Shown here one piece after another: positions 1 to 32,000 of a stretch of DNA of 32,000 nucleotides. Location of the stretch: positions 240,001 to 272,000 of the forward strand of contig OZ246420.1 of NCBI GenBank assembly GCA_965231145.1, given 5' to 3'. Positions within the stretch are counted from its first letter, which is position 1, and each line of letters starts with the position of its first letter. The position numbers and the translations under genes are program-made. Under the pieces are notes generated by a model. The model had not been told where the DNA came from. It ran no database searches and saw only the letters and a list, made by a program, of their open reading frames with translations. This DNA comes from Candidatus Saccharimonadota bacterium. GTDB lineage: Bacteria > Patescibacteriota > Gracilibacteria > Absconditabacterales > Absconditicoccaceae.

Positions 1-69
1 GCTGGAAAGCAGAAAGGAAAATTGCTGTATGGATTAATGCGTGGGTTAAGAGATGGTTTTAGCCTGTAA
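1..69 (+). CDS. 3' end of an upstream gene (partial, 22 codons, ends TAA)
   Basis: Frame 1 is open from the window edge to TAA at 67-69 (AGKQKGKLLYGLMRGLRDGFSL*). It is too short to identify. Confidence 0.2.
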   Translation, partial: AGKQKGKLLYGLMRGLRDGFSL

Positions 70-77
70 TAGATGTC

Positions 78-887
78 ATGAGAGATCATAATCTGCAATT
101 GCCTGACTATGAGGAGCTTCAACATATTCTCGATAAAGAAGCAGTCAGAGAAGTAACCGTAGAAAAACATAGTCTACATTATGTTAATTTTTCTCCGATT
201 ATAGATTTCTGTACAGTAGTTGGTCTTTCTACAGACTACTTTACTCACCGACAAGAAAGAAAAGATTTGCAGGATCCACTTTTCTGGCAACAATTAAAAC
301 AATTGGAGTCTGATTGTCTCGATGCATTGTGAAATTATAGCTGACCTCAAGAAGTTCTTGATAGGCTCTGGGATTATCTCTCTGAGGAAGATGCTGTACA
401 AAAGGCTGATATGATCATGGTGTTTGGCGCGCCTTGAACATTGAGAATAGATAAGGCGATAGAACTCTATACTGCTGGATATGCAGAGAAAATATTACTC
501 ACATGAAAAGGACCGGTTCGAGGAACCGCAGAGATCTCCGAAGCAGAAGCATGGCACGCATATGCTCTAGAAAAAGGTGTTCCAGCAGAAGCTATGCTAC
601 TGGAGAAAAACTCGATCTCTATTCCTGACAATGTGAAGTCGAGCCTTAATATGCTTGATGCGTTGTATATGAATGTAAAATCTATGATTCTTGTAACGTC
701 GCCTTATGCGCTGAGAAGAACATATTCTTATATGCAGAAATTTCTCCATACAAAAGTCGCTGTGTACAGACTAGCGGCAGGTTCAAAGTATACGAAAGAA
801 AATTGGTATATGACCCCAGAAGGGCAGAAAGTAATTGTAAATGAGTATATCAAACTGAAAGTGAGTGAGCTGCTCAATACGGTCTAG
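78..887 (+). CDS. DUF218/YdcF-like (ElyC/SanA family) protein, 269 aa, 4 in-frame TGA read as Gly
   Basis: ORFs 78-332 and 594-887 share one frame and are separated only by TGA codons. The joined product shows the DUF218 pattern MIMVFGAPG..RIDKAIELYTAGYAEKILLTGKG..EAEAWHAYALEKGVP. Ends TAG. Confidence 0.7.
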
Positions 888-1271
888 CTATTCTACTTTC
901 TCAAACGTCAGAGAAAGCTGGAATGCTTTGTTCTTTAGTGGTATGCTCATCTCGATTCGTAATCCACCGTATTTTGAAGATCGTTCAAGAAGATTTTTAT
1001 TGAGTAGTGGCTCCTCATAGCACTCAGGAGAAAGTTTGTAGTCTACATTGAAGAACATGCATTTTACTCTGTCAAATCTTTCTACTTGTACAAATACCTG
1101 GCAGGGCACGTGTTCAGGAAATGTGTCCTCATCAACGAGCTTTAGTCGTCACTCTTTTTTCCATAGCAAAATATGATGGGGCTCAACTATAAACTCATCA
1201 CAGCTAAACATCATCTTTTCGGCTGCCTTCGAAGCATCCAGATCGTAGAGGACTTGGAGAAACATACTCAT
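888..1271 (-). CDS. hypothetical protein, 127 aa (1 TGA-Gly)
   Basis: ORF 888-1109 extends upstream through one TGA to ATG at 1269-1271. The length is a multiple of 3 and the gene ends TAG. I recognise no motif. Confidence 0.45.
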
Positions 1272-1273
1272 TC

Positions 1274-1316
1274 AATTACGAATTAATAATGACGAATTAC
1301 GAATGAAATAATGAAT
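1274..1316. repeat. tandem duplication of about 21 nt (AATTACGAAT-N-AATAATGA, two units)
   Basis: AATTACGAAT occurs at 1274-1283 and 1295-1304. AATAATGA occurs at 1285-1292 and 1307-1314. The repeat fills the gap between the BI-1 gene stop and the start of the 888-1271 gene. Confidence 0.5.
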
Positions 1317-2009
1317 TTATCTTCTTTTGCCGAAGAGGCTCAATAATCTTAAGAAAAGATTGATGAAGTCGAGATAGAGGGTGAGTGCGCCTATGATAGA
1401 CTCTTTGCGACCTTCGTCGGTTCATTCGTTTCCGATAATGTTCATCGCTTTGAGTCTTTGAGTATCGTATGCTGTCAGCCCGGTAAAGATAAGTACAGCG
1501 ATGATAGAAATAACGTAGTCGGCCGCAGCGCTTCTCATGAACATGTTGATAAGACTTGCGATGATGATCCCGAACAGTCCCATGATGAGTATGCGTCCCA
1601 TACCAGAAAGATCCTGCTTAGTGAAAAATCCATATAAGCTCATGGCTGCAAACATGCCTGCGGTGATAAAGAAGACCGATACGATAGATGTTGCTGTGTA
1701 GACGAGAAAAATAACCGATAGAGTTAATCCTGTAGTAAAACAGTAGAGGAGAAAGAGAAATGTTGCGGTAGATACAGCCATCTTTTTGATCCATCCGGCG
1801 AGGCTGATGACGAGCCCAAGTTCGATGATGATCAGCGCTATTATAATAATATTATTTGAAAATATCAGCTCATAGATAGCTGAGGTAGTCGCTACCAGAT
1901 ACGCAGTCAGTCACGAAATGATAAGCCCTCCGCACATCCATGCATATACCTGCTGGAAAAATCTGCTTGTCTCCCTTACTCTCTGGTGATCAGTAATAAT
2001 TCTTTCCAT
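1317..2009 (-). CDS. Bax inhibitor-1/YccA family membrane protein, 230 aa (2 TGA-Gly)
   Basis: ORF 1422-1781 extends both ways through TGA. The N-terminus reads MERIITDHQRVRETSRFFQQVYAWMCGGL. The C-terminus reads GALTLYLDFINLFLRLLSLFG, the typical BI-1 family tail. Length 693 nt, ends TAA. Confidence 0.85.
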
Positions 2010-2103
2010 CAACTTATTTTACATAATCTAAAAAGATGTTTACTTATATTCTGCTTACTCTTTATTGCAATGGTTATTTATCCGGCGCATAGACTTTTTC
2101 TTA

Positions 2104-2128
2104 CAAAAAAACCCCCGGAACACCGGGG
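2104..2128 (-). terminator. rho-independent terminator of the 2148-2585 gene
   Basis: A CCCCGG/CCGGGG stem (2113-2118 / 2123-2128) with a 4-nt loop is followed on the minus strand by a T-run (A-run 2104-2111 on plus). Confidence 0.6.
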
Positions 2129-2147
2129 AGTTAGTAAGATAAATATT

Positions 2148-2585
2148 CTATCTTTTTTTTATGGTCAGCTGTATATCGCCGCCATCAGTTGTTTTAAATA
2201 CCATAGGTTGGTACTCACCAACATCAGCTTTCTCGACTTTACGTTCTTTACGCTTGTCGATAGTGAATTTTTCTCCGCTCATGGTAGAGTTGAGGTTTCT
2301 TGTTGTGGTTGTAAGCGTCCCAGCCTTTCTGTTTAACTCAATAGTTAATGAGCTCTCTTCGAGATCATAACTTATGATAGTGGTACCATCGGTATTGGGA
2401 TTGTCCAGCGTATTTACTACCATTCGGTAGTCGCTGCTACGTGGAGCGCTGCTTTTCTTAGCGCTGCTTTTCTTGGCAGGAGAGGATTTTCCTTTGGCTT
2501 CCCCTCTGCATTGTGCCATCCCTTGATGGCTAGATCCTATCAGTAAGAGCACGGCAATGCTCAATACTATCCATGTTCGTCTCAT
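2148..2585 (-). CDS. small secreted hypothetical protein, 145 aa
   Basis: Intact ORF with N-terminal signal-peptide-like MRRTWIVLSIAVLLLIGSS and a Lys/Ser-rich linker. Ends TAG. Confidence 0.55.
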   Translation of the reverse strand: MRRTWIVLSIAVLLLIGSSHQGMAQCRGEAKGKSSPAKKSSAKKSSAPRSSDYRMVVNTLDNPNTDGTTIISYDLEESSLTIELNRKAGTLTTTTRNLNSTMSGEKFTIDKRKERKVEKADVGEYQPMVFKTTDGGDIQLTIKKR

Positions 2586-2708
2586 AATCTTCTGTTTTGA
2601 TTTGTACCCCTATAATAGCAAGCATGACCAATAAGTCAAATATAAAATCTGTTGCATTTAGGGGGCTTTTTTCTATCATTCTAGTCACGTCCACAGCAGA
2701 CAACTTGT

Positions 2709-2784
2709 GGGTTTGTAGCTCAGTTGGTAGAGCAAGAGCCTCTTAAGCTCCTGGTCCGGGGTTCGAATCCCCGCAAACCCACCA
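2709..2784 (+). tRNA. tRNA-Lys (anticodon CTT), CCA encoded
   Basis: Cloverleaf read by eye. Acceptor GGGTTTG/CAAACCC, D-arm GCTC-AGTTGGTA-GAGC, anticodon loop CTCTTAA, T-arm CGGGG-TTCGAAT-CCCCG, then ACCA. Confidence 0.93.
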
Positions 2785-2841
2785 TTAAAAAGATATTGAA
2801 AATAATCATTATACAGGAGGTTATCATTGAGAAAATACTAT

Positions 2842-2913
2842 AGGGCCATAGCTCAGTGGTAGAGCGGGAGTCTCCAAAGCTCCGCGTCGGGAGTTCAATC
2901 CTCTCTGGCCCTG
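2842..2913 (+). tRNA. tRNA-Trp (anticodon CCA), no encoded CCA end
   Basis: Acceptor AGGGCCA/TGGCCCT, D-arm GCTC-AGTGGTA-GAGC, anticodon stem GGAGT/GCTCC with loop CTCCAAA, T-arm GGGAG-TTCAATC-CTCTC, discriminator G. Confidence 0.9.
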
Positions 2914-2918
2914 AACGA

Positions 2919-2944
2919 AATAACTTGCAAGAGTTATTTTTTTG
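2919..2944 (+). terminator. rho-independent terminator after the tRNA pair
   Basis: AATAACT/AGTTATT stem with loop TGCAAG, followed by a T-run. Confidence 0.6.
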
Positions 2945-2989
2945 TTATAAAAAATAATTAATTTCAATTTAAGGCGAAATCCTTATATA

Positions 2990-3053
2990 GCAGTTAGATT
3001 ATAGATATTAGATTTTAGCACCTGCTAACATCTACATGCTAAAATCGCATTGC
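2990..3053. repeat. TAGAT-rich palindromic intergenic element, copy A
   Basis: GCAGTTAGATTATAGATATTAGATTTTAGCA (2990-3020) matches the reverse complement of 20144-20174 at 29/31 positions. An internal 10-bp stem pairs GATTTTAGCA with TGCTAAAATC. Confidence 0.55.
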
Positions 3054-3074
3054 TTTTAATAGGTAAGAAAAGAG

Positions 3075-3647
3075 ATGAATAAATTGATAATAACTGCTCA
3101 TCCAAATCCTGAAGGGTTTACGCATAAGATTGCGCAGAGGTTTATCGAGACGTCGCAAAACAAATGACACGACTGTTTTCTCATGAACCTCTATAGTGAA
3201 GAGCGAAAACAGGATTACTTGCAGCTTGATCATATGAACAAAGCTATTCCTGACAATAAAAGAGAAGAAATTCAAAAGAAGATCTTATGGGCAGATGAGC
3301 TCGTGTTTGTTTTCCCTTTGTGGAACTTCGATGCGCCGGCGATCATGAAAAACTGGGTAGATGTAAATTTCTCGAGCGGATTTGCATATCGTTTTAAGCC
3401 AGGTTCACTTTTGCCACATAGATTTCTCAAAGGCAAAACAGCAAGAATTATTTTCACTGCATGATCTCCAAAGTTTGTTATATTCACTGCAGGCATTGGT
3501 ATCCTGCTCAATCGAGCATTAGCGAGATTGTTTTATTTTGGTATAACTCTCCGTTCGTATACTGTATTTGGAAAGTTGCCTGCAAAGAAGACGCTGGAAG
3601 AAAGAGAAAAAATGCTTGAAAAAGTTAGCAGGATAGCTAGTAAATAG
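3075..3647 (+). CDS. NAD(P)H-dependent oxidoreductase, flavodoxin-like fold (Flavodoxin_2 type), 190 aa (2 TGA-Gly)
   Basis: MNKLIITAHPNPEGFTHKIAQRF..ILWADELVFVFPLWNFDAPAIMKNWVDVNFSSGFAY. ORF 3183-3464 extends in frame both ways through TGA. Ends TAG. Confidence 0.75.
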
Positions 3648-3675
3648 GTATTTATCTTTTTACTGGTTATTACGT

Positions 3676-4104
3676 ATGAAAAGATTTCACAAAGGGTGTT
3701 TCGGCACACTTATCGTTCGTCTCGTTATAGGAGCGGTATTTCTTTACCATGGTATCACTAAGATCCTTATGCCTGCTGCAGGTATGATGGACTTCGTAGG
3801 AGGAGCTGCAACAAATCTTGGGCTTACGTTCTTCTCAAATGAAACATGGTTCTGGATCGTAGCTATCGCTGAAACTGTTGGTGGGGCAATGCTCGTACTC
3901 GGTCTCTTCACTCGTTGGTTTGCTGCTATCCTTGCTATCGTTATGCTTTTCGCTCTCAATACAAAGGGATGGGGTATCAAAGTAGCAGAGCTCGACTACG
4001 TATTGTTTGGTATTCTTGTGTCTCTCATTTTCACTGGTGGAAAGAGATATAGTCTTGATGGTCTCATGTGTAAAGGTGAGTACCACAATGGTGAAACTAT
4101 GTAA
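3676..4104 (+). CDS. DoxX family membrane protein, 142 aa
   Basis: Intact ORF with four hydrophobic helices and the DoxX-like N-terminus LVRLVIGAVFLYHGITKIL. No TGA. Ends TAA. Confidence 0.75.
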   Translation: MKRFHKGCFGTLIVRLVIGAVFLYHGITKILMPAAGMMDFVGGAATNLGLTFFSNETWFWIVAIAETVGGAMLVLGLFTRWFAAILAIVMLFALNTKGWGIKVAELDYVLFGILVSLIFTGGKRYSLDGLMCKGEYHNGETM

Positions 4105-4123
4105 TTCATTTCACTGCATGAAA

Positions 4124-4152
4124 ATCTTGTCCTTTACAGGGCGAGATTTTTT
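4124..4152 (+). terminator. rho-independent terminator after DoxX
   Basis: 9-bp stem ATCTTGTCC/GGGCGAGAT (two G-U pairs) with loop TTTACA, followed by TTTTTT. Confidence 0.6.
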
Positions 4153-4220
4153 ATTACATAAGAGATAATAAATAAAAGATAAAAAATATCGTTTGCGTTT
4201 CCTCGTTTTATCATTTCCTC

Positions 4221-4487
4221 ATGTTAATGATGCAAAAGCTTTGGTTTAAAAATAAGACATATGGCTATGGTTGGGTTCCTGCATCGTGAGAAGGCTGGCT
4301 TGTGCTCTGAGCATATATTGTCATCCTTATTGCATTGGCACTAACGCTCGATGAGAGTTCTTCGCCACGTGAGGTGATGTTCATCTTTGTGTTACCTATG
4401 ATTCTACTGACAATCACCTTGATTCGTATTGCCTATAAGAAATGAGAAAAGCCTGAGCGACGTCGAGGTAATAAAAACAAGAAATAA
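4221..4487 (+). CDS. small membrane protein, 88 aa (3 TGA-Gly)
   Basis: Read codon by codon: MLMMQKLWFKNKTYGYGWVPASGEGWLVLGAYIVILIALAL..MFIFVLPMILLTITLIRIAYKKG..*. Two predicted TM helices. Ends TAA. Confidence 0.5.
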
Positions 4488-4515
4488 AAAAACCGACAAG
4501 AGAGTGCTCTGTCGG
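4485..4515 (-). terminator. rho-independent terminator of the 4537-5361 gene
   Basis: CCGACA/TGTCGG stem (4493-4498 / 4510-4515), followed on the minus strand by a T-run (A-run 4485-4492 on plus). Confidence 0.6.
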
Positions 4516-4536
4516 TCAAGGTATTGTTTTCAGTTA

Positions 4537-5361
4537 TTATGCTGTAGCCTCTACTGGTTCTGTTGCTGGTAGTGGTGCCTCAGCGATTGGCGCTGGAGCG
4601 GGCTCTTTCCAGTCTGCCAGCATGGCGTTTATCTTTTTCATGTACGTACGCGCTGTCTCTGGCAGGTCGTCTTCGATGTGATACATCCTTTCTATTTCTG
4701 CTTTGAGCTCGTCATAGTGAACCTGTGAAGTGATCTCCGCTGGAACTATCCATCCGTCATATACTTTGAGTGGTTGGCTTGCTACCCATATGAATCCCTT
4801 TTGACTGATATGCATAACTATGGGCTGAGCCACTCTCTTTTGTGCTTTGGTGAAGGCTTCAAATGCGATATCATCGATATCTGCTAAGCCTATTTGAAAC
4901 CTTCCCATCTCTTTGTCCTTCATATTTATGACTGCATCGAAGAAGCTGTCTATGAGGTCAGAGCTTTCTGATTCTACATCTATATGCCAGATATAAACAG
5001 GAAAGCCCTGATCATTGATGCATTTGATGATGAAATGATTGCACTCTTCGGTTTTAATGATCTTTACCGCTATGTATGTTGTAGCGGGAAGGTTTCTGCT
5101 GCTAAGAAGCTCACTTCTTAGGGCAGATGCCTTTTGGTAGAAGTAGGTCATAAGCGCTTCAGTAGGACTGCTTATCGCGTTCTGTTGCATCCAATGTGTA
5201 CATGTAACTACTCGTGCGAGTGCGTATGCTCCTGGAGCAAAGTATATTTTTTCATGCCGCGATACCGCTTCATCATCATTGAAGAAAGCATCCATACGAT
5301 GGTCTGGTAGTACAATGGTAACTGTTCCGTTTGAGGTGGTTCCAAATAATTTGTGTTTCAT
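4537..5361 (-). CDS. hypothetical protein, 274 aa, Pro/Ala-rich C-terminal tail
   Basis: Intact ORF with no TGA that ends TAA. I recognise no family motif. Confidence 0.55.
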   Translation of the reverse strand: MKHKLFGTTSNGTVTIVLPDHRMDAFFNDDEAVSRHEKIYFAPGAYALARVVTCTHWMQQNAISSPTEALMTYFYQKASALRSELLSSRNLPATTYIAVKIIKTEECNHFIIKCINDQGFPVYIWHIDVESESSDLIDSFFDAVINMKDKEMGRFQIGLADIDDIAFEAFTKAQKRVAQPIVMHISQKGFIWVASQPLKVYDGWIVPAEITSQVHYDELKAEIERMYHIEDDLPETARTYMKKINAMLADWKEPAPAPIAEAPLPATEPVEATA

Positions 5362-5480
5362 AATATTCTTCTTTTTTAAGGTTCACGATTTTATTTATGA
5401 TAAGATTTTATGAAATTGCTAACATAAGTCAATAGACCGGAAGACTCAGAGCAGATTGCAAAACCCCGCTCATTTGCTAT

Positions 5481-5505
5481 ATTCATAGCATTTATTCATA
5501 GCATT
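5481..5505. repeat. direct repeat ATTCATAGCATT x2 immediately upstream of csaA
   Basis: Identical 12-mers at 5481-5492 and 5494-5505, 5 nt before the ATG at 5511. Confidence 0.5.
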
Positions 5506-5510
5506 ATTCT

Positions 5511-5849
5511 ATGCAGCAGATTGACTATGCCGACTTTGAAAAGGTCGAACTGAGAGTGTGAACTATTGTAGAAGCGTATGAGTTCCCCGAAGCGAGAAAG
5601 CCGGCATATAAACTGGTAATTGACTTTGGGCCAGAGATTGGTATAAAAAAATCATCGGCACAAATTACAACGCACTATGCGTTGCCGACCTTGATCGGAA
5701 AACAGGTCGTGGCAGTGGTAAATTTTCCACCGAAACAGATCGGACCATGGATGTCTGAATGCTTAGTGACATGATTTCCCGATAGTGATGGACATGTGGT
5801 GCTTATCTGACCAGATAAACATGTGCCAAATGGTGCAAAACTCTTTTAG
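5511..5849 (+). CDS. csaA: tRNA-binding / export chaperone CsaA, 112 aa (3 TGA-Gly)
   Basis: [58 protein letters not shown] closely follows the CsaA/EMAP-domain pattern. The first TGA falls in the conserved R-x-G-x-I motif. Ends TAG. Confidence 0.85.
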
Positions 5850-5867
5850 TAACAAGAAGTTCTTAAA

Positions 5868-8020
<2,153 letters not shown>

Positions 8021-8030
8021 TAAGTTACAA

Positions 8031-8056
8031 AAAACTCGGCATGACGCCGAGTTTTT
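8031..8056. terminator. bidirectional rho-independent terminator between convergent proS and the flippase gene
   Basis: CTCGGC/GCCGAG stem (8035-8040 / 8046-8051) flanked by an A-run and a T-run. Confidence 0.7.
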
Positions 8057-8067
8057 CTTTTGTTAAT

Positions 8068-9681
8068 TTATTCTCCTGCTATTTGTACTTCGTTTATTTG
8101 CTGATCCACATTTCCATCATGGGTAATTCCTTTCATCACTTTCTTAAGCGGCTTGTAGCCAATAAGAAGCATCATTCCATTGACGATGAGTCATCGTATA
8201 ATCAATTGCGTATAATCATTGTATGCTATTGGACCTATATTATTTGTGTATCGCCATGCGCTTCATGCAATGAGCACGATGCTTCCCATCAGGATGGTGA
8301 AATATTTCCATGAAAAGATGAGTGAAACGCGCTTCCGCTTTGAGACAATTATTCAACCAAGTAGATAGAGTAGCTCCATAAGCATTTGGGTCACGATACC
8401 TCCAACGATAGCATATTTCGGTATGATGATCGCTCCGACGATCATTCCTATAATCACTCCGATTGCATTTACTTTGAGCAGATGATTATTCAAACCTGTC
8501 GATACAAACATAAAGTTATAAACTTGTTTGGCGAAGCTGAGGAGCATTGTCACTGCAAGCCATGGCAAGATGAAATCTGAGCCAAAGCCTCCCGCAATAA
8601 ACTCTGAAAGGAACTCTTTTCCGCTGACGAGGTAAATGATATTACTATCAAACAGCCGGAAGTTTGCAACGAAGACCATACCTATTCGCAGTACGAAGAG
8701 TAAGAGACTTCCGTAGCTTTTGCGCTTGAGTTCATCGCTATATGCAGTTACTTTGTGGACGATACTGTTTCAGAGTGAAGAAGGAACAATCAGTAATATT
8801 TCCATGAGTGCTGATGCGACAGCCCACATACCCACGTATGCAAAACCCTCAGCTGTTGGATAAAATATTCCCATAAGAATCATGACTCCAAGCGTATGCA
8901 GACTGCTGAGGCAGTATGCAAGTCAGTATTGCCAATTGTCTTTGATAACGTTCCAGGTGAACTTCCAGTCCGGTTTGAGACGGAGCTTGATATGCTTATT
9001 GCTTACTCTTCGTACGTACCGTCATTGCATGGCTGCGCTCGCAAGCACTGAGCCTATCATGAGGAGGAAAGCATTGATAGAATAGCTGCTTGCTACAGAG
9101 AAATCAGGATTTTTATAGAGATAGACGATAGCAACCAGTACAACGATCTGGATGATTCTCGCGAGTGAGAGTGCAATACTCACATGTTTCATCCCCCAGA
9201 AGAGCTGCAGCGGAAGCTGCAATATACCTGCGGCCATGAAGCTTGCTGAGAAGAGCATACCGAGCGGCAGTCCCCACATGAGATACGGATTGCTGGTATA
9301 TGCCGGTATGAAATATGCAACAATCAGTGCCGTCATATAGACAATGATAATTGTCACGTATCTCGACATCACAAACTTTCCATAGTAGTTCTCGAGCTCT
9401 GTTTTTGCTTCGCCGTCTTTTGGCATCTCATGTGTCTTCGCATCGAGATGCATCTTTTCTTTGAGCGATCCGAGCTTCTTGAGCGCTATGACATATAGAC
9501 CGAAGTCTGCAAAGGCAGACCATATGGCAAAGTATTTTAATATCGTTGAATAGTCTCCGTACCTGAGCGGTCAGAGATACGGCGTCATGAGTTTTACCAC
9601 CAAAAATCCGCCGATGGCGGAGATAATACGACCGAGAATTTGTCGGAATGCATCTTTCACTACTAACTTGTAACTACTCAT
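8068..9681 (-). CDS. MOP-superfamily oligosaccharide/polysaccharide flippase (Wzx/MurJ-like), 537 aa (7 TGA-Gly)
   Basis: I checked every codon from 8068 to 9681 and found no in-frame TAA or TAG. ORFs 8353-8679 and 9022-9453 lie in this frame. The product is polytopic and hydrophobic throughout, with N-terminus MSSYKLVVKDAFRQILGRIISAIGGFLVVKL. Confidence 0.65.
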
Positions 9682-9732
9682 GATCTTCAGTTATGAACTA
9701 CTAATTACAAATGATAGTATGAAAACTGGCAT

Positions 9733-9758
9733 AAAAAAAAAGAGCATGTCTAGCTCTT
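9733..9758 (-). terminator. rho-independent terminator overlapping the stop of the 9750-11135 gene
   Basis: AAGAGC/GCTCTT stem (9740-9745 / 9753-9758), followed on the minus strand by a T-run (A-run 9733-9740 on plus). Confidence 0.55.
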
Positions 9759-11135
9759 CTTTTTGACTTTTATCATTCCATCAAACACCTCTGTGCTGAA
9801 TGCATTGCCCTGAAGGTCACTCTCTTTTTCCTGGCGAACATATGGGCCGAGAAGCTGCTGTGCATCATAATCAGCCACTAGCTCGCGTTCTTCGTCTGTC
9901 ATGTTGTCGAGGAGCACAAAAGCCATCCTGAGAATGTCTTGTTTGCTATGGTCAACCTTCCAGAAATCATAGTTCCAGAGCTGAGCAATCATGTCTTCTA
10001 AGTTATCGTGCTCGAGATGTTCGTTAATCAGCCTGAAAGCTTTGTGTAATTTCTCGTCTGTATGTGTGTCGAAGAGGGCAGTTTTTGGTCCGCGTAAGAG
10101 ATTTTCGATATGTGTTATATCTTCATCGCTGATCTTGAGAAGATGGTAGTACACAGATCCATTGATCTTTGTAATGACGTTTTTTACCTCACGAATAGCA
10201 GCATCCATTTTTTCATTACGAATTTCATTACTATCTTCCAATGTTTTCGGTGTGCTTAAAAGACGAGTCTGTGTCACTAAATTGGTATAGACGTTATTGA
10301 GATAATGGAATAGACCCAGCTTATCACTTATGTTTTCTAACATATGCTTTTTTTGTTTTCGTGGAGTAGTGTGATTAATTATTAAGCGTCAGAAAAGAGT
10401 TTCTTTATAGATTGTTTCTAGATCTCTGTCGTCGATCTCTCTTGCTGTTCCATCTCTTTTTTGAAAAATCTGTTCTACTTTTTCCCCAGCTCGCTTATCA
10501 ATGCTTGCTGCTCTTTTCCCATTTTGTAACTCTTCTACTTGTTTGGTCATATTTGTCATGTTTCCCTTGTGAGAGAGAGCTTGGGTATTTTCTTTTCTCA
10601 GATCTATAAGCGTTTTATAAGATCTCTGGTGCGCAGAAAATGCAAGATATTCGGGAGAGACAATCATTTCATTATAGTCTTTTATGGCTTTGTTATAATG
10701 CTCAACGTTCCCATATTGAAGATCAGCCATAAATTCAGTCATCTTTTCGACGTTGTATTCTAATTGCGCAAATTTCTTTAAAATAGCTTCTTTTATGTCG
10801 TTTCAATCACAGTATTTTTTGAGAGCACTAATGCTTTTATTGTACATATAAATTTCCTTTGTGAGAGTTTCACGTTCTGCTTCTAGCTTCCCTTTTTCAG
10901 TGAGACATCTTTCGATTTCGCTCGCAATAAAGCTTCATATGCTTGTATGGTTTTCACCAATAATTCTTTGTTGTTCTTGTTGAAGACATTGGCGTATGAG
11001 GGTGCGAGCTTGATCGATAATTTCGGCACCCCTAGAAAAATTTCATTGTAAAAATTCATCCATCGGAAGAGTTGAGTAGATGGAGTTGAGTATAGTGCCA
11101 TTCTCATATCTGTACTTTGCGAGGTGTCCGTACAT
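9750..11135 (-). CDS. hypothetical coiled-coil-rich protein, 461 aa if TGA=Gly; two ORF-sized units bridged by TGA at 10389-10391
   Basis: Codon-by-codon reading of the minus frame (low coordinates divisible by 3) gives ATG at 11133-11135 and no TAA/TAG until TAG at 9750-9752. ORFs 10389-10742 and 9750-10343 share this frame. There are 4 in-frame TGA. Confidence 0.45.
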
Positions 11136-11203
11136 AACAAATACTATTAGTAAGAGCGAATATTATACAATAATACGACAATATATCAATGTTTTTGAAA
11201 TGT

Positions 11204-11226
11204 AAAAAAAGAGCTTAGAAAAGCTC
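11204..11226 (-). terminator. rho-independent terminator of NUDIX gene 1
   Basis: GAGCTT/AAGCTC stem with loop AGAA. A T-run follows on the minus strand (A-run 11204-11210 on plus). Confidence 0.6.
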
Positions 11227-11253
11227 CGTAGTGCAATGATTTCATCAATGATG

Positions 11254-11733
11254 TTACTTTAATTTCTCATGCGAGAGAATCTGTTTCCCATCTTCAGAGA
11301 AGTAAAACGTATACTCAAAATACTCGCCAGCAAACATTCTTGGCATCCGATGGATGTCATCTGCTCGCATCTTTTCATAGGGGATGTCAGTAATATTGAA
11401 CCACTGAGGAAGCAGCTCTTCGGTCTCATGAAAATTTCCTGTATAATTTTTTGTAATAAACACATGAACTTCCTGATTCCGTTCAGGCTTATTCTGATAG
11501 TAGAGTTTATTGATTCCTTGTAATGTAAATGCTTCTTCAGGAAGAGTAATTTCTGTTTCTTCCTGTAGTTCTCTTACAACCGCCTGGAGCATAGTCTCAT
11601 CTTCTTCTACCTTTCCACCAGCGCCATTTCGCTTTCCAAGCGATATTTCAAAACCAGAATTAGTTTTCTTCTTTGCGCAGAGGAGTACTTGTCACGCTGG
11701 ATTGAAGACATAGATCAAATTTGTCTGGATCAT
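11254..11733 (-). CDS. NUDIX hydrolase, MTH1/NUDT1-like (8-oxo-dGTPase type), 159 aa (1 TGA-Gly)
   Basis: The NUDIX box reads GAGGKVEEDETMLQAVVRELQEETEI. The C-terminal WFNITDIPYEKMRADDIHRMP resembles the MTH1 pattern. ORF 11254-11592 extends through one TGA to ATG at 11733. Confidence 0.85.
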
Positions 11734-11750
11734 ATTATTAACTTATACAT

Positions 11751-11792
11751 AAAACAGAGATACTGATACAAGATGCTGATACAGTATCTGTC
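11751..11792 (-). terminator. possible terminator of NUDIX gene 2
   Basis: 8-bp stem AGATACTG/CAGTATCT (11758-11765 / 11782-11789). Only a short T-run follows on the minus strand. Confidence 0.35.
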
Positions 11793-11809
11793 ATCCGTAT
11801 CTGTATCTT

Positions 11810-12382
11810 TTAGTGGCTAGTATGAGAAATAACTTTCCCGTCATCTGTATGATAGAAATCTTCATTGAGCATTTCTCCTTTGAGCATCTTGGGGAGCCAT
11901 GTTCTGTCGCTTTCCCACATCTTTTCCCATGGTAAATCAGCTAGGTCAAAATATTTTATTTCTGCCATCTCATCACTATCTTTAAATCCACCTGCGTAGT
12001 TCATGAGCTTGTAGACATTGCACTCGTTGTCCCAAGCTTTCTTGGTTTCAAAATGAAAACGAACAACCCCGACAAATTCTAATTGTCTTTCTGATACGAT
12101 GATGCCAAATTCTTGCTGGAGTTCTCTGAGCGCACAATCGATGATGGTCTCCTGATGTTCTCTTTTCCCTCCCGCTGTATTTACTTTCTCCACTGAAACA
12201 TCAAAGCCAGAATCGCTTTTTTTCTTCACCGCTAAAAGCATTTCTCCTTCAGGATTGAACACATAGACGAGGGTCGTCTGTTTCATGAGAGGTTCTTTTT
12301 CTATGCTTCCTTCAGCTTGTATCGATGAGCTGTTTGCTGCTTCATCGAGCTGAGAACTATTGTTGCGAGAGACCGTATTCAT
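11810..12382 (-). CDS. NUDIX hydrolase, MTH1/NUDT1-like paralog, 190 aa (or 158 aa from ATG at 12286)
   Basis: NUDIX box GGKREHQETIIDCALRELQQEFGI and the tail LPWEKMWESDRTWLPKML. From the internal ATG at 12284-12286 it would match the length of the neighbouring paralog. Confidence 0.8.
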   Translation of the reverse strand: MNTVSRNNSSQLDEAANSSSIQAEGSIEKEPLMKQTTLVYVFNPEGEMLLAVKKKSDSGFDVSVEKVNTAGGKREHQETIIDCALRELQQEFGIIVSERQLEFVGVVRFHFETKKAWDNECNVYKLMNYAGGFKDSDEMAEIKYFDLADLPWEKMWESDRTWLPKMLKGEMLNEDFYHTDDGKVISHTSH

Positions 12383-12461
12383 GAGGAAAAAAGAGCTATA
12401 AAACCTGTAGATTATGCAGTAAGTGTAACCATTCTTTGTTCTAGGTCAAATGAGTATTACG

Positions 12462-12490
12462 AAAAAAGAGCCATAATCCTGCAGCTCTTT
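12462..12490 (-). terminator. rho-independent terminator of ftsH
   Basis: AAGAGC/GCTCTT stem (12466-12471 / 12484-12489), followed on the minus strand by a T-run. Confidence 0.55.
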
Positions 12491-12507
12491 TCTCTCTAAA
12501 TTTTGCC

Positions 12508-14460
12508 CTATTTCGACTCTACTTTCTTTAGTTCATCGCGATACTCATCGAGCATTGTCTGAGTTAGAGTGTCAGCATTGTCTGGGTTTTTCATGACGCT
12601 TTCGAATTCTTCTTTCGTGAGATATTCTTTTTCATAGAGGACGGAGAAGAGTTTTTCCATGAGATCCTTATTTTTGGTGAGAATCTCTTTAGATTTTGCA
12701 TAGGCGTCAGCAACGAGTGCTTTCACCTTGCTGTCTATCATCTCTGCAGTTTTTTCTGAGTATGGTTTGTACATCTGATACTCGCTGCTTCCTTCTTTTG
12801 GAGCATATTGCAATGTTCCAAGCTCATCGTCCATACCATACTTTGTCATCATATCGTAAGCTATCTTTGTGACTCTTTCAAAGTCATTTGATGCACCAGT
12901 GGTAATATGTTCTTTTCCAAAGAAGATCTCTTCAGCAGCACGTCCACCGAGGAGTGAAACCATCTCGTCGAGGAACTTAGCTTTGCTGTATAAGTACTTA
13001 TCTTCCTGAGGCATCATCCATGTGACACCAAGAGCCATACCACGAGAGACGATAGAGATCTTCTCGACAGGGTCTGATTCCTTCAGATTAAATGCTGTTA
13101 CAGCATGTCCTAGTTCATGGTATGTCACTATCTTTTTTTCTTGTTCTCTGAGTGATTTAATTTTCTTTTCTGGTCACATAACGACCTTTTCAAGACCGTA
13201 GTCTAAGTCTTTATTTGTAATAGCGACTCTGTTTTCTTTCGCAGTCTTGAGCGCAGCTTCATTGAGTATATTTTCTATGTCAGCTCCGACAAATCCACTT
13301 GTCTTACGAGCAAGTGCATCGAGATCAACACTCTTGTCTATTTTCTTGTTCTTCAGATGATACTTGATAATCAATACTCTTTCTTCAAGCGTTGGACGAC
13401 TTACCATAACTTTACGATCGAATCTTCCTGAACGAAGGAGTGCAGGATCGAGTGTGTCTGGTCTGTTTGTTGCAGCGATAACAATGACGCGTGTTTCCTG
13501 TTCAAATCCGTCCATTTCTGTGAGAATCTGATTGAGTGTTTGTTCCTGTTCTTGATGACCTCCGGTAAATCCTGCGCCACGTCTTTTCCCGATAGCATCG
13601 ATCTCATCGATAAAGATGATAGATGGAGCAGCAGCTTTTGCTTTGGTGAAAAGCTCTCTTACTTTTGCAGCACCCATACCTACGAGCATTTCCATAAATT
13701 CAGAACCACTAGCAGAAAAGAATGGTACATTTGCTTCGCCTGCTACGGCTCTTGCGAGAAGTGTTTTACCACTACCAGGTTGTCCAAAGAGGAGTACACC
13801 TTTTGGTACACGAGCGCCAGCTTTTGAAAACTTGGTTGGATTTTTCAGGAACTCTACGATCTCGACAAGTTCTTCTTTTGCCTCGTCCATACCTGCCACA
13901 TCAGCAAATCTTGTTGTGCTTTCTTTTTTGCTTTTGAGCTTTCCTGCTTGGATATTAAATGGCAATCCACCTCCCTTTGGACTCATCATGCGGAAGAGGA
14001 AGATGGCTATGACGAGGAAGAAAAGCATAGGTACGATCGTTTCCATGAAGAGCTTTGACCATACATTTTGCTCTTCGAGAGAAGAGCTGATCGCCGTACT
14101 TCCGGTAAGGGAAATACCAAGATCTTTCAATGATGTCGTTGCAGGTTTCTGTGCTGAAAAAACATTATAATAGACTACTTTAACGTTGCTCTGCAGAGAC
14201 ATAAGCGGAACATTCCCTTCTTTATTTTCTTCCTGATATCCTTCGAGAAGCGTATCGTTGACTACTTTTACTTTGTCAAAGGAACCGCTTTGGTAGAGTG
14301 AAAGCCATGTTGTAAGATCCATAGATGTTTCTTTGTCTGTTTTTTCTATGATTTTTTCGCCTTTTTCATTGGTCGTGATTTCGTAATTAGTATTGATGAA
14401 ATATAATACTCCTGTTATCACTAGTGCAAATATAATAAACCAACGTAATCCCTTTTTCAT
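12508..14460 (-). CDS. ftsH: ATP-dependent zinc metalloprotease FtsH, 650 aa (1 TGA-Gly)
   Basis: Walker A GQPGSGKT, Walker [32 protein letters not shown] and zinc motif HELGH are all present. ORFs 13174-14460 and 12508-13128 share a frame. The junction reads VVM-G-PEKK, the conserved GPEKK. Confidence 0.95.
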
Positions 14461-14632
14461 GTGTCGACGACAAGCTTAGAACATAAAACCTAAAGAAACT
14501 TTAGGAGATTTACACTATAGGCAAATAGAGGGGGCATTGCAAGAATAGTATCTATAGATGCAGGATAGAATAGATGAGGCTAATATTCTCATGCATGGTT
14601 GATTTTTCGCGTATAATCACTATAGTATCAGG

Positions 14633-15235
14633 ATGAGTTATAATCCATATGACCACTACTTTAAACAAGCAAAGAAGTCCTGATATAAAGCCAGGAGCGC
14701 TTTTAAGTTGGAGGAAATAGACCAAAAATATAAGATTTTCGATAGAAATGTAAAAAGTGTTATGGATATCTGATGTTCGCCAGGGTCATGGATGCAATAT
14801 GCGCATGAACATTTGAAGAAAAATAATATCAAAAATCCAGTTATCATCGGATTTGATATTAAACCAGCGACAGTGGAAATGCCAGGCGTGCATTGGTATG
14901 TACAGGATATCCAAGACACGGAAGCCGTCAGGAAACTCATTGGAAATCATGGAGTTGAGAAGTTTGACGCCATTATCTCCGATATGGCGCCAAACACCAT
15001 TGGCTTCCGTAACATTGATGCGATGAGAAGCGTGGAGCTTCTTCGTACAACACTCCCACTCTATGAACAGTTTTTAAAAAACGGCTGAAAAGCCGTCATC
15101 AAGATATTTATGTGACCGTGATTTGAAGAGTTTCTCGCAGAATTTAAGGCGATCGTGGGAGCAAAAAATGTAAAAGTGTTTAAGCCAAGCGCATGTAGAA
15201 AGGAGAGCAAGGAGACGTATATTGTGAAGTTCTAA
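14633..15235 (+). CDS. rlmE: 23S rRNA 2'-O-ribose (U2552-type) methyltransferase RlmE/FtsJ, 200 aa (5 TGA-Gly)
   Basis: YFKQAKKSGYKARSAFKLEEID, the SAM motif DI-G-CSPGSW with TGA at 14771-14773, KNGGKAVIKIFMGPGF and KPSACRKESKETYIV. Ends TAA. Confidence 0.9.
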
Positions 15236-15256
15236 TGATAACGATGCAGCTCTATT

Positions 15257-15286
15257 AAAAAACCGCCTTGAGGGCGGTCTTTTTTT
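15257..15286. terminator. bidirectional rho-independent terminator (rlmE and the convergent 15285-16022 gene)
   Basis: ACCGCC/GGCGGT stem (15262-15267 / 15273-15278) with an A-run upstream and a T-run at 15280-15286. Confidence 0.7.
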
Positions 15287-16022
15287 AATCTGTATCAGGA
15301 AGTGAAAATGTATCAAATACTTCTTTATCAGTCATTTCCCATGCCTTTTCTACTGCGTCAGGAAAGAATTTTACCGCATGAGGCTGAAAATATTGCCATT
15401 GGAGGAATCTGAATTTCTTTCTCATTTCTCCATTTAGTACGATAACAATGGCGTTTGGCCTCTGAGTAAGCTTATTTTCTGTGGCATGAATAAGACAAAA
15501 GTTTCATGAGAAATCGTCTAACATTCAACCAGGAAAATCTATCTTATCGTAATAACCTCCATTTCCATCTTCATCCCAAATATCGACATTATTCGCGGCA
15601 TTAATTTTGTCTCCATATTTTTCATTCACGTCATGTATTCTTTCTGGATGTTGCAAGAAAAGTACTTTTTCAACAGGCTTTGCATCATTTTTCTGAGGTA
15701 CAATGGTCTTCGCACGTTCTATAAATGCTATAATAGCCTTTCTTACAACATCTTGTTGATGTGTTCCTGCGCTAAATAAAAGCGTAAGTATTTTGAGATA
15801 CTCATCAATGGCTGATATATTGTTTGCTTCAAATGTACGAAAAGGCTTTTCGTATTCTCCCTGCCATCCTACACTAAGATCGCGTAGTGCAGATTTAATC
15901 TCTTTTTTTTGCTCAGGAGAAAAATGCTCAAAATTAAGAAGTATCTGAGATGCGGTCGCATTGTTTTGGCCATTAGTGAAGCTATCTGCATTCTCACTAT
16001 GAGATCCAACAGAATTAATCAT
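15285..16022 (-). CDS. hypothetical protein, 245 aa if TGA=Gly (2 TGA); TGA at 15525-15527 is followed directly by ATG
   Basis: ORF 15525-16022 ends in TGA. Read codon by codon, the frame stays open for 80 more codons (MLDDFSGNFCLIHATENKL..EKAWEMTDKEVFDTFSLPDTD) to TAA at 15285-15287. Confidence 0.5.
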
Positions 16023-16146
16023 GTTTGAATATTATTATCTAAACAATACGAGTATGATATGTTTTCTTTAAAATAAGTCAATCCCTTGAAAAATCCAAGG
16101 TAATCATTACTATTTCGCATAATTAGCTTCTCAAAAACAATATTTC

Positions 16147-17619
16147 ATGAAAATAGGACTCGTCGGGGCTACCAACGTAGGTAAATCGACACTTTTCAAT
16201 AGACTGCTCGGAAGTTACCGCGCAATTGTAACTGATATCCATGGGACGACCAGGGAGCTTTTGCGCGATCGCTCGATATTACAGGAGCTTGAAGGAACAG
16301 AAATTATCGACAGCCCGGGATTGGACAACTTCGATGCGGAGATTCCTTACATCCAAAAAATCATTGATGATGCAGATATTCTGCTTTTCGTTATTGACGG
16401 AAGAAAGGGTATGACAGCTAAGGAGGAAAAGATCAATGAGATGATTTTAGTCAGTGGAAGAAAAGAGAAGACTATAGCTGTTATCAATAAGCTGGAAGGA
16501 AACTTCATAGAAAAGAAATATACGCTTGCCATGGCTGATTACTATGGACTAGGGTATACAGAAACTATCGGTATCTCTGCAAAGCATGGAGAAAACCTTG
16601 ATTCATTGCTCGACGAGATCCATGTCATAGCGAAGAAGTATAAGCTCAGAGACAAGAATGCAGAGCAGCTAGCAGCTAGTGATAACGAGATTAACATAGC
16701 TATTGTTGGGAAGCCAAATGCCGGAAAATCATCGCTTCTCAATCATCTTGCAAAAGAAAAAATTGCACATGTTGATGAAAAACCAGGAACCACGCTTGAC
16801 TACATCGTGACAGATATCACCATGGGTCAGCAAACGTTCAGATTGTATGATACCGCAGGTATCCGCCGCGGGGCTAAGGCGGCGCAACTGGAGAAGATCG
16901 CTTGGGAGAAGACCTTTAAGATGATCGAGTTTGTCAGACCAGTCGTGGTTATGATGATAGATATTACGGAGTCGATCACTCATATGGATATGAAGATTAT
17001 TGGTGATATGATTCGTCACAATGTGCCGATTATTCTCGTACTCAATAAGATCGACCTTGTTGAGAAGAAAGAGCTTGAGCAGAAGATGGCGCTGATTATG
17101 AAATATCTTGAGATGGCAAAATGGATTCCGATTATCCCGATCTCAGCGCAAACAGGGCAGGGAGTGCAAAGCTTATTCTCGTTCATTAAGAAGATCCAGA
17201 AGGAGATGACACAACGTATTACGACGTCTCAGCTCAATAAGGTGCTTGGTGAAGCGATGATCAAAAGTCCTCCACGTTTCCCGAAAAATAAGATCTGTAA
17301 AATGTACTATGCATCTCAAGTTTCAGGTAATCCTCCAAGATTTGTGCTGTTCATCAACTCGATGGATAAGACAAACTTTGCTTATACAAAGTGGGTGGAA
17401 AACGTGATCCGTCGTGCGTTTGGATTTATCGGAGTGCCTATTGTCATCGAGTTTAAAGAGAAAGACGATAAGCATGCATGGAATGATAAGTCACATAGAT
17501 CAGAGAGCAAAGATCCGAAAGCAGAATCAAATGATGAAAATGTAGGGACGCATTATAATGCGTCCGATATTGAAGAGTATGATGATAGCGAAGATGAAGA
17601 AGATAATGATGAAGAATAA
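16147..17619 (+). CDS. der: ribosome-biogenesis GTPase Der/EngA, 490 aa, with acidic C-terminal tail
   Basis: Two G domains (GATNVGKST..DSPG..NKLE and GKPNAGKSS..DTAG..NKID) are followed by a KH-like domain and a tail EEYDDSEDEEDNDEE. No TGA. Confidence 0.95.
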   Translation: MKIGLVGATNVGKSTLFNRLLGSYRAIVTDIHGTTRELLRDRSILQELEGTEIIDSPGLDNFDAEIPYIQKIIDDADILLFVIDGRKGMTAKEEKINEMILVSGRKEKTIAVINKLEGNFIEKKYTLAMADYYGLGYTETIGISAKHGENLDSLLDEIHVIAKKYKLRDKNAEQLAASDNEINIAIVGKPNAGKSSLLNHLAKEKIAHVDEKPGTTLDYIVTDITMGQQTFRLYDTAGIRRGAKAAQLEKIAWEKTFKMIEFVRPVVVMMIDITESITHMDMKIIGDMIRHNVPIILVLNKIDLVEKKELEQKMALIMKYLEMAKWIPIIPISAQTGQGVQSLFSFIKKIQKEMTQRITTSQLNKVLGEAMIKSPPRFPKNKICKMYYASQVSGNPPRFVLFINSMDKTNFAYTKWVENVIRRAFGFIGVPIVIEFKEKDDKHAWNDKSHRSESKDPKAESNDENVGTHYNASDIEEYDDSEDEEDNDEE

Positions 17620-17635
17620 TATTTCCATATTGTAG

Positions 17636-17660
17636 GGACGAGGCAACGCCTCGTCCTTTT
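17636..17660 (+). terminator. rho-independent terminator after der
   Basis: 8-bp GC-rich stem GGACGAGG/CCTCGTCC with loop CAACG, followed by TTTT. Confidence 0.7.
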
Positions 17661-17787
17661 CGTATGTAGTTCACGTAGGATTGTTCATAGAAGATTGTTT
17701 CTGTCCCGCAGTATATACACATATGCCAATTGCAATGCAGCAATGAATTTATATAGTGCGAATAGTTTTATTTGATTATTGTTGTCT

Positions 17788-18435
17788 ATGGAAAGAGAGT
17801 ATCAGAATTTTTACCAGATTTTTAGACGTGAAGGATTGGCTTTCGGTTGGAAGCACGCAAAGAAAGACTTATGGTTTTTCTTGCAGATATTTATTGTCCT
17901 TGGTATAGCAAATGCGATCCCTGCTATTATCAATCTTATCTATGGATGGCCGCAAGATACTGATAACTTTGGGGATCCTATCGCATTTATCTTGAGTCTT
18001 GTTTTTAGTTTTGGGCTCATAAAGATCTTTTTGCATTTCGTGCATCAGAAAGCTGTCCGTATAAAAGATCTCTGGAATCATGATCGAATTCGCTTTCTGT
18101 GGTGGATTGTTGCAAGAGTGATCTCAGGTGTCCTGATTGTTCTTGGTTGTATCCTCCTTCTTATCCCGGGTATCTATGTTGCGGCAAGACTCTACTTATT
18201 TGAGTACTTTGTCGTGGACCAGAATATGACTGCAATCGAAGCAATTAGTGCAAGCTGGGAGGTAACAAAAGGTCATGTGCGGGAGATTATTGGTATCTGG
18301 CTTTTGTCACTTGGCATTTTCATCCTCGCTATTATCCCATTTGGAGTAGGACTTCTCTGGGCTGTTCCTACGGTAAAACTTGCACAGGCAACGCTCTATA
18401 AGAAACTTTCAGGACATGCACATCACATCTCATAA
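17788..18435 (+). CDS. integral membrane protein (possibly DUF975-like), 215 aa
   Basis: Intact ORF (the track starts at TTG 17779; the first ATG is at 17788). It has multiple TM helices and no TGA. The family assignment is tentative. Confidence 0.55.
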   Translation: MEREYQNFYQIFRREGLAFGWKHAKKDLWFFLQIFIVLGIANAIPAIINLIYGWPQDTDNFGDPIAFILSLVFSFGLIKIFLHFVHQKAVRIKDLWNHDRIRFLWWIVARVISGVLIVLGCILLLIPGIYVAARLYLFEYFVVDQNMTAIEAISASWEVTKGHVREIIGIWLLSLGIFILAIIPFGVGLLWAVPTVKLAQATLYKKLSGHAHHIS

Positions 18436-18847
18436 CATACGCGCACTCAGTCGAAAAGAGCCATATGGCTCGCTGATGCTTCATGGTAAAATAGAAACAA
18501 GGACCTGGTCGACGAACTATCGTTGACTGGTCCTTTTGTGTTGTAGCCAGAAATGATATTCAGATGCTGAATTGTTACAATGAGCCGGCGAAAAACAATT
18601 TTCCAGAATACAAAAACTCCTCGAGTGAGAGGAGTTACATCACGGCCATGCTATTGCAGTCGGTCGCCTTGTCGACTGCAGGCCAATGCGTCCGGAGGAC
18701 GCGGACTCCTGCTTCGTTGCATATCGTCCAGGACTATGGTGTCATATCTATGAGGATGTGAAATCTATTAAGCCATTTCCTTTCAAAGGAGCGCAGAGGT
18801 GGAAGGGTTTGATTGCTGAAGAACTATCTCAGATATATACAATATAA
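18416..18847 (+). CDS. ASCH-domain protein, 143 aa (4 TGA-Gly)
   Basis: IRALSRKEPYGSLMLHGKIETRTWSTNYRG-LVLLCCS..GHAIAVGRLVDC..PFPFKGAQRWKGL fits the ASCH pattern. The ATG at 18416 overlaps the previous gene by 20 nt. Ends TAA. Confidence 0.65.
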
Positions 18848-18854
18848 GAAATAA

Positions 18855-18882
18855 AAAAGCTCGGCATTCGCCGGCTTTTTTA
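18855..18882. terminator. terminator hairpin between convergent genes
   Basis: AAGC(T)CGGC/GCCGGCTT stem with one bulge and loop ATTC, flanked by an A-run and a T-run. Confidence 0.5.
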
Positions 18883-18932
18883 TAATATGTAATTTTGCTT
18901 TCTACATTTTGATTATGTGCGCTTCATACTCA

Positions 18933-19463
18933 CTAATTACTGATATGTAAAAGCTTTATGACGAGTTCTACCATGGGATCTGCTTGTGTACCGTAGACCA
19001 TAGCTCCTCATAATGCTCCAGTAATAGTAAGCGCTGCTATACCGCCGATAGCGAGGATAAAAAGAATTCCGGTTTTCTTGTAAAGAAACACTATTTTCTG
19101 GATGATCATGTGTAGCGTACTTCCGATGATCTTTTGTCACCAGCGAGTAGTTATCCCATCATAGAGAAACCATTGTCATATGTATCCAATGGCTGCAATT
19201 CCATAGCATCGTAAAGACGCATTTGCAAAAGTTTCATGCCATTCGAGTATATTGCGAATGCCACGTCATGCGTCTCCAGCTATTTCTCCTGTGGTAAGTG
19301 CGGCCTGGACACTGAGTAATCACACAATAAGAAGAAATAGCTTAATATACCACACTGTTTTGCTGTCACGTACTTTGCGGAACAGTGATAGTATCTCCAG
19401 TATACTATAAAGCGTTAGTAGGGCGATAGGGAAGTGTACTACAATTGGATGTAAATTTTCCAT
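18933..19463 (-). CDS. DUF2231-like membrane protein, 176 aa (5 TGA-Gly)
   Basis: I checked every codon and found no in-frame TAA or TAG. The N-terminus MENLHPIVVHFPIALLTLYS (HPxxVHFPIAL) and C-terminal ILFILAIGGIAALTITGALGGAMVYG are present. Ends TAG. Confidence 0.7.
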
Positions 19464-19571
19464 AGCGAGGCAATAAAAAATAAATGAATGAATAAATAAA
19501 TTATCTTTGGTATAGTCATACCTTATTTGTTTTCAATCACATTCTCTAAATACATTCTTATATTTTTTATT

Positions 19572-19610
19572 AAAAAAAATAGTATGTCCGTTTGTGTGGA
19601 GACATACTAT
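19572..19610 (-). terminator. rho-independent terminator of ybaB
   Basis: 9-bp stem TAGTATGTC/GACATACTA (19580-19588 / 19601-19609). A T-run follows on the minus strand (A-run 19572-19579 on plus). Confidence 0.6.
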
Positions 19611-19664
19611 TTATTCATTGGGAGTGTTTTTTTATGGAGATGTTTTTATGCAACGAATTGCATA

Positions 19665-20024
19665 CTACGATAATCCAGGCATTCATGGTATTCCGCCGCC
19701 TGATCCACCAAGCATACTGGCCATCTGAGAGGGGTCAAAACCAAGGATCTCTTTCGTCTTTTCAGTCGCGATCTCCTGTGCTTTTGCCTGTCCTTTTTCA
19801 AATGCTATTTGTATGGCTTGTTCGAGCTTTGTTTTGTGCTCTACCGACAACACGCTGTCATCTACAATTTCTACTTTCTTGATTTTCATTTCCGCTGATA
19901 TCTCTACGATCACGCTAGGCTGTTCCGTGTTGTCTTTTGCTCTGATGATGACTCCTTTCAAAGCCTCTTGTAGCTTCTTATATTTGTCATACATCTTTTT
20001 CATTTCTCCGAGCTGTCCAAACAT
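19665..20024 (-). CDS. ybaB: YbaB/EbfC family nucleoid-associated protein, 119 aa (1 TGA-Gly)
   Basis: MFGQLGEMKKMYDKYKKLQEAL.. matches the family. The track ORF ends in TGA at 19683-19685. Read-through gives the typical tail GGGIP-G-MPGLS and then TAG. Confidence 0.9.
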
Positions 20025-20087
20025 AGTAATCTGGGTAACAATGTAAAGGTCTTTTTTCTCATATATCTTGACTTCTTCCTATTTCTG

Positions 20088-20174
20088 GCAATTAGATATT
20101 AGATTTTAGATGATAGCAATAAAATGGTAATCTCTCTATTTTATGCCAAAATCTAACATCTATAATCTAACTGC
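20088..20174. repeat. TAGAT-rich palindromic intergenic element, copy B
   Basis: The terminal inverted repeats are GCAATTAGAT (20088-20097) and ATCTAACTGC (20165-20174). The right arm is 29/31 identical to the reverse complement of copy A's left arm. It lies between the tig stop and the ybaB start. Confidence 0.6.
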
Positions 20175-20187
20175 TATGAGTGATTAT

Positions 20188-21552
20188 TTACTCAGCTTTC
20201 TTCGCTTTAGCCTTTTTAGGCTTCTCTTCTGTTGTTTCATCTTTTTTCGCTTTTGTAGTAGTTTTCTTCGCAGGTTTCTTTTCTGTCGTGTCAGTCTCGC
20301 TATCTTCAGATGCTTTTACACTTTTTGCTTTCGGCTTTGCAGTACTTCCTGAAGCTAACTTAGCATAGAGCTTTTCTTCTGCATCAAGATGTTTATTCCA
20401 GTCGATATCATTGATCTCAAGAAGCTCTACAAGCTTTCTGAGGATGAAGAATTTCTCGAGTGATTGTCTTGCTGATGTTTCAATATCATCGTATACTTTC
20501 TTCGTTCCTTCTTCTCCGATCTTGTCAAAGTATTGCTTCATGCCAGCTTCACCACCCATGCGATCTCCAAGCTGTTTGATGCGAGCTCCCATTTCTTCTC
20601 TCAGCACTGTATGTGGAATGCTGACACTCATAGAACCTTTCACTTCGTCAATCAACTTTTCTACTCCCTGGTGGAGTGCGTTTTCACGTTTCTGTTGACT
20701 GAGTACCTCGTCAATCTTTTTCTGGAGAGATGCTTTGTCGGTAATCTCTTCACTCTGGAAAAGCTTCTTAAGAACTTCAGCATTATCTAAGTCAGGCATG
20801 ATAACGTTCTTAATATCTACGATAGTCGCAGATACATGTGCAGCCTTAAGTCCTTTCTTTGCTTCATCCTTTGGATGAAAGTGGAAAGTATGAGGAAGCT
20901 TCTTTTCATCGTATGCAAATTCAACAGTTGCATCTTTCTTTTGTCCCACAAACTCTTTTTTCAAAAGAGCAGATTCTTCATACTCTTCTTTTCCGAGGAA
21001 TACAGAACCTTTGTCGATTTCATTACCATCTTTGTCTTTCATCGAAAACTTAATTTTCGCAACGCTGTCTTCAGTTACTGTATCGGTATCTTGGTAGTCA
21101 GCATACTGGCGAGCGAGGTTGTTCAATGCAGTTGCTGCTTCTTCAGCAGTAGCAGTAGCGTTGATAGTCTCCATAGAGAGCGATTGCCGCTTTTTGTCTT
21201 TCACTTCTACTTCTGGATATACATCGAGTTTGAAAGTAATAGACCATCCGTTGGCATCCTTGTTGTTCTGGAGATCATAAGGTTGTCCGATAAACTGTAT
21301 TTTATCATGTTCTTTGATAACCTGCTGAAGAGTTTTGTTCATGACTTCCTCATACATAGCCATCTGCATGTATTCAGGCTTAATGTTTTTCTCAACTATA
21401 CTCAAAGGTACATGACCTTGTCTAAATCCTGCAAATGAAAAATCTTTCTGCGCGATAGCGAGGGCTCCTTTTTTCATCTCTGCCTCGGTAGCGGCGTCTA
21501 CCATGACTTTTATTTCATAATTGGCATTTCCTTTAATGAGTTCGTATTTCAT
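20188..21552 (-). CDS. tig: trigger factor, 454 aa, with a Lys-rich C-terminal tail of about 60 aa
   Basis: The ribosome-binding signature GFRQGHVP sits in the N-domain and the overall layout is that of trigger factor. The tail reads KPKAKSVKAS..KKPAKKTTTKAKKDETTEEKPKKAKAKKAE. No TGA. Ends TAA. Confidence 0.9.
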   Translation of the reverse strand: MKYELIKGNANYEIKVMVDAATEAEMKKGALAIAQKDFSFAGFRQGHVPLSIVEKNIKPEYMQMAMYEEVMNKTLQQVIKEHDKIQFIGQPYDLQNNKDANGWSITFKLDVYPEVEVKDKKRQSLSMETINATATAEEAATALNNLARQYADYQDTDTVTEDSVAKIKFSMKDKDGNEIDKGSVFLGKEEYEESALLKKEFVGQKKDATVEFAYDEKKLPHTFHFHPKDEAKKGLKAAHVSATIVDIKNVIMPDLDNAEVLKKLFQSEEITDKASLQKKIDEVLSQQKRENALHQGVEKLIDEVKGSMSVSIPHTVLREEMGARIKQLGDRMGGEAGMKQYFDKIGEEGTKKVYDDIETSARQSLEKFFILRKLVELLEINDIDWNKHLDAEEKLYAKLASGSTAKPKAKSVKASEDSETDTTEKKPAKKTTTKAKKDETTEEKPKKAKAKKAE

Positions 21553-21631
21553 CCTGCGACGATACTAATAAAATAAAGCAGTCCGTTATATATACTGATT
21601 GGCCTTGGATTTTCAATCACAAACCGGCAAC

Positions 21632-22396
21632 CTAATTTTTACCTATGTTCTCTCGTAATGTGTCAAATAAAAGGCTTTGTACCTGAAAAAAGATAGGATT
21701 GTTGACTTCAATTGCGACTAATTGTTCGCCATAAGCTATATGAAAATATGTATCATCAATAAGACAATTAGATGACTTTATGCCTTTGGTTGACTTAAGA
21801 AACCTCGTCTCATAGTTTTTCTTTTTGATCATTTTAGTTTTCTCTTTTACATACTCGCGAGCTTTTGGGGTATCAATAAGTATCTCTCTGTAATGTCACT
21901 TATTCTTCGCAAATTCTTTGACTAATTCTTTTGTCGTTCGTCATGTAAATTTTAGTATGGCGTCAATATCTGTGAGGTAGCGTTTCTCTTTTCCTTCATG
22001 CGTTTTGTCATAAAGGATGCCTATGCTTTCTTCTCATTCATAGTATTTTATTTTTGGTAGAGCTTTATTGAGATGTATGTTTTCTAGTAATGTTGGTTTG
22101 ATGTCTTCAACTTTCTGTATGAGATCCTCATAGGTATTCCTTTTTTTCTGTAGGAGTGAAATAATCTCGTCTGGTGTGATGCTGCTATAGTAGTTACCCT
22201 GAGTTCCTTTTGTAGCTATCAGGAAATTTTTTATTTTCATCTTTTCGACATATCCGTGAATAGTCGATCTAGGCAGTCATACAAATCTTGTGATTCCTGT
22301 GACAGAAAGTCTGCCATATTTTTGGCAAAGAAGGAAGATTTTTCTTTCAACGTCATCTAATCAGACGTCCGATAATATTGTTTCCATGGTGTCCAT
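21632..22396 (-). CDS. TrmB-like winged-helix transcriptional regulator, 254 aa (5 TGA-Gly)
   Basis: The N-terminal LSDVGLDDVERKIFLLCQKYGRLSVTGITRFVGLPRSTIHGYVEKM is a wHTH. ORFs 22034-22240 and 21632-21832 share a frame and are joined through TGA. Confidence 0.6.
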
Positions 22397-22467
22397 ATTT
22401 TTTGATAGAAAATGATAAATAATATTTAATAATGCATAATAATTATATTAAAAAGCTTTATTTGTGC

Positions 22468-22500
22468 AATATTTATTGTCGAAATTCGCCGACAAATATT
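22468..22500. promoter_or_regulatory. imperfect inverted repeat (candidate operator) in a divergent promoter region
   Basis: AATATTT-AT-TGTCG (22468-22481) pairs with CGACAAATATT (22490-22500). It lies between the TrmB-like gene and the methyltransferase gene. Confidence 0.35.
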
Positions 22501-22569
22501 CGTACTATTGACTTACAATGCAAATTACTTCCGCTATGATTTCTGCGCTTTATATTATATGAAACTTAT

Positions 22570-23265
22570 ATGCAGACAGATTATAATCTCATCGCTAAGG
22601 AGTTCTCGGGTTATAAAAGTACTGAAAAAACAGAAAATATTGGATATGGCAAGCTTGTTGAGCTTGTCGGAGAATGCTCACGCAAGAAAATACTTGACTA
22701 TGGGTGTGGAAGCGGTGTTATTGCTGCAGTCTTATCTGCAAAATGAGCTGATCTTATGGGTGTCGATATTTCATCCAATCTTATTAAAATAGCTCAAGAC
22801 AATGTGCCAGGAGTGCCTTTTGAGCTCATTGACTCGAAAGCTCCCTTTGCAAATATAAAAAAGGAGCTTTTTGATGTGATTACTATGAATTATGTCCTCT
22901 GTGTTCTTCCTAAAGAAGAGGAGATTCAAAAGATTATTTCGGGAGCGCATACTTCGTTACACAAATGATGAAAACTTTATATACAAAACGCTAACTGGGA
23001 TAAAGCTAATGGAGCTGATTTTATGTCTTATAAGCTTCATTTTAAAGATAATTTGCAAGATGGCGATAAAATTTTTGTAACACTAAAGCTTGATCATCCG
23101 CTGGAAATTGAAGACTATTTTTTCTCCCAAGAAACGTACAAGAAGTGGCTCTATGAAATATGATTTTCTCATGTTGTCGTGCATGAACTGTATGGAAAAA
23201 AAGAAGATGGACGGGAAGAGGAATTCCGTACATCTCCTTGTTATATTATAGAAGCTATTAAATAA
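22570..23265 (+). CDS. class I SAM-dependent methyltransferase, 231 aa (4 TGA-Gly, including a TGATGA pair)
   Basis: Motif I is ILDYGCGSGVIAAVLSAKGADLMGVDIS. The post-I/II region is DVITMNYVL. LHK-GG-KLYI is encoded by TGA TGA at 22966-22971. Ends TAA. Confidence 0.8.
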
Positions 23266-23266
23266 T

Positions 23267-24082
23267 TTATCTCATAGACTTTTGTATCTTTGCCTTCATC
23301 TTTTTCGCATGCTCAGGGGAGTAGATGAGTTTCAGAGAGCAAGGAGCTTTCATCTTGAGTACCTGGCAGAAGAGATCTTTTTTGTAGCCTTCGACTCAAA
23401 GGATCGAGTTAAAGAAAAGAGAGAAATGTTCGCTGAGTCATGTCGGCAGCATGCATTCTACGATATAGTCTCCGATGATGTCGACAGAATATCCTTCTTG
23501 AGGAAACGGTGTATCGTTGACGCACTTTGTCGTGAAATAGTGCTTTGATAGCTGATCGGCTCCGTGTCTGTCGAGAAATGTGGTATTTCCTATAAGCATC
23601 TGTGATTTTTCTTCTGCGTTGGCGATCTCTTCCATATTAGTAACTTCTTTATCGGGTGTTCAGAGGATATAATAGGGGTGCGATGTATAGTGATATGCTG
23701 GCGATCATGGATTCATTTTTATCAGCTGACAGAGTAAATCCATACGGATGACATTGAGATCATAGAGGTTTGACTCTTCTCGCGTTTCTTGTTGTCCGGG
23801 CGCAAGTTTTTGCAGCACATTTACTTCTTCGCCCTGATAGACTTTCTGGCTGTCTTCGCTGAGGCCAAAGATGTAACGCATGAAGAGTGCATGCAGCTGA
23901 ACTTTTCATCTTGGCTTGACCAGTATCTGATCGTCAATCATATGTGCAATGATCTTATAGAAGTTGGGAAGTGAGATCGTGACTCATTTTTCCATCAGAT
24001 ACTTGTGCAGGGACTGGACAGAATGATCTTTTTGCTTTGCAACGACGCCAATAACAGCGTAAGGAATGCTTGCACGAAACAT
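23267..24082 (-). CDS. wHTH regulator-like protein, paralog 1, 271 aa (6 TGA-Gly)
   Basis: Translated from the minus strand: MFRASIPYAVIGVVAKQKD..ISLPNFYKIIAHMIDDQILVK..SHPYYILG..IIGDYIVECMLP..LIYSPEHAKKMKAKIQ. It has the same length as the neighbouring gene and roughly 45% identity to it by eye. Confidence 0.55.
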
Positions 24083-24100
24083 TTTTGTTTTTGTTTAGAG

Positions 24101-24138
24101 TATAAAAAGAGATAGCATGATTTCGATGCTACCTCTTT
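24101..24138 (-). terminator. hairpin terminator between the two wHTH paralogs
   Basis: 13-bp stem AAAGAGATAGCAT/ATGCTACCTCTTT with one mismatch and loop GATTTCG. The minus-strand continuation is T-rich. Confidence 0.5.
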
Positions 24139-24201
24139 CTATAACCACATACATGTAGGAAAAAAACGGTGAAGAATAGGAAATAATATAATAAGGAGAG
24201 A

Positions 24202-25017
24202 TTACTTAAAAAACTTTTTAATCTTTGCTTTCATCTTCCTCGCGTGTTCAGGGGAGTAGATGATTTTTAGGGATGAGCCTTCTTTCATCTTGATGAGATG
24301 GCTGAACATCTCGACGTTAAATCATTCAAATGATTTAACCGTATCAAAGAAGATTTTATAGTGCTCCGTGATGGTGGTAGGAAAGGTGCATTCTATGATG
24401 TAATCGCCGATGATGTTGATGCAGTATCATTCCTCCGGGAACGGAGGGTTGTCTATGCATGCAATGGTGTATCACTTCATGCTGAGAAGTTCGCTACCGT
24501 AGTGATCGAGAAATGTTTTATTTCAGAAAAGAAAATATGATTTTTCTAAGCTTCATCAGATGTCTTCCATATTTGCTTTCTCTTTATTGGGGATGCTTAA
24601 GATGTGATACGGATGAGAGTTGTAGTAAAAACCTTCTTCACCCGGATGTTCTTTTACCAATTGTCAAAGGAGATCCATCCATATTACATCAAGATCGTAC
24701 AAACTTGGGGCAGTGAAGACCTGCTGTTCTCCAGACTGTAGATTGCTAATTTTATAGCTTGTGTCTGAGAAGTATGTTTCTTGTACGCTATTTGCCAATC
24801 CAATAATGTAATGAAGATACATTGCGTGAATTTGAAGTTTCCCTTTTGATTTTACAAGGATCTGATGATCGATCATACGTCCAATAATTTTATAGAAATT
24901 TGGAAGTGATACTTTCATGTTCTTCTCCGTAATACGAGCATATAATTCTTGCATGCTCAGATCTTTGCTTTCAGCAAGGCAGGTGATAACTGCATGATCT
25001 ATATCTATGCGAAACAT
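24202..25017 (-). CDS. wHTH regulator-like protein, paralog 2, 271 aa (7 TGA-Gly)
   Basis: ORF 24664-25017 continues through TGA: ..WMDLL-G-QLVKEHPGEEGFYYNSHPYHILS..IIGDYIIECTFP..IIYSPEHARKMKAKIKKFFK*. Ends TAA at 24202-24204. Confidence 0.55.
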
Positions 25018-25083
25018 GGTAAGGAGGCTACAAATTAAATTTATCCATTTGTGATAATTTCATCTTAACTTTTCTCAAATCTA

Positions 25084-25111
25084 TTGCAAATGAAAATACT
25101 GCCAGTATAAC
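25084..25111 (+). promoter_or_regulatory. sigma70-like promoter candidate TTGCAA-16 nt-TATAAC upstream of AdoMetDC-like gene 1
   Basis: -35 TTGCAA at 25084-25089 and -10 TATAAC at 25106-25111. The -35 sits inside a 13-mer (ATCTATTGCAAAT, 25079-25091) that recurs at 25646-25658. Confidence 0.35.
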
Positions 25112-25208
25112 CGAGACACTAAATACAACGAAAAACTAAAAATCTCAAAATCTTCGCAATTGCGTATAAAAATGAAAACATCCTTTATATGAAGAAAACC
25201 AACGCACG

Positions 25209-25583
25209 GTGCATCACCACTTTCTTTATTATGCTGTTGTATGACGTACAGATACGGATGCCGAAAAAGCAACACAGACAATCTTGGAAGAATTTCTTTC
25301 TCGTCTGGTTGCTTTTTTAGATATGCATGATACGAGTGATAAATATATTACGTATGATGATGTCCATCACGTGCGAATAGGGAGAGTAGTAGATAGTCTT
25401 TCTCATGCTATCTTTCATTATCATCTGGCTACGGGTATTATACAGATAGATATGTATAGCAACTATCCTTATGAGAAGGAGCACATTAAAGCTTTCTTTG
25501 GAGAGTTCTGGCAGGCGAAAAAGCTAGATTTCCTTTGTATCGATAAACATGGGCGAAACAAGAGGCTAGGATGATGTCTATAG
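25209..25583 (+). CDS. S-adenosylmethionine decarboxylase-like (pyruvoyl-enzyme fold) small protein, paralog 1, about 124 aa; start uncertain
   Basis: VHHHFLYYAVVGR..ILEEFLSRLVAFL..RVVDSLSHAIFHYH..IQIDMYSNYPYE aligns with the downstream paralog and with the SpeH-type pattern (ESH..H..iD.f.C). There is no in-frame ATG, so GTG at 25209 is the best start. It reads through TGA to TAG at 25581-25583. Confidence 0.45.
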
Positions 25584-25723
25584 ACATCGTTTTTATTGTA
25601 TGTAAGATTATCTGAAATTGAGAAATAGTATAGATGATTGTTTATATCTATTGCAAATATTTTCAGGAAATATAAAAAGGGCTCTACTAGCAAACCAAAA
25701 AAAACAAAAGTAAAACATGAGTT

Positions 25724-26119
25724 ATGAACAACACATTAGTGCATCATCATCTACTGTTCTATGCAACAGTAGGAAGGCAAGATCTGACGCCTGAGTCAGG
25801 TGCGGAAACTATACTAGTACAGTTCTTAGATGGGCTAGTGAGTTTCTTACAGATGAAAAAACTTATAGAGCCGATTGTGCTCTATTATGAAAGTAATGAT
25901 GCCTATACAGGCATTGTCGTTATTGCAACTTCGCACATTGCATTTCACTATTTCCGAAAAGAGCAGTTTATCCAAATGGATATCTACTCATGTAAGCCGT
26001 ATGACAAAGAAGCAACACTAACCTACTGTCTATCTTTTTGGAAAGGCAAGCTAGTTGATAGTGTCTTCATGGACAGGCTTACACAAACCGGACAGATCGC
26101 AGTGTCTACAACATCTTAA
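25724..26119 (+). CDS. S-adenosylmethionine decarboxylase-like (pyruvoyl-enzyme fold) small protein, paralog 2, 131 aa
   Basis: LVHHHLLFYATVG..GIVVIATSHIAFHYFRKEQFIQMDIYSCKPYD resembles the class-1 AdoMetDC (SpeH) core GvvviSESHltiHTwPE..iDvftCg. Intact ORF ending TAA. Confidence 0.5.
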   Translation: MNNTLVHHHLLFYATVGRQDLTPESGAETILVQFLDGLVSFLQMKKLIEPIVLYYESNDAYTGIVVIATSHIAFHYFRKEQFIQMDIYSCKPYDKEATLTYCLSFWKGKLVDSVFMDRLTQTGQIAVSTTS

Positions 26120-26159
26120 TAATGAAATTTGCCCAACCCCTTGTTATATTTATCCCAAC

Positions 26160-26191
26160 CTCTTCGCTGTATATAGCGCAAGAGTTTTTTT
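26160..26191 (+). terminator. rho-independent terminator after AdoMetDC-like gene 2
   Basis: CTCTT-CGC/GCG-C-AAGAG stem followed by TTTTTTT (26185-26191). Confidence 0.55.
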
Positions 26192-26195
26192 ATAT

Positions 26196-26218
26196 AAAAA
26201 ATTGGAGGGATATCCAAT
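26196..26218 (-). terminator. rho-independent terminator of rlmH
   Basis: ATTGGA/TCCAAT stem (26201-26206 / 26213-26218). A T-run follows on the minus strand. Confidence 0.5.
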
Positions 26219-26223
26219 AGTGC

Positions 26224-26667
26224 TTAATAGTGATATTCTCTTCACTCCATAATACTTTTTGCTCTATAGACTTGTTCGAGAACAGTGAGTTTTGCTAGTC
26301 CATGGGGCAGGGTTGCTTTGCCAAAGGCTATTTTTGTATGGATGAATGCATCCAATTTTGGTTCATCAAAACCGTAGGGGCCTCAGATGATGAAAGTAAT
26401 ATTATTGTGTGTTTCTGCTATTTTCACAATCTCTTCCGTGGAAACTTGTTTTCCATCCTTCGAGAGAAGGATTTTATAATCGGTATTTTTTGATAGTTTT
26501 TCTATGATTTTATCAGTTTCCTTGGAAATTATCTGGTCGCGGGTACCGTTTTTTTCTGGTTTTATGGTGATGATTTCTAGGTCTTTCCCTAGTCTTTTGA
26601 GATATTCGTCGATAGCAGAGGCAAAGTGCTTATCACTATCGGATATGCATAAAACCTTTATTTTCAT
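26224..26667 (-). CDS. rlmH: 23S rRNA (pseudouridine1915-N3)-methyltransferase RlmH (SPOUT), 147 aa (2 TGA-Gly)
   Basis: MKIKVLCISDSDKHFASAIDEYLKRL.. continues through TGA as FII-G-PYGFDE..IAFGKATLPHGLAKLTVLEQVYRAKSIME-G-REYHY*. Ends TAA. Confidence 0.9.
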
Positions 26668-26746
26668 ACTCTTTTACTTATACTTCAGGTAAAGACTAAT
26701 GACGAAAGACTAAGGATTTTTCAGCAAAAAACAATTAATCCTTCTT

Positions 26747-26775
26747 GTTTTAAGTTTTAGGGTTTTAGTTTTAAG
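26747..26775. repeat. four tandem GTTTTAR heptads directly upstream of the obg start
   Basis: GTTTTAA GTTTTAG G GTTTTAG TTTTAAG at 26747-26775, 8 nt before ATG 26784. A 7-bp hairpin AAGGATT/AATCCTT lies at 26712-26743. Confidence 0.45.
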
Positions 26776-26783
26776 CTCGAAAC

Positions 26784-28289
26784 ATGAAATTCTACGATAA
26801 AGTAAAAGTAACCTTTCAGTCAGGTAAAGGGTGAGACGGAGTAGTGTCTGCACGCCGTGAATCAGGAGTTCCTTTCGGGGGGCCAGCCGGAGGAAATGGA
26901 GGAAAATGAGGTTCAGTGATACTTCGTGCGTCGAAAGATGTAAATACACTGATCGATTTTAGGTATACAAAAATTTTTGCTGCGAACAAAGGTGAGCCGG
27001 GAAGAACAAAAGAACAATATGGAAAAGATGCGGAAGATCTGACATTGCTGGTACCGGTAGGAACGATCATTCGTGACATTAAGTCAGAGCATGTATTGCA
27101 TCAGTTCCTTCTCGACGGTGATCAGTTTAAGATCTGTAAGGGTGGACAAGGAGGTATTTGAAATATGCATTTTAAAAACGCTTCAAATCAATATCCGCAG
27201 TTCGCGCTTCTTGGAGAGCCGGGCGAGGCAAGAGAGGTAGAGCTTGAGCTTCAGCTTCTTGGAGATGTCGCGCTTATCGGAACGCCGAGTGTGGGGAAGT
27301 CGTCGATCATCAATGCTATCAGCAATGTGAAAGCAAAGGTTGCGGACTATCCCTTTACGACGCTTATCCCAAATCTTGGTTCGGTGAAGCATCGTGATTA
27401 TACGTTCAATGTTGTGGATGTGCCAGGGCTTATCGAAGGAGCGAGCGAAGGAAAAGGTCTTGGAAATGATTTTTTGCGTCATATTTTGAAGGCATCTATT
27501 TTTTCATTTGTTATTGATGCGTCTCGTTATGAGCAGGGTATAGAGGAGTTTGGTAAACTCTTTGATGAAATTCTTCACTACATGAAGGAGAAATTTATGC
27601 AAAGTCGTGACTTTGGAAGCGAAATTACTAATATTCATTTTAAGCTCAGAAAGGACAACGAAAGACTTTTCCTCGAAGTGCTCGCAACGATCAATGATGA
27701 ACAAAAGGTGCTCATGGAAAAGATGGTAGTTATCATTCTTAACAAACAGGATATTCTGGATGACGATGAAGTGGTTGGCGAGTATACAACACACTTCCTG
27801 CAACACGCGCAAATGTACTTGAAACACACCTTTGGCGTGTTTCTGGAAACACAAGAGATTCCGGTGTTTATGATCTCTGCTATGACGCAAAATGGTGTCA
27901 CTAGGTGGCTTGATCTTATCCAACATTACCTTCAGTACGATAGAGAAGCGAGTTCATTGCTCTTATTTGACGTAGTGCCAGTAGAAAAGAAGCCTGTAGG
28001 CGATATCAAAGATGCTACAGCTGAGGTTCTACCATGGCTTATTGAACGTGGGTATGTCGAAGAACTCGATGCAAAATATGCAAAAGTGTGGCAAGTTGCC
28101 GATGATGAGTTCTGTCGTCTTGCATACATGCTTCCATGGGGAAATGATGAAGCAGAGATGTGGTTCTGGAATGTGATGAGCAAAAAACGCTTCGTGACGA
28201 AACTGGAAACTGCGGGTCTCGTAAAGTGAGATATCATCAAGATTTCATCCCTCTACAATGGAGTGGAGGACAAGTATATTAGATACTAA
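26784..28289 (+). CDS. obg: GTPase Obg/CgtA, 501 aa (4 TGA-Gly)
   Basis: The Obg-fold Gly repeats are SGKG-G-DGVVSARRE, GGNGGK-G-GSVIL and KGGQGGI-G-N. The G domain has GTPSVGKSS, DVPGL, NKQD and SAM. The C-terminal OCT-like part reads through TGA (AGLVK-G-DIIKI) to TAA. Confidence 0.95.
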
Positions 28290-28301
28290 TAAACTTATAG
28301 A

Positions 28302-28367
28302 GCAATTAGATTGTAGATTTTAGATGTTGGCAGCGTGCTATAATCTAAAAATCCAGTATCTAATTGC
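28302..28367. repeat. TAGAT-rich palindromic intergenic element, copy C (likely doubles as the obg terminator)
   Basis: The terminal inverted repeats are GCAATTAGAT (28302-28311) and ATCTAATTGC (28358-28367). TTTTTT follows the element. The left arm resembles the copy B left arm. Confidence 0.6.
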
Positions 28368-28380
28368 TTTTTTATTAGTG

Positions 28381-28408
28381 TTGCAATAAAAAAAAACATA
28401 CCTATAAT
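28381..28408 (+). promoter_or_regulatory. sigma70-like promoter candidate TTGCAA-16 nt-TATAAT
   Basis: -35 TTGCAA at 28381-28386 and -10 TATAAT at 28403-28408, about 50 nt upstream of ATG 28460. Confidence 0.45.
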
Positions 28409-28459
28409 GCGAGTTCAACAAAATATACTAACCATTGTAAATAAAAACAAAGAGAAACT

Positions 28460-28936
28460 ATGTCTATTGTTCATTTTGTAGTAAAAGGTACAGATAAAGA
28501 CACAATAAACTTAATACATAAGGAATGTGAGGGGGCGTCTTTTACTCCTCATATTGTGTATCACGGTGCTGTATCTTTCCGGGGAAGACATGATTTTAAT
28601 CTCTTTTCCGCGAATAATGAAATATATGAACTGCCTATAAAAGATTATGGCATAATGAGGTCGCTCCATACGAACTCCAGCATTCTGCAAACACAACTGA
28701 TACAATCAACGTATCCGTTGGTAGGCTGTATTGGTAGAGATATAAAGAATATATGGGCAGGACCATCAGTAGCCACTAATATTATTGGTAGAACATTAAT
28801 CTTATTCGAAGATTGTCCTACGTTGGCGCCTTGGATAAAAGCAACTGAAAGATATCTTGATCGTTTCAAGGCTACTATTAAGAGTGCGCAATCAGTAGAA
28901 CATATTATTAATGATCTTAAAATGGGGAACGTATAA
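28460..28936 (+). CDS. hypothetical protein, 158 aa
   Basis: Intact ORF with no TGA that ends TAA. It has its own promoter-like signal and terminator. I recognise no motif. Confidence 0.5.
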   Translation: MSIVHFVVKGTDKDTINLIHKECEGASFTPHIVYHGAVSFRGRHDFNLFSANNEIYELPIKDYGIMRSLHTNSSILQTQLIQSTYPLVGCIGRDIKNIWAGPSVATNIIGRTLILFEDCPTLAPWIKATERYLDRFKATIKSAQSVEHIINDLKMGNV

Positions 28937-28961
28937 GTTCCTCTTTTTTTATACAAAAAAA

Positions 28962-28991
28962 CCATCCGCGCGCTTCATGGGATGGATTTTT
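28962..28991 (+). terminator. rho-independent terminator after the 28460-28936 gene
   Basis: CCATCC/GGATGG stem (28962-28967 / 28980-28985) followed by ATTTTT. Confidence 0.55.
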
Positions 28992-29089
28992 GAAGGAAGA
29001 AAGGTAGTTGTCTATACTACATCCATATTGGTAAGCTGTTCACATAACTACTTACATGTCAGTTCTTATAATATGTCGCTGTGCTTGTC

Positions 29090-29540
29090 CTGATCTGATC
29101 GCTCAGATTGACTTGCGCATCGGATGAGTTGTTAAGGCCCATGCAATGGTATACATTTGATAGTCGTGCTAAAAAAGTAGTTAGACTTCTCTAGTAGAGG
29201 CATTATCACGTAGTATACGAACCACCTACGTTTTAAGGGTAGTGGGTATCTAGTTTTTAAGGCTAGATTTGAGGCATTTATCTACAGTGAAGTAGATAAC
29301 GTGTAGCATGATTTCTATCTTTCTCCCTAAGAGAGACACTGTCGTGTAGAGCCAAGCTCGCAGATTCGAGTGAGGGGTTTGTGTCCTCAGAAATCGAAAG
29401 TGGTCTGATATACCCTTGGTACAGACGATAGACTACTCTAAAGTACGTGTAGAAGGTTTTATGTATATCATATACATAGCAGTGCCTGTCTTAGGAAGAA
29501 AAATATGTGTATTTTTCTTCTTCTCGTGGAGACAGAGAGA
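29090..29540. other. stop-dense, hairpin-rich non-coding segment; candidate structured RNA or long leader
   Basis: No frame stays open beyond about 50 codons even with TGA as sense. Hairpins lie at 29093-29108, 29248-29268, 29278-29299 (perfect 8 bp), 29460-29478 and 29495-29520 (11 bp), with an outer stem 29486-29491/29530-29535. Confidence 0.3.
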
Positions 29541-29755
29541 CATGTGAAAGAACTTATTGCGTATTTATTATATACCTGAGTGTCGGATTTGTCAAATTTT
29601 TACGCTTCTCATTTTATAGTAGTCATACTGCTTATACACATTATATCATTTTTTCTTGTTTTTTGGCTTTTAATAGCCTGTTTGCTTGCTATAAAATCTT
29701 GATATGGCAGCATTTTTTTTTATTACTTAGTTCTTAGTATATAACACAATGGAAT

Positions 29756-32000
29756 ATGAAGATAAGTAAGCCATCAACTTTCTTCGGTCGGGCATCATTA
29801 GGTGTTTACTGTTTTCAAATATTTTTTGCGCTACTCATTACTGTCATGCCGAGTATGACAGAAAAGGCATATGCAGCCGTACCGTCGCCTATGTACTTAC
29901 TAAAGTTTAATTATGACTTCTATGATTATTCTCGTAACGAAAGGCATGGTGTTCCTGGTGCGACAGCAACTATTATTACTGATCCTACTCGCGGTAAGGT
30001 GTTAAATCTCAATGGTACTGCCAATACAAGTGTAGTGACGATACAGAACACTCTGCCAGCAAGCTATACAAAAGCTGCGTGGGTAAAATTTGGTACAACC
30101 AATAATGGCTCATATAGTATTTTATCAAATGGAACAACACCTTCTTCAAGTCCAGATTTTTTTTGGGTCTCCACTGGCACATATGGATGATCAGCTATCC
30201 TGGGTCTCAAGGCTGGTCCTATAACGGCTGGTAATAATGCAGTGTGGAGTACAGGAGCATTTCCTACAAATACTTGGACGCATGTCGCAGTTACTTTCGA
30301 TGGTTCTACTAAACAGTACAGACTCTATCAAAGTGGTGTGTTAGTCGGCCTGGCTACCGGTACTTCTTCGCATGCAAGTACTGCTCAGGCTATTGGAGCT
30401 TATGCGACTACTCCTTCTGCAAATACCTTTAATTGGACAGGACAGTTAGACGATGTTCAGTTGTGGGATAGTGTATTAACAGAGGCTCAGATAGGAGAGG
30501 TTATGAATCAAAATAATGGCGATGGTGTCACTCCTGCTGTTCCTGATTTCCCTACATCACTAGAAGCTTTTGCATACGATGCCAATGCCGTTTATCTTAC
30601 TTGGACTGGGGTGGGAGCTACACCAGTAGTAACAGACTATCAGATAGAGTATAAGATAAACACAGGTTCTACTTGGAACGTATTTTCTGATTCGGTGAGT
30701 ACAAGTACGACAGGGCTTGTGACGTGATTGATCAACAATCTTGTCTATGATTTCAGAGTGTCGGCTATCAATGCTAGCGGAACGTGACTTCCAAGCACTG
30801 TAGTGTCGTGAACTGCAGTACCCTTACCGGAGCCACAATTTCTTCTTCGTTTTGAAGACACATATGACGATGTTTCGTCTCATGCAAATCACGGTACTGC
30901 TACAGGAGCAATAGCAATAGTTACTGATGGAATCCGTGGCAAGGTAGCTCGTTTTATTGGTTCTATAGGTAATTATGTGACTGTTAATGTTCCCTTGGGA
31001 ACGACAGGATTTACCAAGGCGGCATGGATATATATTCCAGTTGGTACAACTATGAGTGCTCGTAATATTATCTCGAATAGCCCGTATGGAGGAAGTAACT
31101 CCAGCTTTCTTTGGGTAGATAGTTCAAAATTACAAGTTGGTCATTTCTCAGGAGCCGCGGCTCCGATCTTTGCTGCTGACCCTGCTAATATGACTTCGGG
31201 ATCCTGGGCGCATGTTGCTGTAACTTATCAGCCAGCATTGAAAAAATATATGCTTTATAGAAATGGAGCGCTTGTTGCCAGTGGCTATTCTATTCAAAAT
31301 CCAAATCCAAGTACAGGAACTATTATCTGAGCATATAATACAACCGCTGTTACATTTTCTGGATTTATGGATGATGTTGAAATGTGGAATAGCGCATTAA
31401 CTCCTGCTCAGATTCAATTAGTCTATGAGGGTAATACGTGAGTTCCGGTAGGCGTACCAGTTGCTCCTGCTAATTTTACTGGTACTACAGCAAGTAGTAA
31501 TAAAGCTACGTTAATCTGGTCGTGAGTGTCAGCTATTTTACCGGTAACTGACTATCAAATAGAGTATAAAATCAGTACCTGATCAACGTGGACGGTCTTT
31601 TCTGATGGAGTAAATACAGGTACAAGTGTCGTTGTTACAGGTCTGACGACCAATCTCTCATATGATTTTAGAGTGGCAGCGGTCAATTCTGCTGGTACTG
31701 GAGCAGTGACAAATGTTGTATCTCTCTCGCCAATTGTTGTTTCTGTGCCTCAGCCTCAATTTCTCCTGGGATTTGAAGGAAATTATGAAGATATGTCTAT
31801 CAATAGAAACAATGGAATAGCGACATGAACGCTTCCCATTATTACCGATGGCACTCGTGGGAAAGTAGTCAATATCAATGGTGTTGTAGGTAATTATGTT
31901 TGATTAAATGCCTCTCTCAATGTTTCGGGATTTACCAAAGCTGCATGGGTATATGTGGTGCCTGGTACGAATGTGGCTGCGCGTAATATATTGTCCAATG
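29756..32000 (+). CDS. giant secreted/surface protein with repeated LamG-like (Laminin_G_3) + fibronectin type III modules, 5' partial (at least 748 codons, about 10 TGA-Gly)
   Basis: ORFs 29756-30190, 30242-30727 and 30977-31330 share one frame and are joined by TGA. There is an N-terminal signal/TM (GVYCFQIFFALLITVMP). LamG_3 hallmarks are WTHVAVTFDG..YRLYQSG and LDDVQLWDSVLTEAQI. The Fn3 hallmark is VTDYQIEYKI..GL..YDFRVSAINASGTG. The module period is about 910 nt and the frame is still open at the window end. Confidence 0.85.

Follow-up and report, generated by a model that had tools for sequence, protein, structure and literature searches.

The 32,000-nucleotide stretch of DNA analysed here (the window) most probably comes from a member of the Patescibacteria (CPR), most likely of the Absconditabacteria (SR1), in which UGA would encode glycine and both CGA and CGG tryptophan, with UAA and UAG as the sole stop codons and arginine restricted to CGU, CGC, AGA and AGG. 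We give this reading a probability of roughly 0.92, the codon meanings resting on homolog alignments and on codon replacement between relatives. The code itself has already been published for the Absconditabacteria (Shulgina and Eddy, 2021, eLife, PMC8629427; PMC13092985), of which the window would represent a further member, and the result is useful for annotation.

Gene content and codon usage

The main features of the window are collected in Table 1. In-frame TGA codons number 91 in the 32-kb window (1.0% of all codons; 15% of those for Gly), and 42 codons are CGA or CGG (28% of those for Trp). In the curated gene set, TGA is carried by 24 of the 32 genes, that is 75% rather than the two thirds originally estimated, and CGA/CGG by 21. 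Of 31 complete genes, 21 terminate with TAA and 10 with TAG. Among the arginine codons AGA is dominant, with 140 occurrences per 10,000 codons, followed by CGT (89), CGC (44) and AGG (31), while CGA (33) is used more than CGG (13). Since the sequence of Der/EngA is independent of the genetic code, this gene was chosen as the probe to find relatives.

Table 1. Features of the window and their recoded codons (c, complement)
Feature	Position	Strand	Details
Recoded chromosomal segment, most likely Patescibacteria (CPR)	1..32000	.	About 32 genes, 85% coding, GC 0.395
tRNA-Lys(CUU)	2709..2784	+	ARAGORN, Rfam
tRNA-Trp(CCA)	2842..2913	+	ARAGORN, Rfam
Histidine phosphatase	5868..6491	+	6 TGA (4 aligned to PhoE Gly), 1 CGA
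ProRS	6512..8020	+	TGA codons 170 (7019-7021), 235 (7214-7216), 358 (7583-7585), 383 (7658-7660); CGG codon 351 (7562-7564)
Polysaccharide-biosynthesis/flippase-type membrane protein	8068..9681	-	7 TGA, 8 CGA/CGG
MTH1-like Nudix hydrolase	11254..11733	-	CGA 35 (11629-11631), CGA 123 (11365-11367), CGG 129 (11347-11349)
FtsH	12508..14460	-	One TGA (c13174-13176)
RlmE/FtsJ methyltransferase	14558..15235	+	6 TGA, one at the SAM-motif Gly (14771-14773)
Der/EngA GTPase	16147..17619	+	TGA 0, CGA/CGG 0
DUF975 membrane protein	17743..18435	+	CGA codon 115 (18085-18087), CGG codon 180 (18280-18282)
Trigger factor (Tig)	20188..21552	-	TGA 0; CGG codon 122 (21187-21189)
Class I SAM methyltransferase	22432..23265	+	5 TGA, including a TGA TGA pair (22966-22971)
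Two tandem paralogs (wHTH), 47% identical	23267..25017 (23267-24082, 24202-25017)	-	13 TGA cells; codon 197 TGA (c24427-24429) and GGA (c23492-23494)
AdoMet decarboxylase-like gene	25724..26119	+	CGA codon 78 (25955-25957)
RlmH	26224..26667	-	2 TGA, both opposite Gly in the RlmH of T. maritima, B. subtilis and S. aureus
Obg GTPase	26784..28289	+	TGA codons 17 (26832-26834), 42 (26907-26909), 126 (27159-27161), 484
LamG/Fn3-like repeat protein (partial)	29756..32000	+	GGT (30665-30667) and TGA (31580-31582)

Evidence that UGA is a sense codon

When TGA is treated as a sense codon, non-overlapping ORFs cover 0.91 of the window instead of 0.69, and their median length grows from 133 to 226 amino acids, a pattern well outside what chance would give. 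As a control, TAG or TAA was treated as sense, which gave a coverage of just 0.78 or 0.82, respectively, and no increase in length. Several Pfam domains are near full-length and unbroken across multiple TGA codons, specifically FtsJ (1-177 of 181), His_Phos_1 (1-186 of 194), GTP1_OBG (2-155 of 155) and DUF218 (1-132 of 133). It was also claimed that annotation of this contig with the standard code would be badly wrong, and this is borne out by the public Logan gene calls, which apply the standard code to the identical contig and leave ProRS in four pieces and FtsH in two.

All coding sequences do end in TAA or TAG, as had been stated, but this is a consequence of how the ORFs were constructed, and the informative ends are those that match homolog C-termini; ProRS (...FARAY) and RlmH (...EYHY), for example, stop where their PDB homologs do.

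The genes do appear broken under the standard code, and one could propose that there is no recoding, but rather a pseudogene-rich decaying locus, sequencing or assembly errors, or selenocysteine insertion or programmed readthrough at TGA. However, TGA alone, and never TAA or TAG, interrupts the frames, at all 91 sites in the 24 genes and with no frameshifts; three runs were independently assembled to an identical sequence; relatives at 70-82% identity either keep the TGA positions or exchange them for GGN; the essential genes ProRS, FtsH and Obg are among those affected; and the number of sites is far above what selenocysteine allows. These observations refute the absence of recoding, for which we see virtually no probability, and on the sequence evidence UGA is a sense codon, with UAA and UAG as the sole stops.

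Evidence that UGA encodes glycine

Three independent lines of evidence, from homologs of solved structure, from codon exchange between orthologs, and from paralogs and repeats inside the window, strongly support the assignment of UGA to glycine rather than to a stop or to tryptophan. For the first of these, PDB residues were tallied manually from printed alignments. At 21 of the 27 alignable TGA sites the top PDB homolog has glycine (p = 4.5e-19), and tryptophan is found at none of them, an outcome with p = 3.5e-11 under the hypothesis that TGA encodes Trp. The other six sites are variable positions, with Ala, Ser, Arg, His, Glu and Asn in the top match, and the original prediction, which had each break falling on an invariant glycine, was overstated. 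Codons 17, 42 and 126 of Obg are glycine in the Obg proteins of B. subtilis, T. thermophilus and E. coli, and among distant ProRS homologs column 170 is glycine in 92 of 101 sequences and column 358 in 89 of 101. The codon 235 TGA of ProRS is matched by Ala in the top PDB match, the single TGA of FtsH aligns with Gly in T. maritima FtsH and with Leu in that of T. thermophilus, and the TGA TGA pair of the SAM methyltransferase faces Ser or Asp, then Gly, in PDB matches.

The second line comes from orthologs in two related loci (L001 and L002), which are about 75% identical to the window genes. Across 92 aligned cells, a TGA in the window stands opposite GGN in 51, TGA in 18 and TGG in none. Consistent with this, maximum likelihood assigns TGA to glycine, which beats Ser by 129 nats and Trp by 225. 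Within the window itself, GGN faces 5 of the 13 TGA cells of the tandem paralogs, including the GGA/TGA pair at codon 197, and 6 of the 7 TGA cells between repeats A and B of the LamG/Fn3-like protein. Both this pair and the GGT and TGA of the Fn3 repeats had been put forward as internal controls in the original prediction, and both were confirmed. More generally, all nine codons that it cited were exact (ProRS 170, the FtsH TGA, the RlmE SAM-motif TGA, Obg 17, the methyltransferase pair, and the two codons each of the paralogs and the Fn3 repeats), and the peptide contexts quoted for them were correct.

Another possibility is that UGA encodes tryptophan, as in table 4 (Mycoplasmatales/Entomoplasmatales, including Mycoplasma and Spiroplasma, and some insect endosymbionts), with which the window shares a sense UGA, a small genome and a lowish GC content. 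Some public pipelines do translate relatives in this way, for example P0001, in which 'SMWW' stands opposite TGA-TGG of the window. However, UGA behaves as Gly here and not as the Trp of table 4; TGA and TGG are never exchanged in the ortholog cells, tryptophan trails glycine by the likelihood margin above and is missing from the PDB sites, and the sole tRNA-Trp seen in the window has the anticodon CCA, with no tRNA-Trp(UCA). The alignments refute a tryptophan UGA, and the chance of it is negligible.

Evidence that CGA and CGG encode tryptophan

Of the 61 codons that could be tested, 59 are standard, the exceptions being CGA and CGG. In well-aligned orthologs, CGA/CGG in the window is opposite TGG in 12 cells (10 for CGA and 2 for CGG), opposite CGA/CGG in 17, and opposite CGT, CGC, AGA or AGG in none, whereas these four true Arg codons form 202 pairings with each other and none with TGG or CGA/CGG (12 vs 0 against 0 vs 202, Fisher p = 7e-20). 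In the reverse direction, 30 CGA/CGG codons of the relatives, nine of them CGG, face TGG in the window, and maximum likelihood favours Trp for CGA by 51 nats. At eight PDB-alignable CGA/CGG sites, likewise tallied by eye, the residue is Trp in four and Arg in none (p = 2e-6), the remaining four being variable positions with Phe, Lys, Glu/Leu and Asp.

The clearest individual cases are in the Nudix hydrolase, where codons 35, 123 and 129 fall on the three Trp residues that are conserved in human and zebrafish MTH1 (a further CGG, at codon 85, lies in a variable loop), and in the AdoMet decarboxylase-like gene, where CGA-78 aligns with the Trp that is invariant in the SHxxIHTWPE motif. Relatives replace these codons by TGG at CGA codons 13 and 332 of the flippase-type protein (L001) and at CGA-115 of the DUF975 protein (L001 and L002), and L001 has TGG where L002 retains CGG at both CGG-180 of DUF975 and CGG-122 of trigger factor. 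In ProRS from six clade genomes, the 12 columns that contain CGA/CGG hold TGG 35 times, CGA/CGG 33 times, Tyr three times, Gly once and a true Arg codon never, with CGA and CGG freely interchanged, whereas at the 18 invariant-Arg columns the window uses CGT (9), AGA (8) and CGC (1). Judged from these alignments, CGA and CGG behave as Trp codons, and Arg is encoded by CGU, CGC, AGA and AGG only, with AGA dominant.

It could be argued that the window follows exactly table 25, as originally proposed, with UGA as glycine and all else standard, so that CGA and CGG would remain Arg. The glycine part of this is fully supported, as are the UAA/UAG stops, and there is a single CGG in the window opposite AGG in L001; moreover, the anticodon-binding domain of ProRS has a conserved Arg beside the CGG at codon 351, and an alternative alignment, with an indel of one residue, would put this codon on that Arg. 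However, the lone AGG pairing comes from an alignment with 33% identity, and column 351 of ProRS is CGA or CGG in six of six clade genomes and never AGA or CGT. The absence of exchanges with true Arg codons against 12 with TGG, the PDB residues (four invariant Trp and no Arg), and the absence of CGA/CGG from the invariant-Arg columns of ProRS likewise speak against arginine, and we consider strict table 25 very unlikely. Because table 25 keeps CGA/CGG as Arg, translating the window with it would replace Trp by Arg at 42 codons in 21 of the 32 genes.

A further alternative is an ambiguous or transitional state, in which CGA and/or CGG has a dual reading, Trp in part and Arg in part, or in which CGA has switched and CGG is still Arg. 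The CGG evidence is indeed smaller than that for CGA (two TGG exchanges, one PDB Trp and several CGG/CGA exchanges), with few informative CGG sites, and several CGA/CGG sites lie at variable positions; in addition, CGG is not read alike by all Gracilibacteria, being Trp in some and Arg in others, which suggests that its history is complicated (PMC8629427). However, the Nudix CGG-129 falls on an invariant Trp, L001 has TGG at the CGG codons of DUF975 and trigger factor, nine CGG codons of relatives face TGG in the window, CGA and CGG are freely interchanged, and a UCG tRNA would read both. Such a mixed state has, in our view, a very slim chance of being correct, and we retain tryptophan for both codons.

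Transfer RNAs and a possible decoding mechanism

The tRNA-Trp(CCA) described in the original prediction was confirmed by ARAGORN and Rfam, and the Lys-Trp tRNA pair of which it is part is shared with a relative (L015). Read from its sequence, it has A1:U72, G73, a 5-bp anticodon stem that ends in the pair U31-G39, and a loop of seven nucleotides, CUCCAAA, and it decodes UGG only. Its presence was used as an argument against UGA being tryptophan, but this argument is weak alone, because organisms with UGA as Trp have both tRNAs, retaining the CCA tRNA beside a UCA one. The window, together with about 150 kb of flanks (L006-L011) and related loci, yielded neither prfB (the RF2 gene) nor a tRNA whose anticodon is UCA, UCG or CCG.

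Following the clade literature (PMC8629427), a tRNA-Gly(UCA) together with loss of RF2 would make UGA a Gly codon, and under the SR1/Gracilibacteria code this tRNA is expected to carry G1:C72, C2:G71, G3:C70 and U73. Putative UCG and CCG tRNAs with Trp identity (G73, no A20) would read CGA and CGG, and a tRNA-Arg(GCG) would read CGU and CGC (PMC8629427). Since wobble lets a UCG tRNA read CGG as well as CGA, these two codons would be expected to switch meaning jointly.

Comparison with known codes and lineage

In the Absconditabacteria (SR1) code, UGA is Gly and CGA and CGG are Trp, and AGA is the dominant Arg codon in the reassigned clade (Shulgina and Eddy, 2021; PMC8629427). The window is like this variant in its three reassignments, its dominant AGA, its preference for CGA over CGG, its uncultivated CPR origin, and in having a code common to relatives at 70-82% identity. 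Table 25, the Candidate Division SR1 and Gracilibacteria code (Campbell 2013 and Rinke 2013, as cited in PMC8629427), shares the glycine UGA and the UAA/UAG stops, but has CGA/CGG as Arg where they are Trp-like here. Capture of a CGN-box Arg codon by Trp is also known from Anaerococcus and the RFN20 Bacilli (Onthovivens), where CGG is Trp (PMC8629427; PMC13092985). In these, however, the change is confined to CGG, and CGA keeps its Arg meaning since the UCG tRNA was lost and ICG reads CGA, whereas in the window both codons switch and UGA is recoded as well.

The nearest sequence matches carry the titles 'bacterium' or 'Patescibacteria group bacterium'; after these comes a Peribacteria match, at 42%. 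The earlier placement with CPR bacteria of the Gracilibacteria/Absconditabacteria type is consistent with the evidence, and CGA and CGG both being Trp points more specifically to the Absconditabacteria (PMC8629427).

The window may differ from the Absconditabacteria variant in GC content, and does so in CGG usage. Clades with reassigned CGA/CGG have a GC content of 0.26-0.38, which is a correlate and not a definition (PMC8629427), and the window lies slightly above this at 0.395, with related loci at 0.35-0.42, a comparison based on 32 kb of the genome only. CGG usage was reported to be below 7 per 10,000 in every species except one (PMC8629427), against 13 here. A GC content of about 0.40, 28% of Trp codons being CGA/CGG, and CGG usage about twice the reported ceiling are the basis for a further reading, which we regard as unlikely, that the lineage belongs to the outermost margin of the Absconditabacteria clade for which CGA/CGG as Trp was described, or lies beyond it. 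If true, this would mean either a wider phylogenetic spread, or a second origin, of the double sense-codon capture, or else a stage advanced beyond the usual, with the captured codons expanding again now that the genome is no longer AT-poor.

Interruption of genes by TGA

The codons cited in the original prediction, which held that UGA is read as glycine across the whole window, were all found on direct reading of the sequence, with matching peptide contexts. The window has a GC content of 39.5%. Counting non-overlapping ORFs of at least 80 aa, the three standard stops give an ORF coverage of 69% and a median length of 133 aa, and reading TGA as sense gives 91% and 226 aa. Treating TAG as sense yields only 78% (median 145 aa) and treating TAA as sense only 82% (median 139 aa), with no real gain in length in either case. 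Pfam domains, searched with TGA left as X, run unbroken through FtsJ (1-177 of 181, over five TGA in the matched stretch), His_Phos_1 (1-186 of 194, over six) and GTP1_OBG (2-155 of 155, over three), nearly end to end through DUF218 (1-132 of 133, also over TGAs), and at full length across TGA in ProRS and FtsH. ORF coverage and domain continuity together therefore show that the interruption of genes by TGA alone is real and is not a chance effect.

Picking the longest ORFs greedily while TGA counted as sense also produced two long ORFs, 3670-4119(-) and 11986-12444(+), that we rejected as spurious; both are antisense to true genes, DoxX and the second of two Nudix genes respectively, as judged from the gene calls in Logan (public assemblies called with the standard code) and from a codon-usage score. 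Genes in recoded genomes will thus be over-called if ORF length is the sole criterion. The per-gene figures given here come from a curated set of 32 genes (85% coding), in which TGA occurs in 24 genes (91 codons, or 15% of those for Gly), CGA or CGG in 21 (30 and 12 codons, together 28% of those for Trp, under the assignments reached below), and one or the other in 29. AGA is the most used Arg codon. As predicted, only TAA and TAG serve as stops, ending 21 and 10 of the 31 complete genes.

Positions of features and recoded codons in the window, with the fraction of TGA sites that face Gly in the top PDB match.
Feature	Position (strand)	TGA facing Gly	Trp-type CGA/CGG codons
Protein without recorded match	2148-2585 (-)		
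tRNA-Lys(CUU)	2709-2784		
tRNA-Trp(CCA)	2842-2913		
DoxX	3676-4104 (+)		
ProRS	6512-8020 (+)	3/4 (Ala at codon 235)	
MTH1-like Nudix	11254-11733 (-)		11629-11631, 11365-11367, 11347-11349 (complement)
Second Nudix	11810-12382 (-)		
RlmE	14558-15235 (+)	5/5	
Der/EngA GTPase	16147-17619 (+)		
Tandem paralogs	23267-24082 (-), 24202-25017 (-)		
Short ORF	25323-25583		
AdoMetDC-like	25724-26119		
Obg	26784-28289 (+)	3/3	
Repeat protein	29756-32000		
Histidine phosphatase		4/6	
FtsH		1/1	
RlmH		2/2	
Flavodoxin_2		0/2	
Methyltransferase		3/4	
Further Trp-type examples			25955-25957; 18085-18087

UGA is read as glycine

For each TGA we took the residue facing it in the best-aligned PDB match, these matches coming from organisms that use the standard code. 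Gly was found at 21 of 27 sites (binomial p = 4.5e-19 against a 7.5% Gly background) and Trp at none, an outcome with p = 3.5e-11 if UGA were Trp. Orthologs from two related loci, L001 and L002, some 75% identical, were then aligned with TGA as X in both genomes (19 window genes against L001, 17 against L002). The codons facing a window TGA are GGN in 51 cells, TGA in 18 and TGG in none, the other 23 cells holding Ser, Asn, Thr, Ala and other codons; in the reverse direction, the window codons facing the relatives' TGA are GGN in 40, TGA in 18 and TGG in none. With substitution frequencies taken from the remaining codons of the same alignments, Gly comes out as the maximum-likelihood meaning of UGA, 129 nats ahead of Ser and 225 ahead of Trp.

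A broad set of 120 ProRS sequences, many of them from Bacteroidota (63-65% identity), has G at column 170 in 92 and at column 358 in 89 of its 101 distant members, and the leftover W at these columns come from related lineages whose TGA codons were translated with table 4. The similarity of the window ProRS to so many Bacteroidota enzymes is itself unusually high for a CPR bacterium and an unrelated phylum, and could stem from horizontal transfer or from a ProRS subtype common to both.

The internal controls proposed earlier agree: GGN faces 5 of 13 TGA cells between the tandem paralogs, which are 47% identical, and 6 of 7 between repeats A and B of the last gene, the pairs originally cited being among them in both cases. 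With PDB matches, ortholog codons, ProRS columns and in-window copies concurring, the reading of UGA as Gly is secure. The claim that every TGA falls at an invariant Gly goes too far, since about a fifth lie at variable, mostly small or polar positions.

CGA and CGG are read as tryptophan

In the same ortholog comparison, 32% of window TGG cells faced nominal Arg codons, and this second reassignment, absent from the original prediction, is where that prediction most needs correcting. The only partners of window CGA and CGG are TGG, in 12 cells, and CGA/CGG, in 17, and 30 CGA/CGG codons in the relatives face window TGG, whereas the window codons CGT, CGC, AGA and AGG pair 202 times among themselves and never with TGG, CGA or CGG (Fisher p = 7e-20 for CGA/CGG against the true-Arg pattern). 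A leave-one-codon-out likelihood over all codons gave the standard meaning to 59 of 61 testable codons, Gly to TGA, and Trp to CGA by 51 nats, the informative cells for CGG being too few.

Structural matches point the same way, with Trp at 4 of the 8 CGA/CGG sites that could be aligned to PDB entries and Arg at none (p = 2e-6). In the MTH1-like Nudix protein, CGA-35, CGA-123 and CGG-129 fall on Trp of human and zebrafish MTH1, in the motifs GKWNGFGGKV and MWADDILWFP, and in the AdoMetDC-like protein CGA-78 faces the motif Trp (SHxxIHTWPE) of two enzymes, one from Aquifex (2iii) and one from Thermotoga (1tlu).

ProRS allows a wider comparison, as its DNA was available from four further relatives at 70-82% identity, making six genomes in all. 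Over the 12 columns with CGA/CGG, these genomes hold TGG 35 times, CGA/CGG 33 times, Tyr three times, Gly once and a true Arg codon never; the ambiguous CGG-351 is CGA or CGG in all six. At the four invariant-Trp columns, between 2 and 9 of 19 database translations of close relatives show R, and the 18 invariant-Arg columns hold only CGT, AGA or CGC in the window. For CGG in particular, L001 has TGG against the window codon at DUF975-180 and Tig-122, relatives have CGA against it at two more sites, and its sole pairing with a true Arg codon (AGG) lies in an alignment at 33% identity. We regard CGA = Trp as secure and CGG = Trp as well supported, on a smaller sample.

Relation to the published code and source of the sequence

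Table 25, with UGA as Gly, is known for SR1/Absconditabacteria and Gracilibacteria (PMC8629427). In Absconditabacteria, CGA and CGG have both moved to Trp as well (Shulgina and Eddy, 2021; PMC8629427; restated in PMC13092985). CPR bacteria lack tRNA-Arg(ACG); CGU and CGC are served by tRNA(GCG), and CGA and CGG by tRNA(UCG)/(CCG), which is why the latter two switch together (PMC8629427). Absconditabacteria usually use CGG fewer than 7 and CGA fewer than 37 times per 10,000 codons, at a GC content of 0.26-0.38 (PMC8629427); the window's CGA usage (33 per 10,000) is inside this range, and its CGG usage (13 per 10,000) and GC content (0.395) are slightly above it. All codon-level features agree with the Absconditabacteria variant. 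The code of the window is thus this variant, and table 25, as named originally, holds for UGA and fails for CGA and CGG, given the ortholog codons and the Trp sites in PDB structures. The window is a further example of a published code and a known kind of system, in which decoding would follow the mechanism published for Absconditabacteria.

Membership of the Absconditabacteria is suggested by the genetic code together with 'Patescibacteria' record titles. The Der GTPase is without TGA, CGA and CGG, and its sequence is therefore independent of the code. The nearest Der proteins in the GTDB species set are those of JAGOPC010000003.1 (76%, 'Patescibacteria group bacterium') and JAUIDC010000001.1 (74%, 'MAG: bacterium'), followed by a Peribacteria MAG at 42%. 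A 35.7 kb Logan contig from sequencing run ERR4405440 encodes Der exactly and is identical to window 6147-20770 over 14,624 bases; ERR4405439 and ERR4405441 likewise gave assemblies that cover parts of the window.

tRNAs and release factor

The tRNA-Trp(CCA) is present as originally described and adjoins tRNA-Lys(CUU). Organisms with UGA as Gly are expected to be without a tRNA-Trp(CCA) that has a 4-bp anticodon stem (PMC13092985), and direct reading of the window tRNA gives five pairs (G27-C43, G28-C42, A29-U41, G30-C40, U31-G39); the stem was taken from the cloverleaf supported by ARAGORN and Rfam, which MFE folding did not recover. Neither tRNA(UCA), tRNA(UCG) and tRNA(CCG) nor prfB was found in the window or in its flanks, covered for 5.4 kb upstream and 2.2 kb downstream. 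Eight related loci gave no tRNA(UCA) or tRNA(CCG), the UCG anticodon only as Arg(UCG) of the Peribacteria locus, and no prfB. The tRNAs seen in the window, flanks and related loci are Lys(CUU), Trp(CCA) and Met(CAU), with Arg(UCG), Cys and Ser also at the Peribacteria locus; an Rfam search of the whole window gave nothing beyond its two tRNAs. The tRNA pair is kept in a relative at 82% identity (L015 3367-3630), beside Bax1-I and Flavodoxin_2 genes in both.

Consequences for annotation

The standard code breaks up most genes on the contig, as had been foreseen: Logan calls on the identical contig cut ProRS into four and FtsH into two. Table 4 would place Trp at 91 Gly positions, and table 25 would misread 42 Trp codons as Arg across two thirds of the genes, those for catalytic or ligand-stacking tryptophans of the Nudix hydrolase and AdoMetDC among them. 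Public translations of this clade (ten ProRS proteins of relatives, P0001-P0010, and Logan calls for L006 and L009, which flank or continue the window) carry all three error types, namely fragmentation by the standard code in the Logan calls, W at TGA positions from table 4 (such as 'SMWW' in P0001) and R at invariant-Trp ProRS columns (such as 'PGRKY' for 'PGWKY'). Such errors spread to the profiles, predicted structures and inferred functions of these CPR bacteria. The window adds one more case of a rare bacterial sense-codon reassignment on top of a stop-codon reassignment; it opens no new biological question, and its value lies in correct and useful annotation.

Other genes

A database look-up for the protein of 2148-2585 recorded no match, and the tandem paralogs, originally described as wHTH proteins, 271 aa each and both kept in L001 and L002, have no Pfam match. 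The two Nudix genes are adjacent, the MTH1-like one having one TGA and four CGA/CGG and the second no recoded codons. A short ORF lies upstream of the AdoMetDC-like gene (stop-to-stop frame 25170-25583, 138 aa), and both align to the same ORF in L001/L002; the short ORF may be a second, diverged AdoMetDC-like copy. The large, secreted-looking repeat protein runs past the window end into L007/L008, and its repeats of about 305 aa (42-53% identical) each comprise a Laminin_G_3/LamG-like part, recognised by Pfam in Logan fragments, followed by the segment originally called Fn3. Outside the window, some 1.4-2.9 kb ahead of its start, L009 16793-18283 holds a 496-aa ORF that faintly resembles T4SS coupling protein and TrwB-type ATPases; a Pyr_redox_2 gene comes next.

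Follow-up and report, generated by a model that had tools for sequence, protein, structure and literature searches.

The window, the 32,000-nucleotide stretch of DNA analysed here, belongs to a 1.1-Mb UGA-recoded genome (genetic code 25, TGA=Gly). It carries two small adjacent genes on the plus strand, which we call paralog 1 (upstream) and paralog 2, separated by a 140-bp gap. The features of the locus are as follows.

23267..24082, minus strand: W2, tandem paralog of W1 (271 aa, 49% identical to W1)
24202..25017, minus strand: W1, TrmB/TrmBL2-like regulator with a winged helix, a linker helix and a PLD-like domain (271 aa), divergent from paralog 1
25079..25111, plus strand: promoter-like site of paralog 1, with the 13-mer ATCTATTGCAAAT, TTGCAA at 25084-25089, a 16-nt spacer and TATAAC
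25209..25583, plus strand: paralog 1 (124 aa from a GTG start, with two TGA codons read as Gly), a degenerate protein of the SpeD/AdoMetDC fold
25568..25593, plus strand: terminator-like hairpin with an 11-pair stem and a T-rich tail, overlapping the paralog 1 stop codon (from a consensus scan only)
25646..25678, plus strand: promoter-like site of paralog 2, with the identical 13-mer ATCTATTGCAAAT, TTGCAA at 25651-25656, then an A/T-rich -10-like hexamer
25724..26119, plus strand: paralog 2 (131 aa, ATG start), apparently intact proenzyme of a pyruvoyl decarboxylase from an uncharacterised clade of SpeD homologs

Both paralogs are full-length under code 25, and the frame of paralog 1 is open under this code only. 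The GTG at 25209 is its sole canonical start past the upstream stop, and an in-frame TGA (25242-25244) encodes the conserved glycine of the clade's VG motif. Because a second TGA near the C-terminus is also read under code 25, the gene ends at 25583 rather than 25574. A table 11 reading, which cuts paralog 1 to a TTG start at 25284 and an end at 25574, was dropped in favour of code 25. Paralog 1 adjoins a second copy in 3/3 genomes: the one analysed here (G000) and its sister genomes G001 and G002. In all three, a stop codon, 140 bp of spacer and another promoter-like site lie between the two genes, and the pair is not a SpeD-SpeD fusion (SpeD1SpeD2 type), which has two domains in one polypeptide.

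Paralog 2 matches PF02675 with 46.7 bits (E=4.5e-12; Pfam gathering threshold 25 bits) and aligns to the crystal structures 2iii and 1tlu. Paralog 1 alone falls below every Pfam threshold, with no PF02675 match. We place it in the family because it shares 36% identity with paralog 2 over the full length, ungapped (BLASTP, E=1e-27), and scores 138 bits against the clade profile, of which it is itself a member. Its predicted model (pLDDT 89.5) has its best structural matches in 2iii, 1vr7, 1tlu and 1tmi (TM 0.61-0.66). Both proteins are class-1b AdoMetDC/SpeD-fold proteins, the fold of paralog 1 being taken from the model and that of paralog 2 from sequence. A preliminary description of this DNA had proposed two adjacent AdoMetDC-like paralogs, and this holds up: the similarity between the copies is far above chance and the paralog 1 model resembles AdoMetDC structures (2iii/1vr7/1tlu), although the profile search it suggested recovers paralog 2 only.

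In Thermotoga maritima AdoMetDC, S63, H68 and C83 are essential for processing and catalysis (PMC10407285). Paralog 2, with the motifs TGIVVIATSHIAFHYF and MDIYSCKPYD, keeps the equivalents of Ser55 (as Thr), Ser63, His68 and Cys83, and departs from the clade consensus in 7 of 43 conserved columns. The residue test for bona fide SpeD (Ser63, His68, Cys83) thus finds all three residues in paralog 2, while paralog 1 fails it. In paralog 1 (SLSHAIFHYH and IDMYSNYPYE), the Ser-His and the second His are kept, Asn stands at the Cys83-equivalent and Ile at the Ser55-equivalent, and the conserved Glu is gone. The motifs, the Asn for Cys and the missing ATG had all been read correctly in the preliminary description. 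It had also counted the loss of the Glu preceding the cleaved Ser as a shared defect; this Glu is indeed absent from both proteins, but its absence is a trait of the whole clade and hence no mark of degeneration. The residue before the Ser is Thr in paralog 2, as is the rule clade-wide, and Leu in paralog 1.

Across the paralog-1 orthologs, the decay goes further. The Cys83-equivalent is replaced in all four full-length sequences (N, A, A, M), no alternative Cys is conserved across them, and the pyruvoyl Ser is replaced by Ala or Val in two of the four (G001 and G002); the orthologs of G000 and P0062 still have the Ser-His and second His. In total, 20-24 of the 43 clade-conserved positions are altered in this lineage. 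The Ser loss is visible in the sister genomes only and is firmer evidence than the preliminary description had. Paralog 1 of G001 has also lost its His68- and Ser55-equivalents, which, from human and T. maritima equivalences, we take to be the residues donated in trans.

Despite these losses, the paralog 1 ORF is intact in G000, G001, G002 and P0062, with a nearly gapless alignment. The chance of 124 codons staying free of stops is about 0.003 per lineage (by arithmetic from 39% GC), and the frame remains open across at least four lineages whose synonymous sites are near saturation. Values of pN (0.29-0.39) lie well below those of pS (0.61-0.70), giving a dN/dS of about 0.24-0.34. Three paralog-1 orthologs share 39 invariant columns, including HHH, G58, H66, Q79, D81, Y83, S84 and a lineage-specific K-H. 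Given the residue losses together with the open frame, pN below pS and a conserved promoter-like site, the sequences identify paralog 1 as a maintained pseudoenzyme. Like a prozyme, it is a paralog without catalytic/processing residues under purifying selection. The idea of an enzyme with a dead paralog therefore survives in its second half, as paralog 1 is degenerate yet kept, and the signs are against an untranslated pseudogene.

In the tree, G000 paralog 2 groups with the paralog-1 orthologs (support 95/98), with a short branch for paralog 2 (0.21) and a long paralog-1 stem, and the AU test does not reject a tree that unites all six genus copies in one clade (p=0.41). On this phylogeny, the pair goes back to a tandem duplication at genus level, after which paralog 1 evolved at an accelerated rate. 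In G001 and G002, the second gene has diverged to an extreme degree (29-37% identity); that of G001 has no Pfam match and that of G002 scores 20.1 bits, under the Pfam cut-off. Both lack Gly56, His64 and Asp79 and may be inactive altogether. The clade-specific polar residues HHH, H66, Q79, D81 and Y83 are kept in paralog 1 and lost in these second genes. We considered complementary degeneration as a sign of an obligate heterodimer, but a complementary split of residues between the paralogs is unsupported over all 43 columns (Fisher p=0.20 and 0.83), with p=0.012 in one post hoc subset.

The 23 loci of the species collection hold no other tandem or degenerate copies, and no other adjacent copies occur in 401 class genomes. 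Searching 1.84 billion representatives with a paralog-1 profile returned 14 matches, none further tandem or degenerate except two close relatives. The pair is thus known from one genus and two metagenomic relatives only.

The 13-mer ATCTATTGCAAAT occurs twice in the 1.1-Mb genome, once ahead of each paralog, and in G001 and G002, TTGCAA-N16-TAnAnn recurs 5' of each of the two genes. The consensus scan found 4 terminator-like sites against 0.7 expected in shuffles, and Rfam showed neither a riboswitch nor any other known RNA near the two genes at E<=1. The W1 model (pLDDT 90) has its top Foldseek matches in TrmBL2 (5bpd/5bpi, E about 1e-8) and TrmB (3qph), and W1 has no Pfam family. W1 and W2 are both syntenic in G001 and G002, and W1 homologs adjoin a gene of the SpeD-like clade in nine loci, including other phyla. 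No candidate partner other than these TrmB-like genes recurs among the clade's neighbours.

What the pair might decarboxylate is less easily read from the genome. Against TIGR03330, the AdoMetDC equivalog model, paralog 2 reaches 32.7 bits, below the cut-off of 75.65. Its motif T-S-H...H-Y-F-R-K-E lacks the conserved Pro of the E-S-H...H-T-W-P-E of bona fide SpeD, although the validated phiYS40 SpeD likewise lacks it. The only Spermine_synth-like gene in the genome encodes a fused MFS protein (NF037959, 149 bits), which aligns GAAG to the GGGD and DAYIG to the DSTDP of true SpeE, so the check for a spermidine synthase yields one such gene, but without the hallmark acidic residues. We rejected a SpeD+SpeE pathway on these grounds and because the MFS/SpdSyn and SpeD-like genes are uncoupled over 61 relatives, nine of which have the former without any SpeD-like gene. 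No SAM synthetase (MetK, either type) was found in the genome, nor were arginase/agmatinase, agmatine deiminase, DHS, PLP ODC/ADC or saccharopine-dehydrogenase-type CASDH/HSS. Since TIGR03330 is below cut-off, no SAM synthetase was found and the spermidine-synthase-like gene lacks those acidic residues, AdoMetDC activity is doubtful. Candidate substrates are SAM or an amino acid taken up from outside, for example ornithine or arginine; ornithine supply via arginine deiminase/OTC was rejected, as neither gene was found in the genome.

We also rejected identity with the SpeDC ornithine decarboxylase. As far as Fig. S5 of Li et al. 2023 (PMC10407285) maps them, the SpeDC diagnostics are four residues of the central region (Gln, Thr, Phe, Tyr), and the validated domains there read Q-L-I-E-T-S-L-I-S-G-H-F...Y-L-D-I-F-S-C. 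The clade here reads W-T-G-I-V-G-I-I-T-S-H-I-A-F-H...Q-L-D-I-Y-S-C-K with an N-terminal V-H-H-H, and the Thr before the Ser alone is common to both sets of motifs. A true SpeDC-type gene occurs in a class-mate genome (G057). No clade member is among the characterised SpeD-homolog proteins we compared, and by its motifs the clade belongs to none of the characterised groups (SpeD, SpeDA, SpeDC). Elsewhere it is repeatedly fused with or adjacent to N-methyltransferases and next to a TrmB-like regulator; its longer forms are methyltransferase fusions only, with no double-domain form. The methyltransferase in the window (22432-23265) was discarded as an orthologue of the clade's fusion partner, as the generic SAM-binding loop alone matches.

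The best explanation, to which we give slightly better than an even chance, is a duplicated pyruvoyl decarboxylase with paralog 2 as the enzyme and paralog 1 as a non-catalytic partner. An ancestor of this Absconditabacterales genus would have gained one small pyruvoyl decarboxylase gene of the SpeD/AdoMetDC fold, which duplicated in tandem. Paralog 2 would cleave itself at Thr-Ser to form the pyruvoyl group, using its His68 and Cys83 equivalents. Paralog 1 would have preserved its fold and beta-sheet face while losing first the Cys and later, in some species, the Ser, and selection would have retained it as a non-catalytic subunit. The two would join in a dimer that has one pyruvoyl site, its activity or stability tuned by paralog 1. 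With similar but separate promoter-like sites for the two genes, the ratio of the paralogs could be regulated, probably by the TrmB-like proteins. We infer that paralog 1 most likely pairs with paralog 2, because enzymes of this fold from bacteria are known to function only as dimers, face to face, in which both active sites reportedly draw residues from both chains. Dimerisation of the bacterial half-enzymes is through their beta-sheet faces (PMC5201418).

The signs of a heteromer are circumstantial, namely adjacency and a common promoter motif. Obligate subunits are typically tightly coupled, and the 140-bp gap, the hairpin after paralog 1 and the separate promoter-like sites speak against pairing, as does the absence of His68- and Ser55-equivalents from G001 paralog 1. 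The strong divergence of the second gene in G001 and in G002 makes its activity doubtful, which counts against the mechanism.

Paralog 1 could instead be maintained independently of paralog 2, as a homodimer that binds a ligand or acts as a sensor, or as a dimerisation or scaffold module for some other partner. Its gene carries a separate promoter-like site and a terminator-like hairpin, the protein keeps clade-specific polar residues that the G001 and G002 second genes have lost, and its structural match to the N-domain of spermine synthase indicates that non-catalytic roles are possible for the fold. We nevertheless think this unlikely, given the strict adjacency to a second copy in 3/3 genomes, the identical 13-mer upstream of both genes and the lack of a recurring neighbour partner besides TrmB-like genes. 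More improbable by far is a pair of active decarboxylases that differ in substrate, as in the characterised SpeD plus SpeDC pairs, with paralog 1 relying on another residue as proton donor. SpeD homolog pairs with different substrates are documented (PMC10407285), and paralog 1 of G000 and P0062 retains Ser-His and the second His; but C83, reported to be essential, is replaced throughout the paralog-1 lineage, no alternative Cys is conserved, G001 and G002 have Ala or Val in place of the Ser, and about half of the clade-conserved positions (20-24/43) have changed. That paralog 1 is a functionless duplicate decaying into a pseudogene seems a shade less probable still. This would account for the fast evolution (39-51% identity across genomes, against 72-80% for neighbouring housekeeping genes), the stepwise loss of catalytic residues and the lack of an ATG start in G000, yet it sits poorly with a nearly gapless open frame in at least four lineages with near-saturated synonymous sites, pN well under pS, 39 invariant columns, a conserved promoter-like site and a confidently folded model.

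An enzyme with a non-catalytic partner looks like an unfused bacterial version of a known theme. The trypanosomatid AdoMetDC/prozyme heterodimer (PDB 5tvf, 5tvm; PMC5201418) also arose by duplication and has separately expressed partners, but the prozyme, reported in trypanosomatids only (PMC5201418), belongs to the eukaryotic class-2 (double-domain) proteins. Here, both partners are bacterial, single class-1b half-sandwiches, so a heterodimer would use the primary sheet-to-sheet interface that holds the active sites; the substrate is perhaps not SAM. Also bacterial are the SpeD-degraded-SpeDC fusions of Lentisphaerota (Victivallis vadensis WP_116885763) and Desulfobacterales (PMC10407285), in which an intact SpeD-homolog module is joined to a second module without Ser/His/Cys-type residues. 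These are single polypeptides with the degraded module C-terminal, encoded next to speE, whereas our pair consists of two genes with their own promoter-like sites, the degenerate copy first, no convincing speE, and both copies from one clade rather than SpeD plus SpeDC. The SpeDC (ornithine) and SpeDA (arginine) decarboxylases (PMC10407285, PMC9992855) resemble paralog 2 in being small class-1b proteins without a canonical SpeE partner and with a patchy, HGT-like spread in CPR, DPANN and methanogens; SpeDC and the HTVC201P ADC also have Thr before the cleaved Ser. The second-best match of the paralog 1 model is the AdoMetDC-like N-terminal domain of human spermine synthase (PDB 3c6k), a non-catalytic half-sandwich that is eukaryotic, fused to an aminopropyltransferase and has no adjacent active paralog. 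In spermine synthase it reportedly acts as a dimerisation domain.

To our knowledge, dead paralogs that regulate active twins are well documented in eukaryotes and rare in bacteria. Within this enzyme family, the only heteromeric example is the prozyme, described as restricted to trypanosomatids, and the bacterial examples are fused proteins. If our explanation is true, a two-gene form in a minimal genome would indicate that an active-plus-degenerate arrangement can precede fusion, with a bearing on the evolution of the eukaryotic double-domain enzyme. A bolder combination, which we regard as speculative and rather unlikely, takes the pair as an unfused intermediate between a homodimeric class-1b enzyme and a single-site pseudo-dimer (the eukaryotic AdoMetDC architecture), in which paralog 1 either makes up half of a composite active site or retains a remnant site for regulation, and the two proteins of G001 and of G002 depend on each other. 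It would also give the clade a new pyruvoyl decarboxylase activity alongside N-methyltransferases, outside classical polyamine synthesis, a proposal drawn from its recurrent class-I MTase and SET fusions. The clade's substrate may itself be new, because the clade falls outside SpeD/SpeDA/SpeDC and has recurrent methyltransferase fusions and a TrmB-like regulator. Should paralog 2 turn out to decarboxylate ornithine, arginine or SAM in the ordinary way, with no measurable effect of paralog 1, the pair would be a minor lineage-specific curiosity. At 124 and 131 residues, it would otherwise offer a small, tractable model of a pseudoenzyme tuning a self-processing enzyme.

Read with genetic code table 11 the region is fragmented, while table 25 gives long frames across the window; under table 25, the 501-aa Obg in the window carries four TGA codons and is matched full-length by GTP1_OBG/MMR_HSR1. 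The genome (G000) is closed, with a size of 1.107 Mb and a completeness rating of 99.2%; the window corresponds to G000:C1:240001-272000, and related loci assign it to Absconditabacterales/SR1. The two adjacent SpeD-like genes read as follows:

25209-25583, + strand: paralog 1, GTG start at 25209, TAG stop at 25581-25583, 124 aa, two TGA codons read as Gly
25724-26119, + strand: paralog 2, ATG start, 131 aa, no TGA codons

Between the upstream stop and 25209 there is no ATG, TTG or further GTG, leaving this GTG as the sole start found for paralog 1 and bearing out the preliminary description, in which the gene lacked an ATG start. Its first TGA is the conserved Gly in the V-G motif of the clade (the uncharacterised small SpeD-homologs that include both paralogs). 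In public gene calls, paralog-1-type proteins (P0044, 83 aa; P0064, 63 aa; P0062) are cut at TGA or have it as Trp. Because TGA truncates the protein or is read as Trp, this family is nearly invisible in databases of standard or table-4 calls.

At 46.7 bits, paralog 2 clears the PF02675 cut-off of 25; against TIGR03330, the B. subtilis-type equivalog, it reaches just 32.7 bits (cut-off 75.65). It aligns without gaps over the catalytic core with the Aquifex (2iii) and T. maritima (1tlu) enzymes, its Thr, Ser, His and Cys corresponding to Ser55, Ser63 (the pyruvoyl Ser), His68 and Cys83 in T. maritima. S63, H68 and C83 are essential for self-processing and catalysis there, according to PMC10407285. 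PF02675 membership, proposed for both proteins, held for paralog 2 only, as paralog 1 alone has no Pfam match. The proposed structural similarity was recovered for paralog 1: over 121 ungapped residues it shares 36% identity with paralog 2 (E=1e-27), and its AlphaFold2 model (28-row alignment, pLDDT 89.5) has the class-1b AdoMetDCs 2iii, 1vr7, 1tlu and 1tmi as best structural matches (TM 0.61-0.66).

About 43 close homologs of ~124 aa share V-H-H-H...W-T-G...T-S-H-I-A-F-H...E...Q-L-D-I-Y-S-C-K. The clade is single-copy in the species collection and has scattered members in Methanosarcinales, Woesearchaeota, Peribacteria, Saccharibacteria, Minisyncoccia, Kaiserbacteria and Absconditabacterales, as well as Planctomycetia, Zixibacteria and one Chitinophagaceae MAG; an outlying gammaproteobacterial group adjoins true speE (128 bits). 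The nearest characterised relatives among those compared are the HTVC201P arginine decarboxylase (E-T-S-H-I-A-F-H...Q-L-D-V-Y-T-C) and the bona fide AdoMetDC of phiYS40, each only ~30-33% identical. We also considered the SpeDC type and ruled it out, as the clade motif differs from that of the validated SpeDC domains in PMC10407285 (Q-L-I-E-T-S-L-I-S-G-H-F...Y-L-D-I-F-S-C). The SpeDC-type motif is found in G057, a genome of the same class as G000.

The adjacent pair, looked for in 61 relatives and afterwards in 401 genomes of the class, is confined to the window's genus (G000 and its sister genomes G001 and G002); outside it, strong clade members in these genomes are single genes in G020, G049 and G221 only. 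Gene order is conserved: a trigger-factor-like gene, the tandem TrmB-like genes W2 and W1, paralog 1, the second gene (the paralog 2 position), RlmH and Obg. In G000, a third TrmB-type wHTH gene (254 aa, -) and a class-I methyltransferase gene (277 aa, +) lie between the trigger-factor-like gene and W2 (21632-23265); since both are missing at that place in G001 and G002, this is a G000-specific insertion.

The paralog-1 orthologs of G001 (G-S-A-H-I-I-F-R-Y...Y-S-A-A) and G002 (G-G-V-H-A-I-V-H-Y...Y-S-A-S) have both lost the pyruvoyl Ser and the Cys, and that of G001 has also lost His68. Searching 1.84 billion representatives with a profile built from the three orthologs returned only 14 proteins: a fourth full-length paralog-1-type protein (P0062) that retains Ser-His and has Met for Cys, an N-terminal fragment of this type (P0064), and otherwise canonical clade members. 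The catalytic Cys, reported missing from paralog 1, is therefore replaced in all four full-length members (N, A, A and M in G000, G001, G002 and P0062).

Across the genus, identity is 72-80% for neighbouring housekeeping proteins, 55-70% for the W proteins and 39-51% for paralog 1. Synonymous sites are close to saturation (pS 0.6-0.9); for paralog 1, pN of 0.29-0.39 against pS of 0.61-0.70 gives a Nei-Gojobori dN/dS of 0.24-0.34, a figure based on three to four genomes whose synonymous sites are saturated. The three orthologs align nearly without gaps, with 39 invariant columns that include H-H-H, G58, H66, Q79, D81, Y83, S84 and a lineage-specific K-H near the C-terminus. By our own arithmetic, a random 124-codon frame at 39% GC would lack TAA and TAG with a chance of ~0.003. 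The only two genomic occurrences of the 13-mer ATCTATTGCAAAT are upstream of paralog 1 and of paralog 2, TTGCAA-N16-TAnAnn recurs 5' of both genes in G001 and G002, and a terminator-like hairpin overlaps the stop codon of paralog 1. From pN below pS, the invariant columns, the open frame, the conserved promoter-like site and the hairpin, we conclude that paralog 1 is probably expressed, from its own promoter-like site, and constrained.

The maximum-likelihood tree places G000 paralog 2, on a branch of 0.21, as sister (support 95/98) to the paralog-1 clade, whose stem measures 1.64; the G001 and G002 second genes form a long-branch pair of uncertain position. AU tests did not reject a single clade uniting all six copies of the genus (p=0.41) and disfavoured one for the three second genes only marginally (p=0.084). 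These results fit one acquisition and one tandem duplication, after which paralog 1 evolved faster and, later still, the second gene of G001 and G002 did so too. Of 62 clade members, at least 85% agree at each of 43 columns; there, G000 paralog 2 deviates 7 times, the paralog-1 orthologs 20-24 times and the G001/G002 second genes 25-27 times. The latter retain T55/S63/H68/C83 and lack two of the three N-terminal His, Gly56, His64, Gln77, Asp79 and Tyr81; paralog 1 has kept every one of these. This looks like complementary loss, but overall Fisher tests give no support (p=0.20 and 0.83; one post hoc subset, p=0.012), and we leave it out of the argument. The second genes of G001 (L006:2003-2491) and G002 (L007:1964-2422) share only 29-37% identity with G000 paralog 2 and with one another and, like canonical AdoMetDC, carry E-S and a Y-P motif; that of G001 has an insertion ahead of the Ser.

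A TrmB-like protein (family F1) neighbours the main clade in 9 loci, and the model of W1 (pLDDT 90) matches TrmBL2 and TrmB. A ~275-aa TrmB-like family without a Pfam model, modelled as a winged helix with a PLD-like domain, is encoded divergently, upstream of the clade gene, in L016, L022, L024, L026, L028 and L031; it spans bacteria and one Methanosarcinales archaeon and is tandemly duplicated in the window's genus (23267-24082 and 24202-25017, both -). In L016, L026 and L031 the clade gene has downstream of it a gene for a PrmA/MTS-like class-I methyltransferase that bears a D/N-L-P-W/Y motif; this enzyme is fused to the clade domain in L023 and 16 more database proteins (~350 aa). In L017, L021 and L022 a gene upstream of the clade gene encodes a 131-aa SET-domain protein, and L024 and P0049 carry the SET domain as a fusion. 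Other recurrent neighbours are a cupin, a CxxCxxCC protein and an ABC importer. These arrangements point to a pathway that the clade may share with N-methyltransferases; we found no description of one in the literature. In L023:5323-6375, L024:3625-4452, L016:2641-3420, L026:369-1049, L031:6432-7220, L017:2695-3090, L021:5214-5609 and P0045-P0061, the clade adjoins or is fused to SAM-dependent N-methyltransferases of two unrelated folds, class-I (16 fusions) and SET (two fusions).

The closed G000 genome yielded no SAM synthetase of the bacterial (PF02773) or the archaeal (PF01941) type, and SAM is presumably imported; several SAM-dependent methyltransferases are encoded all the same. Nor did we find in G000 arginase/agmatinase, agmatine deiminase, deoxyhypusine/homospermidine synthase, PLP-dependent Orn/Arg/DAP decarboxylase, saccharopine-dehydrogenase-type enzymes, OTC or arginine deiminase. 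Its sole Spermine_synth-like gene is:

G000:C1:1062280-1063788 (L002:1375-2883), - strand: fused MFS/spermidine-synthase protein (NF037959, 149 bits)

Compared with true SpeE, this protein has GAAG for GGGD and DAYIG for DSTDP. It occurs in 13 of the 61 relatives, nine of them without any SpeD-like gene, and five relatives with SpeD-like genes lack it. The search for a dcSAM user, suggested by the preliminary description, thus yielded one weak candidate lacking the acidic residues of GGGD and DSTDP; the substrate, whichever it is, must be imported. In our judgement, an amino-acid decarboxylase producing a diamine has about an even chance of being the activity, AdoMetDC activity is about half as probable, and the remaining weight falls on some other activity tied to the methyltransferases.

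Both active sites of the dimer reportedly draw residues from both chains, as Bale et al. described in 2010. Bacterial enzymes of the AdoMetDC fold are half-sandwich dimers joined via their beta-sheet faces (PMC5201418). Most simply, paralog 1 is a candidate non-catalytic dimer partner of paralog 2, because it keeps the fold and sheet residues and not the catalytic ones, adjoins paralog 2 and shares its promoter motif. Judging from sequence, paralog 2 would self-process as the intact copy, and paralog 1 would pair with it as the non-catalytic half. The prozyme is stated to occur in trypanosomatids only (PMC5201418), whereas this pair is bacterial. Bacterial SpeD-degraded-SpeDC fusions (PMC10407285) also join active and degenerate modules; in contrast to what is described there, the two copies here are separate genes from one clade, the degenerate one lying upstream. 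The active-plus-degenerate theme is thus already known, and what is new is a bacterial, unfused pair of single-clade origin with the degenerate copy first.

A fused analogue from a different subfamily, again with the degenerate half first, is found in G047 (L011:997-1764), where a 255-aa protein has two AdoMet_dc-like halves, the first without Cys. G057 has a typical SpeDC-type gene at the locus (L008:1357-1794 and 1816-2598). Downstream of the AdoMet_dc-like gene, both genomes encode a Cys-rich (zinc-ribbon-like) protein, homologous between the two, and a membrane protein.

Follow-up and report, generated by a model that had tools for sequence, protein, structure and literature searches.

The gap studied here occupies positions 28937-29755 (819 nt) of the window, i.e. 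the whole stretch of 32 kb that was analysed. It lies between a convergent gene encoding a 158-aa protein and the LamG-Fn3 gene at 29756. TGA is a sense codon in the window, and the LamG-Fn3 frame (29738-31999) is open under that reading only. Four in-frame TGA codons of the Obg gene coincide with conserved glycines in the glycine-rich motifs of the protein, implying that the genetic code is code 25, in which UGA specifies glycine. In a greedy gene map drawn under code 25, all spacers are at most 191 nt long except two: the gap itself and a spacer of 489 nt at 2586-3074. The first-pass annotation had described the gap as anomalous and non-coding, which our analysis confirms; its statement that the other spacers are about 200 nt or shorter holds for all but one of them. 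The sole other long spacer of the window also harbours RNA genes, namely tRNA-Lys and tRNA-Trp.

The central part of the gap has a GC content of 0.37-0.47, compared with 0.26-0.29 in the last 200 nt, in agreement with the earlier remark that the center is not AT-rich. All of the hairpins and repeats that had been listed are present: ATCTGA-tcgc-TCAGAT at 29093-29108, ATCTAG/CTAGAT at 29248-29268, the stem TTATCTAC..GTAGATAA at 29278-29299, a palindrome at 29460-29478 and an 11-bp hairpin at 29495-29520. The heptamer CGTGTAG likewise occurs three times, as had been noted, and all three copies in the window are located inside the gap (1.44 expected window-wide). Contrary to the earlier claim, the gap is not uniformly stop-dense in the six frames: reading TGA as sense leaves open stretches of 100 (29442-29744, plus strand), 89, 80, 78 and 70 codons.

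A promoter and an intrinsic terminator are found on the minus strand, opposite to the plus-strand reading implicit in the first-pass annotation. The promoter (29567-29598) is composed of a -35 hexamer TTGACA at 29590-29595, a 17-nt spacer and a -10 hexamer TATAAT at 29567-29572. In a consensus scan, this combination (29595 to 29567, minus strand) is the sole 12/12 sigma-70 match in 32 kb, where 0.03 would be expected, and one other site in the window scores 11/12. Transcription would thus be predicted to start near 29560 (+/-2), 7 nt past the -10 hexamer. The intrinsic terminator at 28954-28991 consists of CCAUCC and GGAUGG separated by 12 nt (28960-28985) and followed by U7 (TTTTTTTG). From these two signals, the ends of the RNA are placed at about 29560 and about 28950, giving a length of about 611 nt. 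The plus-strand hairpin at 28924-28950, GGGGAAC-gtataa-GTTCCTC followed by T7, is the terminator of the convergent 158-aa gene; it forms the boundary and lies outside the RNA. The last 200 nt of the gap, which had been called AT-rich and promoter-like, are indeed AT-rich, but they house the minus-strand promoter of the RNA besides any sequences that drive the LamG-Fn3 gene.

Relatives carrying the same region were reached via Obg, since the upstream 158-aa protein is an orphan, for which a search found no relatives. A scan of GTDB genomes yielded L003, the Obg of which is 79% (tblastn) or 80% (blastp) identical; the central part of the gap is located there at the syntenic position, with an nhmmer E-value of 7e-24. 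L019 and L020, both representing one organism, came from a metagenome scan using the conserved core as a pseudo-protein alignment. L024 and L025 were reached through the library protein P0122, the sole HMMER match of one open frame of the core, and here the RNA is located beside the small gene, Obg (82% identical), a SPOUT methyltransferase, trigger factor and YbaB. L017 and L018 are contig ends that bear the 3' end of the RNA (Obg identity 74% in the database search, 75% by blastp). Therefore, the search of related genomes proposed in the first-pass annotation has located a conserved region: the RNA unit is complete in L003, L020 and L024, only its 3' end is available in L017, and the nhmmer E-values of the region against relatives range from 7e-24 to 7e-45. 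The RNA was not found next to Obg in L014 and L016 even though they are close relatives (Obg identity 84% and 80%), nor within reach in L021, L022, L023 and L004-L013, and the covariance model finds nothing in more distant relatives (Obg identity 38-57%).

The conservation set is thus composed of four full sequences and one fragment from one narrow clade, with Obg proteins 74-86% identical. Within it, the core of the region (29315-29503) shows 76-88% nucleotide identity between species, compared with 71.5% for the Obg gene and 58-64% for the 5' end of the LamG gene. The four full copies of the RNA are 611, ~480, ~427 and ~684 nt long. This range is originated from hairpins gained or lost at hotspots, which in this genome are the segment at 29117-29268 and the hairpin at 29495-29523.

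The transcription signals are conserved in the same set. In the window, L003, L020 and L024, both hexamers match the consensus in full and lie 17 nt apart, with four different spacer sequences; the TTT..AAA flanks, TTTGACAAA and TATAATAA around the promoter are invariant among the four species. The 5' leader (29504-29560, minus strand) contains a conserved CAAUAAGnUC (29544-29559) and most of the 11-bp hairpin at 29495-29523. This hairpin is genome-specific, being absent from L020, L003 and L024 in alignments A4 and A10, and its 3' arm overlaps the 5' strand of helix P1 of the core described below. At the other end, a hairpin with a U-tract is found at the equivalent place in all species, although the stems differ: CUCCUC/GAGGA, CCACAG/CUGUGG, and another one in L017, where the hairpin is seen in the fold. 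The back-to-back arrangement of this terminator with that of the convergent gene recurs in L017 and L024. L003 has a further terminator upstream of the RNA promoter, which belongs to the neighbouring gene.

Because the element immediately precedes the gene at 29756, it could also be regarded as a long 5' leader or a riboswitch-like cis-regulator of the LamG-Fn3 gene on the plus strand, as the first-pass annotation had suggested. Folding of the plus strand likewise exceeds chance expectation, with a z-score against shuffled sequences of -2.89, and the LamG-Fn3 neighbour is common to the window and L020. However, the minus strand yields -4.48, and the whole RNAs show the same order of sense and antisense values in L020 (-6.84 and -5.05) and L003 (-5.46 and -4.81). 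The only strong promoter and the only terminator with a U-tract lie on the minus strand, whereas promoter-like sites upstream of the element on the plus strand reach just 9/12. Furthermore, the promoter-side neighbour in L003 is a gene of 167 codons that runs in the same direction and has a terminator to itself, and that in L024 is a gene starting with MKKPAFNAFTLIEMLIVIVIIG, which looks like a prepilin gene as judged from its sequence. The region does not always accompany LamG-Fn3, and these differing neighbours indicate that the RNA is not tied to it. Together with the strand asymmetry of the helices and the scores of the covariance model described below, these data make a leader of the LamG-Fn3 gene extremely unlikely; the RNA is transcribed away from that gene.

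The open stretches of 70-100 codons that arise when TGA is read as sense, and the match of P0122 to one frame of the core, would be compatible with a decayed pseudogene or with small protein genes, for instance the hydrophobic 79-codon ORF at 29505-29744 on the plus strand or short ORFs on the minus strand. P0122, however, is a 105-aa singleton, an ORF call overlying the RNA of L024. Single-nucleotide indels shift the frames between species, and no start codon is conserved. Even the peptide-like stretch QTPHS.LRAWL..TVSLLGR is without a start codon, and 1-nt indels upstream of it change the frame. The differences between species are spread about equally over the three codon positions, no open stretch of the gap matches Pfam or keeps its frame among species, and a comparison of the six-frame peptides of the core with 5.8 billion proteins returned nothing at E<=10. 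The 79-codon ORF overlaps the promoter region, the length and sequence of which are not conserved in L020. We consider protein-coding origins very unlikely; a decayed pseudogene, which the first-pass annotation had named among the findings that would speak against its proposal, was tested and is not supported. The RNA is read as untranslated because of the frame-shifting 1-nt indels and the missing starts. The 79-codon ORF includes two in-frame TGA codons.

The conserved part of the RNA adopts a common predicted fold. The core domain (29315-29503, minus strand, 190 nt) consists of a long helix P1, with its 5' strand at 29473-29503 and its 3' strand at 29315-29348 (about 29 pairs), that closes a four-way junction with the arms H2, H3 and H4. 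H2 (29406-29470) is a long irregular hairpin with the apical sequence AUAGA-GUWG-UCUAU. H3 (29365-29398) is composed of the stems UUCGA/UCGAA and UGAGG/CCUCA with a AUCAAAACC-like loop, and H4 (29349-29359) is the short hairpin GAGC-UUG-GCUC. This architecture is common to independent minimum free energy folds, both when the core is folded alone, as was done for the window, L020 and L003, and when L024 is folded at full length. Neither the palindrome at 29460-29478 nor the CGTGTAG triplet is conserved; in the common fold, their bases are engaged in other pairings.

To compare the pairing across species, we used alignment A9, a model-guided alignment of the four sequences in which the interior of H2 and the lower stem of the 3' hairpin are not alignable column by column. 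In A9, 96.9% of the pair cells are paired, compared with 33-54% when the partners are slid. Five pairs, corresponding to seven cells, change on both sides, and the covariation score is 0.164 versus 0.118 in shuffles, with 2 of the 500 shuffles reaching 0.164. Many core pairs are invariant across the four sequences. Compensatory changes, for which the first-pass annotation had proposed to look, are therefore present in the common fold, and the covariation suggests modest support for it, coming from four sequences of one narrow clade. The covariance model R1 yields 176-217 bits for the sense strand versus 27-36 bits for the antisense strand. In addition, the helices contain 14 G.U cells as opposed to 3 A.C cells, which favours the minus strand as the RNA strand.

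A region with abundant inverted repeats, in which the contigs of the relatives L017, L018 and L019 break, might alternatively be conserved at the level of DNA, as a protein-binding region or the remnant of a mobile element. However, it is single-copy and syntenic, has neither terminal repeats nor a transposase, and has no match in phage, plasmid and viral collections. The promoter-to-terminator layout, the excess of G.U cells and the long-range compensatory pairs are features of RNA, and a DNA-level element seems exceedingly improbable. By contrast, the findings are those expected of an independent non-coding RNA gene: a conserved promoter of its own, an intrinsic terminator of its own, and a conserved structure with compensatory changes, which are modest and come from four sequences. 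We conclude, with a probability of roughly 0.8, that the gap contains a free-standing minus-strand gene for a large structured non-coding RNA.

Downstream of the core, the RNA carries a series of peripheral hairpins that differ in conservation. H5 (29278-29299), UUAUCUAC-UUCACU-GUAGAUAA, occurs in all four species and shows two double-sided changes, one from A-U to G-C and one from C-G to U-A. The following block (29117-29268) is variable, containing H6 (29248-29268), H7 (29222-29245) and further hairpins, three loops of which bear CCUUAA(A)A. It comprises about 150 nt here and about 75 nt in L020, is absent from L003 and is different in L024. Among the relatives, H6 is found in L020 only, with its pairing retained by a change of A-U to U-A.

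The next element, the GNRA-tetraloop domain (29083-29118), is conserved throughout the four species and reads GC-AA-GUC..UCUGA-GCGA-UCAGA..GAC-AA-GC. Its hairpin at 29093-29108 has a GCGA or GCAA loop and varies in the loop and in a single one-sided G.U alone, while the middle stem of the domain shows a change of G-C to A-U in L020. The extended 3' hairpin (29010-29075) has the apical sequence CAUGUAA-GUAG-UUAUGUG (29041-29058), followed by a conserved GAAC. In the conserved apical stem, U-A and A-U take the place of U.G and G.U, and an A-U pair is replaced by U-A, while the loop is GNRG; the sequence of the lower stem is species-specific, yet complementary in each fold. As to the elements listed in the first-pass annotation, the hairpins at 29093-29108 and 29278-29299 are thus found in four of the four species and that at 29248-29268 in L020, whereas the palindrome, the 29495-29520 hairpin and the CGTGTAG repeats are specific to this genome.

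Directly upstream of the terminator lies a pyrimidine-rich tail, CUACCUUUCUUCCU (28994-29007, minus strand), which is retained in five species, one of them represented by the L017 fragment. The tail is complementary to the purine strand AGGGAGAAAG of P1. Judging from this complementarity, AGGGAGAAAG may have two alternative partners, the 5' strand of P1 and the 3' tail CUUUCUUCCU, which might constitute a conformational switch. Several other roles or motifs were considered and rejected. Mimicry of an anti-Shine-Dalgarno sequence by the tail is unlikely, as the genes here show no Shine-Dalgarno motif. Repeated GGA loops of the CsrB kind are not conserved, as judged from the sequences, and the apparent 11-nt GNRA receptor at CCUAAG is paired with a plain complement on the opposite strand. 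A helix closing the 5' and 3' ends can be formed in each species, but at non-homologous positions.

Comparison with known RNAs gave no relationship to any described family. A scan of the whole window with Rfam 15 at the gathering thresholds finds two tRNAs only, and thus no family for the gap. Permissive scans (E<=10) of the RNA from the window, L003 and L020 produce chance matches only, none of which recurs between species; RNase P, tmRNA, SRP, 6S, OLE, ROOL, GOLLD, HEARO and raiA are not among them in any of the three species. The viral, phage and plasmid collections contain no match to the region, and literature searches retrieved no non-coding RNA of such a kind described in Gracilibacteria or CPR. 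The proposal of a novel structured RNA in the first-pass annotation has therefore held up, given that relatives retain the region, that the fold they share shows compensatory changes and that no Rfam family matches; the earlier failure to recognize RNase P, tmRNA or SRP RNA is upheld as well.

It could be argued that the RNA is a diverged housekeeping RNA, i.e. RNase P, 6S, tmRNA or SRP RNA, escaping the Rfam models. RNase P RNAs of CPR bacteria are reported to fall below the Rfam cut-offs and to have extended or missing helices (PMC8172020). Stable housekeeping RNAs typically show a consensus promoter, a terminator and helices inserted to a variable extent, and no RNase P, 6S, tmRNA or SRP gene is found elsewhere in the 32 kb, which is part of a 1.1-Mb genome. 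Nevertheless, in addition to the permissive scans of three species, in which none of these families appears and no family recurs between species, searches for the hallmarks of each RNA argue against this explanation. The RNase P models RF00010 and RF00011 give no alignment at E<=10 in the window, L003 and L020, and the best matches to CR-I (GGAAAGUCC) and CR-V (ACAGAAnCCGGCUUA) contain 2-7 mismatches, a level that shuffled sequences reach as well. ARAGORN finds no tmRNA, with matches to the T-loop and CCACCA at chance level, and the same is true of the SRP domain IV motif (GGAA loop, AGCA), for which there is no Rfam match either. No 6S-type Rfam match is found, and the four-way junction does not resemble the 6S rod with its large central bubble. 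A diverged housekeeping RNA is accordingly quite unlikely in our judgement.

The RNA nonetheless shares features with particular known RNAs. OLE RNA (RF01071) is comparable to the RNA described here as a multi-stem RNA of about 610 nt, restricted to a single lineage, with a conserved core and variable peripheral stems. OLE belongs to a group of RNAs believed to serve as RNP scaffolds; it occurs in anaerobic Firmicutes and lies in an operon adjoining its partner gene, oapA. The present RNA differs in that it has no match to the OLE covariance model at E<=10, belongs to another phylum and forms a separate unit without a conserved partner gene alongside. ROOL (RF03087) and GOLLD (RF01998) are likewise large ornate RNAs, in which hairpins are numerous, GNRA loops occur and insertions vary; they are often prophage-borne or located near tRNA genes. 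Unlike them, the RNA here is encoded on the chromosome in a syntenic order (Obg, small gene, RNA), with no match to their models or to viral and phage sequences. 6S RNA is an abundant regulatory RNA with a sigma-70 promoter, which acts by its shape rather than by base-pairing or coding; the present RNA shares this type of promoter, but is two to three times longer and folds into a four-way junction where 6S RNA forms a rod with a central bubble. Diverged CPR RNase P RNAs also resemble it in falling below Rfam thresholds, in gaining and losing helices and in their promoter and terminator form (PMC8172020), whereas the RNA here has neither the P4 pseudoknot signature (CR-I, CR-V) nor an alignment to RF00010 or RF00011. 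Its general kind is that of the large structured bacterial non-coding RNAs, among which it is a new family.

The function of such an RNA can be sketched as follows. The consensus sigma-70 promoter at 29567-29595 would initiate the RNA near 29560, and the transcript would end about 611 nt further on, at the dedicated intrinsic terminator (28954-28991). It would contain, in this order, the core, H5, the variable hairpins, the GNRA domain, the 3' hairpin and the pyrimidine tail, and would be left untranslated. Because the promoter matches the consensus and the fold is compact, we predict that the RNA is abundant and stable, and it would presumably accumulate and act in trans. The invariant junction, the H3 loop and H4 may constitute the working center, and the variable hairpins may be dispensable expansions. 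By analogy, considering the size and the pattern of conservation, this center is most likely a protein-binding platform, i.e. the scaffold of an RNP. The mutually exclusive pairing of AGGGAGAAAG with two CUUUCUUCCU-like strands could in addition switch the conformation. Our best guess is thus that the RNA serves as a stable trans-acting scaffold.

Large, highly structured bacterial RNAs without an assigned function are rare, and the few elucidated so far (RNase P, OLE, ROOL and GOLLD) are ribozymes or unusual RNPs or assemblies. CPR bacteria of the UGA-recoded Gracilibacteria/Absconditabacteria type, which live on other cells and have not been cultured, possess streamlined genomes. We put at about even odds the broader proposal that the RNA is the first member of a class (about 430-680 nt) not described before, made from a consensus promoter and specific to this lineage reading UGA as glycine, the invariant four-way-junction core of which has a specific biochemical job. 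If this is true, the core would be a ribozyme, bind a ligand, assemble with itself or provide the scaffold for a novel RNP, and the class would reside in genomes of about 1 Mb that afford very little non-coding DNA. The gene takes up 2% of the 32-kb stretch, is driven by the best promoter of the region and has a core more conserved than the gene of an essential GTPase, which argues for an important role. Its promoter-to-terminator anatomy and the covariance model provide a concrete handle for metatranscriptomic and biochemical work on this RNA.

The RNA gene, a structured non-coding RNA of about 611 nt on the minus strand (~29560 to ~28950), carries two kinds of repeated elements. The heptamer CGTGTAG, for which the first-pass annotation had reported three copies, is indeed present at 29300-29306, 29343-29349 and 29446-29452 and nowhere else in the 32 kb; the trio spans 153 nt of the gene, while 1.44 copies are expected window-wide, and none of the three (0/3) is kept in the relatives. 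In the variable block, the hairpin expansion hotspot of the RNA, three hairpin loops (29248-29268, 29222-29245 and ~29127-29138, minus strand) have the motif CCUUAA(A)A in common. The CCUCAAAA loop occurs once in the relative L020 and is absent from the relative L003. These CCUUAA(A)A loops may represent a repeated, putative binding site or an internal duplication.

The RNA gene is also a break point in three independent assemblies of relatives, i.e. at 7141-7261 of L017, 3744-3840 of L018 and position 1 of L019, the last being from the same organism as L020. Such breaks could originate from strain-level variation in the hairpin hotspots, from a repeat, or from a coverage anomaly.

The slot between the gene of the GTPase Obg and the RNA is occupied by either of two unrelated families of small proteins of ~160 aa. 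The first is found in the window (28460-28936), L017 (6670-7140) and L019, and the second in L003 (11507-12091), L014 (9282-9761), L024 (922-1413) and L021. The window's protein matches only itself among 5.8 billion proteins, and a Pfam domain is absent from it.

On the promoter side, the RNA gene is transcribed divergently from LamG-Fn3 (29756-31999, plus strand), a giant surface-protein gene extending past the window end, whose product has a hydrophobic N-terminal segment followed by alternating Laminin_G_3 and Fn3 modules. The identity of its 5' 900 nt to the L020 orthologue is only 58-64%, implying that LamG-Fn3 evolves fast. In L024, its position is taken by another gene divergent from the RNA promoter, whose start (1-70, reverse strand), MKKPAFNAFTLIEMLIVIVIIG, resembles the N-terminus of a type IV prepilin.

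The proposal that all other spacers are about 200 nt or shorter holds throughout the window except for 2586-3074, which harbors tRNA-Lys(CTT) at 2709-2784 and tRNA-Trp(CCA) at 2841-2914; thus, both long spacers are RNA-gene loci. Among promoter-like sites of the window, the runner-up, with 11/12 matches (TTGATA-16-TATAAT; 11162-11189, minus strand), is located directly upstream of a 461-codon minus-strand gene (9750-11135). For 32 predicted starts across the window, the preceding 25 nt show no Shine-Dalgarno-like purine motif, and translation initiation in this organism appears to be SD-independent.

In-frame TGA codons of Obg (26832, 26907, 27159 and 28227) fall on conserved glycines of glycine-rich motifs, and ten more, within 29756-31999, follow a T or S residue of the LamG-Fn3 repeats. 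Their placement indicates that UGA encodes glycine in this organism, i.e. genetic code 25, which puts it among the Gracilibacteria/Absconditabacteria-type CPR bacteria.
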